From an uncultured virus (IMG/VR IMGVR_UViG_3300050581_000229) (lineage: Duplodnaviria > Heunggongvirae > Uroviricota > Caudoviricetes): DNA of 64,000 bases. The translations under genes and the position numbers were made by a program. The DNA lies in the IMG/VR virus record IMGVR_UViG_3300050581_000229; one strand, 5' to 3'. This document shows, piece by piece, positions 1 to 64,000 of this stretch. Numbering within the stretch: the stretch's first letter is position 1; each line of letters starts with the position of its first letter. The notes under the pieces were generated by a model. The model did no database searches and had not been told where the DNA came from. It saw nothing but the letters and a program-made list of their open reading frames with translations.

Positions 1-34
1 ATTTCGGATGGCCTACGTCTAAAGAAGTTGAAAC

Positions 35-94
35 CGCAGATGCACGCCGATAAACGCGGATGTCAGTATCTGCGTTCACCCGCGTTTATCGGCG
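35..94. repeat. Host REP-like intergenic inverted repeat
   Basis: CGCCGATAAACGCGG (45-59) and its exact reverse complement CCGCGTTTATCGGCG (80-94), plus CGCAGAT/ATCTGCG; downstream of the NUDIX gene. Confidence 0.6.
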
Positions 95-148
95 ATTCAT
101 TTCAAGCAATCCCAACAAGAAGCATACTGGCTTCTCACTGGGCTCCCT

Positions 149-694
149 TCACACGAATAACTTCTCAAATTCAGAGAGCGCCACAAGCGTGCTTGTGTCT
201 GTGACCATGTTGCGGGCCTCCGCAATGCGATACCAGCCGGTGGCATAAAACTCGGTCGCGAGTTTTGCCTGGTCGGGGGCGAAGCCGGCCTGCGCGACGG
301 GTACAAAGAACCAGATATCGTAGTGCCGGGTGCACGTTTGTTTGGCCGGGTTTTCGATGTCGGTGATCGTCAACAGGCTGGGTTCGGCGGCGTGCATGTC
401 CAACGGCACGCCCCATTCTTCGCTTATCTCGCGGTTGAGTGCCTGTTCAACCGTTTCGCCTTTGTCGATGTGCCCGCCATTGAACAACCATAACCCCGAC
501 TTTTTGTGGTGGCCGATGAAGGCGGATGCGCGATGCGGGTCGAACGCCGCAAAGTAGACACAAAAATGAGTGAAGGGGTTCTCGTCGCGCGTGAGCCGGC
601 CTTCGGCTGCGCGCTCGATAAACGCCGCTGATGCGGGCTGGTTTGAAAGCCGTGAGGCAATCGTGACGATTTGTTCGGCCAGTTCTTGTTGCAT
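149..694 (-). CDS. NUDIX hydrolase (host)
   Basis: Nudix box GGHIDKGETVEQALNREISEEWG; HYDIWF downstream. Confidence 0.9.
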   Translation of the reverse strand: MQQELAEQIVTIASRLSNQPASAAFIERAAEGRLTRDENPFTHFCVYFAAFDPHRASAFIGHHKKSGLWLFNGGHIDKGETVEQALNREISEEWGVPLDMHAAEPSLLTITDIENPAKQTCTRHYDIWFFVPVAQAGFAPDQAKLATEFYATGWYRIAEARNMVTDTSTLVALSEFEKLFV

Positions 695-806
695 GGTTTT
701 GTGATGCGTTCCTCAACGCAGTCAAGCTTCTCTGATCGTGCGTGCCCTGGGGCCGATGGTTGTGATGTTGGTCGGTACAGGCGTGGGAAGGCCGAAAAAC
801 AGAAAG

Positions 807-878
807 CTCCTCGAACTGGACTCGAACCAGTAACCTACCGGTTAACAGCCGGTTGCTCTGCCATTGAGCTATCGAGGA
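807..878 (-). tRNA. tRNA-Asn(GTT), CCA not encoded
   Basis: Canonical cloverleaf: acceptor TCCTCGA/TCGAGGA, D-arm GCTC-AATGGCA-GAGC, anticodon loop CTGTTAA, T-loop TTCGAGT, discriminator G. Confidence 0.97.
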
Positions 879-922
879 ACAGCGCAAATTGCCGAGAAAT
901 CCACACTTTCACATTTCTGGAC

Positions 923-1294
923 TTATGTCCTAGACCTGTTATTCTCACTCTCATTCGGGGAGTTTACTGCTCCCGGCAACGAGGGAGATTCTAGCACATT
1001 TTTGTGTTTACAGGCAACAATGCTTTCACGCGGATCACCATACGCAGACTCTATAAACGCGCCACACTCATCGCACTGAATCGTCGGCCCTTCATAGTAA
1101 ATATCCACAAAGACCGGGAGATCAACATCAAACGTCTCTGGATCGTCCACGGCCTTCTGAGCGCAGTCGGGGCAAAGGACATCGTTTCGTGAGGTCAGGT
1201 AGAGGATCAGATAACCGCCCGGCCAGGCGTATTGGATCAACCTTCCCTTCTCGTCTCTCGGCAAGGCGGCCACCTTCTGCTGGATTGTTCTCAC
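923..1294 (-). CDS. Phage hypothetical protein with two CxxC motifs; C-terminus probably reads through into host DNA
   Basis: YAWPGGY, CPDC, CDEC..ESAYGDP; the last ~35 codons overlap the tRNA promoter. Confidence 0.65.
   Translation of the reverse strand: MRTIQQKVAALPRDEKGRLIQYAWPGGYLILYLTSRNDVLCPDCAQKAVDDPETFDVDLPVFVDIYYEGPTIQCDECGAFIESAYGDPRESIVACKHKNVLESPSLPGAVNSPNESENNRSRT
988..1017 (-). promoter_or_regulatory. Sigma70-type promoter, probably for tRNA-Asn
   Basis: Minus strand TTGCCT-N18-TAGAAT with extended -10 (TGcTAGAAT), about 110 nt upstream of the tRNA. Confidence 0.6.
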
Positions 1295-1587
1295 TCTTTA
1301 CTCCAACCCCGCCGTTTGCACTCACATATTGACATGGGCAACCCACAAACCAGGCAGATTGGCTCCTGATACGGCTTGGCACCGAGCATAACGCGAACAC
1401 GATATTTGCACTTCCGCACCATCCTGTCGTATCGCTGCCAGGCACGAGCAAGAGGATCAACCTGAACCGCGATGCCAAACTCTGTCCCGCGCATGTCTCT
1501 GATGCTGTTGCACCGCGCACGAGCCGCTTCCAGCGCATTAAAGTAAGTAATTCCTTTCATAGAATCCTCCTGATTGGTTGAATCCAA
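1291..1587 (-). CDS. Hypothetical protein with C-terminal Cys cluster
   Basis: Tightly coupled ORF; CLVCGLPMSICEC. Confidence 0.55.
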   Translation of the reverse strand: MDSTNQEDSMKGITYFNALEAARARCNSIRDMRGTEFGIAVQVDPLARAWQRYDRMVRKCKYRVRVMLGAKPYQEPICLVCGLPMSICECKRRGWSKE

Positions 1588-1931
1588 TCACACAGTACCG
1601 TTCCGCTATAGTTCCCCACCACGCTCCCAAACGGCAGAGAGGTCACGTTTGGGTATAGGTTCCAGAACTTCTTGACGCACTCCATATCCGCCACGAAGTA
1701 GGCCATCAGCCGAATCTGGGGGCTCTTATCAAACACATCAGCTTCACACTCAAGAATCAAACGCTTCTGGCCCAAATGAAGCCGAGCATCGTCGAGGGTG
1801 CCATAGGCAAACAACTTGCCCACCTTGGGCCGAACAACTACCCCGAGCGGATAAGTTTCCATCAAGTCGCCAGCCGTATCTGATGAGTGCCATTCACGAC
1901 CGACGACCTTGTAGACTTTATCCACGGCCAT
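1557..1931 (-). CDS. Phage hypothetical protein, paralog of 2250-2639
   Basis: VYKVV..TY.LG..LFAY..L..A..ILECEAD..GTVLC pattern shared with 2250-2639. Confidence 0.65.
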   Translation of the reverse strand: MAVDKVYKVVGREWHSSDTAGDLMETYPLGVVVRPKVGKLFAYGTLDDARLHLGQKRLILECEADVFDKSPQIRLMAYFVADMECVKKFWNLYPNVTSLPFGSVVGNYSGTVLCDWIQPIRRIL

Positions 1932-2286
1932 CCAGATATTCCTGTAGGACATCGTCATTGCCCTGGCATTCGTAGTCCCAATAGCCATACCCCCCTTCGA
2001 GCTTGCATATCTCGTAATCATGGTCGTACAGGAACTCTACGAAGTCGGTTGGGCTCCCAGCCGCATCAGTCCCCTGAATGCGGCTCACGAGTTTGCGCCA
2101 GAAGGCGGCTCGCTGTCTGAAATACTTATGGCGTTGTTGGCGAAACACTGCACGAGTTGTTTCTTCCAGATCAGGCTCCCCAAGTTCCATGTCGTAGCCA
2201 TTGAACTTGCGGTCCGCAATGACATACGCAGACAGATAGGTCATAGTCCTCATTTGATTTGCCTCGCGAGCGTCATGCTCTGGCAT
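1918..2286 (-). CDS. Hypothetical protein (start may be about 2253)
   Basis: Coupled ORF in the leftward operon. Confidence 0.5.
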   Translation of the reverse strand: MPEHDAREANQMRTMTYLSAYVIADRKFNGYDMELGEPDLEETTRAVFRQQRHKYFRQRAAFWRKLVSRIQGTDAAGSPTDFVEFLYDHDYEICKLEGGYGYWDYECQGNDDVLQEYLDGRG

Positions 2287-2639
2287 GCCACGGTGGATGG
2301 GATTGCGGCGATGTCGTCGTAGCAGACAAACCGCTTGTACGGCTTCTCCAAAGCCTCCCAGAAATCCAGGAAGCGCTCGGGCTTCCAGACTTGCATCAGA
2401 CGATCCATCGGCCTGGCGCTATCCGCCTCGGCTTCCCATACCTCAACGCCATCAATCCAACGCAACCTGGCAGCGAATGTCTTTGCCGTCTCAAGGTCTG
2501 AGAAAGCCAGAAGAAGAGCATGGGGATTCCTCGGCATCGTCGGTTCCCCTGGCACGTAGGTGACGCAAAGCTCTCCCCGCGTCACTGCTGATACATGTTC
2601 ACCGCTGTGTACTCTGCGGACAACTTTATAAATCACCAT
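2250..2639 (-). CDS. Phage hypothetical protein, paralog of 1557-1931
   Basis: IYKVV..TYVPG..LLAF..L..A..VWEAEAD..STVAC. Confidence 0.65.
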   Translation of the reverse strand: MVIYKVVRRVHSGEHVSAVTRGELCVTYVPGEPTMPRNPHALLLAFSDLETAKTFAARLRWIDGVEVWEAEADSARPMDRLMQVWKPERFLDFWEALEKPYKRFVCYDDIAAIPSTVACQSMTLARQIK

Positions 2640-2740
2640 ATAGTTGAAAAACTCTTGATAGATAGGGCCGGTGAACCGCAAAGACCGGCAGTGAACAAAA
2701 GCTACTTGGAGGTTCCGAAAATAAAATCACGGTTCTTACG

Positions 2741-2864
2741 ACCCAGGGGTGGGAATTGAACCCGCACAGTAGACGTGATGGCCTACCACACTACCGACTG
2801 GCCTATTGTGCTATCAGTCTTACCAGATTAACAATCCGGCGCTCTACCATTGAGCTACCCTGGG
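2741..2864 (-). ncRNA. tRNA-Asn(GTT)-like RNA with a ~57-nt two-hairpin variable region
   Basis: Acceptor CCCAGGG/CCCTGGG, D-arm GCTC-AATGGTA-GAGC, anticodon arm CCGGA-TTGTTAA-TCTGG, T-arm GCGGG-TTCAATT-CCCAC. Confidence 0.8.
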
Positions 2865-2881
2865 CAATAGCCACTAACTAT

Positions 2882-3035
2882 CTAGTACGGCGGGAGTCAG
2901 ACCCGCTCTTGGCATTAATCTCTTCTTGCGAGCAGCAACAGAGTCATCCAAGACCAGCCTTTTCGGACTAATTCGTCCTACTTCGGTGCTCTAAGTGCCT
3001 TCGGCTAAAAATGCCTCACGTTCGGCCACGTACTA
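2882..3035 (-). ncRNA. tRNA-like RNA with expanded anticodon and variable arms
   Basis: Acceptor TAGTACG/CGTACTA, D-arm GCC-GAACGTGA-GGC, T-arm GCGGG-TCTGACT-CCCGC; about 105 nt of structured insert (TAGCC/GGCTG, GGAC/GTCC, TCTTGG/CCAAGA). Confidence 0.65.
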
Positions 3036-3103
3036 ATGGATGGGTGGGATTCGGACCCACGCCTTGCCCGTCAAGACCTATTCTTCCGTTGAACTACCAT
3101 CCA
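3036..3103 (-). ncRNA. tRNA-like RNA with shortened anticodon arm (pseudo-tRNA)
   Basis: Acceptor TGGATGG/CCATCCA, D-arm GTTC-AACGGAA-GAAT, T-arm GTGGG-TCCGAAT-CCCAC; no canonical 7-nt anticodon loop. Confidence 0.65.
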
Positions 3104-3271
3104 TCTTGGGAATCTTCTTCATCCCAGCATATCTCACCACTTAAGCAGGTGACGCATCTCAGTCTAAGCACTGATCTTGCTCTGCCTGTTCCTGTTGTCT
3201 ATAGCCAGCGGGCACGGCAGTATCCCGATGCTTGTGGTTAGTTGCATTCCTACAACTTCGGCACAAGCAAG

Positions 3272-3379
3272 CGGGGCCGACAGGACTCGAACCTGCGTAG
3301 CAACAGGATGCCCCGTTGCCGTTTGCTTCGCGCATAGGCTTGCTCCTGACGCTAACAACCCACCCTTTATCTCGGCCCC
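3272..3379 (-). ncRNA. tRNA-like RNA without D-stem, with long variable-arm hairpin
   Basis: Acceptor GGGGCCG/CGGCCCC plus G, T-arm GCAGG-TTCGAGT-CCTGT, hairpin GCAACGGG-GCAT-CCTGTTGC before the T-arm. Confidence 0.65.
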
Positions 3380-3450
3380 AAATGATCCGCCGACTGGCTT
3401 TGGGCCAGTCGGCTTCAAACAACACATCAACAAAAACGGTAGATGCCGTG

Positions 3451-3738
3451 TTAAGCATTCAGATCGACCAGGATCAACTTGTTCGTCTCCACGTCAAGAA
3501 TTGAGATTACAGCCGGGGCAACTGAAGTTAGAGTGGTATACACGTCCCCCTGCTCATTCCATATACCGTTGTACTTGTCTAGCTCATGAGGCTCATCCTC
3601 ATCGTCCCAATTCCAGTTGTGTGTCGCTAGATTGCGCCCGGCCTTCTCGGCCTCTTCGAGCGACGCGGCTTTGACGTAGTGGCAGGATAGGAATTCCTTG
3701 CCGTCAATGTGATCGGTTAGTTCGATAGCGAAAATCAT
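3451..3738 (-). CDS. Acidic hypothetical protein
   Basis: ATGA-coupled to the RNA ligase. Confidence 0.6.
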   Translation of the reverse strand: MIFAIELTDHIDGKEFLSCHYVKAASLEEAEKAGRNLATHNWNWDDEDEPHELDKYNGIWNEQGDVYTTLTSVAPAVISILDVETNKLILVDLNA

Positions 3739-4655
3739 TGGTTATCCGCAAGCTTGGCCTTATACCATTGAGGCAGGCCATTCGTTGCACCGCGCTTGAT
3801 GTTCGGCCAGAAGTGCTTGAACAGAGCGTCCTTGATGTCGTCCCCGCACTCATTGAGGATGTCAGTCTCCGCCTCTTGAATCAGTGGGCCGATGTCTTTG
3901 GGCGTATCGGTGAGTCGCCCGGATTCGCGGAGATGCTGCACCGCCTTCTGCCACCGAGCCTCAGTCTTGTACTGATTGATGAGGGCGTCCACGACATCGG
4001 TTGGCGTCGGATTTGACTTCTTCCACGCGCCTGCGTTCTCTTCCTTGAAGCCATCGCGCACAAGCTTGCCCAGGGCTACCTTCTTCTCGCGGGTGAAGAC
4101 GGAGTAGTTCTTCACCACCACGCCCTCGATCTTCGCGCCGCCCAGGATCGATTCACGATCCAGCATTGCCCGCAACTGATCCATGCTCTTGATCTCGCCC
4201 TCGTAGATCAGGGGGACAACCTCAAGCCCAAGCCGGTCTGCTTCCGCCTTGACTTCTGCATACGGCCAGTAGGCTTCAGAGGGATTGTTCACATCGAACA
4301 GAATGATGTTCTGTTTGGGAACACGAGAATAGGCAATTGTGTTGTGACGTGGGCTGCGTAGATATTCCCCGCGATAAATCCACCCTGGCTTCAAGAGGGG
4401 CGCAAGAGCCTTGATCGTTTCCGCCGCTTTCGAGAACATCCCCTCTGGATGGTCAAGAACAATCTCCGCGCCTTTCGAGCGTGCGCGGAGTTCGCCGGTC
4501 TCGCTAATCTCGAAGCCAACCTGACTCCCATCGATTTTCTCTTCAACCGTCACGCGCCCAACCAGCAAATCGGGGATAGCTCGATGCCCGATTGCATACA
4601 CTTCAGGATACGAATTCAGCCTTCCACCGCCGAGAGCGGCCAACATTGATTCCAT
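3735..4655 (-). CDS. RNA ligase (Rnl2-like nucleotidyltransferase)
   Basis: Motif I EEKIDGSQ, motif III YRGEY, IIIa ILFDV, VVPLIYEG, motif IV EGVVVK, motif V GKLV. Confidence 0.85.
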   Translation of the reverse strand: MESMLAALGGGRLNSYPEVYAIGHRAIPDLLVGRVTVEEKIDGSQVGFEISETGELRARSKGAEIVLDHPEGMFSKAAETIKALAPLLKPGWIYRGEYLRSPRHNTIAYSRVPKQNIILFDVNNPSEAYWPYAEVKAEADRLGLEVVPLIYEGEIKSMDQLRAMLDRESILGGAKIEGVVVKNYSVFTREKKVALGKLVRDGFKEENAGAWKKSNPTPTDVVDALINQYKTEARWQKAVQHLRESGRLTDTPKDIGPLIQEAETDILNECGDDIKDALFKHFWPNIKRGATNGLPQWYKAKLADNQ

Positions 4656-6178
4656 GCACTCACCGCGCTGAGATAGCGCATATAAGCCGATACAAATTCA
4701 CCCTGACAACCTGCTAGGTTCATTTCTTCGATGGCATCCTCAATGTCCGCGTTCGCCACGATCTGCATCCAATTCATATCGGACTTGAGAATGGGTGGGC
4801 AGGGGTAATCCCCCGCCTTCACGTTACTTTGGATTGTTGCGTCCATACTCCGCACCAGCCCAGAAGATCGATTGGCCGAGCACGGTATCCAGGTCAATCG
4901 CTACCTCCTTGTCGATCACCATCAGGGGCATGGTTCCGCAAATGCTGCTCATCAGATAAGCGACGGGATCGCCGTATTCTTCCGGTACAGCGCGCGCATA
5001 CTTAGTGACCAACTCGCCAGTGATCTTGGCTTCCTCGTTGCCACAGCCCATCATCGTCAGAATTGATTCCACAGCTTTCCCACTATCTGACCTTTGCGCG
5101 GGCTTCTCATCGGGCAAATCGGCCTTCCCGGACTTCTCCAAATCGTCAAAAAGGTCCTCAATCAGCTTGTAGATCTCGCTCTCGTTCTTATTGATGTCCA
5201 TTACTTCTCCACGTAGATAACAAAACGTGTCTGACCATCGGTGCAGACACAGGGTTTTATGACGTGCTCGCAGGTGAGATAGTTTGCGGAAATCTCCGCC
5301 ATCTCTTGTGTAAGCCATGCTGAATCGACGACGTAGCCAGGTTCTTCGGGGACTTGCCACTCCTTCAATAGGTCGGCAACCTCTGACGCGGGAACCTGAT
5401 CCGCAATCTCAATGCCCCACGTCTTCTTGGTTGGAGATGACTTCACCGTGACGTGGTTCCTGGAAACCGAGGCGAGTCCGAGCGCAACTCTGGCCCACTT
5501 ACGCTTATCCACCGCAACTTTCATCGGGAATACTTGTAACCTGCGGATGGTCCAATGTAAATTGCACGAGATCATCCACCTTGTAACCTCTCAATATGGG
5601 CCTGGTCATGATCCGCGCCTGCATCACGCGGAGGTACGTCCCAACCGTCATGCAGGTCTCTCTGCGATGCGTGTGCGCGTTGAAGCCGCGCAACACAACG
5701 ACGTTCTCGGTGTGGCCGCCAATCATGGCCGGGTAGAGAGGGATCAAAAAATCCAGGGCTTTCATGATCGAAAGACCCTGGATTTGCGAGTGATATTTCA
5801 GAAAGACTGGGATGATCTCTTGTGGAATCCACAAAGAGATGTCAGCCATTAGAACGGCTCTTCGTCCGAAGTGGTATCCACCTTATTCCACTTTGCCTGT
5901 TCGACGATCTCAAGCACTCTCTCGGCTTTCATGCCGTCAAGCAGTAGTGAGACCTTAGCAGACGCGCCCCAGACATTCACGTCGATGTGGATGTCCGTCA
6001 CCGCTTCGTCCGCGATCCCCAGCGCTTCTCTGATCCGTTCGCAGAATTCAGTGTGCGTCATTCCTCGTCTTCCTCGTAATCAAAGTAACCCACCAGGTTG
6101 TCGGTAAACTGAGTGCCGCACTCGACGCACGTATAGAGACCATCTTCGTCTGGGCCTTCAATCTGATCCGATCCACAT

Positions 6179-6649
6179 TCAGGACATTCCATGCTGGTTT
6201 CTCCCAAGCGCCTGCTCGGCTGTGATTGGCATGTCGTCTTCTTTCTCTACCCACTTGTCGTCGTCCAACGTTTTCCAATCGATACCGTAGCACTCGCTAA
6301 TCTCTACAAGCACCGGCTTCCCGTAGTAGTGGAAGTCTTCGTAGCGTTCGGGATTGTTATCTCCCAAGAGCCACAGCCATGCGATGTAGTGGTAGACAGA
6401 TCGCACAGCGGACAGACCGCGACAGTTGTTTGCTTTCTCCCATGCGAAGGGCATGTAGTCTGTTACATCCTTCAGGAAGTCTTCGTCAGTTAGCGGCTTG
6501 CCCCAGTCTTCGGGCTTTGTGCCCAGTTCCAGGTATGGCTTCGCGGCCTCAAACGGAAGCGCAGAGATGTAGTAGTCGGTCTCGAAGCCGAAAATGTCAT
6601 GGTCCTTGCGCTTATTGATTCGGTCGAGGATTTCTTGTTGTGTTCTCAC
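6179..6649 (-). CDS. Phage hypothetical protein
   Basis: 156-aa ORF with GTG start and GGGAG RBS; YMPFAWEKANNCRGLSA. Confidence 0.7.
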   Translation of the reverse strand: MRTQQEILDRINKRKDHDIFGFETDYYISALPFEAAKPYLELGTKPEDWGKPLTDEDFLKDVTDYMPFAWEKANNCRGLSAVRSVYHYIAWLWLLGDNNPERYEDFHYYGKPVLVEISECYGIDWKTLDDDKWVEKEDDMPITAEQALGRNQHGMS

Positions 6650-6698
6650 AGTTGGGCTCCCAACCGGGGAGAGCCTTGGGTGGCTCTCCCCTTACCGC

Positions 6699-7055
6699 TT
6701 ATTCCTGCCTATCGCTGGGTGACAGGAATTTAATTTGATTTGCCCTGATCTCGAAGCTTGCGGACGCGGAACCATCCTGCTTCTCGAAGATCACCGGGCC
6801 GCCAGTCTTCGGATCGGAGCGCAGTTGCCCTTCCACGAATACCAGCTTTCCCTTGGTGAGATAGGTATTGCACGCTTCCGCCATCTTCCCGAACACGGAC
6901 ACGCGGAACCAGGTGGTTTCCTTCTGCTTCTCACCGTCCTTCGTGTAGGTTCGGTCTGTCGCCACGCTGAAGGTGGTTACGGGGTCGCCAGAAGGCAAGA
7001 ATCTCATCTCAGGGTCATTCCCTAACCGACCAATGATTGATGTGCTTTGGTACAT
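6699..7055 (-). CDS. ssb: Single-stranded DNA-binding protein without acidic C-terminal tip
   Basis: IIGRLGNDPEMRF..FSVATDR..TTWFRVSVFGK.AE....YL.KG.LVFVEG.L; AGGAG RBS. Confidence 0.95.
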   Translation of the reverse strand: MYQSTSIIGRLGNDPEMRFLPSGDPVTTFSVATDRTYTKDGEKQKETTWFRVSVFGKMAEACNTYLTKGKLVFVEGQLRSDPKTGGPVIFEKQDGSASASFEIRANQIKFLSPSDRQE

Positions 7056-7787
7056 GATTTCTCCTAAAAACCAGATTTCATTCAAAACGGTAGATGTGCT
7101 ATTACGCCAAAGGGATTCTGTTTATCCTGGCACCGCATCGGTTGACGAGACCTCAAGCGCGGTTGCCAGACGCATCCCACTCCTTAGAGGAAAGAGAGCG
7201 GTCAACCTCTCCTGGCTGCTTTCAAGCCCACCTTTCTACCAACAAAAACGGTAGGTTGGCTCTTAATTGGGCATCCGCTGGCCTACCCAGGAAATAGTCT
7301 TATCGCTGTATTTGGTGGAATTCTCATGATCGAAATAGCCCCTATCTGGCGACCAAGACTTACGCGGATGTACTCTCACCACATCACCCACCCCAGGAAC
7401 CTTTGAGCTTCTTGGACGCCACTTCCGGCGCTTTCTATTTTTGGTGCACCACATATCTACAGCCCGCGTAGTTCCTTCCTTCTGGTTGGGATCCCAACTG
7501 GGCATCCATGAGTCTTACCGCGTACTCGAACACTTCATCCGCAATCCGCTCATCCCTTTCTCTTGTTGCCGGGCTGCGTGAATCCCGTTGATTACGCCAA
7601 TAACTATCCCAATCTGGCGATATATGTCCATCCCTGCGAACCATGTGGACGCTTTTTGGCAGTGGCGTGTGTTTTCTGCAATATGGTTTGCTCATTGCTA
7701 TTGCGTTTTGGGTACAAGAGGCTTCATAATTGTGCCGCGAAAAGACAGCAGTAGCTTTATTTGCGTAATTCTGTCTAGGGTCTCTTC

Positions 7788-8264
7788 TTACCGTTCTATT
7801 TCGTTTAGCCTTGCGAACTCGCCGTGGTACTTTATCGCTGCCTTGTTATATGCTTGCGCAGCTTCCAGTTCTGTATCAAAGTACCCCAGATGTACCAGCC
7901 CATCCTTTGTGGATATTCGTGCTTGCCATCTTCCAGTTTTGTGCTTACGTCTGTTCTCTGGGTGGAAAAACACTCCCTTGTAATGGTTCTTCCCGTTTGA
8001 GTGCTTGCCTGTGTTCCATTCATTCTGTTGCCTGGTTGCCAGACGCAGATTCGCTCTTCGATTGTCAAAAGAATCTCTATTAATGTGGTCAACTTCCAAT
8101 CCATCCGGTGCCCCCATGATCTCGCGGTGCATCGCTATACTGTGCCCATGAGATGATCTTTTGGCATATCCATTGGCTTCATGCCAGTGGTGCTTGGATA
8201 ACCAACTAAAGTCCTCGTCATCAACCATTACCCTTTTGCCATTAGAAAGAATGATGTATTTCAT
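7788..8264 (-). CDS. HNH endonuclease with AP2 domain (homing-endonuclease type)
   Basis: MHREIM..VDHINRDSFDNRRANLR; YKGV..W.ARI..HLGYF.TE.EAA.AY..AA..YHGEFA. Confidence 0.92.
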   Translation of the reverse strand: MKYIILSNGKRVMVDDEDFSWLSKHHWHEANGYAKRSSHGHSIAMHREIMGAPDGLEVDHINRDSFDNRRANLRLATRQQNEWNTGKHSNGKNHYKGVFFHPENRRKHKTGRWQARISTKDGLVHLGYFDTELEAAQAYNKAAIKYHGEFARLNEIER

Positions 8265-8380
8265 GTGATACCCCTATTAATCTTCCTCAAGCCAAGCAAT
8301 TCTCCGCGTGCCTGTGGCATATATCAATCTTTCTTGATCCCCCAAGTCATGTGCCCGTAAGGCGTTGCTTGTAACTCTCA

Positions 8381-8850
8381 ATTAAGCGGGCAGGCCATAA
8401 AGCCTGCCCGCGCTCTCACACCATCAATCTTCTTCGATCCACACGGTCTTCCCCATGACCTTTGCGCGGCTGTAGGTGTGCATCGTCCCCTTACTCTTAT
8501 TGTGACAAAGCGCAAAGCAATGCGTGCATTCTTTCGTCATCACGTCATCGCGTATACGATATGACTTAACAAGCAGCGGGAAATTCCTCCCTGTATTCGT
8601 GGTTCTGCGTAGCCTTCCGTATGCACCATAGACCGTGACTGGCACCTGTAATTCATCGCAAGCCTGGATAACTGCGGCATCCACGCCTTCCGCGTCCCCA
8701 ACGATTACTTCCCCGGCCTGGCTCTTGGCGTATGCAACAGCGTCATGCGCTCGCTTGAGTAGTCTTGGGGTTGCTTTGCGGCTACCTGTGATTAGCAACT
8801 TCATGCCTCTCCTATTAAGCGGGCAGGCTTTATGGCCTGCCCGCGCTCTC
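8381..8850. repeat. 37-bp direct repeats (8381-8417, 8814-8850), each a GC-rich hairpin, flanking the SLOG gene
   Basis: ATTAAGCGGGCAGGC-[CATAAA or TTTATG]-GCCTGCCCGCGCTCTC. Confidence 0.9.
8424..8804 (-). CDS. SLOG-superfamily (YspA/DUF2493-like) protein
   Basis: LLITGSR, VIVGDAEGVDAA, RDDVM, SKGTMHT. Confidence 0.8.
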   Translation of the reverse strand: MKLLITGSRKATPRLLKRAHDAVAYAKSQAGEVIVGDAEGVDAAVIQACDELQVPVTVYGAYGRLRRTTNTGRNFPLLVKSYRIRDDVMTKECTHCFALCHNKSKGTMHTYSRAKVMGKTVWIEED

Positions 8851-9208
8851 TAGTCAACATATGTGAAGTGCTTGCGATGCTCTCTGTCTCGCGGATCGGG
8901 AGTCCAAGGCTCATCCCAGACAGTCTTCACTTCCTGGTCATCCACGATGAGAACAATGGCCTTGTCGGTGTCGGGGTCATCGAGTGTGTGGCCTTTCACA
9001 GCCACCTTGCCCTTTGCTCCGGGCCGATCCAGCCCACGCTTTTCCGCCTTTCTGATCCCACGAAACACATCCTCTTCGGAGATTCATGCGTCTCGCGGCG
9101 TGCTGGCTGATGCGGATAAGGGCAACTGACTCCGAAAGCAATGGGAATAAGCCAATGAGGCAGATTGGAAAATAGTGAGGTAACTGCGAGCATGATGCTC
9201 CTGTGAGG

Positions 9209-9249
9209 AAAAATAAAAAGAGGGCAAACCCAAAATAGGTTTACCCTCT
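9209..9249 (-). terminator. Intrinsic terminator
   Basis: Minus strand hairpin GAGGGTAAACC...GGTTTGCCCTC followed by a T-rich tract. Confidence 0.75.
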
Positions 9250-9358
9250 CTGCCTTTTACCCGGTGCGGGGCTAGTGCTCACGGTTGCAGTTTGAACGGC
9301 AGAGCCGCCGAGCCGAGAAGTCTAGCTGGTTGCACTAGCTCAACGTACTGGGATTATA

Positions 9359-9793
9359 TCAAGATCGACGCCAGATAACTACGTTATCGCGGAGCACACT
9401 GATGATGGGAAGCACCTCATCTTCAGTGAGCCCGCCACACCCTATCCCCGGAAACGGTAGAAATATCGTGTAGTCGTAATGCTCACAAATCCACAAGAGC
9501 TTTGAGGTGGAATATTGGATAAGGTCCGGGCTGGACGGTTCACGCCAGTTGTACTTTGTTTGGAATGCACCGAGCAGCACACTATCGTAGTTTTGCACCA
9601 GGACTCCATACCTGGGACCGTAGGTGTGTACTGCAATCCCAAACAACTTGTCTATCCCGCCGTGGCGACGGCACATCTCTTTTGCGCTGCCCTTGCCCAT
9701 GACAAGCCTACCGTCGTGAGTGAGTGTTGAGTTTGTGGTGCAGAAATACAAGTCTGCGGGTTCGTCCCACATATTGCCGGTTTTGAGAATCAC
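9359..9793 (-). CDS. Macrodomain protein (ADP-ribose binding or hydrolysis)
   Basis: GNMW..TTN....G.LVMGKGSA..FQTKYNW..LPFPGIGCGGL. Confidence 0.85.
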   Translation of the reverse strand: MILKTGNMWDEPADLYFCTTNSTLTHDGRLVMGKGSAKEMCRRHGGIDKLFGIAVHTYGPRYGVLVQNYDSVLLGAFQTKYNWREPSSPDLIQYSTSKLLWICEHYDYTIFLPFPGIGCGGLTEDEVLPIISVLRDNVVIWRRS

Positions 9794-10782
9794 ACTTCCA
9801 CCTCAAGCTCGTAAAGCTTTGCCTCTGCTTCACCTAGCTCCCTTTGAAGACACTCGACTTCGCGGCGGAGCCTTAGATTCTCTCTCGCTGTTTCCATCTC
9901 TTCATTCATGTAGTGCATGGCGAGAGCATGTTGGAAGCAATAGGCTTCAGCGGCGTAGTCGGTAAACTCCCAGATATTGTGGTCATTGCGATAGGCAGTA
10001 AACGACCGTTTATACTTCTCAAGATACGCTTTGTCGATTTCGATCACGCCCCTATCGACTCCTTGATGAGGTGCTTTATCGCGGCGGAAATCACATCCTC
10101 GAGTGTCCCGTAAACATCTCGCGGGCCAATGCACAATTTCCACCTGTCATCGCATCGGTGCATGTATATCCCACTAACTTCTCTGCCCAATCCAGAAATC
10201 CACTGTACTGAGATGAAGTTCTCGTTGTGCGGGGAAAGCCTTTTGGATACACCGAACTCTTCGAGTATCCCGTTCGCCTCGTCTGTCACACAAGTGACTT
10301 CTGCCAAGCGCTCGTGTGCGATGCGATCTGCGCATTGCTTCCTTTCCACCTGCTCATCGCGATACTGCACAAACTCTTCTTTATTTAGCATAGCGCTCCG
10401 AGAGTTTGTTGATATACGCCAGAACCTCATCGAAGTTGTATCTGGCATCCACAAAGATGATGTACTCATTCGCATGGAGCCAGGACGATACTTCCCCAAA
10501 AGTCTTCAAGTGCTCAGCAAGCCCGGGTGTGCTATAGAACTCAATGGTGGGCTTGTTCGCACTCGTGACCTTAATCGAAGTCTCCATTTTGGGCGCACTA
10601 ATAATCACGGTGTCAAAAATCATCTGATCTCCTTAAATGGGGCTGGTTCATTAAGACAAGGCTGTGTCGCGGGCCGCATTGACCACGGTCACTACCATCT
10701 GTAGAACCATTTACCACTCACACTCAATTCGTGGCACCCAATCTGTTATCCCCATCGCGGTAGGGGAATGCAATACTGCCTG

Positions 10783-11229
10783 CTATGCCAGTTCCCGAAT
10801 CCTCAATCTCCCCTCAAAGTGTGATGCGTCTGAAGGATTGCGGAGATACGCGATGGTCTCACCGTCATTCTCCACCTCATACCATCCGCGACGAACATGG
10901 GGGCGTGGAGTTGGCAAATGCCGGGGAACCAGCATGAGGTTGCAGCCGCGATTGTCGCTCTTGTCGCCATTCACATGCCCAATCTCGAACTCCTTCCCAA
11001 GCACTTTATCTCCCCACATCGCATACGCGATGAACTGAGATACCTCGATAGTCGTAGTGCCGCCATCTCCCCTTGGGACACTGATGTTTGCGTGCCCTTT
11101 CGTTGTATAGCTGGTAGCCGGTTTGTCTGTCTGTTTGCTCCAATACACCAGCCCATCTTTCACATCCACGAGAATTTGCCCCGTATCCACCAGGGTCTTG
11201 AGCAACTGTCTGTGCAATTCCGACTTCAT
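10783..11229 (-). CDS. HNH endonuclease-like protein
   Basis: EIGHVNGDKSDNRGCNL. Confidence 0.75.
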   Translation of the reverse strand: MKSELHRQLLKTLVDTGQILVDVKDGLVYWSKQTDKPATSYTTKGHANISVPRGDGGTTTIEVSQFIAYAMWGDKVLGKEFEIGHVNGDKSDNRGCNLMLVPRHLPTPRPHVRRGWYEVENDGETIAYLRNPSDASHFEGRLRIRELA

Positions 11230-11277
11230 ACCTTCTCCTTGAAATAAAGGGGGAGCCATAAGCTCCCCCACTTTGCC

Positions 11278-13878
11278 TTAAAACCCTAATGACGCCCAGT
11301 ACGCGGCGTCATCTTCACTGTGATGATTCGCAGCGACGTGCTCTGCCACACCAGCAGGGATTTCAATCCGCGAATCATCTTCAACCGAAACGGTAGAGAG
11401 TTCATGGAACGTCTCAGCCACGAAAGACGCTCTCTTGCTTGGAGTTCCATCGGCCTTCTTTACTGGCTTGAAACTGACTAAATAGCGAGTGCCAATTACC
11501 GGAGTAGCATCGCTCTGTGCGATGATCGCGTACTTATCCAACGCATTGCGATGCTCATCGAGGAATTGGAGCTTCACCGTGCGCTCTCCGCGCCGAGTGA
11601 TAACCTCGCGGGCTTCGGTTACAACCTGATCTTTTGGATATATGGTGCGGCCATACACTATTCCACTAAATACAACTGGCTCCTTCCCAGGTTGATAGTC
11701 CTGGCGGATTAGATCGAAGCAAATGTCCGGCAGCGCGGCAAAGAACAGGCTCCCTTTACTGTTTTCAGACTTCGTGAAGCATTCCCACAGGCCGGATGCA
11801 GCGGATTCCAGCTTCTCGCGGCTCCAAACACCTACCACGCTGGCCCAGGTATTGCGCCAGGCTTGGAATATTTCATGGCGGCGGGAATCCACATCCTCCT
11901 GGCACTCATACATCTGGCTTAATGCCTCTACTGTCTGTTTGTAGAAAGCAACTGCTTGGTCGTGCCCCTCGCCAGAGCGAACCTTGATCCAAGACGCAAA
12001 CTCATTGTTTGGCCTTGCGGTCCAATTCACCACCGGCATGTCCTGGTAGAAACGCTTGCCTAATGGAGTTCTATCGCTCACGAAGTGTGTAGGATTGATA
12101 ACTGTCCCGTATTTAATTGCCTCAAATACGGTATCTTTGTACTTTGCCGCGATTTCCTTGTGCTCCATATCGCATACAGTCCACGGATGGACCTTGCCGT
12201 TGCTTAACTCACGGTGAGCCACGTCGTTCTTGGTGATAAACAACCGAGCCCACTCGCGGATCGCGTTGACCAGATCGCGGTCCGGCGCACTAAACTTCTT
12301 AGCCGAATCCACTGCCTTCTGAATCTCTTTGCAGAGAATTGCAGTAAGCAGGCCCACAAAACCATTGAGACTTGTTGGAATATCAGCTTTAGGATCGCGT
12401 GCAACCAGCATCTTGCGGAGCTTGGCAAGTTCAGGGCATGAGCGCATGTTCATCCCAATGCGATACGCTGTCACAAGGTCGGAGAGCGTATTGTTGGGCT
12501 CACCCACGTTCACCGACATCATGGTAGCCAATGCGTCGGCGCGAGATTGCGGGGTTGGAGCCTGTTCTGCGCGAACCTTATGTGGAGATGTCTCAGAATT
12601 AGCACGCAGCCAGTTCCACCACGCTTCCGTGGTTGGGCTCCCAACGGCAACGAAGTTGCCTTCGTCACCATCGAAGTCCAGCGCAGCGCGGTTGCAGGTT
12701 TTGTTATTAACGAAGAAGCACCCTTCCGGGGTATTCACGTCATTGACACATTCCACCGCAAACGCAGCGCGGGATTCCACAAATGGATTGCGGATACCAA
12801 CATACTTGCCTTCAACCAGGCTCATTGGGTTGGTGCGGATGACGCCATCGGGGAGCAGGTGATCGCACTGGGCCATGAGACCTGTGCCGCGCATACCGCC
12901 GGTAAGTACGATGCGCAAAGCCATCTTCGAGATAACCCCTTCGATTTGGCGGGTAACGCCCGTCATATACAGGAGCTTGTTATTCCCGATGTCTTTGCAC
13001 AACTGAGATAGGGACTTGAGGATGGTGGTAAATGCAACTTCGTCATCCTCATCGCGGATTTCTACCGCTTCAGCGAAGGTCTCTGGATCGCGGCTGATCT
13101 CCCAAAGGTGCTTTATCGCGGCAGGGGAATCAACTGCAATCGCGTCATCAACGGCCTTTGGGAACTTCTCTGCCACCTGATAGCCAATCTCAGACACATG
13201 AGCTTTGGCGAGTCTCACAACGCCCAATGGGAACTTGGTTTGGAAGAACTCGGGCAGTTCCGCGAGATTGCCTTTTACCATGCTCTTCGGGAGCACGAGA
13301 TCGACACCATCCGGCAGATCGGCGGGAGCAACAGTGCCCTTCACAACCACGCCGGTAGCTCCGAAATCGAAGCAACCGCGTACCTGGCCGACGCCATAGA
13401 GACCAGCCTTTGCACCCCAGGACTGGCGATACAAGCCGGAGCCATCGCCACACATCGGGTAATCATCCGCAACGCTCTGCACACCACCGGCAATCATGTG
13501 GATTGAAACGCATGGAGTGAACAGCACTCCCAGGCGGATGATGTCTTTGACACCAAACCAGCCGTCGAAGTGCGCGGCAGTCTCATCGTCCACGGCATAC
13601 AGCATGGACGACTTCGCAGACGAATTGGCATTGATAACGCGGTAGTGCAATCCTTCGTGCTCGATCCCTTGCTCTGTCAGGACTTTGAGCGCGGCAGGCA
13701 AATCGCCTTCCTCGCGGAAAGCCTTGAGATTCAGGATGATGTAGCGTGCGCCGAGTATGTCGATGAGCTTATGGAAGTATTCGATACGCTTGGTTGGGCT
13801 CCCAACCGTGAATGGAGCACCAGGATTTAAGGTAAGAATAGTGATCTCGCGGGCGATATTAGTTGTAGAATCTTGCAC
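11278..13878 (-). CDS. Single-subunit two-barrel RNA polymerase, YonO / eukaryotic-RdRP-like
   Basis: GDGSG (D145), QVRG..VVKG..LPKSMVK, GIRNP (R363) and DFDGD (401-405) in canonical order; GTG start with AGGAG RBS. Confidence 0.9.
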   Translation of the reverse strand: MQDSTTNIAREITILTLNPGAPFTVGSPTKRIEYFHKLIDILGARYIILNLKAFREEGDLPAALKVLTEQGIEHEGLHYRVINANSSAKSSMLYAVDDETAAHFDGWFGVKDIIRLGVLFTPCVSIHMIAGGVQSVADDYPMCGDGSGLYRQSWGAKAGLYGVGQVRGCFDFGATGVVVKGTVAPADLPDGVDLVLPKSMVKGNLAELPEFFQTKFPLGVVRLAKAHVSEIGYQVAEKFPKAVDDAIAVDSPAAIKHLWEISRDPETFAEAVEIRDEDDEVAFTTILKSLSQLCKDIGNNKLLYMTGVTRQIEGVISKMALRIVLTGGMRGTGLMAQCDHLLPDGVIRTNPMSLVEGKYVGIRNPFVESRAAFAVECVNDVNTPEGCFFVNNKTCNRAALDFDGDEGNFVAVGSPTTEAWWNWLRANSETSPHKVRAEQAPTPQSRADALATMMSVNVGEPNNTLSDLVTAYRIGMNMRSCPELAKLRKMLVARDPKADIPTSLNGFVGLLTAILCKEIQKAVDSAKKFSAPDRDLVNAIREWARLFITKNDVAHRELSNGKVHPWTVCDMEHKEIAAKYKDTVFEAIKYGTVINPTHFVSDRTPLGKRFYQDMPVVNWTARPNNEFASWIKVRSGEGHDQAVAFYKQTVEALSQMYECQEDVDSRRHEIFQAWRNTWASVVGVWSREKLESAASGLWECFTKSENSKGSLFFAALPDICFDLIRQDYQPGKEPVVFSGIVYGRTIYPKDQVVTEAREVITRRGERTVKLQFLDEHRNALDKYAIIAQSDATPVIGTRYLVSFKPVKKADGTPSKRASFVAETFHELSTVSVEDDSRIEIPAGVAEHVAANHHSEDDAAYWASLGF

Positions 13879-13979
13879 GATGACTCCTTATGAACTTGGG
13901 GTTATCGGGAGAGTTGGGAACTCTCCGAGGAATGGGAAGGCTCTTGCTGCTAACAGGGGCCTTCTAAACTAGGGGTAAC

Positions 13980-14216
13980 ATGAAAAAGACACTGTATCTC
14001 GTTGCGCTATTTCTCGTGGTTATCAGCTTCTCGCTGACACCGCCTAGTGGACTAATCACAATGGCGATTGCCATAGTGATCTTTGGGGCTCTTTTGGCTA
14101 TCAATATAGATATGCCTCACAAAACTCCCGAGGAAAAATCTGAACTCTTCTGGCGGCTTATGGTGCTAGACGCAATGCGCGATCACGGTAGCCATAACGA
14201 CAACCATAAATCTTGA
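13980..14216 (+). CDS. Small two-TM membrane protein (moron-like)
   Basis: Two hydrophobic segments; opposite strand to its neighbours. Confidence 0.6.
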   Translation: MKKTLYLVALFLVVISFSLTPPSGLITMAIAIVIFGALLAINIDMPHKTPEEKSELFWRLMVLDAMRDHGSHNDNHKS

Positions 14217-14219
14217 GTT

Positions 14220-14657
14220 ATGAAGAAATCTAAGGTTATAGTAACGGCGTGCGTGATCGGCACGCTTGGTCTTGCTGTATTGCTTACCACGCAAAGTTAT
14301 ATCTTCGAGCCCCCGCAGAATCTTGCAATGCGCTTTATTGAGAGGAATATAACAAAGGCAGATATTACTGTTGACAGTCTATATGGCCCTGAACTTCAGT
14401 GGAAGACGCTTTGGGCCATGTGTAGTGTCTATGGTCCATGTACATATCCTGTCGAAGGTCAGGTGGTTCGTGATGGCCCTAATGGAACTACAGAGATAAC
14501 AATCATATTCACGCCAACATCTTCCAAGACAGATAACTTCATCAATCGAAGAATGGGTGCATTCTTTAGTGAAGAGAAAGTTGATGGGCATTGGTCGCTT
14601 AGGTGTGCAGAACTCTTGGATGTCAACGAGTTAAATCGGCATGATATATGCAAGTGA
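14220..14657 (+). CDS. Membrane-anchored or exported protein (moron-like)
   Basis: MKKSK plus hydrophobic N-terminus; AT-richer DNA. Confidence 0.65.
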   Translation: MKKSKVIVTACVIGTLGLAVLLTTQSYIFEPPQNLAMRFIERNITKADITVDSLYGPELQWKTLWAMCSVYGPCTYPVEGQVVRDGPNGTTEITIIFTPTSSKTDNFINRRMGAFFSEEKVDGHWSLRCAELLDVNELNRHDICK

Positions 14658-14928
14658 CGCACTGAAGGAGAAATAGAGTGTTTTGGGGAATCTTTGCAAC
14701 CGTTGTCACACTCGTCTTCATGCTCTTGTACAACCATGAAGAGAAGGGTGAACAAGGCGAAACGGTAGATGAAAGAATGGCGAGGCACCAGCGGCAACAG
14801 GTCGAGGAATTTGAAAGGCGTCGTCGCGCACGCTGGGCTCAGCAACTTAAGAAGTGATTGGGCAATCCGCAGGTCTGTGGTAGCCCAAGGGCATCAGACC
14901 TGCGTGTAACCATTCAGTTGCATAGACG

Positions 14929-15231
14929 CTATTTCCGCGTGCATGGCTTGTGGGCCATGTAGCGAACGCCGCCCTCACGGTTGCGATTGACCGCGAGATT
15001 GCCATCCGGGAAGTGAGCTACCGCGAGGTTCACGAACTCGCCAACTCCCAAGCCCTTTGTCTCTTCGGGCTTGAAACCGAGAACTGTGGCGTATTGCGGG
15101 TTCTTGAACGTCACATGCACGCCCTCTTCGTCGAGGCGGTTCATCTTCAGCCCAACGCGGGCCTTTGTGCCATCCTGAGACAGACGAACGAAAGTCACGA
15201 AACCAGTAGCGAAACCGTACCTTGTAGACAT
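14929..15231 (-). CDS. Hypothetical protein (beta-rich, possibly OB-like)
   Basis: Strong AAGGAG RBS; 100 aa. Confidence 0.65.
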   Translation of the reverse strand: MSTRYGFATGFVTFVRLSQDGTKARVGLKMNRLDEEGVHVTFKNPQYATVLGFKPEETKGLGVGEFVNLAVAHFPDGNLAVNRNREGGVRYMAHKPCTRK

Positions 15232-15252
15232 TTCAATCTCCTTGAAAAATAG

Positions 15253-15279
15253 AAAGGCCCGCGATTATGCGGGCCTTTT
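15253..15279. terminator. Hairpin terminator, possibly bidirectional
   Basis: AAAGGCCCGC-GATTAT-GCGGGCCTTTT. Confidence 0.65.
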
Positions 15280-16551
15280 GCTTACTTAATGCCGTAAATC
15301 GACCAGAAATCGCCTGCTTTGGCGTCCTGGTTCAAATTGAGACAATGCTGGCGGAGCGCACCAGTCTCCATGCAGCCGATCAGCATCCCTCTGTAGAAGT
15401 TATCCTTCAACTTTTGGGTAGCTACGGGCGTTGGCTCCTGAATCGGATTAGGAATACGTGGAGCAATAGCCGTTGGCTTGACTCTCGCGGCACTTGTTAC
15501 TCCTGGTATGCACAATCCAGCGATGAGCGCGGCCACGAGAATCACAAGCACGACGATATGAGATTTGTGTTTCGTAAATCCTCCATAGACAAAAAAGACC
15601 CGCATGATCGCGGGTCTTTCACTGAATACGGTAGATTTACTTAAGGATCGTGGCGTATATAGCACTGAAGTCAGATGGCTTCATTCTGCTCAGCTATTAC
15701 TGGTTGGGACCCCAACTGGTACATCGCGGATATTAACGACCTGCATACTTCCTCGCTTTGCGGCGGTCTGTTAGTCGCTTGCGCTTATCGCGGCTATTGC
15801 GCATGGCTTGGCGCTTACGGCTCCATCGCGGCTGATCGTCATCATCAATTGGCTTATCTGCCCGATTCCCCTCAGCTACATCTATAGGGATAGGATCGTT
15901 GATGCCCGTATCGGCCTTATACGCGGCCGAGGCCACACAACGGGAATGTGTGCCCTTCATTGAGCGGTAGAAGCGCTCATGGCACTCGATGTAGTCCACC
16001 CTGAATCCTTCGCGGGTAAAACAACCATTGGGGCTGGATAGCCACACTTTCGCGGGAGATATTCTCGTAACGCGGCCACCTTCGCCCTCAATATACTGAA
16101 TCTGCTTACGCACCTGCTTCCAGGTGCCCCAGAAGAACGTTGTCCTGTTTCGATAGCGGAGTAGTTTGCTCATAGATGAAGTCGCTTGCGCAGCAATACT
16201 CGTCGAAAGAGACCTAATATGCCCACTCAATCGCGGCACCGATAGCATCAACCGGATGATTCTCTATATGCTCACTGTGCTCGTGATAGAGGATAAGAGA
16301 AGATGAATGGGCTCCTTTGTTATGTAGTGAACTTTTGAAAGAGAGGGGAGAATGGTTATCCCAAGCGGGAGGGGGATTTTATCCCAAGTCACCCCTCCAC
16401 TTGGGATATATTGATACTCTTTATCTCCGTTTACGCAACACTCCCGCAATGAGTGCGCGGCTCCGACTCACTTCTACCGTTCTTGGGGAGCGAGTGCACT
16501 CCCCAGGAGAGCGGTAGATTACTGTTTACTATTTCGCTCTCGGGAGCGAAA

Positions 16552-16788
16552 ATGCAAAACATGAAGCGATACACAGCTAAAGGTGCTGCCAAGGCGTTGG
16601 GGATTAGCCCAAGTACGCTGCGCAGCCGAGCCAGAGTGAGAGGGATTGGGTCTCACCACGGGCGGATGTGGTACATCCGCGAAGACCAACTGCCCGCGTT
16701 GAAAGCGAAGGGTAGACGCGGCAACCCCAACTGGCGCGAGGCGAAGCGTGGAAACCAAGTGGATTGGCGCGATCTCCCAGCCGCGTAG
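16552..16788 (+). CDS. Small HTH DNA-binding protein (MerR/excisionase-like)
   Basis: YTAKGAAKALGISPSTLRSRA..G.MWYI; GGAG RBS. Confidence 0.8.
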   Translation: MQNMKRYTAKGAAKALGISPSTLRSRARVRGIGSHHGRMWYIREDQLPALKAKGRRGNPNWREAKRGNQVDWRDLPAA

Positions 16789-16927
16789 TCAGTCGAACAC
16801 CCGTTCTACCATGCCCGATTTTGGCCTTCCCAGGGCCTACAAGGGCCTTCTACCGTGATGTGCGAGTAAATCTCCATGTGCACGGTAGAGGCCTCGCAAA
16901 TCGCTTCCTGCGCGGTTGGGCTCCCAG

Positions 16928-17224
16928 CTAATAGGGGAGATCAAGGGATAGTGAAACGATCACCTCTGTCGCATCGAGAACGCCAAGTTCTCTCAAACCA
17001 CGCCAGAACCACATATAGGTGTCGCGGCTGACTGGGGTGCCAAGCCCAATCCCGCCATAATCCAGGCCCCACTCGTCCGAGCACACGAAGTAGTTGTGCA
17101 ACGGGTGATCGTAGCCGTGCATCAATTCAACCGATTCGCCGGCGATGGCCGGGGCTTTGACGCCAGCGAGCCTGCAAGCAGAAGACAGTTGTGCAGGGGT
17201 GACAGTTGTGAAGTATTGGGACAT
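16928..17224 (-). CDS. Hypothetical protein
   Basis: AAGGAG RBS; GYDHPL..YF. Confidence 0.65.
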   Translation of the reverse strand: MSQYFTTVTPAQLSSACRLAGVKAPAIAGESVELMHGYDHPLHNYFVCSDEWGLDYGGIGLGTPVSRDTYMWFWRGLRELGVLDATEVIVSLSLDLPY

Positions 17225-17551
17225 GATTCTCCTTGAAAATAGGCATCTACCGCGTTAATGGAAGGGCCATCAGCGCGGTAGAGAAATGTGGATAACAACG
17301 GATTCAGAGCGCCGCTTGCGGCTAGGATGCCACTACGCGGGGACGATCCTGGCCGCGAAGTCGGGAAATTCGTCTGCGAAGGATAGACAATCGGCCAGGC
17401 TGCCGGAAAAAGCGAGCACGCCGTCGAGAAATAGGTTGTACATATTGCTCCTATGCAAGGATCAAAACCGCGAGGATGAACACAACCGCGAGGACGACTA
17501 GAACGCAGCCAGCGCGGGGATTGGCTGGCTGCGCAGAGGGATGAATAAGCA

Positions 17552-18226
17552 TTACCAGGACACCACGTAGCGGATCGCCTGTTGACCGTAGATCGAGTCG
17601 TTGGGGCGGATGGCGGATACGGTGGCCTTGTGCTCTGTAGCGATCTTGTTGGCAGCATCGCTGGCCTGGCTGGGTAGCCCTTCAACGATAACTTCGTGTG
17701 CGCAAGTTGCCATTACAAAGAAACCGGCCTTCATCGCGGGGTCAGAAGCCTTTTTCTGGCTCTCGTGCACAGGATTAACACCATGAGCCGCGAGCCAACC
17801 GCGATAGTCGTGGTATAGAGCGCCATCATTGCCGGTCTTCACAAGCTCCCAGCCAATAGCGCGGTTACAGACCGTGCGATAGAGCTCTCCCTGCTTGGCC
17901 CACTTGTCAGCAAGCTTGCGAAAGGCGCTCTTCTGCCCGGATTTATGGGCATTGGAAGCGTTAATGATCGCGTTCTTAATGCTCCCGCCGATGGCTTCGA
18001 GTACATCGTGCTCGATCAAATGCTCATTCGTGTTGATGGCAGTTGGGCTCCCAACCGCCTGCTTGTCTAGTACGTTGTGGCGTGCATCGCGCATATAGAC
18101 GCCAGCCTTATAGAGAGAAACAGCCTCATCGCGGGTAATCTGCACCTCACGATTGCCACTGCGAGCCATAAAGCGGTTGTTATCGAGGACAACGAAAGAA
18201 GAAACAGAAGAGCAGTTAATAGACAT
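17552..18226 (-). CDS. Hypothetical protein
   Basis: GGAGG RBS before ATG at 18226. Confidence 0.65.
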   Translation of the reverse strand: MSINCSSVSSFVVLDNNRFMARSGNREVQITRDEAVSLYKAGVYMRDARHNVLDKQAVGSPTAINTNEHLIEHDVLEAIGGSIKNAIINASNAHKSGQKSAFRKLADKWAKQGELYRTVCNRAIGWELVKTGNDGALYHDYRGWLAAHGVNPVHESQKKASDPAMKAGFFVMATCAHEVIVEGLPSQASDAANKIATEHKATVSAIRPNDSIYGQQAIRYVVSW

Positions 18227-18263
18227 TATGAACCTCCAAGAGGAATGAGTGGAAATACGGGGA

Positions 18264-18503
18264 TTAGCGGTTGCCAAAGAGGGCGTGTTCTGCCTGCTCC
18301 CTGGTGCAATGAAGCTCACTGGCAAGTCTTTCGTGGGCTTCGCGGCGAATGCGGTCATACACCTTCGCGCTGAGAACGTCTTCGGCGTTGTCTTCAAACG
18401 CCACGATGGAATCAAGATAGTTCTGCGCGGCTCTGCGCTCAGACACGCGACCGAACCCTGATGCGACTACGCGAGCGTGACGAATAGTGCTACGATTAAC
18501 CAT
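18264..18503 (-). CDS. Hypothetical protein, first gene of the leftward arm
   Basis: AAGGAGG RBS. Confidence 0.65.
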   Translation of the reverse strand: MVNRSTIRHARVVASGFGRVSERRAAQNYLDSIVAFEDNAEDVLSAKVYDRIRREAHERLASELHCTREQAEHALFGNR

Positions 18504-19277
18504 GTTTCCGCCTCCTTAAGCGGGCAACAAAAAAGCCCAGGCGTTATTGCCTGAGCTAAGGGGCGTGGAAACAGCCCCATATACAGCCCCCCATAGTTCA
18601 CTTTTGGGGTGTCTATATACACACACTATTACCCTCAGAAATTCCCCCTACCGCCCTATTTGGCGAGCTTCAAATCGCCTCGCCAGGGAGATATAACCGG
18701 ACGATGGAAGAAGTCATTGTTTCGTGGGACGTGGAAGAGAAGATTGGCACGCGCAGGACGATCATCGGCCACATGCACCTTCACTGGCACAGGCAGAATC
18801 TCCGCGAAGAGCGCGATTACTGTGATATATGCGCTGAAACGTATGTTGAGGCGATGTGCGCGGAGTGTTTCAGCGATGTGAAGATGACGAGAGATGAGGC
18901 CGGTGCGTATGTTGATTACGTAGTACGTGCCGATGTCCGCGTTTTGGGAATGGGCGATGCAATTGAATATCTCAAGTTGCACCAGGATTGCGTGATGTAC
19001 TGGCGTAGCGACTACGAGATGTTTGAGATTTGTAGCGACCTGTGGTAGCCCGCCAAATCTTTACATCCCCAGGCCAGTTATGTACGCTCGATCTCATGAC
19101 ACAGATCGAGTTGTTTGAAACGATTGTCGAGTTGCAGAAGCAGATCATTGAGCTACAGAAAGCGGAAATTACGCGGCTCAAACAGACCCCCACATGGACG
19201 TATTGTTCCGCTGCCCCAGAGGAACCAAAACCCTTCAAAACCTGGTATGACGGCAATACGAACAAGGTGGAGTGCTA

Positions 19278-19823
19278 ATGAACTTCCCTTTGTATTGTCA
19301 GCGGTCGAATCCGTGGGGGCCGCTACAGCTTGGAAACGGCAAGTGCACGATTGCGAGTGATGGTTGTGTTGTAACTTCGATTGGTATGGCTGCGGGGATT
19401 ACACCGGATGTGTCAAACCGCAAGCTGAAGGACGCCAGTTGTTTCTACGGTTCGTGTGTTTCGATTCCTCACATTCCCTACGAGCAGGTCTTCGGGAACT
19501 TGAAGTACATCTCCGCGTCAGATTGGTGGGATGACCCGGTGCCAAACGACGTACTGGATGTACTCAGGAAGCACATTCAGGGCGGTAATCCGGCCATTGT
19601 GTGCGTGGACTCGATGCCCGCGATGAAAGGGGTGCAATACCACTACATGCTGGCTGTAGGGGTTGGCCCAACGGGAGAAATCATCGTCAATGACCCCTGG
19701 TACAACGTGACGGACGAGATCGGGAACATCAACAAGATTTGGTGGCAGAAGCTCTTGCGGGGAACGTATGGGGAAGACTCTGCCCACTGCATTTATCGGT
19801 TTGATTTGTTGAAGGCGATTTAA
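19278..19823 (+). CDS. C39-like cysteine peptidase (candidate cell-wall or surface hydrolase)
   Basis: YCQR..W....LG....TI...GCVVTS..M; HYML; IIVNDPW. Confidence 0.85.
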   Translation: MNFPLYCQRSNPWGPLQLGNGKCTIASDGCVVTSIGMAAGITPDVSNRKLKDASCFYGSCVSIPHIPYEQVFGNLKYISASDWWDDPVPNDVLDVLRKHIQGGNPAIVCVDSMPAMKGVQYHYMLAVGVGPTGEIIVNDPWYNVTDEIGNINKIWWQKLLRGTYGEDSAHCIYRFDLLKAI

Positions 19824-21046
19824 TGGCGTACATTGTAAACGGCGACGAATGGGTAAATGTGCGGGCGGCACCAAGCACAGACGCGGAGATTGTTGGTGCA
19901 ATTCAGACGGGGAAGACGATTGAGCCGGTTGAGATCGTGAATGGGTGGGCGAAGATCGCCTTAAATTCGGGGGATACGGTCATCCAGGTGCCGGAGACGC
20001 TTGTGCCGGAATATGGCTACATGCTCGCGAGGCTATTGACGGCTCCTACGACCACCTCCCCAACGAGCAAGAAGGCGATCCTTGGCGTTAACTGTGTCGA
20101 TAGTGCGGAAGCCGCTGACCAGGCAATCGCGGCTGGGGTGCAAGCGGTCTCGATGACTTTCAACGCGCCCTACTGCAAAACACTCAGGCAATACCACCCC
20201 GGAATTGTGGTTGCTGGGCGCGGGTGTTGGTACAAAGGCAGTGTTCCCAGCTTCACCTTCTTTGACGAGAAGATGGGTGATGCGCTTTACACGGATGGCT
20301 GCCACGTCATCGGGCTCAACGAGGATGACAATGGCATTGGATCATCCGCGAGCGACATCTACAAGCGATTGGACTTCGACACGAAGATGCTCCAACACGT
20401 TAAGGATGTTGGCGGCAGGAACGGCGTCTTCCTCATCTACTGCGGTGGTGGCTTCTCGGCGGGGCAACCAGACATTACGAGCCAGGATGTCATCAAGGCT
20501 CTGGCTGGATATAGCGATCTACTGAAAGACCGCAACTTCGCGTTCAATACCCACACTTACGCGACGGATGACCACGCGAAGGATATTACGCCCACGAAGA
20601 TTCGCGATTTGATCTTCGATGAAACGAATGGCGTTGGGCAGACGGTGCGCTACGTGAATGGCAGGTTCGAGACCTTCGACGAGCGCATCTACCGCACCGA
20701 TTGGACGATTACCCGATGGCGTATGTTCTATCGCCGCTGCGGTTGGCCTTCCCTGGACGAGGACGGCAATCTGACCCGCATCGTGAGCGATGAAACCGGC
20801 ATCGACGTGGGTTCCATCGGTGGATTCAACGCCGTCCCCGGTTGTGACGATGCCTACTTGCAGAAGTTTGCGCGGAAGTGGGTTGAGATTCAGTCTGCAC
20901 CATTCGACATCGGGAATGGAATCATGGAACCATCGCACATGGCGTGGGGTGCAATCTTCCAGTGTGGCGCGAATCCCAGTTGGGGCGGCTACAACATCCA
21001 GACGAAGCTGAGTTCATTCCAGGCTTGTGGTTGGGGGCAGGCTTGA
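19823..21046 (+). CDS. SH3b domain plus probable glycoside-hydrolase-like domain (endolysin candidate)
   Basis: VNVRAAPST.AEIVG.I..G..GW (SH3b); T/P linker; IGLNE, HTY and DETG resemble clan GH-A catalytic positions. Confidence 0.65.
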   Translation: MAYIVNGDEWVNVRAAPSTDAEIVGAIQTGKTIEPVEIVNGWAKIALNSGDTVIQVPETLVPEYGYMLARLLTAPTTTSPTSKKAILGVNCVDSAEAADQAIAAGVQAVSMTFNAPYCKTLRQYHPGIVVAGRGCWYKGSVPSFTFFDEKMGDALYTDGCHVIGLNEDDNGIGSSASDIYKRLDFDTKMLQHVKDVGGRNGVFLIYCGGGFSAGQPDITSQDVIKALAGYSDLLKDRNFAFNTHTYATDDHAKDITPTKIRDLIFDETNGVGQTVRYVNGRFETFDERIYRTDWTITRWRMFYRRCGWPSLDEDGNLTRIVSDETGIDVGSIGGFNAVPGCDDAYLQKFARKWVEIQSAPFDIGNGIMEPSHMAWGAIFQCGANPSWGGYNIQTKLSSFQACGWGQA

Positions 21047-21402
21047 ATCTTGGGTTGGTTGTCGCATTGGTTTGTTACGCCGGGGTCGCCTCTCAATACG
21101 GCCCCGGTATCATGACCAACGTTGTGGAATATCGGCGGGAATGGCATCAGTTACCTCCCCTTCCAGCAGTGGGGTATATCGCGGTGGATGATTGCAGCCG
21201 GATTGGTGAGCGGGTTTGGGTTAAGCATGGTGATGATGTGGAACCGATGGTGGTGGCGGATTGTGCTGGTGATGATGCTACCCGCCGATGGATGCGCGAC
21301 AACAACATTCTGATGGAAGTGGATTACGAGACCGCGTTAAGGTGGGATGCGGTTGGCCGTGGCGAACCCGTTGTGATGTGCAAGGAAGTAAAGAATGAGT
21401 GA
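21043..21402 (+). CDS. RlpA/expansin-like double-psi barrel protein
   Basis: GVASQY, YIAV..C..IG.RV.V, VADC, EVD. Confidence 0.55.
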   Translation: MNLGLVVALVCYAGVASQYGPGIMTNVVEYRREWHQLPPLPAVGYIAVDDCSRIGERVWVKHGDDVEPMVVADCAGDDATRRWMRDNNILMEVDYETALRWDAVGRGEPVVMCKEVKNE

Positions 21403-21736
21403 GTACGATCAGGTCGTTAGTGCATTTGCCACGTTGCAGGGCAAGGCGCTGAGTGTCATGAAGGACAGGCAGCACAAGTACGGGACCGGGAACATCAATC
21501 AGGCCGGGTACAGCGGCGTGCTTGTGCGAATGGGCGATAAGTTGGCACGGTTGAAGAACAGCGGTGAGAACTTCAGCGACGAGTCTCTGGCCGATACGCT
21601 TATCGATCTGTCGAACTACGCTCTCATTGCGCTCATGGTAGTCCAGGGTTCGTGGCCCAAGCCGTCTAAAGAGGATCGCGCGACGATCATCAAGGACCAA
21701 ATCGCGGTCCTGCAAAAAGAGTTGGAAGCACTTTGA
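21395..21736 (+). CDS. DUF1599 / nucleotide-modification-associated domain protein (all-alpha NTP-PPase-like)
   Basis: HKYG.GNI..GVLVRMGDKLARL..ESLADTLIDLSNYALI. Confidence 0.8.
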   Translation: MSEYDQVVSAFATLQGKALSVMKDRQHKYGTGNINQAGYSGVLVRMGDKLARLKNSGENFSDESLADTLIDLSNYALIALMVVQGSWPKPSKEDRATIIKDQIAVLQKELEAL

Positions 21737-21797
21737 GTCTATTCGGCCTCACCGAATAGGCTATTACGGGCCGGGGCAACCTCTACCCCGGCCATTT

Positions 21798-21829
21798 CAC
21801 TTGACAATAACTGATCCTCTGCTCATTAT
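21798..21829 (+). promoter_or_regulatory. Sigma70-like promoter, copy 1 of CACTTGACAATAAC
   Basis: TTGACA-N17-CATTAT upstream of the terminase operon. Confidence 0.6.
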
Positions 21830-22277
21830 GTTTGCGTGCGGTTTGTAAAACCTGTTTACTACGCCCACAAGGAATTCATTCCTTATCTGGGAAACGGGAT
21901 ATTCCACATCTACCTTCGCAAAGAGAACACTCCCGACTGGTTTTACTACGCATCCATTGTGAAGTTTGTATTTGGGGGATGGGAATGGCAATTGGTACGT
22001 TTGATGGAACCGCGAGTGACACCTGTGAGCCTAAATATAGCTGTACTGTCGGGGCGTGGAAACCGGATGGACACGTTTCATTTGGCGACCCGCCGAGTAA
22101 CGTTGGCTGTACGCCGGAGAACCCCTGGGCCGACTTCAATGGCCGCGAACTCCTAGAGATTAAGTTCGACCGGCTGTACGCTGACGAGTACGCGCATGGC
22201 ACCGAGGGACATCAGATGCGCCTGCTGATCGCTAAGCTCTCGCGTGTTATCGAGAAGCTGGTGGCCCCACTCCCGTA

Positions 22278-24065
22278 ATGCCGAGATCAAAGCCCGCAGA
22301 GACCATCGTCTTAACCGATGGCGATTTGGGAATCATCGACCAGGCTGTAGAGGCCAACAACCCCTCGATCTTCACCAACTACTACATGCGTTCCAGCGGG
22401 AACGGCTACTACGTCTATCCCGGCAGCGTCCGATACGAGCAATACATGAAGGTGCTCGCGTCACGCGGGCAAGCTATTGATAAGGGCAATGGCAATTTCA
22501 AGATTACCACTGATATTGCCAAGATCGAGTTTATCGCCTCTTCGTCAGAAGTGAACTTCCCGGTCAAGCCGATCAAGCTCCCTTCCGGCGAGATCGGTTT
22601 CTTCGAGGAACGCGGGGCTCTACTGCTGCCGTGGGGACTTGAGTTTCACAGGTGCAACCAGGAAGAGATCATCATCATTGGTCTTGCGGGAACGGGGAAA
22701 ACGCTCAACACAGGTTTGTTGGCGATGTTCATGTGCGCCACGATCCCCAACTTCCGTTTCCTGAACGTCGCTCCGACCCTATACCAGTCGAACCTGATGG
22801 TGCGTGCCATCGACGACATGACTCGCGGAACCCTCTTCCGCGAGAAGTTCCTGCTACCAGGGAAAGCAGGCTGGAAGACCGCGCAACAGAAAGTCATCAT
22901 CACGTTCAAGAATGGCTCGACCGCCGAGTTCATGAACGTGGCGAACAACGCGGTCAACATTCAGTCGTGGTATGGCGACTGGATTCACCTGGACGAAGCA
23001 GGTCTATTAGCCGACCTGGACGAAACGGGGACTGAGCAACTGGCAAACATCATGATCGGTCTTGCCACCCGTTTGCGTGGCACGCGGCCAGATGGCAGGC
23101 CAAGGCTCGGTCGGCTCTCGATGACATCGATGGCGTATGACTGCGACACGATGTGGGATCGCTACGAGGCGGGGTTAAAGAAGGGGAACACATCAACCTG
23201 GTCGCGGCTTGTCCTACACAACGAGAACCCCTACCTGACTCCTAAAGACATCGAGCGTATGCGCAGGAATGTGCCAGCCGGTCAGGAAGGCCAGTGGTTG
23301 AGAGGTGAGCGGCCACAGCGCAAGAACGCGGAGTTCCCGCCTGCCATGCTCGATCCGCTGATTTCAAAGACACAGTGGGAGAACGCGGTTAAACATGCTG
23401 ACGATCCCGGTTGGCGAATTGATTTCAGTGGACCAGGCGTAATACGTTACGAAGAGCCATACATTCCCGGTCACATCTACGTGCAGGCTGGCGATCCAGG
23501 AGTCGGCGGGCCGCCTGATCGGAATAGCCCGACCATCATGGTGTTCGACGTAACGAGCTTCCCATACGAGAAGGCCAGACTTGCCGCGTTCTGGTGGGGA
23601 GATGGCGGTGGTAGCTACACGCCGTTCATCAATACGTTCCACGAATACTACGCCCGCTACCGTGTGATGCCGGAATTTCGCGGGTACGACTCAACCAGCA
23701 GTCAAAAGGCCCTGGCGGAACTTGCGTTCACTTCTGGGGAAGGTGAAGTAGTTCCGCTGGGGTTTGAGGGACAGAAGAAGTGGGAGTATTTATCCGCCCT
23801 TAAGCTTCTGCTATCCAGGCAAGTGCTCCAAATCCCCGATGGGATTGAAGGCATTATTCGCCAACTCAGGCGTTACTGCCTGCCCGACAAGAAGATTCCC
23901 CAGGACATTGTGGCGGTGCTCTCGATGATAGCGCGGCTTATTTACCCACTCTATCTAACGGCGTACCCCGAACAAGAGGAAGACGATGAAGAAGAAACTG
24001 GCGTCGTTATTGCGCAGGTTGGCCGATACTCTCGACCCTATTCCAGAAGGCATTATGGGCGCTAG
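22278..24065 (+). CDS. terL: Terminase large subunit
   Basis: Walker A GLAGTGKT, Walker B IHLDEAG, ENPYL, RNase H-like QAGDPG ... QDIVAVL. Confidence 0.92.
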   Translation: MPRSKPAETIVLTDGDLGIIDQAVEANNPSIFTNYYMRSSGNGYYVYPGSVRYEQYMKVLASRGQAIDKGNGNFKITTDIAKIEFIASSSEVNFPVKPIKLPSGEIGFFEERGALLLPWGLEFHRCNQEEIIIIGLAGTGKTLNTGLLAMFMCATIPNFRFLNVAPTLYQSNLMVRAIDDMTRGTLFREKFLLPGKAGWKTAQQKVIITFKNGSTAEFMNVANNAVNIQSWYGDWIHLDEAGLLADLDETGTEQLANIMIGLATRLRGTRPDGRPRLGRLSMTSMAYDCDTMWDRYEAGLKKGNTSTWSRLVLHNENPYLTPKDIERMRRNVPAGQEGQWLRGERPQRKNAEFPPAMLDPLISKTQWENAVKHADDPGWRIDFSGPGVIRYEEPYIPGHIYVQAGDPGVGGPPDRNSPTIMVFDVTSFPYEKARLAAFWWGDGGGSYTPFINTFHEYYARYRVMPEFRGYDSTSSQKALAELAFTSGEGEVVPLGFEGQKKWEYLSALKLLLSRQVLQIPDGIEGIIRQLRRYCLPDKKIPQDIVAVLSMIARLIYPLYLTAYPEQEEDDEEETGVVIAQVGRYSRPYSRRHYGR

Positions 24066-24288
24066 GTATCGCCGCGCTATGTATGGGAGGCACTATGGGC
24101 GATAGCAACCTGATCGTGGTTAATGGATACCTCTACCGCGATTACGGGGATTGGATGAAACGGATCGGCGAGCAGGCCGCGAGTAGGGGTGATGTGCTTG
24201 AGTTTGATGGCAAATGGTATGTCGTAGGCGAGAACATGCGGCTGTGCCAGATGGATGATGCAGAAGTTGTGAGGATTGTGTGGGGTGA

Positions 24289-24690
24289 GTGATGGCCGAT
24301 GAAATGCGGGAGAAGTTAGCAGAATACGCGCACGAAGCATGGGCGGGCTGGATGAAATACCTCTTCGAGAAGTCGCAAAAGAACTCCGATGGCACGGTCA
24401 CTATCCCGAAGTGGGCCGTGGATCGTTGGGAGCGCCAGGCGGCAACACCCTACTGCGAACTGCCAGAGACCGAGAAGATCAGTGACCGCGACGAAGCGGA
24501 CAAGATGCTCAAGATCACGCGGCATCCCGACCTCGGATATGTCATTCAGGATGGCTGTTTGTGGCGCGATCACGGTGATTGGATGGATTTGGTGCGCCGA
24601 CAGGATGCAATTCCCGGCGATTACATCCACATTGATGACGAGTGCTACGTAGTTGAAAGCGTTGTTCGGGCTCGCAGGGAGGATTGCTGA
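24289..24690 (+). CDS. Hypothetical protein with RyR-like motif
   Basis: LAEYAHEAW..W...PY.ELPE.EK.SDR. Confidence 0.6.
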   Translation: MMADEMREKLAEYAHEAWAGWMKYLFEKSQKNSDGTVTIPKWAVDRWERQAATPYCELPETEKISDRDEADKMLKITRHPDLGYVIQDGCLWRDHGDWMDLVRRQDAIPGDYIHIDDECYVVESVVRARREDC

Positions 24691-26285
24691 TGGCCGGTGA
24701 AGCGGTTATTACGGATGGAGATATTTCCCTGGGGCTTGCACGACCAAACAACTATGTTCCCTATACTCCGACGCTCCCGACCAGCCCGGCGGTCTTGCAA
24801 TGGCAGGTTGAGCAGAGCAATTACCGTCGCTATTGGGAATGGTTCTACGGAACAGCATTGAATGAGGAAGACCCGGAAGCCTCAAGAGAACAGCAGGAAC
24901 CGGCCTATTTATGGCCTCTCCATATCAACCCAATCAAGTGGACGTGTATGAAACACGCGGCGGCTCTGTTTGGGGAGGTTCCTGACGACTACGACTCGAT
25001 GGTTCGCATCTCATTCCGCGACGACGATAACCACACCACGGCAAAGTCGAAGAAACATGCTCAGCGGATTAACCGTGTGTGGTTTGACTCGCATGGCAAG
25101 GAAGCGATGGCGACCGCTGGCGTCATGGGCCAGTTCATGAAGGGGAGCTTCTTCAAGGTGAAGTATGACCCCCTGGACAAGAGCCTGAGATACAAGACGA
25201 AGGTCGAGTTGCTAACCCCCGACTTCGTGCTTCCGATCTATAACTCCGCGAACTTCTGGGACCTGGTGGAGTGCTACGTGATGTATTACATCGGCTCCCA
25301 GGAAGCCGAGAGCCGGTTCGGAATCAAGGTTCCCCAGCAAACCAGCGCGGGAAAGATTCTGTATTGCGAGCACTGGACTAAGACCAGGTACGAGATTACG
25401 GTAGGTGGCCTAATTCCAACCTTTGACATCGGCAATTACTCCGTTGAGGAAGGTGGTCGTAATCCCTTCGGCTTCGTGCCATTCGTGTATATCCCCCATC
25501 CCGAGCGGGTCGGGAATTTCTATGGTATGAGCCACGTCGATGACCTTGAAGGGCTGACTTGCGAACTCAATAGCCGCATGGCGGATGTCGGGGATTACGT
25601 GAGCGCTAATAGTGAGTCAATGTATTGGATTCGGAATGTCACCAAGAAGCTGGAGCCCAAACGCCTTGATAAACGTCACCTTGCGATTGATCTTGGCTCC
25701 AAGAATGCCCTTTCACAGTCTGGTGATCCTGAGATCGGTAGACTAGATACCCCAACGGGAACTGCGGTCCACAAGGAATACATTGACCAGCTTCTTAAGA
25801 TGATCGACCGCACCGGCCATCTGTCGCCTGTCGCCTATGGCGAGGATGAGGGGAGCCAGCGGTCGGGAACAACCCTGGCGGCCCGCATGTGGACAACCAC
25901 GGCTCATATCAAGCGCGAACGGGTGCTATTTACCACCGGATTACAGCGGCTTGATTGGATGATCGGTGAAATCATGCGTGTGAAGGGAATCGATGGTGTC
26001 ACCCAGGAGGATGTTTGGCTCAAGAACACCATTGGCTACTTCCCCGCGCTACCGATGGACCGCAAGGAACTTGTGGACGAGGTTGCCGTGCGCAAGGGAA
26101 CTCACACCATTTCTACCCGCCAGGCAGTTGAAACACTCTCGGACGGCTCAATCGACACAGACGCGCACCTGGCGGAAATCGAGCGGGACATCGCGGAAGA
26201 AACGAAGAACCAGACCGAGATCGTGCAAGCGAAAGGATTCCAAAATGCAAAACCTGACACTAAACCAGGCTCTAAGCCTGATTGA
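24690..26285 (+). CDS. Portal protein (SPP1 gp6-like)
   Basis: About 530 aa after terL; NPFGFVPFVYIP..FYGMS.V.DL, SG..L, IS...A. Confidence 0.88.
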   Translation: MAGEAVITDGDISLGLARPNNYVPYTPTLPTSPAVLQWQVEQSNYRRYWEWFYGTALNEEDPEASREQQEPAYLWPLHINPIKWTCMKHAAALFGEVPDDYDSMVRISFRDDDNHTTAKSKKHAQRINRVWFDSHGKEAMATAGVMGQFMKGSFFKVKYDPLDKSLRYKTKVELLTPDFVLPIYNSANFWDLVECYVMYYIGSQEAESRFGIKVPQQTSAGKILYCEHWTKTRYEITVGGLIPTFDIGNYSVEEGGRNPFGFVPFVYIPHPERVGNFYGMSHVDDLEGLTCELNSRMADVGDYVSANSESMYWIRNVTKKLEPKRLDKRHLAIDLGSKNALSQSGDPEIGRLDTPTGTAVHKEYIDQLLKMIDRTGHLSPVAYGEDEGSQRSGTTLAARMWTTTAHIKRERVLFTTGLQRLDWMIGEIMRVKGIDGVTQEDVWLKNTIGYFPALPMDRKELVDEVAVRKGTHTISTRQAVETLSDGSIDTDAHLAEIERDIAEETKNQTEIVQAKGFQNAKPDTKPGSKPD

Positions 26286-26383
26286 CGGAGCTATCGCGGT
26301 TGCTCCACTTAACCGCCGCGAACGGAATGACGTGGAGCAAGCATTCCAGGCGCTAGTCAAGTACATCACTGATACCGCTAAAG

Positions 26384-26415
26384 CACTTGACAATAACACA
26401 TCAGAACATAACAAT
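26384..26415 (+). promoter_or_regulatory. Sigma70-like promoter, copy 2
   Basis: CACTTGACAATAAC; TTGACA-N17-AACAAT upstream of the scaffold and capsid genes. Confidence 0.5.
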
Positions 26416-26472
26416 CAGATCGATAACGCCCCCGCAGCGGCAACGCCCGAGGACGCTCAGGAGAACGAATAA

Positions 26473-27105
26473 ATGGACGAAGGTCGAACTGGAACACCTG
26501 CACAGCCGACACAGCCTGCGGATGCGCCGCAAGACCAGAGCTACGAGGCTCGGTACAACGGACTGAACAGGACTTATCAGGAGCATCGCCAGAAGTGGGA
26601 TGGCGAGAAGACGCAACTCAATGGCATCATTGCCGATCTCACCGGGAAGTCGAAGGATTGGGAAACCAAGTTCGCAGAGGTAGACAAAGCGCGCGCTACC
26701 CTGGCAGAACAGATCGAAGCTCTTAATAAAGCCAAGGCTGATGCAGATTCCAAAGCCGCCACTTTGGAGAAGCGATTGTCGAGGCAGTCTCTATTCATGT
26801 CCAAATACCCCGATCTCGCTGGATATGAACAGGAAGGCTTGCTGCGCACAGACCTGGAAGGCGACGAACTGGATGCCTATCTCTCCAAGATGGAAGCCAG
26901 ACTCGGAACGGTTAAGAAAGCCGCGATGGATGACTTGATGGAAGGGGCTACTCCAAACGCTGCGCCAGGGACTCGGGAAGACGGCAAGCTCGATATCGAA
27001 ACGCTGGGTAAGCAGATTGATGAAGCACTCGATAAAGGCGACATGGCTACTTACGAGGCGTTGTTACCCAAGTGGATCGAGCTTTCTGACAACGTAAAAC
27101 GCTAA
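26473..27105 (+). CDS. Capsid scaffolding protein
   Basis: Coiled-coil 210 aa directly before the capsid gene. Confidence 0.8.
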   Translation: MDEGRTGTPAQPTQPADAPQDQSYEARYNGLNRTYQEHRQKWDGEKTQLNGIIADLTGKSKDWETKFAEVDKARATLAEQIEALNKAKADADSKAATLEKRLSRQSLFMSKYPDLAGYEQEGLLRTDLEGDELDAYLSKMEARLGTVKKAAMDDLMEGATPNAAPGTREDGKLDIETLGKQIDEALDKGDMATYEALLPKWIELSDNVKR

Positions 27106-27142
27106 GGGATAGCTAGTTCCGCTTTGGGGGAGTGGAACTGAA

Positions 27143-28555
27143 ATGGCAGATTCTTTCGGCACCATCTACTCTACTGACCCGTGGGCTGGTGTCGCTTCTA
27201 ATCAGCGTACCTGGTACGACCCGATTCTGCGGGCTCAGTACCGGCGCAACACGCTCTACACTAACCTGGTGCCATACGCCACGCAGCCTATGCTGCCATC
27301 GAACACCCCGTTGATGGTGTTCAACTTCGCGTATGACTTCCAGCCGAATACCGATCCGGCAGCGAACCTTCGCTATAACGAAGTGCCACCGGCATACATG
27401 GACGGCTTTCAGGTTGAGGTGCGCTTCGAGCGCTACCAGTGGCAAACGGCATACGACAAGTTCGATAGCTATATTTCCTATTGGTCCTCGAAGGGCGGCA
27501 ACGCTGGTCTTGCTCCGCTCATTCGCGAGCGCGTGAGCCGCGTGCTGACTGAGACTCAAGACTTGCTGGTTCGCAATGCGTTCCTGAGCACGACCTACAC
27601 GATGCTGCCAAGCTCTTCGTATACCGGCGCGGATCAGGTTACAAGCTCGGACAAGTTCATCCTCGACATGGTGGACGACTCCATCTTGCGTGCGAATACG
27701 CAGAATGTGTGGAACTCCCCGATCCCTGGTATGCAGCAAGGCGACTTGCTGTGCGTGGACTCTCCGGGCCAAATCTACGACGTGGTTTCGGACAACTCTT
27801 CGACTAACCGCTGGATTGAACTGCGCAAGTATCGCGACCTGAGCCCATTCAACAAGTACGAGATGGGTTCGTATCACAGCTCTCGCCATCTGCAAACGAA
27901 CGCGAACTGCTTGTGGAACTGCGGGAAGACGAGCTTTACGACCACGATCACCGCTGCGGCTCAGCCTCAAGATGGTGCGCCTGACCCGGCCACCGCGAAG
28001 GTTGATGGTACGTATAAGGTCGGTCAGGCTGGCTCTCTGGCTACGCACTACCTGACCGTGGCGAGTGCTTCCGGCGTCAAGGTTGGCGATATGGTGACGA
28101 TCCACAAGACCAAGAACCAGGCCGCCGACGTAGCCGCGCAGCCCAAACTGCGCGTGCTGGGTGCGCCTCGCTACGATGAAGGCACGAAGCTTGAGCGCCG
28201 CATCGTGGGTATTAGTGGCAACACCATTACCCTGAACAAGCCTCTGTTGCTTGACTACACCACGGAAGTGAACGCTTCCGGCACAGGCGCGTTGACCCCT
28301 GGTAGTGGCGTGTACGGTTTTGTGACCAAGGGCGTCAACCTGCATGTGAGCATCATGATCGCGGAAGGCAATGGTGTCGTGTGCGGGGTGTGCGTGCCGC
28401 CTCGTGTATATGCCCCAGAACCCATCGACCTGTACAAGAGCGTCTACCGCGTTGGCTGGGATGCCTACCTGAAGTATCAGGTGATCCGGCCAGAGGCGTT
28501 TGAAATCTTTGTAACAGGCGGGACGATGCGCGAAGCCGATCAGATTTACCACTGA
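27143..28555 (+). CDS. Major capsid protein (probable HK97 fold with an inserted beta-rich domain)
   Basis: Position, 470 aa, strong codon bias, C-terminal P.D.....RVGW.AY. Confidence 0.85.
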   Translation: MADSFGTIYSTDPWAGVASNQRTWYDPILRAQYRRNTLYTNLVPYATQPMLPSNTPLMVFNFAYDFQPNTDPAANLRYNEVPPAYMDGFQVEVRFERYQWQTAYDKFDSYISYWSSKGGNAGLAPLIRERVSRVLTETQDLLVRNAFLSTTYTMLPSSSYTGADQVTSSDKFILDMVDDSILRANTQNVWNSPIPGMQQGDLLCVDSPGQIYDVVSDNSSTNRWIELRKYRDLSPFNKYEMGSYHSSRHLQTNANCLWNCGKTSFTTTITAAAQPQDGAPDPATAKVDGTYKVGQAGSLATHYLTVASASGVKVGDMVTIHKTKNQAADVAAQPKLRVLGAPRYDEGTKLERRIVGISGNTITLNKPLLLDYTTEVNASGTGALTPGSGVYGFVTKGVNLHVSIMIAEGNGVVCGVCVPPRVYAPEPIDLYKSVYRVGWDAYLKYQVIRPEAFEIFVTGGTMREADQIYH

Positions 28556-28563
28556 GGCAATGA

Positions 28564-29208
28564 ATGAAATCCTGGGGTGACTTGCTAACCGAGTTCGACG
28601 CGCTGCTAGACGATAGTACACGCACATCGTATTCGGAAGACTTGCGCAAGAGCGCGTGGCAGAGGGCTTGCGAGAACTTCGCAATCTCTCACACAGCGCC
28701 ATTCCGAACGGCAACGGCTTCGGCCAGCGCCTATGCGGAAGGCACATCAGCGGCGTTGCCCCAAGATTTCCTGGAACTACCTTCGGGGGGAGTTGAAGCC
28801 ATTGGGGATGGATGGCTTGAGCCGATTACGGTCGAGCCGGGGGGCTCCATCCCCAACGACGGCTATCTGCTGATGGCAGATGGCATCTATCTGCCCAAGG
28901 GATATACGAATGTGCGCCTGTGGTACTACGCGCACTATCCAACGGTGGAAGATGACACGACAACGTTCGGGCTCCCCTCGTGGGCAGAGTGGGCAGTCAT
29001 GAACCTGGCAATGGCATACATGCTCTATCCATCCATGATGAATCAACAGCTTCTACGGCAATACCAGGATCGAAGCATGGCAGGTGCGCCAGAAGATAAC
29101 CCCCCGCGCAAGCAGGCTCTCTTCCTGATGACGGTCTACAACGACATCATCCGCACGGTCTCCCCGCAAAACCGGGGAATGATCTACACACCTGGTGCGC
29201 GGGTATGA
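28564..29208 (+). CDS. Head-tail adaptor
   Basis: Follows the capsid gene; ALPQDFL, VRLWYYA..P. Confidence 0.7.
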   Translation: MKSWGDLLTEFDALLDDSTRTSYSEDLRKSAWQRACENFAISHTAPFRTATASASAYAEGTSAALPQDFLELPSGGVEAIGDGWLEPITVEPGGSIPNDGYLLMADGIYLPKGYTNVRLWYYAHYPTVEDDTTTFGLPSWAEWAVMNLAMAYMLYPSMMNQQLLRQYQDRSMAGAPEDNPPRKQALFLMTVYNDIIRTVSPQNRGMIYTPGARV

Positions 29209-29756
29209 ATGAAATTCACAACATGATCGGTGCCGCCATCGTAGATGCGCTTACGAACTACTGCTCGCTGAGCGCGCTCGCGGCGACAGCATCCGCCTAT
29301 GCCGCGATTCTCATCCGGCAAGGGAAGCTGCAACAAGACCCGGTTAAAGAACGAATTGCTCTACTGGTGCACCCAGGTGATCCATCAGACACGTCCGAGA
29401 CACCTGAATGGCGTGACAAGATGGCCGGGGAAGAGGGCGATAAGGACTGGATTCCAGAGTCGCACGAAATCGGCGGTGGAGAGTTCTGGTGGCGCAAGTT
29501 CACGGTCGAGATGGACGTATATCTCGTCAAAACAAGGGAAGAGAGAGCGGAGGCGCGTGAGATTTCCGAGTGGGTATTTGGAAGGGCGCACAAGGCTTTG
29601 ACCGATCTATCGGGGATCAACCTCACCGACGACTTTGGGGAAGAAGCGTTCTATCTGACCGTTGACTCCGTGACCTTTCGGGAGAGCGGCGGACCGCCAA
29701 GCACATTCATCTGGAAAGGGAAGATTCGCTTTAGGGTGCTAACGGAGAAGATGTAA
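29205..29756 (+). CDS. Neck / tail-completion protein
   Basis: Position and size. Confidence 0.55.
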   Translation: MNEIHNMIGAAIVDALTNYCSLSALAATASAYAAILIRQGKLQQDPVKERIALLVHPGDPSDTSETPEWRDKMAGEEGDKDWIPESHEIGGGEFWWRKFTVEMDVYLVKTREERAEAREISEWVFGRAHKALTDLSGINLTDDFGEEAFYLTVDSVTFRESGGPPSTFIWKGKIRFRVLTEKM

Positions 29757-29971
29757 TGGCTGAACAGAAGGTTGATCTGGGGAAGGCGGGGCATTTCACG
29801 ATTAAGAAGGGCGCTTTGCGGGGATACATCCAGCGGCATTACGGCAAGGCTGGTTTCAACCCAGATGGCACGATCAAGGACTCGCTTCTGCATCGACTCG
29901 CTGAAGGCGGGGACTCCCAGGTAGCGCGACGTGCGCGAACTGCACTCGGATTCAAAGCGATGAAGCACTGA
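29756..29971 (+). CDS. Small basic phage protein
   Basis: IKKGALR..G.I....L..LA....VARRARTA. Confidence 0.6.
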   Translation: MAEQKVDLGKAGHFTIKKGALRGYIQRHYGKAGFNPDGTIKDSLLHRLAEGGDSQVARRARTALGFKAMKH

Positions 29972-30197
29972 TGAGAGTACGTATTGTTAGCGAGGATGGA
30001 CTTCCACAGACTACGAAGGTTTTGCTTGTCAATGATGACGGATCGCAGCAGAACATCGTGAATGATCTCAAGGTGACAAAGATCGAGCTTGAGTGTACGC
30101 CTTATGGACCCTGGACCGGGGTATTGCATGTGGTTGTGCCGCGAGTGGATGTCACGCTGGACGCAGACATTGAGGAACATGCGCGGGGAGAGAAGGT

Positions 30198-31325
30198 TTG
30201 AGGATTCTTGGGATCAACCCGAATGAGAACATCGGCGCGGTTGAAGCGTATCGTGTCGTTTACCCGCTCCACAAGATGTCACTGCTAGGGCACCAGACGT
30301 GGGTAATGCCCGCGATGGACGTTGCGAAGATGGTCAAGGATGGGCATAACCCATTCGCGCATCTGGACATGGTGTTGGTGCAGCGTCTCACTGGTGGCGG
30401 GGATGACTGGAAGACTTTCGTGACCGCAGCGCGGGCCGCTGGTTGCAGCATTGTTGTGGATTACGACGACGACTACACCAATGAGTACCGTAAGGTATGC
30501 GAGGGCGGGATTCCAGACCTCTCTTATTTCAGCGCGATCACGGTATCCACGCCCTATCTGAAGCGCGTGATGCGGAAATACAACCGCAACGTCGTGGTAA
30601 TCCCGAACCTCGTCGTGCCGGAAGTCATCAACGGGGGGTTCAAGCGGAAGATCGGTGGATTGTGTATCGGGCTGACCGGCTCTGAGACGCACCGCGAGGA
30701 TTGGCAAGTTGTCATCGAGCCGCTAAAGCAGATATGCCAGGAGTTTCCTGATGTTTCATTGTTTGTATCCGGCTATCTGCCCGATGAACTCCGGTCGGTT
30801 CCTAATCTGGTGACTCTGCGGTCCCTGGGGATGGTTCCTGGGATGGAAACGGACAACTTCTACATCCCGCTCAAGGAATACGGCTTCATCCTGCGCAACA
30901 TCGACATCTTGCTTGCGCCGGTCGATCCCGACGATAAATTCAATCACTCGAAAAGCAATTTAAAAGCAATCGAGGGGCAGATGAGCGCCAGGCCAGTTGG
31001 GAGCGCAACTGGCGGGTGCATGGTGATTGCTTCCGGCGATTTACCGAATTACCAGGATGCAATCAAGGGTGGGCGAACCGGGTTGTTGGTAGATCACCAC
31101 AATCAGGACGCCTGGTATGAGGCTCTCCGCGAAGTCATCACAAACCCGAAGCATCGTGTGGAGATGCAAATCGCGGGATATGAGTCTTGTTTGAAGAACT
31201 GGAATATTCACACACGTATCGGGGAGCGCGTGGCGGCGTATCACGATATTTGCGAATGGGATAAGCGGCAACAGCCGAAATTGGCAGTCGAGTTGGCGGG
31301 CTTGGCGACAGGAGTTTCAAAATGA
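30198..31325 (+). CDS. GT-B glycosyltransferase within the virion module
   Basis: YRVVYP, VQR, VDYDDD, VSTPYL, VIPN, IGLTGS..H..D, DI.LAP....FN.SKS.LK.IE, TGLLV. Confidence 0.88.
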   Translation: MRILGINPNENIGAVEAYRVVYPLHKMSLLGHQTWVMPAMDVAKMVKDGHNPFAHLDMVLVQRLTGGGDDWKTFVTAARAAGCSIVVDYDDDYTNEYRKVCEGGIPDLSYFSAITVSTPYLKRVMRKYNRNVVVIPNLVVPEVINGGFKRKIGGLCIGLTGSETHREDWQVVIEPLKQICQEFPDVSLFVSGYLPDELRSVPNLVTLRSLGMVPGMETDNFYIPLKEYGFILRNIDILLAPVDPDDKFNHSKSNLKAIEGQMSARPVGSATGGCMVIASGDLPNYQDAIKGGRTGLLVDHHNQDAWYEALREVITNPKHRVEMQIAGYESCLKNWNIHTRIGERVAAYHDICEWDKRQQPKLAVELAGLATGVSK

Positions 31326-32449
31326 CAGTTGCAGGTAATCGTGGGTCTGTCGCATTCTCGATTCAGAAAGCAAAGATTGGTAGTGGGGCCTTTGCAGTCC
31401 CAGGCAGTTTGGTAAACGGCGCGTGGCAAAAGCACAAGATGACCCGCGTCAACGTAGGCATCCAGGAATTGACGGATGCGCTAACCCCATCGGTAGGTAG
31501 TGGCCTGTTCGTCGATGGGACGTACAAGAACGCGGTAGTGGCCGGTGGTCAGATGACGATGGAAGCCCGCTTGCAAGGCAGCCTTGGTTACTTGTTGTAC
31601 GCGGCTGCCGGTAGCTATTCCGCTACTGCTCCATCAGGCACAAGCACACTCCACGCCACGCGCATCTATGTCAATCAGCAAAACCAACTGTCTCTGCCGT
31701 GGATGTGCGTCCGGCGCTATACCCCTGGCTCCAACGGGTCTGACGGTCTTACCGAGTATCTTGTTGACGCCAAGGTTGCCGGGATGGTTCTGACGATCCC
31801 GCAGATGGGGCCGCTGGTTGTGCAAACGACCTTGAGTGGTCGCAAGGCAATTGCGAACGATGCGGAAGTTTCAGGCAATGACTCCAACTACGAATCCGCT
31901 GCTGGCGTAGCTCTGTCGTGCAAGTCGAACATTGCCTTGTCGTTCGATCCCATTGGAGCGCTTGCGGACACCTACAACGTTACGGATTCCAGCGTGGAAT
32001 CCTTCATGGGCGCGGAAATCGCGATCAATAATGGTTTGACTGGGCCACAGCAAGAGATTGTAGTCGGTTCGATGTATATGGACGATCTCTCCCCGTTGAC
32101 TCGTAGCGCGGTTATCACGCTGGTCTACAAGTGGAAGAACCCGAAGCTGTACGACCGCATCTTGTATGCGTCCAATTATGGCGGAAGCTTCAGCGCAGCG
32201 GAATGGACGCCTCAGATTCAGACTGGATCGGCAGTGATCTCATCCGTGACCGCAGCCGGTACGCCTTCGATGAACTTTTGCACTGACTCGATCAACTGGC
32301 AAATCGCGGCTCCGCAACTGGCCGGTGCGCAGATGCTCACAACGACCGTAACGGGTATTGTCACGGAGACTAACAACGCTGGGATTGCTCCGTGGTGGTT
32401 CGATATGTTCAACACATACGACTACATCAAAAACCTGGCGGCCTACTGA
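31322..32449 (+). CDS. Major tail tube protein
   Basis: 375 aa beta-rich protein before the chaperones and TMP; I.INNGL. Confidence 0.75.
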   Translation: MTVAGNRGSVAFSIQKAKIGSGAFAVPGSLVNGAWQKHKMTRVNVGIQELTDALTPSVGSGLFVDGTYKNAVVAGGQMTMEARLQGSLGYLLYAAAGSYSATAPSGTSTLHATRIYVNQQNQLSLPWMCVRRYTPGSNGSDGLTEYLVDAKVAGMVLTIPQMGPLVVQTTLSGRKAIANDAEVSGNDSNYESAAGVALSCKSNIALSFDPIGALADTYNVTDSSVESFMGAEIAINNGLTGPQQEIVVGSMYMDDLSPLTRSAVITLVYKWKNPKLYDRILYASNYGGSFSAAEWTPQIQTGSAVISSVTAAGTPSMNFCTDSINWQIAAPQLAGAQMLTTTVTGIVTETNNAGIAPWWFDMFNTYDYIKNLAAY

Positions 32450-32497
32450 TCTTTTTTGGGGCAGTGGTCAATCCCACTGCCCCATCTTGGGGAATAA

Positions 32498-32971
32498 ATG
32501 ATTCTCGCAATTCCTACCGAACAGCAATTCTTCTTCGCGGTTGACGACGATGGCAAAGTAAAGCGCATCGAGCAACCCGAATACGATTCCGAGCATGGTT
32601 TCTCGGTGACGTTCCGCCAGGGCACCACCCAGGATGATCGACAGATCACAGATTGGACTACCCGGCGCAAGTCCATGATCGACAAGGATGGTAACTACCA
32701 AGAGTTGTATGAAAACAACCCTGACTACATCGCGGAGCTTGAAGTTGGCCTGACGCTATGCGCCACAGACTTGCAGCTACCGAAGAGCGGCCATCCCGAC
32801 GAGGGCGAAGACCTGGCATTTCAGGATGTCGGTGGTGTCCGGCGTATCAAGAACCAGGCGCAATTCAAACGCTGGTGGGGCATTACTCGCGTGCCAATCG
32901 CTCGCGCAATCTATGAGGCGTGTCTGGAAGTGAATCCAGATTGGGGGCCTAAAAGCAAAGGAATACTATGA
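32498..32971 (+). CDS. Tail assembly chaperone (gpG-like)
   Basis: Between the tail tube and TMP genes; ends EVNPDWG. Confidence 0.75.
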   Translation: MILAIPTEQQFFFAVDDDGKVKRIEQPEYDSEHGFSVTFRQGTTQDDRQITDWTTRRKSMIDKDGNYQELYENNPDYIAELEVGLTLCATDLQLPKSGHPDEGEDLAFQDVGGVRRIKNQAQFKRWWGITRVPIARAIYEACLEVNPDWGPKSKGIL

Positions 32972-33290
32972 GTCACTGGCCGAGCTAGGACAGGCGGCCA
33001 AAGACTATTACGAATCGATCTATCTCAGACAACCTCAGTTAGCAGGCATCATCATCGAAGAGAAGCAGCCGGAAGCTCCCGAGCAAGTCGTGATGCTGCG
33101 GGAACTTGAAACATATCACACATTACCCTGGCCCGGTGGACTTCTCAATCAACCTCACATCCTCATGCAGCAATTGACGGTTTGCCAGAACGCTCGCGCT
33201 GGTGCGATCCAACTTCGCAGGCGGCAGGACGAGATGGCTAATCCAAAGGCGGTGAGGCGTGATTATCAGCAACCCGGAACTCAATACTGA
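32946..33290 (+). CDS. Frameshifted chaperone extension (gpT-like)
   Basis: Open +1/-2 frame from 32946 (GLKAKEYYESLAEL...LPWPGGLLNQP) overlapping the gpG stop. Confidence 0.65.
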   Translation, partial: GLKAKEYYESLAELGQAAKDYYESIYLRQPQLAGIIIEEKQPEAPEQVVMLRELETYHTLPWPGGLLNQPHILMQQLTVCQNARAGAIQLRRRQDEMANPKAVRRDYQQPGTQY

Positions 33291-36200
33291 ACTCAAGCAG
33301 TGGCAGGAATCCCTGAGAGGTAAGGGTTTTGGCAATGCCCAGGTTTGGCTTGACGAGTTCAACGGGTCTCCCTCGATAGTTATCTCCCCCGATCCGGGGC
33401 GAATGAACCCCGTTCGTATCGACAAGTTTCAACATCGCGGAGATATATACAGCGCCTATGGGCGTGTCTTCTCCGGTGCAATGGAACTGCCTGAGAACGG
33501 TAAACCAACCCCCTTCAGCCCTCTCGAAGACCTGAGTATGCAGGTGAAAGCCGCGATTGGATATGCAGCCGAGAATTGGCAATCCTCTGGCGATGCCGCG
33601 TGGCAAGACCCAAGCTGGTTCCAGAAGTCCTTCACGAACTCCTTCATGGCGTTGACCTCCGGCTATCGTGCTGCCACATCTCCCCTAAGCTCGATGCCGC
33701 AGTATGCGTTAGACCGCGAGGCGTCCACACGCCTAGTGCGCAGCAGCAGCCCCAATGCCAAAAGCCTGATCCAACAATATGCCACCCGCAACAGCCTTAT
33801 ACAGGCTCAGGACTTCGGTGATATAAGTGAGCCCGAAGAGGCAAAATCGAACTCGATGTCCCTACTCTCTCCAAAGGGGATAGGGAACTACACTCTGTCC
33901 AATTGGGATTACCAGAACGGCCAAATTTCCTTCTATTCCAACAAAGGCCAGAAGGCTCTTGAGGGTCTTAAACTTCCACAGCGTCTAAAGCTGGACTTCC
34001 GCCAACGGGCGGAAATTCAGGGGCGTGAACCGATAGATTCCGGTAGGTATGGGAACTTCTACTCCTCTACCTACCGCTTTATTAATCCTGGTGAACAGAT
34101 CGGTTCCGGCTCGGCTGCTGCCAGCCCTGAGTTCTTGCATCTGCGCGGCCTTGGGGCTGAATCCACGCATGTACAGGTCATTCCACGAGATATGGCACTC
34201 ACGGACCTGAAACTATTGCGCCCAGGTTCGTATGGGCCAGGGAAGTTGGCACTCGCCACACTAGACGCAACAGGTCAAACGGTAGACGCGGAGGCGACCG
34301 GCGCTCAGTTCCGCACAATCTCGGATGTAGGAATCTCCCTTGGCTACGGGAAGCACGTCGCTGAGCAGACTCAAAACATGCTCCGTGTAGCGGAGATGGC
34401 AGACGAGCAGATCGATGTCAATGGAACCAAATACTCCGCCTGGGAACTGACAAATTCGCTCGCGAGTCTACAGCGCGAGACTAAACCGTTTGCAGATGCG
34501 TTGATGCCAACGCTGTCACGCGCTTACAACAAGATCACTGGGAACGACGCGACATTCACATTTGGCGGTGTTTCCAGGGGGCAAACCGGGATTCGTTTCA
34601 CGCAGCGGCTTGGCTATGACAACCTCGCTAACAAGCTCGATTCAAAGATCGGTAATTACTACGAGCAAGGTCTATCCGAGCAGTTGGGAGCCCAACACAT
34701 CGATCAGGCGTTTGGGCCGGATGTTATCAAGCAACAACGCACTTTCCTCGCATCCAATATCCTGGGGGTCTTCGCGTCTACTGACCCACGCTTTGCTGCC
34801 GCGCAAGCATATGTCAAACAGCAACTCTACGACCCCATCGCAAAGACTGATCCATCCTATACGCCCAAGCAGTTCCAGGAAGATGTGTGGGGATTGCCCC
34901 AAGAGGCTATCTCTACAACGATGCAGGGCATGGAATCGTTGCTTCCACGCGATGACTATGGGAATGTAATCCGAACTAGAGCCATCACGATGACGCCGGA
35001 ATACCACGGCAGGATTTCTCGCGTCAACCAGGAAACGCTTGACACGATAGCACAGGTATCGCCGGATTTGGCAGCTTCATTCGCAGACAGAAGCAATGGC
35101 ACGAATTACGCCATGATTGCGGCGATTCAGAACCGTGGCGGCTACGACATCACCAGTGCGCTCGCCCAAGAAACTCGCGGCCTATTTGACCCGACCGACC
35201 CATCCATAACACCACATGCGCAAGCTGGCATTATTTCCGATTGGCTCAAAAACATTAGCCCGGATGGTCACGACCTGTCGCGGGAAATGCTCACAGTACG
35301 CCAGGGAGATAAGTCCTACTCCGTCCTACCGCCTTCGGTGATGAGCCAATACGCAGAGCACGGTGGCGACTTCTTCAATATGTGGGCAGGCATCTTCGGG
35401 CCTGAAAAATATGCCCAGTATCAGGACTATCAGGGCCGTAATCTAGCCACGCCGCTTGAGGTTACTCGTGCCGGTCGTCTTGAGCAATATGGCGGTGGGC
35501 TTCAGGCTCAGGATACAGATGAGCTTCGCAGAGGCGCGGAAACCTTTCGTGGAACAGTAGGTGGGACGTTCAGCTACACATCCGCCGATTTCGTGAAGGA
35601 TAACGAGATCATCGTTGGCCCCGAACAGGTGCGGATGTTTGCAGAGCAGATGGGCGAGACGCCAGAAGAGGCGTCACTAATACAACAGAAGCTTACCGAG
35701 CGCCTGCAAGACCCGAACGCGAAGCGATTGGGCATGATTGGTCGCGGCTGGCCTGGCGTTACCGATGCGAGCGCACTTACCCTTAAGTACAACGAGAACG
35801 TCATTTCTCCGACCGTAAGCCGCGCATATCAGATGGCCCACGTCCGCGATGAGGACGTAGATAAGTCGGTCTTCCTCGGTGGATTCCGTTGGGATAAGGA
35901 TAAGCAAGACTTTGCGCCTCTACGTGGTATGGGCGAGTTTACTCGTAATAGCCTGCCCGTCAGCGCGCAAGCTCTCACGACGTTGTGGGCGATGGGTGGT
36001 GACCGGAATTTCAGCACCCGAGCACAGCAGCTTGCACTTGCACATATCGGCAATGGGGCCGAACCGAGCGTCAAGAGTGGGATGCCGCTTGTTCGGGCAC
36101 GCGACTTCACACATGGCTTTGGCGACATCTCTGCATATAACCCAACCATTGAAGGTTTCGGCCAGAAAGGACAAAACCCCTGGGCGGAAGCACGCCAGGA

Positions 36201-39200
36201 GGCAATTGACTTCGCTACCAGCACTGGCGTCCCTGGACTGGCGAAGACTGTAGCAGCCGTCACTGGTCCAGCGTCTATTCTAGGCAGAGCAGTCGGACGC
36301 TATAACGATGTTCACCAAAAGATGGGCATTTGGAACTTGCAGAAGATGCTGCAAGGAGCGCTATCTGATGACAACACAATCAACCAGGCATTCCCACGAT
36401 ACGGTGAAACGCTTCGTTCTACTATTAGAAACGAGTACGGCGAGGATGCGGCAAATATCGCTTCGCCCGCTCACCTCGCGAGAGAATCAATACGTCGCAT
36501 TTACCAGGCCCCGCTTGATCTGATTGACCCGACCCTCGGCTCGAACGGCTCAGCCGCGCAGTGGGTTGAGCACCTTGGCAAACTGCAATACGACGCCACG
36601 ACCTCCCCGAACCAGCGCTTGCAGGGGTTGCTTACCTCGATGACGAATGGCGGGAACGGGAGCGAGTACGTTTTTGACCCAGAGACCATTGGAGCCTTAT
36701 TTGGCCGTCATGGCGATACCACGCACATGCAGGCAATCAGCGAGGCGGTAACGAACTACCGAAGCGGTGACACGAACGCGCTCAATGGTCTGGTGAGTAT
36801 GGAAGATTCGGATAACGCTTCTGGTGCCCAGACATTGATTGAGACTGCGCAGGCATATCAGTTCAATGAAAAGATTGCCAATGGTGATGTGTCACAGGTC
36901 GGGACAGATCGTTATGAAATCCGCAGCGGTCGGAACGGTTTCATCGTTGGGCAAAACACGATTGACCGTTACAAACAACTCACGAATACCCCGCTCTATG
37001 GGCAAATCGCCCAGATGCTAGGGAAAAAGACCAAGCGCGGTCTTGGTGAATTTGTTCGTGGGCTGGCTCTCTCTCCATCAGCAAGGCGGCCAATGCTTCG
37101 TGCCCAGGAACGACTTGGCCTAACAAAGCCATTCCTGAAGGCAGACTCCAACGGCCTAATGACGGAGCCAGCAGATGACACACCGACACCGCCTGCTGGT
37201 GCGGCAAATGGCCCTTCACCGCGAGTTGGGAACCCAACCGCTTCCGGGCCTACGCATGGTGGTGGTGGCTCACAGTACGGTGGCGGCAGCAATAGGCCAC
37301 CGGCTAACAACACACCAGATGATCCATTTAGCGATATGCCACCAGACAACGGCGACCCTGGTGTATCCAGCAATACCGCTGCACCAAGTGGCGCTGGCAA
37401 CTTCAACGTCAACATCAACTCGGATACCTTCGAGAGGGGGATCTACCGTGCAGTTAGGGATCATCTGACGGAGCAGGCAGGCCCGAAGTGGCAGGGTCGT
37501 GCTACGAGGCCAGAAAATGTCGGTACATTTGAAAACCTGGTTTCTCAAATCGGCCCGAATGGTGAGTTTGATTTCGAGAGCCATGCTCAGGAGCTTGAGG
37601 GCCTTGGATACCGCGAACGTGGCTTCTTCCGAAATGTGAGCGATTACTACTCCGGCAAACTACGTGCAAGCAATCAGCGGTTCTCTGCTCGCAACTCAGC
37701 CTGGGGAATGTACTTCCGAGAAGATGCAGACCTGGGCAATCCCACAAGAGGGCGTCTGCGCTCCATTGCCGTAGACATGCAGAATGGCGAGTCCGAGTAC
37801 ACGACTCGCTTCCCATCCGGCGAACAAAGCCCCTCCCTCTCTGCGGGTGACAAGAACTCCATTGATGAGTTCACGGCCAAAGTCAATGAGGCCCGCGATG
37901 CACTAAAAGACAACATCGCCAACATCCGCGAGCACACCAAGACCATTGGCGCGGCAAAGGAAGTTTGGCAGAAGATCACGCAGAGTCAGGCCGGGTTAGT
38001 CGAGGCGCGTGCTCAACTGCCCGATTCGGCGGCGACCACGGCGGAGGGGAAGGCTGCTCTCTCAAGCTCTCGTCGCGTGCAGGCGGGCCAGAACGCCTAC
38101 GAGACCATGATGCGGGCGGAGCTTAAGGATCAAGGATTCCCCGACCAGGACATCAACTCTGTCTTCTCGCAATCAGGTGGCAGAAGCGGTAAGGGGGTAC
38201 TCAATACACTTGCCGGGCATCTCTTGAGCGGGATGGCCGAGTTTCAGATGGCTCGCGGGTATCGGGCAACCGTACAGCCAATCATTAGTGCGGCGCAGGG
38301 TTATTACCAGCAAGAACTTACGGCTGCGGGTGCGCTCTACCAATCAGGCGGACAGGGGAAGCTTTCGGACATTCAGGGATACTCCGCCAGAAACACGCTT
38401 GCCGATATAAGCACTGGATTCGGTCGAAACGCCAACTCATTCGTGAGTGGCATCACGAATCTAGTCGGGTCAGGGAATGGATCGGGACTAGGAGCAGGGC
38501 TGGTTGGGACAGCCGCGACGGTACTAGGGCCAGCAGCCGGGACCGCTCTTATTGCCGGGGCGCTTGGGGCAAGTGCGCCAGTAGTGGGTGGTCTTGCTCT
38601 GGCTGCTGTCGTTGGCTCGCTTGCATCCTACGTCTCAGGTGCACAAAGTAACCCGGTCGCAGCAGTTCAGTATGGGACCACCAAAGGCGCTTCCATCTGG
38701 AATGATGCTACTGGATTCTTTGCTGACCAGGATTATGAAAATAGGCAAGCAGCACGCAAGGCGTGGAGAGACAGGCAACAAGGCATCCCGAGTGGTGGTA
38801 GTGGCAGCCAGCAAGGGATGTCGCTTTGGGAGAATATCGCTGCCGGATCAAGCGGTGGGACGTTCGCATCTCCTGGGTTAGCGAACATCTTTGGTCCATC
38901 AGCCAGTGTCACATATCCGACGCCTGAACCCTATCTCGACCAGAAAGCACGAGACGAGAAGATCGCCCAAGCTAATGCGGAGATCGCAGCAAAGGGTAAG
39001 TGGGCGGTTAGCGAGATGTCACCTCTCGCGCAACAGGCCACGCTTACCGGCAACATCCCCAACTATATCGCCCAGACATACACCATTGGCCTGGATACCG
39101 CGAAGAGCCTTACTTCGCTTGTCTATGGTGTTACCCAGGGGCCAGAAGCTCAAGGTGCGCTTGAATACCTTTCTGATGTCACCTCTCGCGGCGGTGATGC

Positions 39201-41343
39201 AAGCCAGACACTAACCAATGCCACCAGAATTGCCCGCGCAATGGGTAACTTCAGCGTTGCAGGTGGGATTAGCAGGCTCAGTACCCAGAAGAAGGCTGGC
39301 AAGACGCTCTCGGGGCAACAACTCGCGCAGGGCGCAACCAACATGGATGTCCTGGGCGCGGATAACTTGCGCTCCACGCTTATCTCTGGCGGCTTCTCCG
39401 AGAATCAGATCAGCAACATCCTATCGAATTGGGATGAATCTAGTGGACGGACGGCTACCACAACCGATGCTGCCGCGCTGCAAATGGTGGCTCGTGCCGC
39501 GCAGGGCGATTCCACTGCGATTACGATGGGAAATGCGAGTGGGATGTTTAACTCTGGCTCTCCATTCGCAAACTCCACGATAGCTTCGATGAAGCCGATG
39601 ATGGACATCACCACTGGCTTCAACCTGTTCGAGCGCAGCATGTACGGTTTGAACGGGTACAGTATGCCCTCGCGCACGCAGATCGGGAGCTACTTTGCCG
39701 GTGTTTCGTCACAACGGGCTGGCGCACTATCAAGTGCAACAACCTTCCAGGGGATTGATACCTGGGCACGGCTTGGGCAGTCCTCTATCGGCCAGGGCTA
39801 TCAGCAGCAGATCATCTCCGCCGCGAACGGTAGCTCATACGGCTACGGCGGCATCGCCGGTCTTGAGACCTTAAGCGACTCGTTCCAATACTCGGTTCAG
39901 GATAGGCTCTATAACGCCGGGCAAGCGCTCCAAAAGAAGGAGAGCCAGGTTCAACACGCCTTCACCGTCAACACCGAGCAGCCGCAACAACTGATCTCCA
40001 TCCTGATGGACTACGCCTCCAAGATGGGTGGCACGGTCAATACCGACTACATGAAGAAGAATGGTATCCCCGCCTACAACGCGGGAGCCGGTTCTATCTC
40101 GTGGGAACGGCAAGACCTCGCGCTTCAGATGGCATCTGCCGCCGCGCAGAACTCGCAGCAGATGACGCAATACGGTTGGCAGCTTGAGGATGTCAACCGC
40201 CAGCAATCACGCCAGAACATCAGGAACGACTGGCAACGGCAGTCCTTCGCTCTGCAAGGGCAGCAGATGGCGGAGAACATCGGCTTCCAGAACTACCAGT
40301 TCCAGTACCAGGCCGGTGAGATGGCTCGCCAGAAGCAATACTACGAAGAGGATTACGCCTACAACCAGCAGGTGCGGCAACTCCAACACAACTGGCAGAA
40401 CCAGGACTACGACCAGTCCATCCGCCGTGCTACAGGCTATGAGCGACAGCAACTCATCCGCGAACGAAACCGCTCCAACCAGCTATACAACCTGGAAACC
40501 GGGCAGAACGAGAAAGAGAAGGATCGGCAAGAGGAATCCTTCACGCGGCAGGAAGAATACTTCAAAAAGCAGGTAGAGCACTACCAGAAGATCACCAAGA
40601 TCGACCAGGAGCAGTTTGCCCTACAGAAGAAGCAATTCGAGCAAGAGGCCAAATGGCGGGATGAGGACTTCGACATCCGGCGCGACCGCATCAAGCAAGA
40701 GATGGGCTGGACGGAGCAAAATTACAACCGCACGATGGAGTCCTACAAGATTCGTCAAGAGCAGTTGGATGCTGAGGCTTCGGCGGCGGAAACCAACTAC
40801 AAGCTCTCGACGACCCGCTTCGAGGCGCAGAGGCAAGAGGAACTGGAACTCTACAAGCTATCGCAGACCTGGATTGGGATGACCCAGCAAGAGCGTGACA
40901 TGGTGCAAACGCTCAACCAGAGTATCCAGGACATGCGTTTGAAGGAACAGGACAGGCTCAAGCAGACCTTCCAGATGGAAGTGAACTTCTGGAACAAAAT
41001 TCTTGCGGCACTTGCAACTGCGACCCAGACCACTTTCAATCCAATAGACTCCGGCGATACATCAGATACCACAAACTCTGACAGCGGAGTCAATGGGCAA
41101 TCGTCGCCTTCGCTCCCAATCCATGACTACCCAGGTCCGGCGTCGGCTGGTCAACCGTACAAGATTGGCACGCAGGAAATTTTCATCCCGAACACGAATG
41201 GGCAAATCATTCCTCTTGGCGGTGCATCCAGCGGCTTCACGATCCAAGTCACGATGCCGAACGGGAAGGTGCTGGCTGAAGCGGTTATGCCGCATCTGCC
41301 AAGCGCAATCAAGCGGAACAGCCGGAGGTCATACAGCAATTGA
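33259..41343 (+). CDS. Tape measure protein with a putative N-terminal two-barrel RNA polymerase domain
   Basis: TMP position; hydrophobic G/A segment, long Q/E/R coiled coil, TMP-type C-terminal GP.SAGQPY.IG..EIFIP...GQIIP; N-terminal GRGWP (R829) and DEDVDK (864-869). Confidence 0.8.
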   Translation: MIISNPELNTELKQWQESLRGKGFGNAQVWLDEFNGSPSIVISPDPGRMNPVRIDKFQHRGDIYSAYGRVFSGAMELPENGKPTPFSPLEDLSMQVKAAIGYAAENWQSSGDAAWQDPSWFQKSFTNSFMALTSGYRAATSPLSSMPQYALDREASTRLVRSSSPNAKSLIQQYATRNSLIQAQDFGDISEPEEAKSNSMSLLSPKGIGNYTLSNWDYQNGQISFYSNKGQKALEGLKLPQRLKLDFRQRAEIQGREPIDSGRYGNFYSSTYRFINPGEQIGSGSAAASPEFLHLRGLGAESTHVQVIPRDMALTDLKLLRPGSYGPGKLALATLDATGQTVDAEATGAQFRTISDVGISLGYGKHVAEQTQNMLRVAEMADEQIDVNGTKYSAWELTNSLASLQRETKPFADALMPTLSRAYNKITGNDATFTFGGVSRGQTGIRFTQRLGYDNLANKLDSKIGNYYEQGLSEQLGAQHIDQAFGPDVIKQQRTFLASNILGVFASTDPRFAAAQAYVKQQLYDPIAKTDPSYTPKQFQEDVWGLPQEAISTTMQGMESLLPRDDYGNVIRTRAITMTPEYHGRISRVNQETLDTIAQVSPDLAASFADRSNGTNYAMIAAIQNRGGYDITSALAQETRGLFDPTDPSITPHAQAGIISDWLKNISPDGHDLSREMLTVRQGDKSYSVLPPSVMSQYAEHGGDFFNMWAGIFGPEKYAQYQDYQGRNLATPLEVTRAGRLEQYGGGLQAQDTDELRRGAETFRGTVGGTFSYTSADFVKDNEIIVGPEQVRMFAEQMGETPEEASLIQQKLTERLQDPNAKRLGMIGRGWPGVTDASALTLKYNENVISPTVSRAYQMAHVRDEDVDKSVFLGGFRWDKDKQDFAPLRGMGEFTRNSLPVSAQALTTLWAMGGDRNFSTRAQQLALAHIGNGAEPSVKSGMPLVRARDFTHGFGDISAYNPTIEGFGQKGQNPWAEARQEAIDFATSTGVPGLAKTVAAVTGPASILGRAVGRYNDVHQKMGIWNLQKMLQGALSDDNTINQAFPRYGETLRSTIRNEYGEDAANIASPAHLARESIRRIYQAPLDLIDPTLGSNGSAAQWVEHLGKLQYDATTSPNQRLQGLLTSMTNGGNGSEYVFDPETIGALFGRHGDTTHMQAISEAVTNYRSGDTNALNGLVSMEDSDNASGAQTLIETAQAYQFNEKIANGDVSQVGTDRYEIRSGRNGFIVGQNTIDRYKQLTNTPLYGQIAQMLGKKTKRGLGEFVRGLALSPSARRPMLRAQERLGLTKPFLKADSNGLMTEPADDTPTPPAGAANGPSPRVGNPTASGPTHGGGGSQYGGGSNRPPANNTPDDPFSDMPPDNGDPGVSSNTAAPSGAGNFNVNINSDTFERGIYRAVRDHLTEQAGPKWQGRATRPENVGTFENLVSQIGPNGEFDFESHAQELEGLGYRERGFFRNVSDYYSGKLRASNQRFSARNSAWGMYFREDADLGNPTRGRLRSIAVDMQNGESEYTTRFPSGEQSPSLSAGDKNSIDEFTAKVNEARDALKDNIANIREHTKTIGAAKEVWQKITQSQAGLVEARAQLPDSAATTAEGKAALSSSRRVQAGQNAYETMMRAELKDQGFPDQDINSVFSQSGGRSGKGVLNTLAGHLLSGMAEFQMARGYRATVQPIISAAQGYYQQELTAAGALYQSGGQGKLSDIQGYSARNTLADISTGFGRNANSFVSGITNLVGSGNGSGLGAGLVGTAATVLGPAAGTALIAGALGASAPVVGGLALAAVVGSLASYVSGAQSNPVAAVQYGTTKGASIWNDATGFFADQDYENRQAARKAWRDRQQGIPSGGSGSQQGMSLWENIAAGSSGGTFASPGLANIFGPSASVTYPTPEPYLDQKARDEKIAQANAEIAAKGKWAVSEMSPLAQQATLTGNIPNYIAQTYTIGLDTAKSLTSLVYGVTQGPEAQGALEYLSDVTSRGGDASQTLTNATRIARAMGNFSVAGGISRLSTQKKAGKTLSGQQLAQGATNMDVLGADNLRSTLISGGFSENQISNILSNWDESSGRTATTTDAAALQMVARAAQGDSTAITMGNASGMFNSGSPFANSTIASMKPMMDITTGFNLFERSMYGLNGYSMPSRTQIGSYFAGVSSQRAGALSSATTFQGIDTWARLGQSSIGQGYQQQIISAANGSSYGYGGIAGLETLSDSFQYSVQDRLYNAGQALQKKESQVQHAFTVNTEQPQQLISILMDYASKMGGTVNTDYMKKNGIPAYNAGAGSISWERQDLALQMASAAAQNSQQMTQYGWQLEDVNRQQSRQNIRNDWQRQSFALQGQQMAENIGFQNYQFQYQAGEMARQKQYYEEDYAYNQQVRQLQHNWQNQDYDQSIRRATGYERQQLIRERNRSNQLYNLETGQNEKEKDRQEESFTRQEEYFKKQVEHYQKITKIDQEQFALQKKQFEQEAKWRDEDFDIRRDRIKQEMGWTEQNYNRTMESYKIRQEQLDAEASAAETNYKLSTTRFEAQRQEELELYKLSQTWIGMTQQERDMVQTLNQSIQDMRLKEQDRLKQTFQMEVNFWNKILAALATATQTTFNPIDSGDTSDTTNSDSGVNGQSSPSLPIHDYPGPASAGQPYKIGTQEIFIPNTNGQIIPLGGASSGFTIQVTMPNGKVLAEAVMPHLPSAIKRNSRRSYSN

Positions 41344-41729
41344 ACGCCTACATGCAAATCAAATCGGAGTACGAAGGTGTTTACTACAAGGTAAAGACCC
41401 TCGCCAGTGACTACGCTGAGCCGAATGAGATGAACGCGGACTTCCGGTACACGCTAAACGGCACCCTCTCCATGACATTCGGCGGCTCGCACGATGTGTG
41501 GTCCGGCACGATCAAGATCAGCCCGAACGATGACTCGGATTGCGTGACTGTAGCGAAGCTCAAGGAGTGGACCGAATCTAGCGTCTACACGAAGCGTCAG
41601 CTATGGCTCATCGACCACGACGGCAATGGGCCAATCGCGGTATTTATGACACTTGCAGTTGCCCCGAAATTCCTCGATCCGCTGAAGAAGAATCAGCAAA
41701 TCCCGTTTGAATTGCGGAGGCGAGCATGA
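41340..41729 (+). CDS. Distal tail-like protein
   Basis: Small gene right after the TMP; YTLNGTL. Confidence 0.55.
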   Translation: MNAYMQIKSEYEGVYYKVKTLASDYAEPNEMNADFRYTLNGTLSMTFGGSHDVWSGTIKISPNDDSDCVTVAKLKEWTESSVYTKRQLWLIDHDGNGPIAVFMTLAVAPKFLDPLKKNQQIPFELRRRA

Positions 41730-44700
41730 GCTTCACGCAAGATGAGGGCGTTATCGCCACGCTCGAAGCGCAGGATTCCCGCGCCGTGTGGGGCGAAGTG
41801 CTATCCGAGAACCAGCTTCTACAGTTCTCGGAGGTCGGAAGCATCAGTGATACGGGCACGTGCCCCGGCGTTGCGCGATCTGTCGCGCCCAGCTATCTCG
41901 CCGGGGTAGACTCTTCCGGCGTCCTATATCAAACGGCCTGGAACCCCGAATCGCCGTATTCGTGGACTATCGGTTCCGCCAACTCAAGCAGGAAGCGCCT
42001 GACGACTCAATACCTCACAAGCCTGCATGGGGATTGGGACGGCTATCGGTATTACAGCGCTTGGTTCACATGGGGCGGCAACCCCCAGGTGTACGTCACG
42101 AGCGGCGTTGGCGGACCCTCAACGGCATACGGCCCGCAAATCCCGGTCACGATGGTCAATTCCGCGTCAAAGGTCGTGCGCGTGGACAGCGTGTGCCACA
42201 CCTCGCTTGGGATCGTTGTGGCAATTGGGTACTACAACTTCGGGGCTGTCCTTGCAACGCAACGTTACTGGCTCGTCACCTCAAATAGCGCGCAAGCACT
42301 CAACACGTTCGTTCAAAGCGCACTTACAGATACCTATTCCACCTGGTACGGCGTGAACCCGGAATGGTCTAGCGTGTACGCGCTGGATGATGGCCGGAGC
42401 ATTGAGGTAATCGCCTACGATGGTCATAGGCCCTGGCAATTCCGCGTCACGAACGGGATCGAGAGCCAGCTTGAGATGGTCTACCCCATCGACGACACAC
42501 TATATTCCGACGATTCTCTCCCGGAACCGACTTGCAGGCCAAATGGCGTCTGGAAGATGAACGGCTTGTACTATCTGTGCAACACCGTTACCCGCCCGTT
42601 TACCGATGGAACACAGGTGGAATTTGAGATGTATCAGACATCCGAAGACCTGAAAAACTGGTCTATCGGTGAATACTCAAGTTTCGTGTGCGCCAGCGCT
42701 ATCAACGGGTCTTTGTGCAATGACGGCACGTATGCCTACTGGCTCGGAAGCGGGGTGCTGTATAAAGCCCCGCTCCGCGTCATCGACGGCGTTGGGATCC
42801 CAACCGACGTTTCGGGCAAAATCATTGACGTGACCATCGACCGCGCTGAATCCAGTTCGGACTCGGTATCGGTGGACGCCTTCAACTACCAGCTTGTCAA
42901 TAATCTGTCTGTCGGGAATCTGCTCACGATCAGCGCGGGATACTACTCCGGCGATAGCAGGTACGGCGTTACCCTCGGCAGGTTCGCGGTAGATGAGCAA
43001 CCCGATCCGATCACGCCAGCCGGTAGAAATACAAGCTCAGTGAGCGCGATTGATGTTGGCTCGTGGAAGCTTAAGCAGTGGGCGGCACAGACGGACATAG
43101 ACCGTTGGAGCAGGACGGTCATCCAGTCTACCCTCGGAGATATGTCTGAAATCCTGGTGCAAACGGCGCAGCGGGACGTGCAATTCGGGACCGCGACAGC
43201 CTTTAGCTCTGTGGCTCTTAACGATCCATTTGTCGCCACAACCTCGACACAGGATGGCCGCGATGGGCTCTCCAAGATGACCATGCGGTTCACCAATGAG
43301 GATAGTTACTCTCTCACTTCTGCCGCCATGCTATTTGGCGCGGACACAAACGGGAACGAGAACGCGGTATTAATTCCTCTGGCAAACGGATGGAGCGGGC
43401 ACATCCAGGCATTGCCAAAAGTGATGACGGTCAACACGGGCAACCTATCTCGCGATCCTCACGCGACAGCGATGTGGGAAACGATCAACGCGGACACCAT
43501 CGCGTCCCTCTTCCATGTGCCCAATGCAACAGCGGGGAGCGAGGAATACTACTACTACCCAAGCAGCGCGACGGCCACATCTCCGAACGTGGACTACCAG
43601 TACACGACCCGTGTGAGCGGTAGAAGGGTTCAGCTATATCGCAAGATCGTGGATCACACGCTCAACATGGCCGACAACGCCTGGACGACACCCGTTATGG
43701 AGTATCGCTTTAACGAGACGGCCAGACAGAAGTTTGCCACCGACACGTATTGGGGTTACGGGTGCGGAACCGACGTTCCGGCCTCTGCCGAATGGTTCCG
43801 GCAGGCTTACTACGGCGACATGGAGTTGCAGCTAACCGATGCCGCCGATTCCGCAAACAACTACTCGTCTTACACCGTCATGTTGAAGGGTGACGTATCG
43901 CACAACGATGCCTACGGGAGCGACTATCAATTCCTGATTGGCACGGATGGGACGATGAGCCGAATCGCGGGAAGTACCTTCTCCGATGAGACGCCGATCT
44001 CCTTCTTCCACGCTGGCATGAAGCTATTTATCCCGCCCTGGGGTGTGAAGACGGTCCAGTCTGTTGATAGCAGCGGCAAGACGGTGAAGTTCTCTGACTT
44101 GAGCCTGAGCCATTCTGGGTATTACAACGTGTATGCGCTAGGCCCGACCGACACGTGGGGCACGGCGGACTCCGGGTACTCCAAGACCACCACCGACGAT
44201 GGCTACACCATCTACACCGACACAGGCGCTTCATATACCGATGTGGTTGTTGCCGGAACAGGTTACTTCGTGACGGACGACCAGACAGCCGGTTCGATTC
44301 GCCGCGTGGAGACCAATGGCGTCGATCACACGCTGAAGAGTGGCAACGAGATGTCTGGTGCGGGATGGGACGAGACAAGCCCAGTGAAATACGGCGCAGA
44401 CTCGTGGCGGCTCATTCTCCATCATGGACGTTTCTTCATCGGGAAGCCATCTGACTTCGGGCTCCCATCTCGCGGCTACTTCATCGTCGATGACGAAGTA
44501 ATCCGCTACTACACGTCCGTCGCCTACAAGCGCGGCGACTATGGTGCGCATCTCGCGGCCAATGCAATCTACTGGTGCGAGGTGCCGACGTTCTACTCCA
44601 CGATCAACGGGGCAGCCGCCAGCGCCACATCGTTCACCAATTGGGGCTCTAATCCCGGCAATGGGTTTGGCGACATCGAGGGCGCTCTTGGGGGAACCCT

Positions 44701-46246
44701 CGGCACGACGAATTATGCCAAAGACATGCTGGTGGAGCTTAGCGCGCGGTCATCCTCGACGGACATCACACCCGATGATTCCTCAACTTCATACCACGTA
44801 GACCATGTAGCCAGCGGAACGCTGTACTTGGATAAGCAATATCCGTATGCCATCGATCAGCCGTATCCAAACACGCAAGCGGGCCACGAGAACTCAACAG
44901 ATGGCGCAGTGGCGATTGTCTCTGGCCGTGGGCAACTTGGCACGTCCAAGCTGACCCACGACTCGGACGCAATCGTCTGCTACTACCCGACCGCGTATCC
45001 GTCCACCGACCCGCTGAAATACCTGATTCGTATCTTCAAATATGATGTGTACGCGGGATTGTTCAACTCCGCGCAGGATGATCTCAACTACCTGTGCTCA
45101 CTGGCTGGCACGCGGGGAGTGGGCTTCAGAACCAGAGGTTATTACACCGGCGCACTTAGCTCTACCGTGACAATGGCCGACCAGAACGGGGACAATCTCT
45201 CGCTTTCCGACTTCGTTCTGGACATTAATACTCATCTCTACGCTAGCACATCCGAAGCTCCGCTGCGGATCGCTTTCCGCAATGGCTACCTGCTTGACAT
45301 CGATATGCTGATTGACGCGGCACTCTGTGCCTCTGGGCGGGTTGGAACGATTCGGTTGAGCTTGCAGAATACCGCGAGCGGGATCAATGGAACGACGAAG
45401 TACCTGGACCGCGTTCCGGTGATGGTTGCGGATGCGGATATTTCCGGCACCTACAGCAAGGGTACTCATATCGAAGACACATCCAGGAAGTGCAACATTC
45501 GGCTAATCGTGCACGATAACCAGGTGGCAATCGAAGCTGACGGCTGTAACGTGTGGACCTTCAACCTGGATGACTACGACTACACGGATAGCTCCGGCAC
45601 AACGGTATCGAATAAGCTGACTTCCCCCGGCCCGATCAGCATCGCGTGCGGCGAAGCGCCAACCGTAACCGCGACAATTTCGGAACTCTGCGACGAGATC
45701 GAGAACCATGTGATCGATATGGGGCAGACAGGCACGGATGCGCTGAGTTGGATTACCGAAGACCGCCATATCTTCTCCCGCACAACGCCGGAAGGAGGGT
45801 TGTACTTTGCTCGTTGGTTCACCCGCGACAGCAAAGGCACAATCGACTCCCAGATATACGCGGACGAGAAAGATTACACGCAAACGGAACCGATTGGGCA
45901 TATCTGCGCTTCCGGCGCGGAGTTTGGGGAATACATCGACGAAGCCTGGATGCAGCAATATGGCTATCGCTTCGGCCTGAGCCAGAACCGGCTTCTGAGC
46001 ACGGTGCAGGATTCAAAGGATGAGGCGAAGTTACTCGTAACTCTCTCCAAGCAATACGCAAGGCAATCCAAGACAACGCTAGGAACCCGCCTGCTGATAC
46101 ATCCTGGGGATAAGTTCACATGCACGTATGGAACGCCAGGCGGCGATACGGTGTATCAGCCTCCCCAGGATTACATCGCGACATCGCAGCATATAGAGAT
46201 TAGCGAGAACGCCCTGGCGGAAGAGTGTGATGCGAGGGAAGCATGA
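41726..46246 (+). CDS. Large tail tip / baseplate hub protein
   Basis: 1506 aa, beta-rich and S/T/Y-rich; hub-like GYY..LGRF.VD and C-terminal QYG.R...HPGD. Confidence 0.7.
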   Translation: MSFTQDEGVIATLEAQDSRAVWGEVLSENQLLQFSEVGSISDTGTCPGVARSVAPSYLAGVDSSGVLYQTAWNPESPYSWTIGSANSSRKRLTTQYLTSLHGDWDGYRYYSAWFTWGGNPQVYVTSGVGGPSTAYGPQIPVTMVNSASKVVRVDSVCHTSLGIVVAIGYYNFGAVLATQRYWLVTSNSAQALNTFVQSALTDTYSTWYGVNPEWSSVYALDDGRSIEVIAYDGHRPWQFRVTNGIESQLEMVYPIDDTLYSDDSLPEPTCRPNGVWKMNGLYYLCNTVTRPFTDGTQVEFEMYQTSEDLKNWSIGEYSSFVCASAINGSLCNDGTYAYWLGSGVLYKAPLRVIDGVGIPTDVSGKIIDVTIDRAESSSDSVSVDAFNYQLVNNLSVGNLLTISAGYYSGDSRYGVTLGRFAVDEQPDPITPAGRNTSSVSAIDVGSWKLKQWAAQTDIDRWSRTVIQSTLGDMSEILVQTAQRDVQFGTATAFSSVALNDPFVATTSTQDGRDGLSKMTMRFTNEDSYSLTSAAMLFGADTNGNENAVLIPLANGWSGHIQALPKVMTVNTGNLSRDPHATAMWETINADTIASLFHVPNATAGSEEYYYYPSSATATSPNVDYQYTTRVSGRRVQLYRKIVDHTLNMADNAWTTPVMEYRFNETARQKFATDTYWGYGCGTDVPASAEWFRQAYYGDMELQLTDAADSANNYSSYTVMLKGDVSHNDAYGSDYQFLIGTDGTMSRIAGSTFSDETPISFFHAGMKLFIPPWGVKTVQSVDSSGKTVKFSDLSLSHSGYYNVYALGPTDTWGTADSGYSKTTTDDGYTIYTDTGASYTDVVVAGTGYFVTDDQTAGSIRRVETNGVDHTLKSGNEMSGAGWDETSPVKYGADSWRLILHHGRFFIGKPSDFGLPSRGYFIVDDEVIRYYTSVAYKRGDYGAHLAANAIYWCEVPTFYSTINGAAASATSFTNWGSNPGNGFGDIEGALGGTLGTTNYAKDMLVELSARSSSTDITPDDSSTSYHVDHVASGTLYLDKQYPYAIDQPYPNTQAGHENSTDGAVAIVSGRGQLGTSKLTHDSDAIVCYYPTAYPSTDPLKYLIRIFKYDVYAGLFNSAQDDLNYLCSLAGTRGVGFRTRGYYTGALSSTVTMADQNGDNLSLSDFVLDINTHLYASTSEAPLRIAFRNGYLLDIDMLIDAALCASGRVGTIRLSLQNTASGINGTTKYLDRVPVMVADADISGTYSKGTHIEDTSRKCNIRLIVHDNQVAIEADGCNVWTFNLDDYDYTDSSGTTVSNKLTSPGPISIACGEAPTVTATISELCDEIENHVIDMGQTGTDALSWITEDRHIFSRTTPEGGLYFARWFTRDSKGTIDSQIYADEKDYTQTEPIGHICASGAEFGEYIDEAWMQQYGYRFGLSQNRLLSTVQDSKDEAKLLVTLSKQYARQSKTTLGTRLLIHPGDKFTCTYGTPGGDTVYQPPQDYIATSQHIEISENALAEECDAREA

Positions 46247-48576
46247 ATATAGGAAATCCGGTTACTGTTTATAACGCCGTCAACGACAAGCGTTCAAACC
46301 TGCGCGTAGCGAAGGTCGCGAGTGTCGGCAAGGGCACAGTCGATGTGCGAGTAGTTGGATCGATGACCACCCGCTACGACGTTCCCCTGGCTGGCGGCGG
46401 AACCCCCGCGAAAGGGAGCACCGTATACCTCAAAAAGGAAGGCAACCAGTGGTTCGCCTACGCGAGTCAGGGCGGAGTTGGGGTAACGCAGTATGTTTCC
46501 GGCAGCGTCGGAAACACGTCGCTCCCGCTACAGCACGCGAGGACTCACGCGGTCGGCGGCACGGACTACTTAAGCCCATCCGCAATCGGGGCGGCGACTC
46601 CAAGCGACATCACCACCGCGATTTCCACGCATCTTGCGGACACCGACCCCCATACGCAATATGCCAATGAGACGCGCTTTGGCGAGTGGTTTGCTGGACA
46701 ACAGCACAACAGCCTATTGGGGCTAACAACCGGCGACCCTCACACGCAGTACCTTACGCCTGGTCGTGGAGATGAAAGGTATCTCAAACTATCTGGTGGC
46801 ACGTTAGCTGGTGCTCTATCCGCGCCAGGCTTCTTCCCGACAGAACCAGATACCTATGACCTGGGGAGCGATGAAAATCGGTTCCGCAGTCTGCACGTTG
46901 CTTCCATCGATATGACGCTCTTCAAGGAAGAGACCGCGCAACTGTTCGGTGGATACCTCATCGTGCCAAAGGGAACCGGGAGCCTGGCCGCCGACACGTC
47001 GTTGGCGACCGCCACGTTCCCAGGCCAGCCGTGGGTGCCATCCGGGCAGACGGAACCAGTGATGGACTTCGGGCAATCGATGACCGTTGGCGACATTGTG
47101 CTCATGCGTGGCAAGGATTCCAGCGGCTCGTTCCGAAGCGAGTTTGTGCGCGTTGGGGATGTAATTAGCGGGACGGTGTACCAGATCACGCACGATTTGA
47201 TGGGCGCTGGAACAGCATCGGCATGGTCATCTGGGACACCCTATGCAATCCTCGGCCGGGATGACGACGGCTGGATCGAACTGCAATCCTACGACACCCC
47301 GCGCTTCTCGGTGTTTACCCTGGATAACGCCAGCGGAACGCCCACAATCTCCGAGCGCATCAGAATAGGCGACCTGAATGGCTGGGACACCGCTGGCACC
47401 ACGCGCTACGGCATTGGGATCGGCGACTATGCTGCCGGGAACTACTTGCGCTATGAGCCCACTGACGGCCTTATCGTGAAAGGCGGAGACGGCAATGTCT
47501 CAATCGACCCATCCGGCATCGCGGTCTCGACTATCACCTCGTCCGACTACCACAAGGCCGCCTATATGTTCGGCTCGCCAAGCGACCCGGTTGGCTACAT
47601 GCAGTATTACATCGACGAGGTAGCCAGCGGGTATCCCGCCTTCTTGCAGATATTCCAGAAGAACTCGTCCGTCGGCGGCATCTGGCTGCGCTCCTATTCG
47701 CCCAACGCGAGCACCAGCACATACGATGATGAAGCCTCACTGGTCATTAGCCCCGATGGATCGATTACCCTTGGCGGACCGTATTACAGAAGCGGGATTG
47801 GTGCTGCATACGCCTGGAACAGCTACTATGCCAAGTTCACCTTCGACTCGACGACCATCAAAGGCACGCTCAACGTCCAAGACGGCAGCGAATACTACAC
47901 GTCCAGCGGGCGATCTTCAAGTGGCGGGATCAACGTTGGCACTGCTACCGGCGCAGGAACGGGACAAATTAAGGCGAGTGGTAATGTGTTCGCAAGCGGA
48001 TTGAACCTGGGGACCGCGATTGATGCGGCGGCGGGAGAACTGAAAGCATCTGGTAGCGGGTCTTTCGCCGGGGGTGTCAATATCGGGACCGCTTCGGGCG
48101 CTGGCACAGGACAAATTAAGGCGAGTGGCGACGTGTTTGCAGCAGGTAAGAATACCGGGGTTCAAGCTCAGATTCTAGATAATCATGTGTTCTATATAAC
48201 ACAAGCAATAGGCTTGACGACAAGTTGGCAAGTCATAACTGGGTTATCTACTTCCCATACGCCCGCCACTAATGAAATCGCTGAGGTAACAATACTCTTG
48301 TCGATTGCGCAACACGCTGGTGCGGCAGCTTGCCAGAACAACGATCAGCTTGTCGGAGCATTCTCTTTGTACTATGACTCGGCTGACCACTATTCTGATA
48401 GTAAAGGATCGTGGGCCACCGGAGGTATTGGAACAGTATGCATACTTATTAAAGCATATGCACTTCTGACGTCCGGCAAAACATATACGATTCGTGCTGT
48501 TGCTAAGAATGCCACCGGCGCGAGAGGGCTTGTAGATTGGGCATCATGGATGGATGTTAAGTATCGCGCAGCTTAA
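46243..48576 (+). CDS. Tail fibre / receptor-binding protein
   Basis: HARTHAVGGTD, two DPHTQY, YLKLSGGTL.G.L, RIGDLNG, three ~24-aa repeats. Confidence 0.8.
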   Translation: MNIGNPVTVYNAVNDKRSNLRVAKVASVGKGTVDVRVVGSMTTRYDVPLAGGGTPAKGSTVYLKKEGNQWFAYASQGGVGVTQYVSGSVGNTSLPLQHARTHAVGGTDYLSPSAIGAATPSDITTAISTHLADTDPHTQYANETRFGEWFAGQQHNSLLGLTTGDPHTQYLTPGRGDERYLKLSGGTLAGALSAPGFFPTEPDTYDLGSDENRFRSLHVASIDMTLFKEETAQLFGGYLIVPKGTGSLAADTSLATATFPGQPWVPSGQTEPVMDFGQSMTVGDIVLMRGKDSSGSFRSEFVRVGDVISGTVYQITHDLMGAGTASAWSSGTPYAILGRDDDGWIELQSYDTPRFSVFTLDNASGTPTISERIRIGDLNGWDTAGTTRYGIGIGDYAAGNYLRYEPTDGLIVKGGDGNVSIDPSGIAVSTITSSDYHKAAYMFGSPSDPVGYMQYYIDEVASGYPAFLQIFQKNSSVGGIWLRSYSPNASTSTYDDEASLVISPDGSITLGGPYYRSGIGAAYAWNSYYAKFTFDSTTIKGTLNVQDGSEYYTSSGRSSSGGINVGTATGAGTGQIKASGNVFASGLNLGTAIDAAAGELKASGSGSFAGGVNIGTASGAGTGQIKASGDVFAAGKNTGVQAQILDNHVFYITQAIGLTTSWQVITGLSTSHTPATNEIAEVTILLSIAQHAGAAACQNNDQLVGAFSLYYDSADHYSDSKGSWATGGIGTVCILIKAYALLTSGKTYTIRAVAKNATGARGLVDWASWMDVKYRAA

Positions 48577-48596
48577 TGCGTAAAGGATGATGGATC

Positions 48597-49583
48597 ATGG
48601 CTGATAACTACACGGCTACGCCTGGCAGCGGGCTAGCTTTTGGTGCTGACGAATTATCGATTGGTGGGGTAACGGTATTAGTTCCGCGAATCAAGCTCGT
48701 AGTAGGATCCGATGGCTCTGGTGCAGACCTCGCGCCAGGACAGGCCACGATGTCGGCATCCCTGCCGGTCGTGATTGCTTCCGACCAGGGCAACCTCCCG
48801 ACCTCAATCGCGGCTTGCCCAATTACTCTGCCGGTAAGCGCAACTATCGCAGTCGATTCTGTCGGCTTTGCAAAGAACGACACGCTGACCGATGGGACGC
48901 AGAGGTCGATTGCTCGTGGCGCGGCGATGGGGACGACAGCCGCAGCCGACATTACGGGGACTACGGAGGGGGATAACCACCAGGCGCTTGATGTCCAGGT
49001 CTACAGCGGCGGCACGGCTGTCAATCCGGCTGAAATCCGCGCACTCACTACTAACGACAATATCTCAACTACTCCCGTCGCGAGCGAGGTTCACGTCGGC
49101 GAGGTTGGCGGCAAGATTGCCATCGCCACGTCCTCGTTCGCTCGCCCGAACAACACGACACAGTACACGGCTGGCGACGCGCTAAACGCATTTGAGAGCG
49201 GTTCGTCGCTGAATTCAATCGCCGTTGGCCGCATTAACACTGGGAACGGTAAGATTCTGGCCGCGACACTGACCGATAGCGCGGCACAAAGCGTGAAGGG
49301 AGATTTCACGCTTTACCTGTTTGACGACGCGATCACCGCTCCACAGGATAACGTGTTGTTCAACCCCACCGACGCGGAAATCAAATCCTGCCTTGGGGCA
49401 ATCCAGTTTGCCAATCCAATTTCCCTACCGTCCAATTGCCTGTATGAGGTAAATGATCTCAATATCGGCTTTCAATGTGGGGAAAACACGCAGAACATCT
49501 TCTGGGTGCTGGTGGCGAACAACGCCTATACCCCGGTGGCGAACGAGGAATTCTGCTTGCGATTGCATGTTGAGCAGAACTAA
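48597..49583 (+). CDS. Probable virion structural or decoration protein
   Basis: GQATMSASLPVVIASDQ; RP.NTT.Y.AGD; beta-sandwich-like C-terminus. Confidence 0.6.
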   Translation: MADNYTATPGSGLAFGADELSIGGVTVLVPRIKLVVGSDGSGADLAPGQATMSASLPVVIASDQGNLPTSIAACPITLPVSATIAVDSVGFAKNDTLTDGTQRSIARGAAMGTTAAADITGTTEGDNHQALDVQVYSGGTAVNPAEIRALTTNDNISTTPVASEVHVGEVGGKIAIATSSFARPNNTTQYTAGDALNAFESGSSLNSIAVGRINTGNGKILAATLTDSAAQSVKGDFTLYLFDDAITAPQDNVLFNPTDAEIKSCLGAIQFANPISLPSNCLYEVNDLNIGFQCGENTQNIFWVLVANNAYTPVANEEFCLRLHVEQN

Positions 49584-49614
49584 CACTTGACAATAACTGA
49601 TTAGGTTTCAGAAT
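49584..49614 (+). promoter_or_regulatory. Sigma70-like promoter, copy 3
   Basis: CACTTGACAATAACTGAT identical to 21798-21815; CAGAAT at 16-nt spacing. Confidence 0.55.
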
Positions 49615-49677
49615 GAAATGGACCGCTGGCGGGTGGCCCATAGACGGCATGGCGGTGCGTTGACGTATTGGTGAGCC

Positions 49678-50175
49678 ATGAATGACACTGTGTTGATTGC
49701 ATTGGGCGGAACTCTGATTACGAATGTCGCGACGGTTGCTACTGTGCTCTTCCGCCTGCGGGCCAGCCGGACCACGATAGAGGCAAATGCCGCCGACACG
49801 ATCCAGAAGGCGGCAGCGGCATTGGTCGAGGAACAACAGGGGAGAATCCAGACGCTACATGATCGTGTGGACGCTTTGGAGAAAGAACGCGAGTCTTTGC
49901 TTACGCAGATTCAGGCGTTGACGGTCATCATCACCTCGATGAAGGAAGACCATGCCCGCGAGCGGAGCGAGATGGAGCAGAAGATCACCGCGATGCAGAA
50001 GCGCATTGATGAGTTGGTGGCAGAGAGAAATGTGTTGTTAAAGCAGATTGAGGCGTTGAAGAATGGAAGAAGCGATAGCGCAGATGCGGGAAATGGGGGC
50101 ACCGTTCAGCCAGATAGCGGCAAGCCTGGGAATGACCAAGGATCAGGTGCAGAAAATCTACAAGCGAAAGGTTGA
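49678..50175 (+). CDS. Membrane-anchored coiled-coil protein (lysis-associated candidate)
   Basis: N-terminal TM segment plus long heptad repeats. Confidence 0.65.
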   Translation: MNDTVLIALGGTLITNVATVATVLFRLRASRTTIEANAADTIQKAAAALVEEQQGRIQTLHDRVDALEKERESLLTQIQALTVIITSMKEDHARERSEMEQKITAMQKRIDELVAERNVLLKQIEALKNGRSDSADAGNGGTVQPDSGKPGNDQGSGAENLQAKG

Positions 50176-50908
50176 ACCTTTTGTCATAGATGAAACCTGC
50201 AAGCCTGTTCCAATCCCGCCGCCGATGGAGGTGCGCGGGGACGCGGTAGTGGTCAGCGACGTGCATGTGAACGATACGGACGAAGCCCTCGTTACGCGGT
50301 CGGCGGAAGTCAACCTGGATATCCTCATCATCGCGAGCGATTTGTTTAACATGGCCGCGTTCTCGACCTTCCCGAAGACGGATTACCCGGAGAGCTATGA
50401 CGCGGAGATGGACCTGGCCGAGAAGCTGATGAAATACTATCTGCGGTACTTCAAGGACATCTACTGGATTACCGGGAACCACGACGAGCGGCTAACGAAG
50501 ATGACCCGCGCAGAATACGGGCTAAAGGATGTTGTTCGGAGCGTCGTTGATAGCGCGGATCGGCCCAGGGTGCACTTCAGCCCCTTGAACTACATGTACC
50601 TCTTTAGCGGGGATCGGAAGTGGCTGATCGCGCACCAGAACAAGTACGCGAAGACCAGATTGCTCAAAGCACAAGCGTTGTGCGACATCCATCACTGTAA
50701 CGTGTTGACCGCGCACGAGCATCACGCGGGAATCACGCTATCGCGGGATGGTCTGTACACACTGGTGAACAACCCCATGTTAGCCAACGACCCGGCTTAC
50801 GTGAAGGAGCACATCTCCGATATGCCGCGAATGTGCAAGGGGTTCAGCGTGATTCGCGAGGGCCGCGTGGATCAGTATGTTGAAGGGGCCTTGTTCGGGC
50901 TCCAATAG
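50063..50908 (+). CDS. Calcineurin-like metallophosphoesterase with N-terminal HTH
   Basis: SDVH, SDLFN, GNHD, AHQ, AHEH; G.PFSQIAASLGMT. Confidence 0.85.
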   Translation: MEEAIAQMREMGAPFSQIAASLGMTKDQVQKIYKRKVEPFVIDETCKPVPIPPPMEVRGDAVVVSDVHVNDTDEALVTRSAEVNLDILIIASDLFNMAAFSTFPKTDYPESYDAEMDLAEKLMKYYLRYFKDIYWITGNHDERLTKMTRAEYGLKDVVRSVVDSADRPRVHFSPLNYMYLFSGDRKWLIAHQNKYAKTRLLKAQALCDIHHCNVLTAHEHHAGITLSRDGLYTLVNNPMLANDPAYVKEHISDMPRMCKGFSVIREGRVDQYVEGALFGLQ

Positions 50909-50932
50909 CGGTTGGGCTCCCAACCGGAGGCA

Positions 50933-51331
50933 ATGATGAATATTCCGAGTGAAGTTGTTGTGTTTGTGAGTCTGTGTTTGGTTGCGGTGGCGAGCGCGGT
51001 GTGCGGTGCTCTTGCCCTGAAGAGCAAGACGTTCATCCCGAACGCGGTAGAAACCCTGGAAACGCGCATGGGCGAGGACAACTGGAAGAAGTTGATCGAC
51101 GCGGCGAACATGGGTATTCGCGCGGCACAGCAAGCACGATTGACCGGCTTGATCGAGAATACCGGGAACGCGGCTAAGACTTATGCCCTGGAAGCCACCA
51201 AGACGTTCCTGGCATCAATGGGCCTCGAAGAGATCGACGTGGATGCAATTGATAAGATCATCGAGGGATTGTTCAATACGGTGGCCGGGGAGTTAAAAGA
51301 CCAGCTTATCAAGGCGGGGTTGAAGGTGTAA
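50933..51331 (+). CDS. Holin (LL-H-like)
   Basis: N-terminal TM; AAQQ....G.AAK.YA....L...G....D.D.I..IIE; GGAGG RBS. Confidence 0.75.
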   Translation: MMNIPSEVVVFVSLCLVAVASAVCGALALKSKTFIPNAVETLETRMGEDNWKKLIDAANMGIRAAQQARLTGLIENTGNAAKTYALEATKTFLASMGLEEIDVDAIDKIIEGLFNTVAGELKDQLIKAGLKV

Positions 51332-51335
51332 GAAG

Positions 51336-51360
51336 AAGGGGAGCTTATGGCTCCCTTTTT
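51336..51360 (+). terminator. Intrinsic terminator ending the late operon
   Basis: AAGGGGAGC-TTATG-GCTCCCTTTTT. Confidence 0.8.
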
Positions 51361-51599
51361 ACCACTGAATCATCAAGATAGGTGCACTGCTATAGGATTC
51401 ATTGTCATGTCAGTGAATCGGTCTGTTACAGCTTATTTGGGGTGGTAGCCACAAACATGGCACGCCTCCGCATTATCACTATTCGTAGCGTTGCACTTTG
51501 GGCACAACCAACTTATACCAAGAATTGAAATTATGCGTTTTACTAGGGTCTGAACGAACATTTGTTGCCTCCGAACTAGATCAAAGTGTGCATCGGTGT

Positions 51600-52532
51600 T
51601 CAGCTTATCATTGCTAAACGCCGTTCGGCTCGATGTTTGATATCCTCAATCTGCTGCTTTTCGTCCTCTGTGGCTTCAACTTTGTCCCACGGTGCGTCTA
51701 GTATGGCTCGGACGATACGGTCTTTGTTGGACAATGCCTCAATGTTCTGCACTGTATCATGAACGGTCAGCATTATGTCGCTGGCACCTAACCAATACCC
51801 AACCTTAACGGATGATCGAAGATCATAGGGATATGCAGCAACCATCTCATCGATCATATTACTCAACTTGATCACCTTCCAACGTGCAACACTGACACCA
51901 ATCACTATAGATGTAAAGTCTACTACGCCACTACCAGTATTTTTTGGTATACCCTGAGGTATGCCAAGTTCATCCATCGCGAATAAAATGAGCATACCTC
52001 GTGCCAGGGAGTAATATTTATCCTGTGCAACGGAGGTCTCAAACTCTACTTTAGCCTTTTTTGCGTCATTTAATTTTATATACGCCAAACCCAATAATGC
52101 GTGACCTCTTGGCGTATACCCACCAGCTTTCTTTATAGCCAGTGACATTTCACCCGCAAATTCCAGCCAGTTTTTCGGATCATCATTGCCATCTTCGGGC
52201 CGCATGTCCTCCGCGTGTTCTAGTGCTTTGTTAGCTTCAGAGGTATTGGTGAATACATAAATAGGTTGCCAGTCTTTCATGCCCTCGAACCACATCAAAT
52301 CTGTAATGGACAAACGTCTATCGGCAATCCGCTCTTCTATGTCTGCCATATTAAAAGGCCCACTTCGCTCCTTCTTCCTTGTGACGTAAATATCCTTCTT
52401 GGTATGCTTTATCGAGTCTGAATTTGAACTGCCACATTGTTGTTCGTTATTAAATTGTTGCGGTTTACCACACCATTGGCAGAATGCGGCGTCATCAGCG
52501 ATTTCCTTCATGCAAAACTGGCATTTCTTCAT
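51600..52532 (-). CDS. Zinc-ribbon / GYF_2 (DUF4339) / TPR-like protein
   Basis: CQFC..CQWCG; GPF....I......L.W.EGM.DW.P; helical repeat. Confidence 0.8.
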   Translation of the reverse strand: MKKCQFCMKEIADDAAFCQWCGKPQQFNNEQQCGSSNSDSIKHTKKDIYVTRKKERSGPFNMADIEERIADRRLSITDLMWFEGMKDWQPIYVFTNTSEANKALEHAEDMRPEDGNDDPKNWLEFAGEMSLAIKKAGGYTPRGHALLGLAYIKLNDAKKAKVEFETSVAQDKYYSLARGMLILFAMDELGIPQGIPKNTGSGVVDFTSIVIGVSVARWKVIKLSNMIDEMVAAYPYDLRSSVKVGYWLGASDIMLTVHDTVQNIEALSNKDRIVRAILDAPWDKVEATEDEKQQIEDIKHRAERRLAMIS

Positions 52533-53856
52533 GATTGATCACCCTTATGAATATGTCAGAGCTTATGATGTTACGAACTAACAGACAGTTGTGCTATATA
52601 AGGTGTGCAAACACATCTAACAATCCTGCTGGACGAAGGAGCTGGACTATCATTCAAGATATTGTGTCATGTAGGATGTTGAAATATCTTTCCCCTTCCT
52701 CATTATAAAGTGGCGACTATACCGATGCAACGAAGTTGTGTTGCTCCAAGCAACAGGGGCAAACGACATTAACATCGATTAAGAACACTGTTCTTCTCAG
52801 GACTCACACTCTATCTTGATAGCTGCTTCATTCAGCAGGTGACGGTCCTCTCGGCTCAGATACAGTATTCCATTACTATCCGCAGACAGATAGAGTGCTC
52901 GGTATAGGTCGGCCAGCGGGTGATCCACATCAGGATCGGCGGGATTGATAACGACAACTCCGCATGGAAGCTGTGACATGCTGGGAATCTACTTCCTAGT
53001 CCAATTACATCTGTGTGGTATCGTCTCGGCATCAATCTGGTATCAGCTCCGTGTCGAGAAAACGTCTGGATTCGGAATTGGCATGTGGTATGATCTTCGG
53101 CACAGACAAGATTGGGAGGTGATCTTCAGTGGAAGCATTTTTGGATTGCCTCCGAACCCCAACCAGGTGGTCCTTCGTTTAGCAGATGCGAAGGTGCCAG
53201 TTCAGGCGGAGGTTCTAAAGAATCCTGATGAGTCGGCCACCGACTGGGGAGTCATCTGAGTACAGATGACCACTTGCCTGGCGCGGCATGGTATGGCAAG
53301 ATCAGTCTGCTAAGGGTAGGGCTGCTTTTGGGCGGCCCTATCTTTTTTTGTGTAGCTGATTAGCATAAGACGACGTTCGCCATACAGGCGGAAATGTTCT
53401 CAACAAGAAACTGGGCACCTGGGATAATGAAAAATAGTGAGATTCTCCTTAATAACTAACTTTCCCTGCCTATTTTCCACTAGAGGTATACACAAATTCC
53501 CTTACACTATCTGGCTTTTACCGTTTGCATCGTCGCCCCGACACACTTCTCGGATTCTTACGCCACGCTAGTACATCTTCCTGGAAGTCCTCGACAAATA
53601 AGCTCCATCAACCTCCGGTTTTGCCCGCAATACGATAAAGGTTAATTTGTCGGTCATTTCCAAGAGGCTGTACTAGTCTCGTTGTTAATCGACTTTGATG
53701 AACGTCGATAGTGAATGCCGTCCAAAACCCGAGCGACATGGTCTTTGTCTTGCAATGGGTCAGGCTTGTGCTTCCGTGCCTACAACGGAGCAATTGGTTA
53801 ACACACTCAATCACACCGTAAGGTAGAATGCTTAAATCTATAGTGCGGAGCAAATC

Positions 53857-54522
53857 GTGTTATCAGAGCAACTACCCCAGCTAACGATTACAGACTTGTG
53901 TAATGAAGCTGCATCCTTTTCAAGGAACGAGTCCAATCATGCAGAACCATCCATATATGGAGTTACTGATGGCAAAGCTGTGGGGACATACGTCGAGCAC
54001 AAATTCAAGGATTCCTTAGTCGGTAGGTACACCTACACTCATGGGAATTCCGCAGCTGGAATCGACTTTCCTGACTTGAATATAGACGTCAAGGTTACGA
54101 GTATTCGCCAACCGCAGTCATCATGCCCTTTTAAATCCGCAAGACAGAAGGTGTATGGACTTGGCTACTCAGTTCTTCTGTTCGTGTATGAAAAGATGGA
54201 CGATCCCCAAACTCGTACCAGTCAACTTAGGATTTTGCACACGATTTTTATCGATGAATCGAGGACGGCGGACTACCAAACAACAAAGGGTATCCATGAC
54301 ATCTTAGCAAGGCATGGAAACGTAGATGACATTATTGGATTTATGATAGATCGCTTCTTTCCGGTGGATGATATCCAAGCTCAGCGACTTGCCGAAGAGA
54401 TAATCGCAAATCCCCCTGGACTGGGATACCTCACAATATCAAATGCTCTTCAGTGGCGGCTACAGTACAGTCGTGTAATTGCGCAGGCTAATCTAGTAGA
54501 AGGCATTGTAAGAATCGCATAA
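53857..54522 (+). CDS. Restriction endonuclease (PD-(D/E)xK)
   Basis: GTYVEHKF..GIDFPDLNIDVKVT; coupled to a methyltransferase. Confidence 0.8.
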   Translation: MLSEQLPQLTITDLCNEAASFSRNESNHAEPSIYGVTDGKAVGTYVEHKFKDSLVGRYTYTHGNSAAGIDFPDLNIDVKVTSIRQPQSSCPFKSARQKVYGLGYSVLLFVYEKMDDPQTRTSQLRILHTIFIDESRTADYQTTKGIHDILARHGNVDDIIGFMIDRFFPVDDIQAQRLAEEIIANPPGLGYLTISNALQWRLQYSRVIAQANLVEGIVRIA

Positions 54523-55994
54523 TGAGTAACGCAAGAAGTAAGAAGCAATATACCGAATATGGTGATTTTCAGACGCCTCCCGATCTGGCGAGAGAAATAT
54601 GCGTCTTGTTATCAACACAAGGCTCCAACCCATCTTCCATTTTAGAATCTTCTTGTGGCAAAGGTAACTTGCTTCTGTCTGCGCTTGACGTTTTCCCTAA
54701 CGTTGTGCAAGCTATTGGATGTGACATCAACACCGAGTATGTAAACCATCTGAGCAAAGAGATCACAAGTCGGCATTACCTTGCTCAGGTCCAAGTGTAT
54801 CCGTGGAACTTCTTCGGTGTGAATTGGGGTCAGGTTTTGCGTTCCATGATACCGCCCGTCTTGATAATAGGCAATCCTCCGTGGGTGACGAACGCGGCCT
54901 TGTCAACCCTCGGCAGCACTAATTTACCCGAGAAGAGTAATTTTCAGGGGCACTCTGGGCTAGATGCGATAACAGGTAAGAGCAATTTCGATATCTCGGA
55001 ATGGATGCTTATTAACCTGCTGGAAGCCGCCAAACAGACTACCACGACTATTGCGGTGTTGTGCAAGACCATTGTGGCACGAAAAGTTCTTGCGTATGCT
55101 TGGAAGCGGGAGTTCCACCTTTCGGAAGCAAGCATCTATAACATTGATGCCTTCAAGTATTTTGGAGCATCTGTTGATGCGTGCCTCCTGGTCGTTAGCG
55201 TAGCTCTTGGTGTAGGCACGGCAAAAGCGTGTACAGTTTACAACTCCATTGCAGGCGTCACTCCCACATCAAGTTTTGGATATGTCGATGGTGCTCTTAT
55301 TGCCAATGTTGGCGATTATGAGCGGTGGAGGTTTCTGCAGGGAACAGGAACATATCGGTGGCGATCTGGCATTAAGCATGACAGCGCTAAAGTCATGGAG
55401 CTTCAATTGACTCCTAGCGGCTATAAGAATGGGCTTGGCGAATTGTGCGAACTGGAAAGCACCTATCTGTACCCGATGTTAAAGAGTTCGGATATTGCAA
55501 ACAGCACAACTTCGGCACCGACACGTTGGATGATAGTTACACAACGGCATATTGGAGAGAGCACAGAACCTATTAGGCACAGAGCCCCAAAGACATGGGA
55601 ATACCTCAATAGTCATCACGAGTTGTTAGGCAATCGTAAGAGTAGCCTGTATAGGAACAGGCCACCATTCTCGATTTTTGGTGTTGGCAGTTACTCATTC
55701 TCGCCTTGGAAGGTAGCGATCTCAGCCCTCTACAAGAAACTACAGTTTGCTCTTGTTGCACCATTTGAGGGCAAACCGGTAGTGCTAGATGATACCTGCA
55801 ATTTTATTGCGTGCGAATCCAAAGAAGAGGCAACTTTCGTGCTACGGTTGCTCAACTCCGAGCCCGCACAGCGATTTATTAGTTCGCTTATCTTCTGGGA
55901 TGCAAAACGTCCACTTACTCTCGATATTCTAAATCGCCTTAACCTTGATCTGGTAGCAAATGAGATAGAGCCGATCAAGCGGATGTTATTTTGA
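54522..55994 (+). CDS. Amino (N6-A/N4-C) DNA methyltransferase, gamma-type motif order
   Basis: GDFQTP, ILESSCGKGNLL (motif I), IGNPPW (motif IV), C-terminal TRD. Confidence 0.92.
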   Translation: MSNARSKKQYTEYGDFQTPPDLAREICVLLSTQGSNPSSILESSCGKGNLLLSALDVFPNVVQAIGCDINTEYVNHLSKEITSRHYLAQVQVYPWNFFGVNWGQVLRSMIPPVLIIGNPPWVTNAALSTLGSTNLPEKSNFQGHSGLDAITGKSNFDISEWMLINLLEAAKQTTTTIAVLCKTIVARKVLAYAWKREFHLSEASIYNIDAFKYFGASVDACLLVVSVALGVGTAKACTVYNSIAGVTPTSSFGYVDGALIANVGDYERWRFLQGTGTYRWRSGIKHDSAKVMELQLTPSGYKNGLGELCELESTYLYPMLKSSDIANSTTSAPTRWMIVTQRHIGESTEPIRHRAPKTWEYLNSHHELLGNRKSSLYRNRPPFSIFGVGSYSFSPWKVAISALYKKLQFALVAPFEGKPVVLDDTCNFIACESKEEATFVLRLLNSEPAQRFISSLIFWDAKRPLTLDILNRLNLDLVANEIEPIKRMLF

Positions 55995-56134
55995 GTCCTT
56001 GCATAAAGAAGACAATCAAACTGCGTGGTTTCTTACTAGCAGCGCTTTCGGTGTCATGGGTTCCCCTGTTGGGGAAATGATACTTCAGAAAGCGCAACGC
56101 TCTGGCGCTTGCCGCTTGCCTGATTACTTGACAG

Positions 56135-56659
56135 TCACTTATAAAGATATTCCGTCATCTGTGACACGGGAACACTGGCTTCACCAGGGACATACACCAC
56201 ATCATCGCGGTAGCAATAGTAAAGAGCCTCCCAGCGCTCTCGGGCATGACGCCATTTAGGGACTTCTTGCATTTCCACTTGAGCTACTCGTTGATTGTGA
56301 GTACGACGGCCTCGAACCATAATCACTAAGCCTAATACTATGGCACCAATAGAGACCAAGAACATGAGTACATCTACTGTTGATCTCAAATGCGACATTA
56401 AGTTCCCTGCGGAAAAGAGGCCAAAGAACAGAAATGTGATACCCCCAAGCGCCATAAATATGATGTCTCCCTCACATCCTGAACTTGGTTTATTCGGTGC
56501 CTTTAGCTTCTGGGCTAGAGATGATACCTGTGTTCCACTGTATGAACCATCATAGCCCGCCCCTGATACATGTTGCGTTTGATCTGCAACAATCGCGGAA
56601 ACCTTCTGAACCTGATCGATTTGGCCGCAAACTGGACATGCGTGATTGCCTTTATCCAT
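56135..56659 (-). CDS. Zinc-ribbon two-TM membrane protein
   Basis: CPVCG..D.VQKVS, LAQKL..P..P, two TM segments, W..LYYC.R. Confidence 0.75.
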   Translation of the reverse strand: MDKGNHACPVCGQIDQVQKVSAIVADQTQHVSGAGYDGSYSGTQVSSLAQKLKAPNKPSSGCEGDIIFMALGGITFLFFGLFSAGNLMSHLRSTVDVLMFLVSIGAIVLGLVIMVRGRRTHNQRVAQVEMQEVPKWRHARERWEALYYCYRDDVVYVPGEASVPVSQMTEYLYK

Positions 56660-56890
56660 GCCGCCTATTGTAAAAAACGATCTTCGTTATGCAACCGAGT
56701 CGCGTTGCTTGGCGCAACAGAGCAAATAGCCATTCTTGCCAGAAATCCCCTACGATATTTCATGGCTCATCACACAAGAGCACATGTCAGTTAGCATCAG
56801 ACAATGGACTACAATGAATTGGTTCGTTATACTAAGTGAGAACGTTCTCGCCATCTATCCGCCTAACCAAGTCTGGATGAGGCAAGTCAA

Positions 56891-58099
56891 ATGAGCCAAG
56901 TACCCAATCTTCGGTCGCGGGAAGCAGTGTTTGACTTCCTTGATGATTACGCATACCAGCGTAGACAAGAGATTGATCGTCATCAACTCGGCGAAGGCCG
57001 TGGACTAATAAAGTCCTACGTCGTCGAGACATCGCCACATAACCCAACAATTGCAGAAACGGTGAAAGCCCTAAGGGGAACTGGATGGGATCTGGCACCT
57101 ATAGAAGATGACCGTCTCTATTCAGTACAAGATAACAATGGAGAGCTTGGATATATCGAGCCTGTATCGCCACGCTATTGGGCATTGCATACTTATCGCC
57201 AAACGAGCAAAGCTGACCCAGCAATACAGAGAACCGTGAGGGAAACACCTCAGCTAGATTCACTCTGGCTTTCTGGTGATTACTTCACGGCCTTGTGGAA
57301 GACACTTATACTACCGCAGTTTCCATATCGCTCCATCACGTTTAAATTCGAGCACAGGGCACGCTTTGAACCTAATGGTGTGCCAGAAAGCGATGACTTC
57401 GATGAAAACCAGGAGGAAGACATCGAAGAACAACCGGCATCAATATCGAGTATCACAGAGCGAGCATCACGGATTGCCACATTCCTTCCAGACTTGCAAA
57501 AGGTTCATCCGCCCTTCAAAGCCATAAGAATGATGCGTATTCCTGCCGACAAATCGCCAGGGGGGTATGAGTTCTGGTCTTGGGGCAAAGTTACCTATCG
57601 CTCGGATGACTTCCGCGAAGGTCGAGAACAGGTATTCTCGATAACAAGGCTATATTCTCGGTTGACCGAGGCTATTGAACAGAAGCTCTGGCTAAGTTTC
57701 GAGCGAATTAACCACACCGATGGCGAGGCATTAGCAATCACAGGTGCACCACTTACGTTAGAGTTCTCAAAACCACTTTCTAATGAGATTTATAACAACC
57801 TGCTAGATGTCACATTCGAGAATAGTCAAGGCCCCTTGCGGCTTTGGGGTAATCCCATACGGTTGAGTGCGAACCGAGCACATGTATACGGAGTAGATAT
57901 GCACTTGTGGCAACGCATCTATCTAGACATCACACCTTACAGGATAGTTGCGATACTTCCTCGGGGCACCTGTGGTAACACGGCTCATCGCTTATTAACG
58001 AACGTGCAGCGTTTTGTCGATCCTGGCGTAAAGATGTGGATTGGTGATACTGGATATGACGAGCTTGTTCGTGGCACCCTACTAGGGAGGGATGGTTGA
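56891..58099 (+). CDS. Hypothetical protein, first gene of a two-gene accessory operon
   Basis: 402-aa ORF overlapping the next gene by 8 nt. Confidence 0.75.
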   Translation: MSQVPNLRSREAVFDFLDDYAYQRRQEIDRHQLGEGRGLIKSYVVETSPHNPTIAETVKALRGTGWDLAPIEDDRLYSVQDNNGELGYIEPVSPRYWALHTYRQTSKADPAIQRTVRETPQLDSLWLSGDYFTALWKTLILPQFPYRSITFKFEHRARFEPNGVPESDDFDENQEEDIEEQPASISSITERASRIATFLPDLQKVHPPFKAIRMMRIPADKSPGGYEFWSWGKVTYRSDDFREGREQVFSITRLYSRLTEAIEQKLWLSFERINHTDGEALAITGAPLTLEFSKPLSNEIYNNLLDVTFENSQGPLRLWGNPIRLSANRAHVYGVDMHLWQRIYLDITPYRIVAILPRGTCGNTAHRLLTNVQRFVDPGVKMWIGDTGYDELVRGTLLGRDG

Positions 58100-59159
58100 C
58101 ATGAGTTTTGAACAAACGCCGCTCTTCCAGTTGAACCTCATGATCTTCTTATCATGGCCCTCACCAAGTGTTGTTGTAGACCCATTATTCTATAAGGAGG
58201 GCTACGAACTCTACAAGATAGGACCTCGGATTCCTACCGCACTAGAGGCCCAAGCGCGTGCAAATAGCAGTGTTCCTCCCATCCCTTTTACCCCAAGGCC
58301 ATCGCCCGACATCGTTCTGCGGCATACTGAGAAGAAAACTATCTTAATAATAGAGTGTAAGAAGCAGAGTTTTGGGCCTGATAGCAAGCAAGCGAGCCAA
58401 GCAGCTTCGCTATTATCATGCGTCGGGCAGCATGTCGCGAGCGTGTTCGGCTTACCCTCAGAGGAATGCTGGTCCTCGTTCCTTTGTTATGCGATGGGGG
58501 ATAGTAACATTTCCGCAATGCAGGATACTATCAATGCCCTCGCTACCAAGCTAGAGGACACCTCCATACCTGTAACCGATTCAGGATGTATAAGCATCAC
58601 GGTATTACAGGATGGGGTATACATGGCAATGGAGCCGCGATCCAGGATTCCATTATCGGGCCTACAAGATGCGACACAACCTGGCATAAAGGTCATGCCC
58701 CTTGCCGATGGTGATGATCCCCGGCCTCTCTACCTGATACCAATTGATCCCAGCATTACGGTTAATGACGATTACGAAAAGTCGATGCTCTCGGAAAGGG
58801 TTCGGATGGCACTGGCGTCGTTGCTTGGTAGCCAGTTGGATCAAGGCGAGTTCGCGTTTGAACTTGATGATGTCATGCGTAGTGCTATAGAGGTATGGGA
58901 CATGTGGGCAGATTATGATTGTCGTAAGTATGTAAAAAATGCTGTGCGCTCATACTTGCGGCTGATATTTCGCGAAGTGAACAAGGTCGGTCTACAAGTT
59001 ACTGTGGACCAAGACCGCCTGATGTTCCATCATGTAACGCCAAGTGTAGCTGCCGATACTCGACGCTACTTGAGTAGTGCAGCCTTTCGGAAGGGGCAAA
59101 TTGATCTTTGGAGTTCATCTGTACAGCCAGATTTCAGCAACCTCGCGCATGGCTGGTAG
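58092..59159 (+). CDS. Putative PD-(D/E)xK nuclease-domain protein
   Basis: PDIVL.....LIIECK...F...S.Q..QA. Confidence 0.65.
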   Translation: MVDMSFEQTPLFQLNLMIFLSWPSPSVVVDPLFYKEGYELYKIGPRIPTALEAQARANSSVPPIPFTPRPSPDIVLRHTEKKTILIIECKKQSFGPDSKQASQAASLLSCVGQHVASVFGLPSEECWSSFLCYAMGDSNISAMQDTINALATKLEDTSIPVTDSGCISITVLQDGVYMAMEPRSRIPLSGLQDATQPGIKVMPLADGDDPRPLYLIPIDPSITVNDDYEKSMLSERVRMALASLLGSQLDQGEFAFELDDVMRSAIEVWDMWADYDCRKYVKNAVRSYLRLIFREVNKVGLQVTVDQDRLMFHHVTPSVAADTRRYLSSAAFRKGQIDLWSSSVQPDFSNLAHGW

Positions 59160-59221
59160 CCAGTATCTCGATTTGCCGTCTATCGACAGATTGAACACAC
59201 TTGTCACAGCAAATTTCGTAA

Positions 59222-59623
59222 TCAGGCACTAACTGTGGAGTCGCTCTTCCACGTTCCCTCGCTTGTAAGCCACGCCGCCACCATCCCGCAGTTCGTTCTT
59301 TTCGCTTCCCCATCATTGGCAGCCTCGATGTACTCGTACCGCTTCTCCGGCAGGAAGTTCACCTGTGCGGGCTTCCCTTTCCGCTTCACGATCATCCCCA
59401 CTTCCTGCATGGCGTCCGTGATCTTCTCCCACATCCCCTTTGTCACAGTAACGCCCTTCAACACCAAGCGCGGCGATTTCACCATCGCCGTATACGCAAA
59501 TTGATCCCACCAGCCATAGCCTATAAACGCAGAGACGAACTGAAGCTCGTTAGGGATTACGCTGCCGTCTGGGTTCTTGAGCGTGAGGTCAACTTCTTTC
59601 CCATTTCCCCGAAATCGAATCAT
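59222..59623 (-). CDS. Hypothetical protein
   Basis: Coupled ORF ending the leftward operon. Confidence 0.55.
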   Translation of the reverse strand: MIRFRGNGKEVDLTLKNPDGSVIPNELQFVSAFIGYGWWDQFAYTAMVKSPRLVLKGVTVTKGMWEKITDAMQEVGMIVKRKGKPAQVNFLPEKRYEYIEAANDGEAKRTNCGMVAAWLTSEGTWKSDSTVSA

Positions 59624-59928
59624 AGAGTAATGTCTATTTGGTTTCCTGTCCGCGAACAGTGGTATCCGGCAGACTCGAACATCTCCATCACAGTATCCGC
59701 GTCGTCCGATGTATCGAAGTTTCCACGGATTCCGACAAGGCGATATTCTTCCAAGTTCACGCCGTCGCTTTGAGGATAGAGAGCGTGGAACATATCTTCG
59801 ATCTTGCCTCTCATTTCCTCAAAGTTCGTAGCTGTAATCAACACCTCGGATTCATACAAATCCGAGACTTTTCCCCAACCACCATTTCGATACGGCACAA
59901 AGATTAGCACGAAGTAAATGTATTTCAT
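59620..59928 (-). CDS. Hypothetical protein
   Basis: ATGA-coupled ORF. Confidence 0.55.
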   Translation of the reverse strand: MKYIYFVLIFVPYRNGGWGKVSDLYESEVLITATNFEEMRGKIEDMFHALYPQSDGVNLEEYRLVGIRGNFDTSDDADTVMEMFESAGYHCSRTGNQIDITL

Positions 59929-59960
59929 GGTGAACCCGAGGTTATTGTAGCAATCAGATG

Positions 59961-60548
59961 CTATTTACGCGATTGGCTGGGCAGTGGTCCGCGCTGCTGA
60001 ATCGGCGGGGGCGGTGGCACCTTCTGCGCTGGCTTAACGGTGTACTTCGCGTCGTAGTAGACCTTCCAATCGTGCGTCACGAATTGCCACGACAGCATGA
60101 AGAACCATTCCGAGAAGCACAGCAGGAAAGCGAGCACGATGACGGCAATCGCGGTGATCGTCGTCACACTTCCCGCCTCATACGCCTTCGCCTGCAACAC
60201 GGCCAGGTTTGAGATGAAGTCATAGCTGTACATGCCCAACAGCAACGCATACATGAAGATCGTCACGACCGTGGACTGCTCTCTCCGCCAATCCTCCGTC
60301 ATGAGCGCCCGCGAGATGAGCAATTCTCCCGCGCTATTGAAGAACACGGTAAACAGAATCGCCAATCCCCGGCCAGTGATAGGTTCGATGAACCTCTCTG
60401 AGATCAGCAGGTTGCCGACGATCATCCCGCCGCTGACCAGCACCGCCACCGCCGAGAACATCAGGTTCGAGCTTTGCTGGCCTTCCGAAATCTTGCCCTT
60501 ATCAACCTTCCCGGTCACGCCGGAAATATCAAAGAACTTGCTACTCAT
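59961..60548 (-). CDS. Four-TM membrane protein with Pro-rich tail
   Basis: Four hydrophobic segments. Confidence 0.7.
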   Translation of the reverse strand: MSSKFFDISGVTGKVDKGKISEGQQSSNLMFSAVAVLVSGGMIVGNLLISERFIEPITGRGLAILFTVFFNSAGELLISRALMTEDWRREQSTVVTIFMYALLLGMYSYDFISNLAVLQAKAYEAGSVTTITAIAVIVLAFLLCFSEWFFMLSWQFVTHDWKVYYDAKYTVKPAQKVPPPPPIQQRGPLPSQSRK

Positions 60549-61029
60549 TGAACTTCAGACTTGTATTCCGCTTGAACGCTTCGCCGCATTCGCTGGACCA
60601 AATACGCTGCGGCATCACCCACAGACCTAACGGCGCGTAGGACACCGGATCACTTGGGCCTTTCCCCGTTACCTTGTCGATCCCGAACCACTTCACGACC
60701 TCCGGGTCGAGCAGCACCATGCTATCGTCCGCCAAGAAGACGGATTGGACGACCTCACCTAATGCGTGGTCAAAAACGCAGATTGGCGCACGCTCGAAGG
60801 TCTTCTGCGAGCCCGATTTCACAATCCGATCAGCCTCGTTCTCCGGCTTGGTATAGACACGAATGTCTGAGCCAAGGAACTCACACGCCAATTCTTCGTC
60901 TTTGAAGGAGGCCACATTTGCGACGTGTTCCTTCTTGATAAGCCATATACGATCCGATACCCACGAATCGCCCAGCAGGCACGTTCCGTGCTCAAACATC
61001 TCACGAGTTAGATAAACTTTGTCACCCAT
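60541..61029 (-). CDS. Hypothetical protein (possibly sliding-clamp-like C-terminus)
   Basis: Ends G..DPV......WVMP.R, reminiscent of beta-clamp domain termini. Confidence 0.55.
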   Translation of the reverse strand: MGDKVYLTREMFEHGTCLLGDSWVSDRIWLIKKEHVANVASFKDEELACEFLGSDIRVYTKPENEADRIVKSGSQKTFERAPICVFDHALGEVVQSVFLADDSMVLLDPEVVKWFGIDKVTGKGPSDPVSYAPLGLWVMPQRIWSSECGEAFKRNTSLKFNE

Positions 61030-61074
61030 GTGAACCTGAACCGCGAGGGGCCTTTCGTGGCCCCTCGCTACAAC

Positions 61075-61683
61075 CTACAGCCCCAATTCCTTCGCGATCT
61101 CAGTCAGCCCCTTATGAGCCTTCACGAGCATATCGACCCGCTTCAGGTCTTCGGTGCGCTTCTGCGTTGCCAGGTAGGTCTTCAATTCCCCGATGTTGGC
61201 GAAGATATGGGTGCCACCTTTCGACTCGACACGTGTATCTTCATCGCTATCGTCTTCAGGATCATCGCCCATCGCGATACCGAACACGCCCATCAGCGCG
61301 TATTTCTTCGCGCCGGTCTGAGCCTTGTACGGAGCCTTGTCGCCTGAGTCAACGCCTTCACCCGCGAACTCGCCTGGCACTTGCCACACGTCGCCCGTTT
61401 CGCTATCAACCAGGATGACGTTTGCGAGTAGCCGCCAATAAGAGTCCCAACCCTTATTGCCATTCGCGCGCTCTTTCTCAACGATCTCCCAGGTGGGATT
61501 CCCGTTGCTCACGATGACGCTCAGGCCGACTTCCTGGCACGCCCTTTTGACTGCCGAGATCAAATCCTCCGCCCTGGTATAGCTATATTTCTGTGAAATA
61601 TTCACACCAGTCTTCTCAACCCAAACCAACTTTCCCTGGGCTGCAAACAACTTCTTCGCAATAGATTCTGGAATTTTCTCCAT
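61075..61683 (-). CDS. erf: ERF-family single-strand annealing protein
   Basis: K.G.N....YSY..AED; GEG.DSGDKAPYKAQTGAKKYAL...F.I...DDPE. Confidence 0.92.
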   Translation of the reverse strand: MEKIPESIAKKLFAAQGKLVWVEKTGVNISQKYSYTRAEDLISAVKRACQEVGLSVIVSNGNPTWEIVEKERANGNKGWDSYWRLLANVILVDSETGDVWQVPGEFAGEGVDSGDKAPYKAQTGAKKYALMGVFGIAMGDDPEDDSDEDTRVESKGGTHIFANIGELKTYLATQKRTEDLKRVDMLVKAHKGLTEIAKELGL

Positions 61684-61710
61684 AGTTAGCCTCGATAAAA
61701 GCGGTAGATG

Positions 61711-62058
61711 CTACCCTGTCACCAAACATCCCCTCACTGTCTTCTTCAACTTCATGGGTAAAGCCCGTAACCAGGCATCAATCACTTCTTCCCCATAGGA
61801 ATTGATGAGATGGCGCATGTTGGCGCGGTTCATCTCCGCCGTCATGTTCTCGTTCTGCCAATCCGTGACAACCACCAGGTTCATTGGGCACGTCAAGATG
61901 GCCTGTCTCGCGGGAGAACTTACCGGCACATCACTGCGCTGGACAAAGACCTCGTGAAGAGCACCGCCGCAGTTTGGAAGAGAGGTTCCATCAATGGGAC
62001 TCTTGCATCCCTGGCGAAGCCATACTTGCCACTTCACCGCGAGACGTTCTGCATCCAT
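61711..62058 (-). CDS. Degenerate HNH-like protein
   Basis: G....ALHE...RS......N.V.V pattern without Zn cysteines. Confidence 0.5.
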   Translation of the reverse strand: MDAERLAVKWQVWLRQGCKSPIDGTSLPNCGGALHEVFVQRSDVPVSSPARQAILTCPMNLVVVTDWQNENMTAEMNRANMRHLINSYGEEVIDAWLRALPMKLKKTVRGCLVTG

Positions 62059-62295
62059 TGGCTTTCACCTTCTGAGAATCGATCCGTTTGTTGCACTCCG
62101 CCCGCAAAACGCTTCCCGCCCTCCGAACCATGAATTCGATTGCGTACAACTCATCCTGATCTAGTTCCTTAAAGCTGCGAATCTTCCGGCCAATCAGGTC
62201 ACTCGCGATCTCGTATCGAAATCGGCGTCCTATCGTGTGATCCCACAGCCGCGCCAGTTCAATCGCGTTCCGCTGCGACCAACCACCTACCTGGA

Positions 62296-62706
62296 TCAGG
62301 CTTCGGCAGGCTCGACAGCTTTTCGCAAATGGCTCCGCAGGTATTTGTTCTTCTTGCGCCCATATCGCGGGTTCTCGCGCATCTTGCGCACCGTTACGGC
62401 TTCCAATATCCGATACACCCCATCCCAATTGATAAACGTACATATCTCCCCATCCTGAACAACGACAGGCACCTGGCGGCTCTGGACCGTCACGAGGTAG
62501 ATTTCCTTCCCGTTCTCCCCATCCGCCGCTTTCCGGGCAATCCCCTGTTTGATCTGGGAGAGAATGTCGTACCAAATCTCCCAGGTCAGTTCGATGCCAT
62601 ATCGTTCTTCTGCTCGCCTTTTACAATGAATAAACCGCGAAATCAGGCGATCCTGCGCAGTGTCCCATCTGGCATCGTCGTTGGGATCGCTTGAATCATG
62701 ATCCAT
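62296..62706 (-). CDS. Hypothetical protein
   Basis: HCKRRAEERYGI. Confidence 0.6.
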   Translation of the reverse strand: MDHDSSDPNDDARWDTAQDRLISRFIHCKRRAEERYGIELTWEIWYDILSQIKQGIARKAADGENGKEIYLVTVQSRQVPVVVQDGEICTFINWDGVYRILEAVTVRKMRENPRYGRKKNKYLRSHLRKAVEPAEA

Positions 62707-63240
62707 AGCGCTAACTCCGTTGGCTCCCCCTCGCTATCCAGGAACCCGCGCCTGGCGAGTTCCTGGATACGCCTGCTCATGCCTTCAACCGTATCAACAT
62801 CTTCCGCGCCTAACACACCAGCCTCACACACGCACATGAGCGTATACATGTTGTCCGGGTCGTGAATCCATTCCCAGTTCGTCACTCGATGGAGACCTCG
62901 ATCCCGCTGATCGCTGCCCCGCCAACCAACAACGCCCTGGCGAACACGTCGAAGTCCCCCGAATCACACACCCCACGCGCTGCTTCCGCGTCGTTGATGT
63001 AGACGGTGAAATAGGTCGCTTCGCCGAGACTATCGCTGTGCGTTGCTGACTTCACTCTGATAAGCGTTGAGTCGTTGTTCATACTCCCATTGCACCTCTT
63101 GCGCGTGATGCCGCGCTCTCTCTATCCTGGCGAACATTTCCTTTGTCGCCTGGCCGCGCTTGCTAGCGTGGGTCACGAAACTTGAGATGTGGTCATATTC
63201 ATCCCACGCCGCTTGCGCTTTACCATATAGTTCATATAGC

Positions 63241-63987
63241 TCAGTCATGTCTACTCCCAACCGCCGACTGGATTGTTTTGCGTATCTCACGCTCACCCAA
63301 TCCAATCCCCAAAGCGGTAGGGGCCAACATCCTCTCAATCTCCATTCCCGACTTACCGTTTTCCGCTAATCGGCACGCGGCCCAGTAGAGGCTCGCGTTC
63401 CGACACCCTGGCTGTGCCGTCGCCAACCAGCGCGTGATGGCATCCGGTGAACCATCACCTATGACCGGCTTCGTGGCCTTACGCGGTTTCTCTTCTTTGT
63501 CGAGCATGTAAGCCAGAAGGCTTGGGAATGGCGCTACCGGCTGGTTTGCTTTCTGCCAGCGATAGGCGTTCCCGGATGGGTGAATACTCGGCGGAAGGAT
63601 GATGTAACCACCCGCGCCGCGAATATCGACGCCCTTCGCCAACTTCGACGCGGAGTTGTGGATTTCGAGATAAGTCGAATAGATCAGGTGGAATCCGCCG
63701 CCGCCAGTGACAGATGTGGCGGTTTCGGGAATGACTTCGTGGTATTGCCTGTATAGCGTCTTCCAAGCTTCCAGCCCTTCCGCGTCGATGTCCACGACTA
63801 CTAACCCGGATGGGCCGCAAGCCAACCCAATGTTCGCCTGCGGCCACTTGCCCCACCATCCCCTGATTACCGCCTCGTCACAGGAAGCGTCTTTCACGCC
63901 GTGCTCGGTGATGGGCGTCTTGCCTCGCGGCTTGATCGGGAATACCCACCATCCGCGATCTGCATATTGCACTGCCGCTTCGAGCAT
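63241..63987 (-). CDS. Bifunctional DNA primase/polymerase (Prim-Pol plus PriCT-like domain)
   Basis: GW.VFP....K.P...G.KDA, NIGLACG, VVVDID, TGGGGFHL, GVDIRG.GGYI..PPS.H, G.RN. Confidence 0.93.
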   Translation of the reverse strand: MLEAAVQYADRGWWVFPIKPRGKTPITEHGVKDASCDEAVIRGWWGKWPQANIGLACGPSGLVVVDIDAEGLEAWKTLYRQYHEVIPETATSVTGGGGFHLIYSTYLEIHNSASKLAKGVDIRGAGGYIILPPSIHPSGNAYRWQKANQPVAPFPSLLAYMLDKEEKPRKATKPVIGDGSPDAITRWLATAQPGCRNASLYWAACRLAENGKSGMEIERMLAPTALGIGLGEREIRKTIQSAVGSRHD

Positions 63988-64000
63988 GGCTACACGCTGA

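Follow-up and report, generated by a model that had tools for sequence, protein, structure and literature searches.

Why would a phage scatter one short palindrome across its genome and place many of the copies inside genes? The question was raised by the initial annotation of the window, by which we mean the whole stretch analysed here, 64,000 nucleotides of an uncultured Caudoviricetes virus (IMG/VR record IMGVR_UViG_3300050581_000229). All ten exact copies of the 14-bp word GTTGGGNNCCCAAC and all three one-mismatch copies that had been listed were reproduced (Table 1), as were the centre dinucleotides (CT/AG, AT, AC, AA). None of 100 shuffles of the window produced an exact copy (mean 0.00, maximum 0), and the 13 matches, exact and one-mismatch together, stand against 0.13 expected from shuffling. 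The word has invariant inverted arms and a variable centre and occurs genome-wide in coding and non-coding DNA. That no copies lie beyond 51 kb held true within the window, but the element continues past the window end and contains two further exact copies there, at window-equivalent positions 66258 and 74362, which brings the prophage total to 12, eight of them within ORFs. Specifically, in the nearest genome (G001, 5.6 Mb) 12 of 12 exact copies lie inside the prophage and none on the host chromosome. One-mismatch copies outside the prophage number 16, against 18 for a reversed-pattern control, and of the 49 other host-family genomes only one has an exact copy, a single one. The word is confined to the phage element; with no copy on the host chromosome and only one in the family, a host motif is rejected, and a REP-like hairpin is disfavoured by the lack of copies on the host chromosome. 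Our search of the prophage found no alternative spacings of the two arms, and lone half-sites were not enriched (33 and 37 hexamers, the 12 sites included, vs about 18 expected). The centre shows a weak strand bias, with AG 9 times and CT 2 times in a hand reading of all 15 sites and 5 vs 3 when the 12 exact sites were counted automatically. Site spacing in the prophage is no more even than random (P = 0.48).

The element is a prophage of about 74.7 kb integrated at a tRNA-Asn gene. The initial annotation had set its end too early; the att repeat puts it past the window, at window-equivalent ~75.6 kb. Next to attR lies a tyrosine integrase (Pfam PF00589, E 6.6e-33, L001:10771-11784), and no second Phage_integrase-domain protein was detected among the ORFs scanned. 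The element further encodes two HNH endonucleases (7788-8264 and 10783-11271), two glycosyltransferases and a protein with a weak match to DUF1599 ('nucleotide modification associated'). No close relative of the prophage was found in the collections searched: a tblastn search with the portal protein found nothing at E 1e-5 among 50,697 phage records, and DNA megablast gave no match either.

Table 1. Copies of the word and other features of the prophage; positions are those of the window unless marked otherwise.
Feature	Position	Strand	Context and evidence
tRNA-Asn (GTT), integration target	806..878	-	ARAGORN; Rfam 71 bits
attL, left copy of direct repeat of at least 51 bp	835..885		exact repeat found by script
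One-mismatch copy GTTGGGCTCCCAGC	2048..2061		in ORF 1918-2286 (minus strand); reads AGSPT
Exact copy	6651..6664		between SSB gene (6699-7085) and gene 6179-6649
Exact copy, centre AT	7485..7498		overlap of ORFs 7263-7505 and 7435-7695 (minus strand); LG(A/S)Q frame
Candidate single-chain two-barrel RNA polymerase, 866 aa	11278..13878	-	DFDGD at residues 401-405; two sites
Exact copy	12632..12645		in 866-aa gene; VGSPT, six residues past DFDGD loop
Exact copy	13793..13806		in 866-aa gene, codons 25-29 (VGSPT); stretch unalignable with homologues
Exact copy, centre AC	15703..15716		between genes, 38 nt ahead of the start of minus-strand gene 15282-15665
HTH_17 protein, candidate reader	16453 or 16552 to 16788	+	Pfam E 1e-05
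One-mismatch copy	16915..16928		convergent junction after HTH gene and gene 16928-17224
Exact copy	18042..18055		in ORF 17552-18415 (minus strand); VGSPT at codon 121
Portal gene, lineage-defining anchor	24684..26285	+	Pfam SPP1_portal 8.7e-12; 439 relatives
One-mismatch copy GTTGGGAGCGCAAC	30996..31009		in glycosyltransferase gene 30198-31325; reads VGSAT
2694-aa structural-module protein	33259..41343	+	kept in 13 of 14 lineage genomes; two sites
Exact copy	34683..34696		in 2694-aa gene; reads LGAQ
Exact copy	37225..37238		in 2694-aa gene; VGNPT in low-complexity loop beside alignment gap vs G450 homologue
Exact copy	42791..42804		in 1506-aa gene; VGIPT by 6-residue alignment gap in G450 homologue
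Exact copy	50911..50924		2 nt past stop of gene 50063-50908
attR, right repeat copy	window-equivalent 75591-75641, outside window		adjoins tyrosine integrase

Copies within genes leave VGSPT, VGNPT or VGIPT peptides, as had been noticed before and as we could confirm for five of them (Table 1). Five VGxPT peptides occur in 21,173 codons vs 0.31 expected, and all five are encoded by GTT-GGG-NNC-CCA-AC, for which the chance is about 0.006 each. The homologues of the 866-aa, 2694-aa and 1506-aa proteins have no such peptides, and the sites lie in loops that either do not align or contain gaps; at the position of the VGSPT encoded at 12632, the homologues of the 866-aa protein read AATPW and PDEVV. 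Because of this peptide excess, the codon use and the homologues without the peptides, we conclude that the word is imposed on the DNA and that selection acts at the DNA level. The copy at 66258, like those at 34683 and 7485, is translated in a different frame, giving LG(A/S)Q. Two copies had been described as overlapping or abutting ribosome-binding sites, and both descriptions are accurate. The copy at 6651 supplies its own GGGAG 8 nt ahead of a GTG start at 6649 (minus strand), which is likely the Shine-Dalgarno sequence of gene 6179-6649, and the copy at 50911 is immediately followed by GGAGG and then by the in-frame ATG of the next gene at 50933. A classical operator role is not visible, since all three divergent intergenic regions (13879-13979, 16450-16551 and 18623-18703) lack a site and no predicted sigma-70 promoter coincides with one.

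Our analysis further revealed that the prophage is not alone in this habit. We defined its lineage as the prophage together with 13 whole contigs of uncultured phages (54-90 kb) linked to it through their portal, terminase and giant-protein genes. Twelve of the 13 related contigs have a dispersed word of their own, in 6-24 copies each, mostly palindromic and mostly intragenic, and no two of the 14 genomes have a common spelling. This dispersed, individually spelled word is a lineage-wide habit and a new result. Counting palindromes with exact 6-bp arms, 10 of the 14 genomes have at least 12 copies, G460 has six and G455 four (23 copies of TTTCC-N4-GGAAA if 5-bp arms are counted), while no such palindrome exceeds four copies in any of ten unrelated viral contigs (46-60 kb). 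Two genomes show an orientation: the 15 copies in G458 are of an asymmetric word, 14 of them oriented with transcription, and in G451 the centre ACA follows the direction of transcription in 12 of 13 copies. Outside ORFs, sites occur about 4.8 times as often as expected when five genomes are summed by hand (22/92 vs 4.6 expected), and the intergenic ones often lie 1-5 nt past a stop codon or 10-25 nt ahead of a start codon. Spacing in G450 is more even than in all of 5000 simulations, and in G454 it is so with P = 0.025. In four complete word-bearing relatives (G454, G458, G459 and G460) no integrase was found, which makes it unlikely that the word serves prophage silencing alone. No protein family tracks the trait across the 14 genomes.

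Among the possible explanations, the word GTTGGGAGCCCAAC is probably a site of a phage-encoded, sequence-specific DNA-binding protein with two-fold symmetry, i.e. a dimer. The arms are kept in the relatives with spacers of 0, 1, 2, 3 or 4 bases between them, which fits a protein dimer on duplex DNA and not a hairpin, so that of the readings put forward with the initial annotation the dimeric protein site gives the best fit. A further point that we count as support is a coupled change of both half-sites between L121 and L157, two relatives with about 76% DNA identity. The former has only TTCCGA-NN-TCGGAA (3 copies), whereas the 2 copies in the latter all read TTCCGG-NN-CCGGAA; the 3' ends of the two portal genes hold one corresponding pair, within a gapped alignment. 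A search for the binder among the proteins of the element found none. The HTH_17 protein suggested earlier as a candidate is the only DNA binder in the window recognisable by Pfam, with a score just below the curated cut-off (26.1 vs 27 bits), but it has no homologue in the relatives, the region upstream of its gene is without a site and nothing ties the protein to the word. Nothing ties the word to a weakly HTH-like 184-aa protein beyond the window, either.

An unlikely reading, though one worth weighing, is that the word folds into a strand-specific hairpin, in mRNA or in single-stranded DNA, which an RNA-binding regulator or nuclease would recognise. It might then, e.g., control translation of the next gene or direct processing or priming. 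In many genomes intergenic copies do lie 10-25 nt ahead of a Shine-Dalgarno sequence and start codon, one copy in the prophage provides the ribosome-site GGGAG, five of six sites place the word in a 5-7-pair stem when folded as RNA, and the centre in G451 and the word in G458 follow the strand of the genes as described above. However, with the spacers of 0-2 bases found in relatives, words such as AGAACCGGTTCT and TTCTGC-N-GCAGAA leave only 4-5 weak pairs, compensating arm pairs were never seen within a genome, and fold energies barely beat those of shuffles (z -0.6 to -2.2), with one of six minimum-energy folds bypassing the word. Moreover, between 8/12 and 17/20 of the copies per genome lie deep within ORFs, and the sites match no Rfam family. 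The word is also absent from 22 terminator-like sites listed for positions 1-20000 of the window, the clearest of which have G+C stems of 9-16 pairs followed by T-runs, and an intrinsic terminator is disfavoured. We see a small chance that the sites are targets of a phage nuclease, as in T5-like nicking, or of a DNA-modifying enzyme, and would mark or structure virion DNA instead of regulating transcription. The endonucleases, glycosyltransferases and DUF1599 match of the element would agree with this, as would C5 and MT-A70 methyltransferases in relatives, and a structural mark would go well with the regular spacing seen in G450 and G454, but no such gene is common to the whole lineage and, to our knowledge, the phage nick sites described so far are asymmetric and strand-specific, which we count against this reading.

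A centromere-like or organising role (parS, KorB-operator or Noc-type), with the sites read by a ParB-family clamp of host or phage, appears improbable to an even greater degree. The words of the lineage are 13-16 bp palindromes, many of the form TTC...GAA or TTG...CAA, which we take to resemble parS, KorB and Noc sites, and about a dozen dispersed copies would be in keeping with such a role. On the other hand, an integrating prophage has no need for partition, and the parS-like reading with host ParB, offered with the initial annotation, finds no support in the host chromosome, which is without copies outside the prophage, or in the ORFs of the element (63 + 22 + 39) and of three relatives (275), in which no ParB-family domain was detected. 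Least credible to us is another of the earlier suggestions, a phage RNA polymerase signal, at which the single-chain enzyme would start, pause or terminate. In its favour, the prophage and its nearest relative G450 each have a DxDGD protein with two sites inside its gene, and the promoter of YonO in SPbeta is given as not known (PMC5467207). The DxDGD motif is an invariant DFDGD in the 866-aa protein and its two homologues, DYDGD in G450 and DNDGD in YonO of SPbeta. The 866-aa protein shows no significant similarity to YonO by hhalign (probability 1.9%), and its sole match among PDB profiles is a weak one to the active-site region of RPC1 (E 1.1). Each of two genes had been said to be an RNA polymerase gene with two copies; the two sites each are there, but only the 866-aa gene shows any sign of encoding a polymerase, and a polymerase role for the 2694-aa protein is unsupported, as it has no DxDGD loop, family match or PDB match. 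Furthermore, the habit persists in relatives in which no DxDGD polymerase was found: G451, G452 and the complete genome G454 have 14-24 copies and no large DxDGD ORF besides giant structural genes. A protein search finds a homologue of the 866-aa protein in only one of five relatives, and the 819-aa protein at the equivalent map position in G454 is unrelated. A palindrome inside long genes is also an unlikely promoter.

Three previously described systems bear comparison with the putative binding sites. Cluster O mycobacteriophages have 17-bp dyad repeats, TGTTCGG-NNN-CCGAACA, for which the authors predicted a dimeric DNA-binding protein and described the function as not known (PMC4351075). These repeats share with the words studied here the invariant inverted arms with a variable centre and the tens of copies throughout a genome of ~70 kb, within and between genes and mostly off promoters, and as here the habit is seen in integrase-less phages too (PMC4351075). 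They differ in number and placement, with 34 copies of which about one third are intragenic, compared to 12 with 8/12 within ORFs in the prophage, and in being described from five near-identical genomes with one word (PMC4351075), whereas the present lineage is deep, uncultured and re-spells the word in each genome. No sequence relation was found either, the portal being unmatched in the phage records searched. The operators and stoperators of Cluster A phages, 20-30 short sites bound by an L5 gp71-type repressor, are likewise confined to the phage, mostly off promoters and in many cases intragenic, and their consensus differs among related phages and sets immunity specificity (PMC6550527). 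A consensus that varies between relatives is found here too, with no shared word among 14 genomes, and the asymmetric word of G458 and the centre in G451 follow transcription, which is a stoperator hallmark (PMC6550527). However, stoperators are described as asymmetric 13-mers that are always oriented (PMC6550527), while the word of the prophage is palindromic with a weak centre bias. In Cluster A there is a repressor gene; here none was identified, and the four complete relatives show no integrase. Finally, the ~15-bp SPBRE repeats of the Bacillus prophage SPbeta are bound by the master repressor MrpR (YopR) according to ChAP-seq, and here again a repeated element is confined to a large prophage, which also encodes the YonO single-chain two-barrel RNA polymerase (PMC10516654). 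In contrast to the mostly intragenic sites of our prophage, which occupy no divergent promoter region, SPBRE copies are reported from promoter regions of about ten genes, and MrpR has a tyrosine-recombinase fold (PMC10516654), for which the integrase by attR is the only such protein found here. The 866-aa protein differs as well, being without significant similarity to YonO.

Taken together, these results make it most likely that the sites are docking places of a rapidly evolving DNA-binding protein of the phage, similar in kind to the stoperators or the Cluster O repeats. We infer that a protein binds them, that it does so as a dimer and that it is of phage origin, and we likewise infer what its binding does. 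Such a protein would read double-stranded DNA at about a dozen places across the 75-kb genome. At the few junction sites, after a stop codon or before a ribosome-binding site, the bound protein might gate transcription into the next gene, whereas at the sites inside long genes, which are the majority, it would most plausibly act as a roadblock to elongating RNA polymerase or as a genome-wide mark, in the way of the Cluster A stoperators. Word and reader would co-evolve fast, so that every phage of the lineage would come to have its own spelling. If this is true, the spelling particular to each phage would be what makes immunity or self-recognition specific.

Our analysis showed that the palindrome GTTGGG-N2-CCCAAC (hereafter, the word) is a real, strongly non-random and phage-private feature. 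The pattern GTTGGGNNCCCAAC matched the window exactly 10 times and none of 100 dinucleotide-preserving shuffles, and with one mismatch allowed there were 13 matches against 0.13 expected; the ten exact and three one-mismatch copies of the initial annotation are thereby confirmed, each at its position. The two-base spacer was the sole spacing at which both arms co-occurred, lone hexamers (half-sites) were not enriched, and no other palindrome in the element exceeded two copies. The flanks showed a weak preference only (R on the 5′ side, Y-G on the 3′ side), so the word is not a longer mobile repeat. The annotated lack of copies beyond 51 kb holds inside the window but not for the whole prophage, which carries two further exact copies (see table). 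The densest cluster in the prophage comprises five sites in 12.6-18.1 kb, one-mismatch copies counted, and in several genomes of the lineage described below the densest cluster precedes the terminase gene by 5-15 kb. The assembled contigs of two DNA runs, both belonging to a single study, showed three sequence variants, none of them within sites.

The window contains the left 63 kb of a prophage of about 74.7 kb, and our analysis thus corrects the element boundaries. This delimitation follows from a direct repeat (51 bp or longer), a tyrosine integrase (Pfam E 6.6e-33) immediately inside its right copy, ordinary cellular genes outside on both flanks, and a step in G+C from ~0.51-0.56 within to ~0.58-0.61 outside. 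Few prophage ORFs had PHROGs matches. No relatives were found among 50,697 deposited phage records (INPHARED), and no close relatives in IMG/VR (866-aa protein as query), in JGI metagenomes (866-aa and portal queries) or in a sample of 400 other host-phylum genomes (capsid-region protein query). The host may belong to Chloroflexota, judging only by the nearest protein-atlas cluster of the flanking FolD and a distant relative in an Anaerolineae MAG. Runs containing prophage DNA are labelled anaerobic digester metagenome, and contig depth was equal for prophage and flank. The low-G+C island may be an acquired accessory cassette, and the length of a second tRNA call suggests an intron or insertion. 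RNA ligases are encoded by the prophage and by two related phages (G450, G454), and a third (G452, L179:14701-16308) has the gene for a vWA-domain Ro60/TROVE protein (E 1e-39); RNA-repair genes seem to abound in the lineage.

Features of the prophage in window coordinates (positions above 64,000 are window-equivalent)
Feature	Position	Strand	Remarks
tRNA-Asn	806-878	-	integration site
Left repeat copy	835-885		overlaps tRNA-Asn
Second tRNA	2741-2864	-	Rfam 52 bits, 124 nt, full model; absent from ARAGORN output
Leftward arm		-	RNA ligase, SSB, HNH nucleases, 866-aa protein
866-aa gene	11278-13878	-	candidate RNA polymerase; two sites
HTH_17 protein	16453-16788, or 16552-16788 from ATG		candidate reader; Pfam E 1e-05, 26.1 bits vs cut-off 27
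Rightward lysis/structural arm		+	terminase, portal, SU10-like adaptor, glycosyltransferases, proteins of 2694, 1506 and 777 aa
Structural gene	29205-29756		contains the contig junction
Contig junction	29610-29708		two contigs of nearest assembly meet, 99-base overlap
2694-aa gene	33259-41343	+	giant structural-module protein; two sites
Low-G+C island	52000-58000		G+C 0.46-0.48 vs about 0.55
Island ORFs	53857-55994, 56891-59159		family matches almost absent
Leftward replication arm		-	Erf, primase-polymerase, DnaB-like helicase; ends at integrase
Exact word copy	66258
184-aa protein	69588-70142	+	candidate reader; sole rightward gene within leftward replication arm
Exact word copy	74362 (L001:10754-10767)		3 nt past integrase stop codon, ahead of strong terminator
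Right repeat copy	75591-75641

The word is confined to the phage. In the nearest genome bearing the prophage (5.6 Mb, with 100% of sampled words shared), all 12 exact copies lie in the prophage, namely the ten of the window and the two to its right. One-mismatch copies numbered 19, three in the prophage and 16 elsewhere, the latter close to the 18 found with a reversed control pattern, and only one of 49 other genomes of the host family contained the word, in a single copy. The comparison of element and host density proposed in the initial annotation thus came out clearly in favour of the element, and a host motif is ruled out. A parS-like or genome-organising role had also been suggested; since the chromosome has no copy outside the prophage, host chromosome-organising sites of the parS, Noc, MatP or SlmA type are excluded, and no ParB domain was detected in the ORFs scanned. 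An exact scan of IMG/VR with GTTGGGAGCCCAAC returned 77 stretches, and only one contig (G051) had two copies. With no tblastn match, this contig counts as unrelated; its copies are the tips of longer terminator hairpins: at contig positions 12592 and 16943 (loci L081-L082) the 14-mer GTTGGGCTCCCAAC tips two terminator-like hairpins (aaaaagcggctg...cagccgctttt).

Beyond this one phage, the habit of dispersing a private word is kept by a deep lineage. The portal protein had 439 relatives in a library of 1.84 billion proteins, the closest at ~40% identity, and an alignment of 12 of them was used to retrieve 84 loci (80 from IMG/VR, 4 from genome contigs). None of these contained GTTGGGNNCCCAAC; 19 of the 84 carry another palindrome with 6-bp arms at least three times, the loci being at most 21 kb, with some phages represented more than once. 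Among these 19, L167 is to be excluded: this Hydrogenedentota MAG contig was retrieved through a chance-like portal match of 14 residues, and its repeat (CCATGCT..., ~69 copies) probably forms a tandem or CRISPR-like array. We then compared 13 whole contigs of 54-90 kb that have terminase, portal, three further structural genes and the giant protein in common with the prophage. As listed below, most have a top palindrome of their own.

Top palindrome per genome, with exact 6-bp arms
Genome	Word	Copies	Remarks
Prophage	GTTGGG-N2-CCCAAC	12
G450	TTGGGA-N2-TCCCAA (TTGGGAATTCCCAA)	22
G451	GCTTCC-N3-GGAAGC	14
G452	TTCTGC-N-GCAGAA	24
G453	AGAACCGGTTCT	17
G454	TTCGGC-N2-GCCGAA	20
G456	TTCGAT-N2-ATCGAA	22
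G459	TTCGCA-N-TGCGAA	15
G461	TTTCCG-N4-CGGAAA	13
G462	TTCTCG-N-CGAGAA	14
G460	CTCCAC-N3-GTGGAG	6
G455	ATTTCC-N4-GGAAAT	4	with 5-bp arms counted, TTTCC-N4-GGAAA, 23 copies
G457	none	<=2	near-palindromic 12-mers only, 4-5 copies; weak
G458	none	<=2	complete genome; asymmetric word AGAACCGA[AC]TA[TC], 15 copies

Of the 14 genomes examined whole, 13 thus keep the habit, and the word itself has been repeatedly replaced. In 10 control viral contigs of 46-60 kb without the portal, the top palindrome had at most four copies and the top dispersed 11-mer at most six copies in 9 of 10. The dispersed-word habit is therefore shown by almost all genomes of the lineage but is rare in the control. It is not unique to the lineage, as an unrelated control contig (G467, loci L234-L236) is another phage with a private word, the asymmetric 11-mer CCAATACCTAC with overlapping words in 13 dispersed copies.

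Comparison between relatives gives an indication of what is recognized. The spacer between the conserved arms is 0, 1, 2, 3 or 4 bases depending on the phage, which fits a dimer on duplex DNA and does not fit a hairpin; as a hairpin, AGAACCGGTTCT would have only four A-U-rich pairs. Two loci with a DNA identity of ~76% carry only TTCCGA-NN-TCGGAA (L121, 3 copies) and only TTCCGG-NN-CCGGAA (L157, 2 copies), respectively, a difference that occurs symmetrically in the two half-sites. For one pair, the copies are in corresponding 3′ ends of the portal genes, where the alignment is gapped, and the other copies have no counterpart. Sites are subject to turnover, with symmetric change of the word. 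The AGAACCG stretch is common to the asymmetric word of G458 and the palindrome of G453.

The initial annotation had stated that copies in coding sequence leave VGxPT peptides, and this was borne out. Eight of the 12 exact copies lie within ORFs of the automatic set, and VGxPT occurred five times against 0.31 expected from composition (ORFs of at least 100 codons; 21,173 codons), in all five cases spelled GTT-GGG-NNC-CCA-AC, though within their families these codons have a share of only 25-30% each. Opposite one VGSPT of the 866-aa protein its two homologues have AATPW and PDEVV, and the other VGSPT falls in an N-terminal stretch unaligned with the homologues. Where the prophage and G450 have homologous genes, the sites of both phages are in gapped or low-complexity loops; no site position was common to the two in three such genes, and sites never fell in the same column. 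Selection is at the level of the DNA: the word has been placed in tolerant parts of proteins, with the peptides as a by-product.

Sites are also over-represented outside coding sequence: 22 of 92 lie outside or at the edges of ORFs, compared with 4.6 expected from the non-ORF fraction (five genomes, hand sum). Many of the non-ORF sites are 1-5 nt past a stop codon or 10-25 nt ahead of a Shine-Dalgarno sequence and start, and some adjoin good sigma-70-like promoters by reading of the sequences. In G461 a copy at contig position 51315 is just downstream of the tyrosine integrase gene, as in the prophage. Directional words follow the genes in G458 (14 of 15 copies) and, for ACA/TGT centres, in G451 (12 of 13), with weak or no bias in other genomes. 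By reading of their contexts, about 11 copies in G458 (loci L195-L199; e.g. contig positions 35594, 40280, 53437 and 62034) are located between a -10-like box and the ribosome site that follows. Spacing was more even than random in G450 (0 of 5000 simulations as even) and G454 (P = 0.025), and was not in the prophage (P = 0.48), G451 or G452.

Which protein reads the word, that is, presumably binds it, was approached through the gene content. Two genes with two copies each had been annotated as RNA polymerases, a description that survives, as a candidate, for the 866-aa protein only; the 2694-aa protein has no DxDGD-type loop and no family match, and is the conserved giant structural-module protein of the lineage. 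Among 5.8 billion clustered proteins there were only two homologues of the 866-aa protein, with DFDGD invariant in all three, and it has no Pfam, PHROG or NCBIfam match. The loop reads DYDGD in G450 and DNDGD, in similar context, in SPbeta YonO. The sole PDB profile match was to the active-site region of RNA polymerase III subunit RPC1 (E 1.1), and hhalign against YonO was not significant. Because of this combination we call it only a candidate YonO-like single-chain two-barrel RNA polymerase, in a possibly Chloroflexota prophage. A signal for a phage RNA polymerase had been considered for the word, but the DxDGD protein was found only in the prophage and G450, the corresponding map position of the complete genome G454 being occupied by an 819-aa protein that is unrelated. 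The habit is kept in relatives in which no DxDGD protein was found, so the phage RNA polymerase is not the reader, and the candidate polymerase is not tied to the word.

Two other proteins are candidate readers. One contains an HTH_17 domain, which is typical of excisionases. The other, of 184 aa, is kept in G450 and G455, with a weak MerR/HTH_17 match (E 0.03-0.05) from the G455 copy only. Neither gene has a site in its upstream region. No protein family tracked the trait, since phmmer and jackhmmer clusters of 1568 ORFs yielded only structural and replication genes, in all genomes. No shared DNA binder was found by Pfam (125 element ORFs, 63 + 22 + 39 + 1; 275 of G450, G452 and G454) or, for 11 candidates, by NCBIfam. 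The integrases are of the tyrosine type in the prophage and G461 and of the serine type in G450 and G451, and the complete genomes G454, G458, G459 and G460 yielded none. Word-bearing complete genomes without integrase make a function restricted to integrated lysogeny unlikely, an argument also made for Cluster O mycobacteriophages (PMC4351075).

A habit that is kept while its word is replaced, with symmetric half-site change in one pair, points to a conserved function and a rapidly co-evolving protein-DNA pair. The word is probably the binding site of a phage-encoded dimeric DNA-binding protein. A stoperator-like transcriptional role in particular is a tentative reading, to which we give somewhat less than an even chance. 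The best-understood functional analogues are the Cluster A stoperators, dispersed sites that block elongation, with words differing between heteroimmune relatives (PMC6550527); these are asymmetric, whereas the prophage word is palindromic. The SPbeta element SPBRE and its repressor MrpR (PMC10516654) illustrate that a prophage-private repeat can be the site of a master repressor, but SPBRE is located at promoters, unlike the prophage word. Of the cases described, the Cluster O 17-bp dyad repeat comes closest, with the same anatomy and a function likewise unexplained (PMC4351075). Dispersed phage-private palindromes have thus been in print since at least 2015 without known reader or function, and as a kind they are already known, though unexplained. 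What is new is this specific word together with its carrier, as well as evidence for a single deep lineage in which the habit persists and the spelling changes.

It is also conceivable, though we consider it improbable, that the words serve as genome 'barcodes', a private 12-16-bp word every few kb by which a fast-evolving reader would distinguish self from host or related-phage DNA. Such barcodes might act in selective packaging, protection from the phage's own nucleases or exclusion of relatives, across the whole lineage, temperate and apparently non-temperate members included. A self-recognition system of this kind, if it exists, would be different from repressor-operator immunity. For the putative dimeric binding protein, the lineage supplies many natural word variants with which the reader may be identified, and mutual exclusion between these phages would be predictable from the words if that reader determines immunity or self-recognition.

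Follow-up and report, generated by a model that had tools for sequence, protein, structure and literature searches.

Can a temperate phage carry an RNA polymerase into its host as part of its own tape measure protein? This question is raised by a 2,694-aa gene in the window analysed here (the whole stretch of 64,000 nucleotides from the uncultured virus IMGVR_UViG_3300050581_000229), which a preliminary description made from the letters alone had read as a putative two-barrel virion RNA polymerase fused to a tape measure protein. The precedent cited there is real: gp96 of Thermus phage P23-45 is a tape-measure-fused virion RNA polymerase, found also in P74-26, G20c and TSP4 (PDB 8H2M, 8H2N; PMC10770324). 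A full-text literature search for other primary reports of such a fusion returned P23-45-like Thermus phages only. On balance, we lean towards the view that this gene supplies a long-tailed temperate prophage with its tail tape measure protein, of which the N-terminal ~1,290 residues represent a very divergent single-chain two-barrel RNA polymerase.

Architecture and position of the giant gene

The ORF reported at 33259 is present, and its surroundings and translation comprise the following features.
32498..33290, plus strand: 157-aa ORF (32498-32971) and an overlapping start-less ORF (32934-33290, +1 frame), resembling the G/GT tail chaperones
33259..41343, plus strand: giant ORF of 2,694 aa with a GTG start, consisting of a globular N-terminal domain, a linker and a tape-measure-like C-terminal half
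33259..37128, plus strand: N-terminal domain, aa 1-1290, candidate virion RNA polymerase, aligning end to end with the homologues P0003 and P0004
37156..37443, plus strand: low-complexity linker rich in P, G, N and D, aa ~1300-1395, differing in length between homologues
38500..38640, plus strand: G/A-rich hydrophobic segment, aa 1748-1794 (Kyte-Doolittle scan)
40126..40968, plus strand: charged, Q/E/K/R-rich helical (coiled-coil-like) region, aa ~2290-2570 (composition)
41125..41220, plus strand: C-terminal motif DYPGPASAGQPYKIGTQEIFIPNTNGQIIPLG (read from the translation)

The claimed linker was recovered, with residues 1301-1400 containing 16% P and 35% G+A+S, and so were the tape-measure-like traits of the C-terminal half, namely the hydrophobic G/A segment, the charged helical region and the PGPASAGQPYKIGTQEIFIPNTNGQIIP motif. 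Within the charged region, Q+E+K+R account for 42-52% of each 100-aa block, and the family consensus shows the highest conservation of the C-terminal half here. The hydrophobic segment was also detected in the homologues P0002 and P0004, and P0003 has none at the Kyte-Doolittle threshold used. Many tape measures terminate in a motif of the DYPGPASAGQPYKIGTQEIFIPNTNGQIIPLG type, and the present one is loosely similar to EPAGIVHRGEFVF, which is found close to the C-terminus of lambda gpH.

Using the lambda order V-G-T-H-M as reference, the position proposed for the gene was borne out by the chaperone-like overlapping ORFs upstream, the second of which extends up to the giant gene in the +1 frame; a slippery site was not identified in this pair. 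Downstream, a 129-aa ORF is followed by very large ORFs of distal-tail type. Like lambda gpH and other siphovirus tape measures, the giant gene is placed between a G/T-like ORF pair and a small minor-tail-like ORF, and it shares with gpH a helical, coiled-coil body. It differs from gpH by the additional 1,290-aa N-terminal domain, and the locus differs from lambda in that the overlapping upstream ORF lies in the +1 and not the -1 frame. In contrast to siphovirus tape measures, the giant ORF has no family-model match: no family in Pfam, PHROGs or NCBIfam, including their tape-measure models, recognized it. Shorter relatives of the C-terminal half (aa 1400-2694) were not found, and tblastn of this half against phage records gave no match.

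Integration of the element

A repeat marks the left end of the prophage.
835..885, unstranded: 51-nt attachment-site repeat, left prophage end, overlapping tRNA-Asn (806-878, minus strand)

Another exact copy is found next to an integrase at G001:C109:45982-46032, and the genes that follow past this copy are bacterial. The element, a prophage of ~75 kb, sits in tRNA-Asn; the integration suspected in the preliminary description is confirmed by the repeat pair, the integrase and the flanking bacterial genes. The palindrome GTTGGG-NN-CCCAAC was found in the prophage only.

A small protein family with an invariant aspartate triad

An exhaustive phmmer search with the N-terminal ~1,290 aa yielded three homologues among 1.84 billion representatives, and the family considered here consists of the giant ORF product (P0001) and these proteins (P0002, P0003 and P0004). 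The N-terminal domain aligns over its full length with P0003 (36% identity) and P0004 (27%), with 191 invariant columns across 1,420 aligned P0001 residues, and in all three full-length members it is joined to the same tape-measure-like C-terminal half. No further relatives were confirmed when viral, metagenome and genome contigs were scanned with the family alignment or with P0003 or P0004, and among the 50 genomes of the nearest genome's family the domain occurs in that nearest genome only. In tblastn searches, the N-terminal domain matched no Thermus or other phage among 50,697 phage records, and the terminase-like ORF matched no phage record either, which supports the assumed non-Thermus origin as far as known phages are concerned. 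Searches of all PDB chains with phmmer and hmmsearch, a set that should include the gp96 entries, found no polymerase for the domain, and aa 1-1290 gave no usable match in the ESM Atlas.

Two short motifs stand out in the family alignment.
35746..35754, plus strand: G830-W831-P832, invariant, 32 residues upstream of the triad and corresponding in position to the R-x-P of known polymerases
35848..35862, plus strand: D864-E-D866-V-D868, putative metal-binding triad, with the invariant R863 just before it (4/4 members)

The stretch quoted in the preliminary description (GGTFSYTSADFVKDNEIIVGPEQVRMF...GMIGRGWPGV...PTVSRAYQMAHVRDEDVDKSVFL) is found in the translation, with D864-D868 at nt 35848-35862. 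A bare DxDxD is not beyond chance, because ~0.5 occurrences are expected per 2,694 aa at about 6% Asp and two occur in the giant ORF (aa 864 and aa 2468). Judged from the alignment, however, the conservation of R-DxDxD across the family exceeds chance expectation: R863, D864, D866 and D868 are invariant in 4/4 members across 27-81% identity. The triad itself reads DEDVD (two members), DDDGD or DNDAD, so that the usual Gly is absent in three of the four. Of the residues proposed to be conserved, the Asp triad is invariant in every homologue, whereas R829 is replaced by Ala in P0003 and by His in P0004, and only G830-W831-P832 are invariant. hhalign aligned GWP to RNP of the P0005 family (see below) and to YRIP of phi14:2 gp66; at the place of the Arg of R-x-P in known polymerases, the present family has Trp. 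Ca-binding loops carry the motif DxDxDG; a reading of the triad as such a loop was discarded, since the family has K, R or M and not G at position 6.

Profile comparison at the catalytic barrel

The segment around both motifs was compared with the DPBB-A barrel of known polymerases.
35596..35886, plus strand: DPBB-A-like segment, aa 780-876 (hhalign to the gp96 family)

Its translation presents, in this order, a predicted IIVGP strand, an MFAEQMG helix, an insert, G-W-P, two strands, a PTVSRAYQ helix, R-DEDVD and an FLGGF strand. In the full-length hhalign comparison (1,443 x 1,260 columns), the top match connects P0001 780-873 with gp96 711-788 (E=0.035, score 29.8). The core of the Viterbi alignment precedes the triad; on realignment, DxDxD comes to lie on DFDGD. 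This score is higher than those of 30/30 column shuffles (maximum 22.6) and of the reversed profile (24.9). Limited to the region, the family profile matched gp96 DPBB-A with E=3.2e-4, which is ~160x below the lowest E-value (0.052) of 60 control comparisons (12 other windows of the family profile against five templates), and it matched the P0005 family with E=0.058, where RNP and DFDGD pair with GWP and DxDxD, respectively. For calibration, the gp96 family gave E=0.012 against E. coli RpoC and E=0.057 against phi14:2 gp66 over the full length, and ten known-versus-known polymerase pairs span E-values from 7e-5 to 0.38 in the region-limited setting. In the remainder downstream of the segment, the side on which two-barrel polymerases have their bridge helix and trigger loop, a collinear match was obtained between P0001 972-1000 and gp96 862-901 (E=0.039, score 24.3, above 84/84 shuffles).

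The full-length profile found no match to E. coli RpoC and RpoB, to gp64 or to the P0005 family (E=0.43 for the latter), and the region-limited profile gave no signal with RpoC or gp64. phi14:2 gp66 matched the family with E=0.02 as a single sequence; a five-member crAss-like profile reached E=0.57 in a test in which known polymerases gave 3.8e-4 to 0.1. Among the individual family members, P0003 alone hit the gp96 DPBB-A profile at the correct place (E 0.1-0.18), P0001 as single sequence did not find it (E=0.52) and P0004 alone gave nothing. With gp96 as query, the phage records returned 10 Thermus phage records only. Altogether, these comparisons indicate a weak but reproducible profile match of the N-terminal domain family to gp96 DPBB-A.

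Candidates for the second barrel

Two-barrel polymerases carry a second, Lys-bearing barrel (DPBB-B) on the N-terminal side of DPBB-A, for which three candidate segments were considered (aa 320-370, 455-495 and 560-585).
34216..34368, plus strand: alternative candidate, aa 320-370, with GPG326-328, QFR350-352 and GK364-365 (relaxed hhalign)
34633..34647, plus strand: K459...K463 followed by x-G465, one of three candidate Lys motifs, invariant in P0001, P0003 and P0004

The KLDSK motif (K459-K463) named in the preliminary description is present at 34633-34647. The beta-type barrel built on it there (G282, STHVQV, K459/K463, IDQAFGP) found no statistical support in profile comparisons; even so, the three full-length members all share K459, K463, G465, D482 and K491. 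In aa 320-370, order and spacing of the motifs fit GDG / QVR / KGT of gp96, gp64 and P0005, and R352 is invariant; the relaxed hhalign alignments are non-significant (E 0.16-0.34). Neither region-limited comparisons (E 0.41-0.70) nor a sliding-window scan (lowest E 0.059) located the second barrel; this test is insensitive, as it also misses the pairing of RpoB with gp96 or P0005. The N-terminal remainder compared with gp96 gave E=0.63, with a score beaten by at least 15 of 55 shuffles. A likeness of GRYGN...INP (aa 262-277) to RpoB was rejected as second-barrel motif (E=0.41, Arg not conserved). AlphaFold2 models from 4-sequence alignments had a mean pLDDT of 37.1 for aa 1-1200 and 33.2 for aa 640-1100 with 0 residues >=70, and no barrel was seen in them because this confidence is too low for use.

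The preliminary proposal of a tape-measure-fused virion polymerase is supported in part, by architecture, Asp triad and the gp96 DPBB-A match, and is unsupported as regards R829, the beta-type barrel and the comparison with RpoC, RpoB and gp64.

A second polymerase gene in the prophage

The prophage encodes another polymerase candidate on the opposite strand.
11278..13878, minus strand: P0005, 866-aa single-chain two-barrel RNA polymerase, candidate non-virion polymerase (motifs, ESM Atlas, hhalign)

Its motifs KGT180-182, RNP363-365 and NRAALDFDGD, with DFDGD at 401-405 (nt 12664-12678), are invariant in 3/3 members. In the ESM Atlas, P0005 scored 0.96 by features and reached a structural TM of 0.63 to an RdRP (PF05183) cluster, and its Atlas model gave TM 0.41-0.57 to eukaryotic RdRP clusters. 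hhalign matched it to gp96 at DPBB-A (E=7.3e-5) and DPBB-B (E=0.0049), and it ranks first when the gp96 DPBB-A profile is run against 183 ORFs. Even with the cut-off relaxed to E<=10, the PF05183 HMM did not recognize P0005, tblastn against phage records gave no match and BLASTP against the N-terminal domain returned E-values of at least 2.3. Judged from motifs and predicted models, P0005 is QDE-1/YonO-like, with an RxP...DFDGD barrel, a KG barrel and an RdRP-like fold. P0005, and not the giant ORF, appears as the relative of the QDE-1/YonO-type (PF05183-like) RNA polymerases with their KGT, RNP and NxAxxDFDGD motifs, a likening that draws on motifs and Atlas RdRP clusters. YonO is encoded by the temperate prophage SPbeta, just as P0005 is encoded by a prophage.

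Comparison with known virion polymerases

A prophage with its own two-barrel polymerase gene parallels the two-polymerase scheme of P23-45 (PMC10770324). In both cases, a giant ORF occupies the tape-measure slot and begins with an N-terminal domain of ~1,200-1,300 aa that carries DxDxD at a comparable depth (aa 779 of gp96 and aa 864 of the giant ORF), a second two-barrel polymerase is encoded separately, and the best profile match of the present family is gp96 DPBB-A. The minimal core of gp96 comprises aa 327-1124. BLAST and HMMER detect no similarity between gp96 and the giant ORF; gp96 has DFDGD and RNP in place of DEDVD / DDDGD / DNDAD and GWP; it measures 5,002 aa as compared to 2,694 aa; and its metallopeptidase domain was not detected in the giant ORF (0 Pfam families at E<=1). 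Furthermore, the present element is a temperate prophage of a probably non-Thermus host, its partner polymerase is QDE-1/YonO-like and not a detectable paralogue of the fused one (E=0.43), and fold and activity of the fused domain are predicted from sequence.

The virion RNA polymerases of phi14:2 (gp66; PDB 6VR4) and crAss-like phages are virion-carried single-chain two-barrel enzymes, as proposed for the present domain, with a non-Gly triad as in 3/4 members of the present family; gp66 has DFDID, and of the four crAss-like relatives compared, three have DFDVD and the fourth DFDID. The ...IGYRIP... stretch of gp66 aligns motif-consistently with ...IGRGWP... of the giant ORF. In contrast, gp66 is not fused to a tape measure and belongs to a podovirus-like virion, and its similarity to the family profile is not significant (E=0.57).

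Alternative explanations

The N-terminal domain could be a different cargo ejected with the tape measure, for example a nuclease, nucleotidyltransferase or hydrolase that depends on metal, or else a domain with a structural or pilot role; its R-DxDxD loop would bind metal, and it would resemble gp96 by chance. Loops of the acidic DxD type are found across many classes of enzymes, and such a cargo would be in line with full-length profile E-values of just ~0.03-0.04, with the lack of fold evidence from AlphaFold2, with a second barrel that escaped the profile comparisons, with the missing signal for RpoC, RpoB, gp64 and the crAss-like profile, and with P0001 finding nothing as a single sequence. 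However, it is the catalytic barrel that gives the best full-length match, and both conserved motifs line up there; the region-limited E-value undercuts every control, and Pfam, PHROGs, NCBIfam, PDB and ESM Atlas point to no other family. We rate this explanation as rather unlikely. Considerably less probable is a domain derived from a two-barrel polymerase that has lost polymerisation and acts as DNA/RNA-binding pilot or scaffold for genome entry, while P0005 transcribes. The atypical surroundings of the active site (GWP for RxP, 3/4 triads without Gly, Lys barrel not located) and the full canonical-looking polymerase elsewhere in the prophage would suit this idea. Yet R863 and all three Asp are strictly invariant down to 27% identity, which suggests that catalysis has been retained, and phi14:2 gp66, with DFDID, is annotated as catalytic RNA polymerase subunit; this polymerase is reportedly active.

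The tape-measure half of the proposal has its own competitor, in which the giant gene product would belong to a short-tailed virion, as an internal or ejection protein, and the label "fusion to tape measure" would be wrong whatever the N-terminal domain does. The sole named connector match is indeed the adaptor of the podovirus SU10, below threshold with 22.8 bits against a cut-off of 27, and family-model searches recognized neither tail tube, sheath nor tape measure, nor were shorter homologues of the C-terminal half found. Against this stand the chaperone-like overlapping ORFs directly upstream, the hydrophobic segment, long coiled coil and lambda-H-like C-terminal motif of the giant ORF, and the small ORF followed by giant ORFs downstream as in lambda H-M-L, which make a short-tailed virion highly improbable. 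A second, non-Thermus family of tape-measure-fused virion RNA polymerases, with predicted fold and activity, appears plausible and somewhat favoured.

Possible course of infection and significance

The fused polymerase proposed here builds on the architecture and position of the gene, the family-wide R-DxDxD and GWP, the profile match to gp96 DPBB-A, the second polymerase gene and the integration. From these we infer fold, catalysis, packaging and ejection as well as target genes of the N-terminal domain as follows. D864, D866 and D868 would hold the catalytic Mg2+, and the candidate polymerase domain would travel inside the virion and leave it together with the tape measure before the DNA does. 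On the model of P23-45 gp96, the ejected polymerase would read the genes that come first in the incoming genome without help from the host polymerase, and later transcription would shift to the QDE-1/YonO-like P0005 (11278-13878, minus strand) and/or the host enzyme.

Tentatively, and with some doubt, the element might be described as a temperate siphovirus-like prophage with a two-polymerase programme, in which a tape-measure-fused virion RNA polymerase of a new family (Gly-less R-DxDxD, Trp for the Arg of R-x-P) is succeeded by a QDE-1/YonO-like polymerase, the palindrome GTTGGG-NN-CCCAAC and/or the 18-mer CACTTGACAATAACTGAT serve as polymerase-specific signals, and the strategy is recurrent and compatible with lysogeny. 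The experimentally shown virion polymerases of P23-45 and N4 belong to lytic phages, which counts against a virion polymerase in the present temperate phage. If the proposal is true, a seemingly unrelated family in a temperate prophage of mesophile-like character would mean that the design had its origin, or was kept, well away from Thermus, and injection of a tape-measure-borne polymerase would be a recurrent, lysogeny-compatible strategy and not a thermophile oddity. Two-barrel polymerases would then tolerate wider variation of the active site, and it would become a question how the immunity of a lysogen handles an incoming phage with its own polymerase. With ~1,300 aa, the N-terminal domain also represents a compact candidate single-chain polymerase for biochemistry.

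Prophage context and the tape-measure position

The element carrying the giant gene is a temperate prophage of ~75 kb, as follows from a duplicated 51-nt repeat, an integrase and the bacterial genes beyond it. The 51-nt stretch at 835-885 overlaps a tRNA-Asn gene (806-878) and has an exact second copy at G001:C109:45982-46032, by arithmetic ~74.8 kb to the right. This second copy adjoins a tyrosine integrase (E=6.6e-33), beyond which lie genes for cation efflux, an iron-dependent repressor and ABC transporters, with the right end region of the prophage at L011:10379-11641; at the left, a NUDIX gene (149-694) lies outside the prophage. The integrated state assumed in the preliminary description is thereby confirmed. 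The window is phage DNA, also encodes ERF and Prim-Pol, and, together with the rest of the prophage, includes the following genes:

3735-4655, - strand: RNA ligase (PF09414, E=1.8e-15), in the early-region block
7788-8264 and 10783-11271, - strand: two HNH endonuclease ORFs, one with an AP2 domain
24684-26285: SPP1-type portal
28564-29208: weak, sub-threshold SU10-adaptor-like match
30198-31325, + strand: GT1-type glycosyltransferase amid the head-tail structural block
L011:6291-7073, - strand: GT2-type glycosyltransferase elsewhere in the prophage

Glycosylation of the virion or host surface by the two glycosyltransferases is possible.

The giant gene is a single open frame on the + strand from a GTG at 33259 to 41343, encoding 2,694 aa (P0001). 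It had been proposed to be a tape measure protein with a two-barrel RNA polymerase at its N-terminus, and all stretches quoted for this proposal were present in the translation, among them:

aa 864-868, nt 35848-35862, + strand: DEDVD
aa 459-463, + strand: KLDSK

The proposed layout was also borne out by composition: aa 1301-1400, the putative P/G-rich linker, are rich in P and G/A/S, the tape-measure-like C-terminal half has a G/A-rich hydrophobic segment (aa 1748-1794), the claimed coiled coil corresponds to a very charged helical region (aa ~2300-2560), and the protein ends in ...PGPASAGQPYKIGTQEIFIPNTNGQIIP....

Directly upstream lies a 157-aa ORF (32498-32971, +), whose 3' end is overlapped in the +1 frame by a start-less frame of 118 codons (32934-33290, +) terminating within the start of the giant gene. 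This arrangement resembles the G/GT chaperone pair ahead of tape measure genes, known from the V-G-T-H-M order of lambda, and the start-less frame may be a frameshifted chaperone product. However, the usual chaperone overlap is in the -1 frame, and no slippery site was found in the overlap at 32934-33290. Downstream follow a 129-aa ORF and ORFs of 1,506 and 777 aa. Based on the chaperone-like pair and the downstream ORF order, we therefore accepted the tape-measure position as the best reading, judged from position and composition only. The 777-aa ORF contains a 72-nt segment twice (47923-47994 and 48070-48141, +; 76% identity, 147 nt apart), pointing to a domain repeat in what is probably a tail fibre or a baseplate protein.

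A small family with an invariant aspartate triad

P0001 had no model matches in Pfam (E<=1), PHROGs (E<=0.1) or NCBIfam (E<=0.01) and none among PDB chains, and neither half matched a record in 50,697 phage genomes. An exhaustive phmmer search with aa 1-1200 as query, run over 1.84 billion representatives, identified three relatives at E<=0.001:

P0002: 81% identity to P0001, 2,077 aa, alignable from ~residue 650 of P0001 onward
P0003: 36% identity, 3,532 aa
P0004: 27% identity, 2,782 aa

Since P0002 aligns only from ~650, its 5' end is probably missing through a contig end. The three full-length proteins all combine the N-terminal domain with the C-terminal coiled-coil half, and the fusion, as judged from these sequences, is thus old. 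Locus scans of viral, metagenome and genome contigs found no further copies of the N-terminal domain; within the family of the nearest genome it occurred in 1/50 genomes, the nearest genome itself.

D864, D866 and D868 are invariant in all four members (DEDVD twice, DDDGD, DNDAD), as are R863, G830-W831-P832, P851, S854 and Q858. At the position of R829, which had been put forward along with the triad, P0003 has Ala and P0004 has His. Further upstream, all three members that cover these positions share K459, K463, G465, D482 and K491. With two occurrences in P0001 against ~0.5 expected by arithmetic, a bare DxDxD is nothing unusual; the signal is its conservation.

Evidence for and against a polymerase fold

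Modelled with AlphaFold2 from the four-sequence alignment, aa 1-1200 reached a mean pLDDT of 37.1 and aa 640-1100 one of 33.2; no residue scored >=70, and the ESM Atlas returned nothing for the N-terminal domain. Profile-profile comparisons were performed against the families of gp96, the tape-measure-fused virion polymerase of Thermus phage P23-45 (P23-45, stolb1, TSP4), and of P0005, a separate polymerase of this prophage, as well as P23-45 gp64, the phi14:2 virion polymerase gp66, and E. coli RpoB and RpoC. At full length, the best match to the gp96 family placed P0001 780-873 on gp96 711-788 (E=0.035). Its score of 29.8 exceeded those of 30/30 column-shuffled profiles (maximum 22.6) and of the reversed profile (24.9). 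The Viterbi core spans strand IIVGP and helix MFAEQMG, aligned with gp96 IVPIVIGKEMAAKLGL; after realignment the match runs on through GWP, and RDEDVD falls on VDFDGD. When the regions downstream of this core were compared alone, a second collinear match appeared (P0001 972-1000 on gp96 862-901; E=0.039, score 24.3, above 84/84 shuffles).

Profile comparisons of the P0001 barrel region with five polymerase templates (template; E-value; alignment)
gp96; 3.2e-4; DxDxD on DFDGD
phi14:2 gp66; 0.02; GRGWP on GYRIP
P0005 family; 0.058; GWP on RNP, DxDxD on DFDGD
gp64; 0.62; no alignment
RpoC; 0.77; no alignment

In the same set-up, known polymerases, taken as positive control, span E values from 7e-5 to 0.38; as negative control, 12 other 141-aa windows of the P0001 profile never fell below 0.052 against these five templates (60 comparisons). 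At full length, even the gp96 family reached only E=0.012 with RpoC and 0.057 with gp66, in agreement with PMC10770324, where similarity between these families is described as confined to the DxDxD region.

Other results point the opposite way. The N-terminal remainder of P0001 gave E=0.63 with gp96, and at least 15 of 55 shuffles scored higher. For the second, Lys-bearing barrel, profile comparisons yielded E values of at least 0.16 and a sliding-window scan none lower than 0.059; this test is weak, as gp96 or P0005 against RpoB fail in it too. The candidates are:

aa 320-370: GPG...QFR...GK
aa 455-495: K459/K463-x-G
aa 560-585

Searching each of the window's 183 stop-to-stop ORFs >=100 aa as a single sequence with the gp96 barrel profile put the P0005 gene on top (score 26.6, E=0.0048), and the best 12 did not include the giant ORF. 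Taken singly, P0001 gave E=0.52 and P0004 nothing; P0003 matched at the expected site with E=0.1-0.18. Replacing gp66 by a five-member crAss-like profile weakened the P0001 match to E=0.57 with a top alignment still motif-consistent, whereas known polymerases gave 3.8e-4 to 0.1.

Altogether, the evidence for a polymerase fold is real but thin and comes mostly from one family, gp96. Of the N-terminal polymerase proposed earlier, the DxDxD triad holds its register with the gp96 DFDGD in profiles; the second barrel was not located, and the single sequence was not recognized (E=0.52). We lean slightly towards P0001 being a tape-measure-fused virion RNA polymerase divergent from gp96. If it works at all, its mode of action would be that of gp96, from which it differs in that family membership is not detectable by standard searches, in having neither the metallopeptidase domain nor the canonical motifs DFDGD and RNP, and in being encoded in a temperate prophage. 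A full-text literature search for other primary reports of such a fusion returned only the P23-45 paper (PMC10770324).

A second, single-chain polymerase

The window also contains the P0005 gene:

11278-13878, - strand: 866-aa ORF with KGT180-182, RNP363-365 and NRAALDFDGD
12664-12678, - strand: DFDGD within NRAALDFDGD

Both homologues of P0005 keep all three motifs unchanged. By sequence, P0005 had no matches in Pfam, NCBIfam, PDB or phage records. The ESM Atlas contains its exact sequence and places it by features with 'RNA dependent RNA polymerase' clusters (0.96); by structure, it reached a TM of 0.63 to a cluster with a PF05183 aligned part and 0.41-0.57 to eukaryotic RdRP clusters. In hhalign, its family matched gp96 at barrel A (E=7.3e-5) and barrel B (0.0049). 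Therefore, the prophage encodes its own QDE-1/YonO-like single-chain two-barrel polymerase. Together, P0001 and P0005 echo the virion and non-virion pair of P23-45; full-length profiles of P0001 and the P0005 family showed no detectable kinship (E=0.43). The HNH ORF at 10783-11271 (-) lies immediately downstream of the P0005 gene.

Proposed mechanism and DNA signals

By analogy with gp96, as described in PMC10770324, the tape measure would occupy the tail tube and be expelled at infection, its hydrophobic segment contributing to a channel. The N-terminal domain, on its flexible P/G-rich linker, would enter the cytoplasm with the leading DNA and transcribe the first genes with no need for the host enzyme; the remaining genes might be read by P0005 and/or the host polymerase.

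CACTTGACAATAAC occurs three times without mismatch in the window, each time on the + strand, where a mean of 0.28 would be expected with up to 2 mismatches allowed. The conserved 18-mer CACTTGACAATAACTGAT, with three exact 14-nt cores, is located at:

21798-21815, + strand
26384-26401, + strand
49584-49601, + strand

The copies sit in gaps upstream of late gene blocks at 21832, 26473 and 49678, include TTGACA and have plausible -10 boxes 17 nt downstream. The 18-mer may serve as a host sigma-70 promoter or, because of its length, as a promoter of the phage polymerase P0005.

The window contains 10 exact copies of the palindrome GTTGGG-NN-CCCAAC, against 0 in 100 shuffles:

Window: 6651, 7485, 12632, 13793, 15703, 18042, 34683, 37225, 42791, 50911
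Remainder of the prophage: L011:2258, L011:10362

In the 5.6-Mb nearest genome, 12/12 sites fall within the ~75-kb prophage. About half lie inside ORFs, and because these are in differing reading frames, the palindrome is a DNA-level signal. Finally, a 37-nt GC-rich hairpin element occurs twice (8381-8417 and 8814-8850, 433 nt apart, 89% identity), flanking an ORF at 8424-8804.
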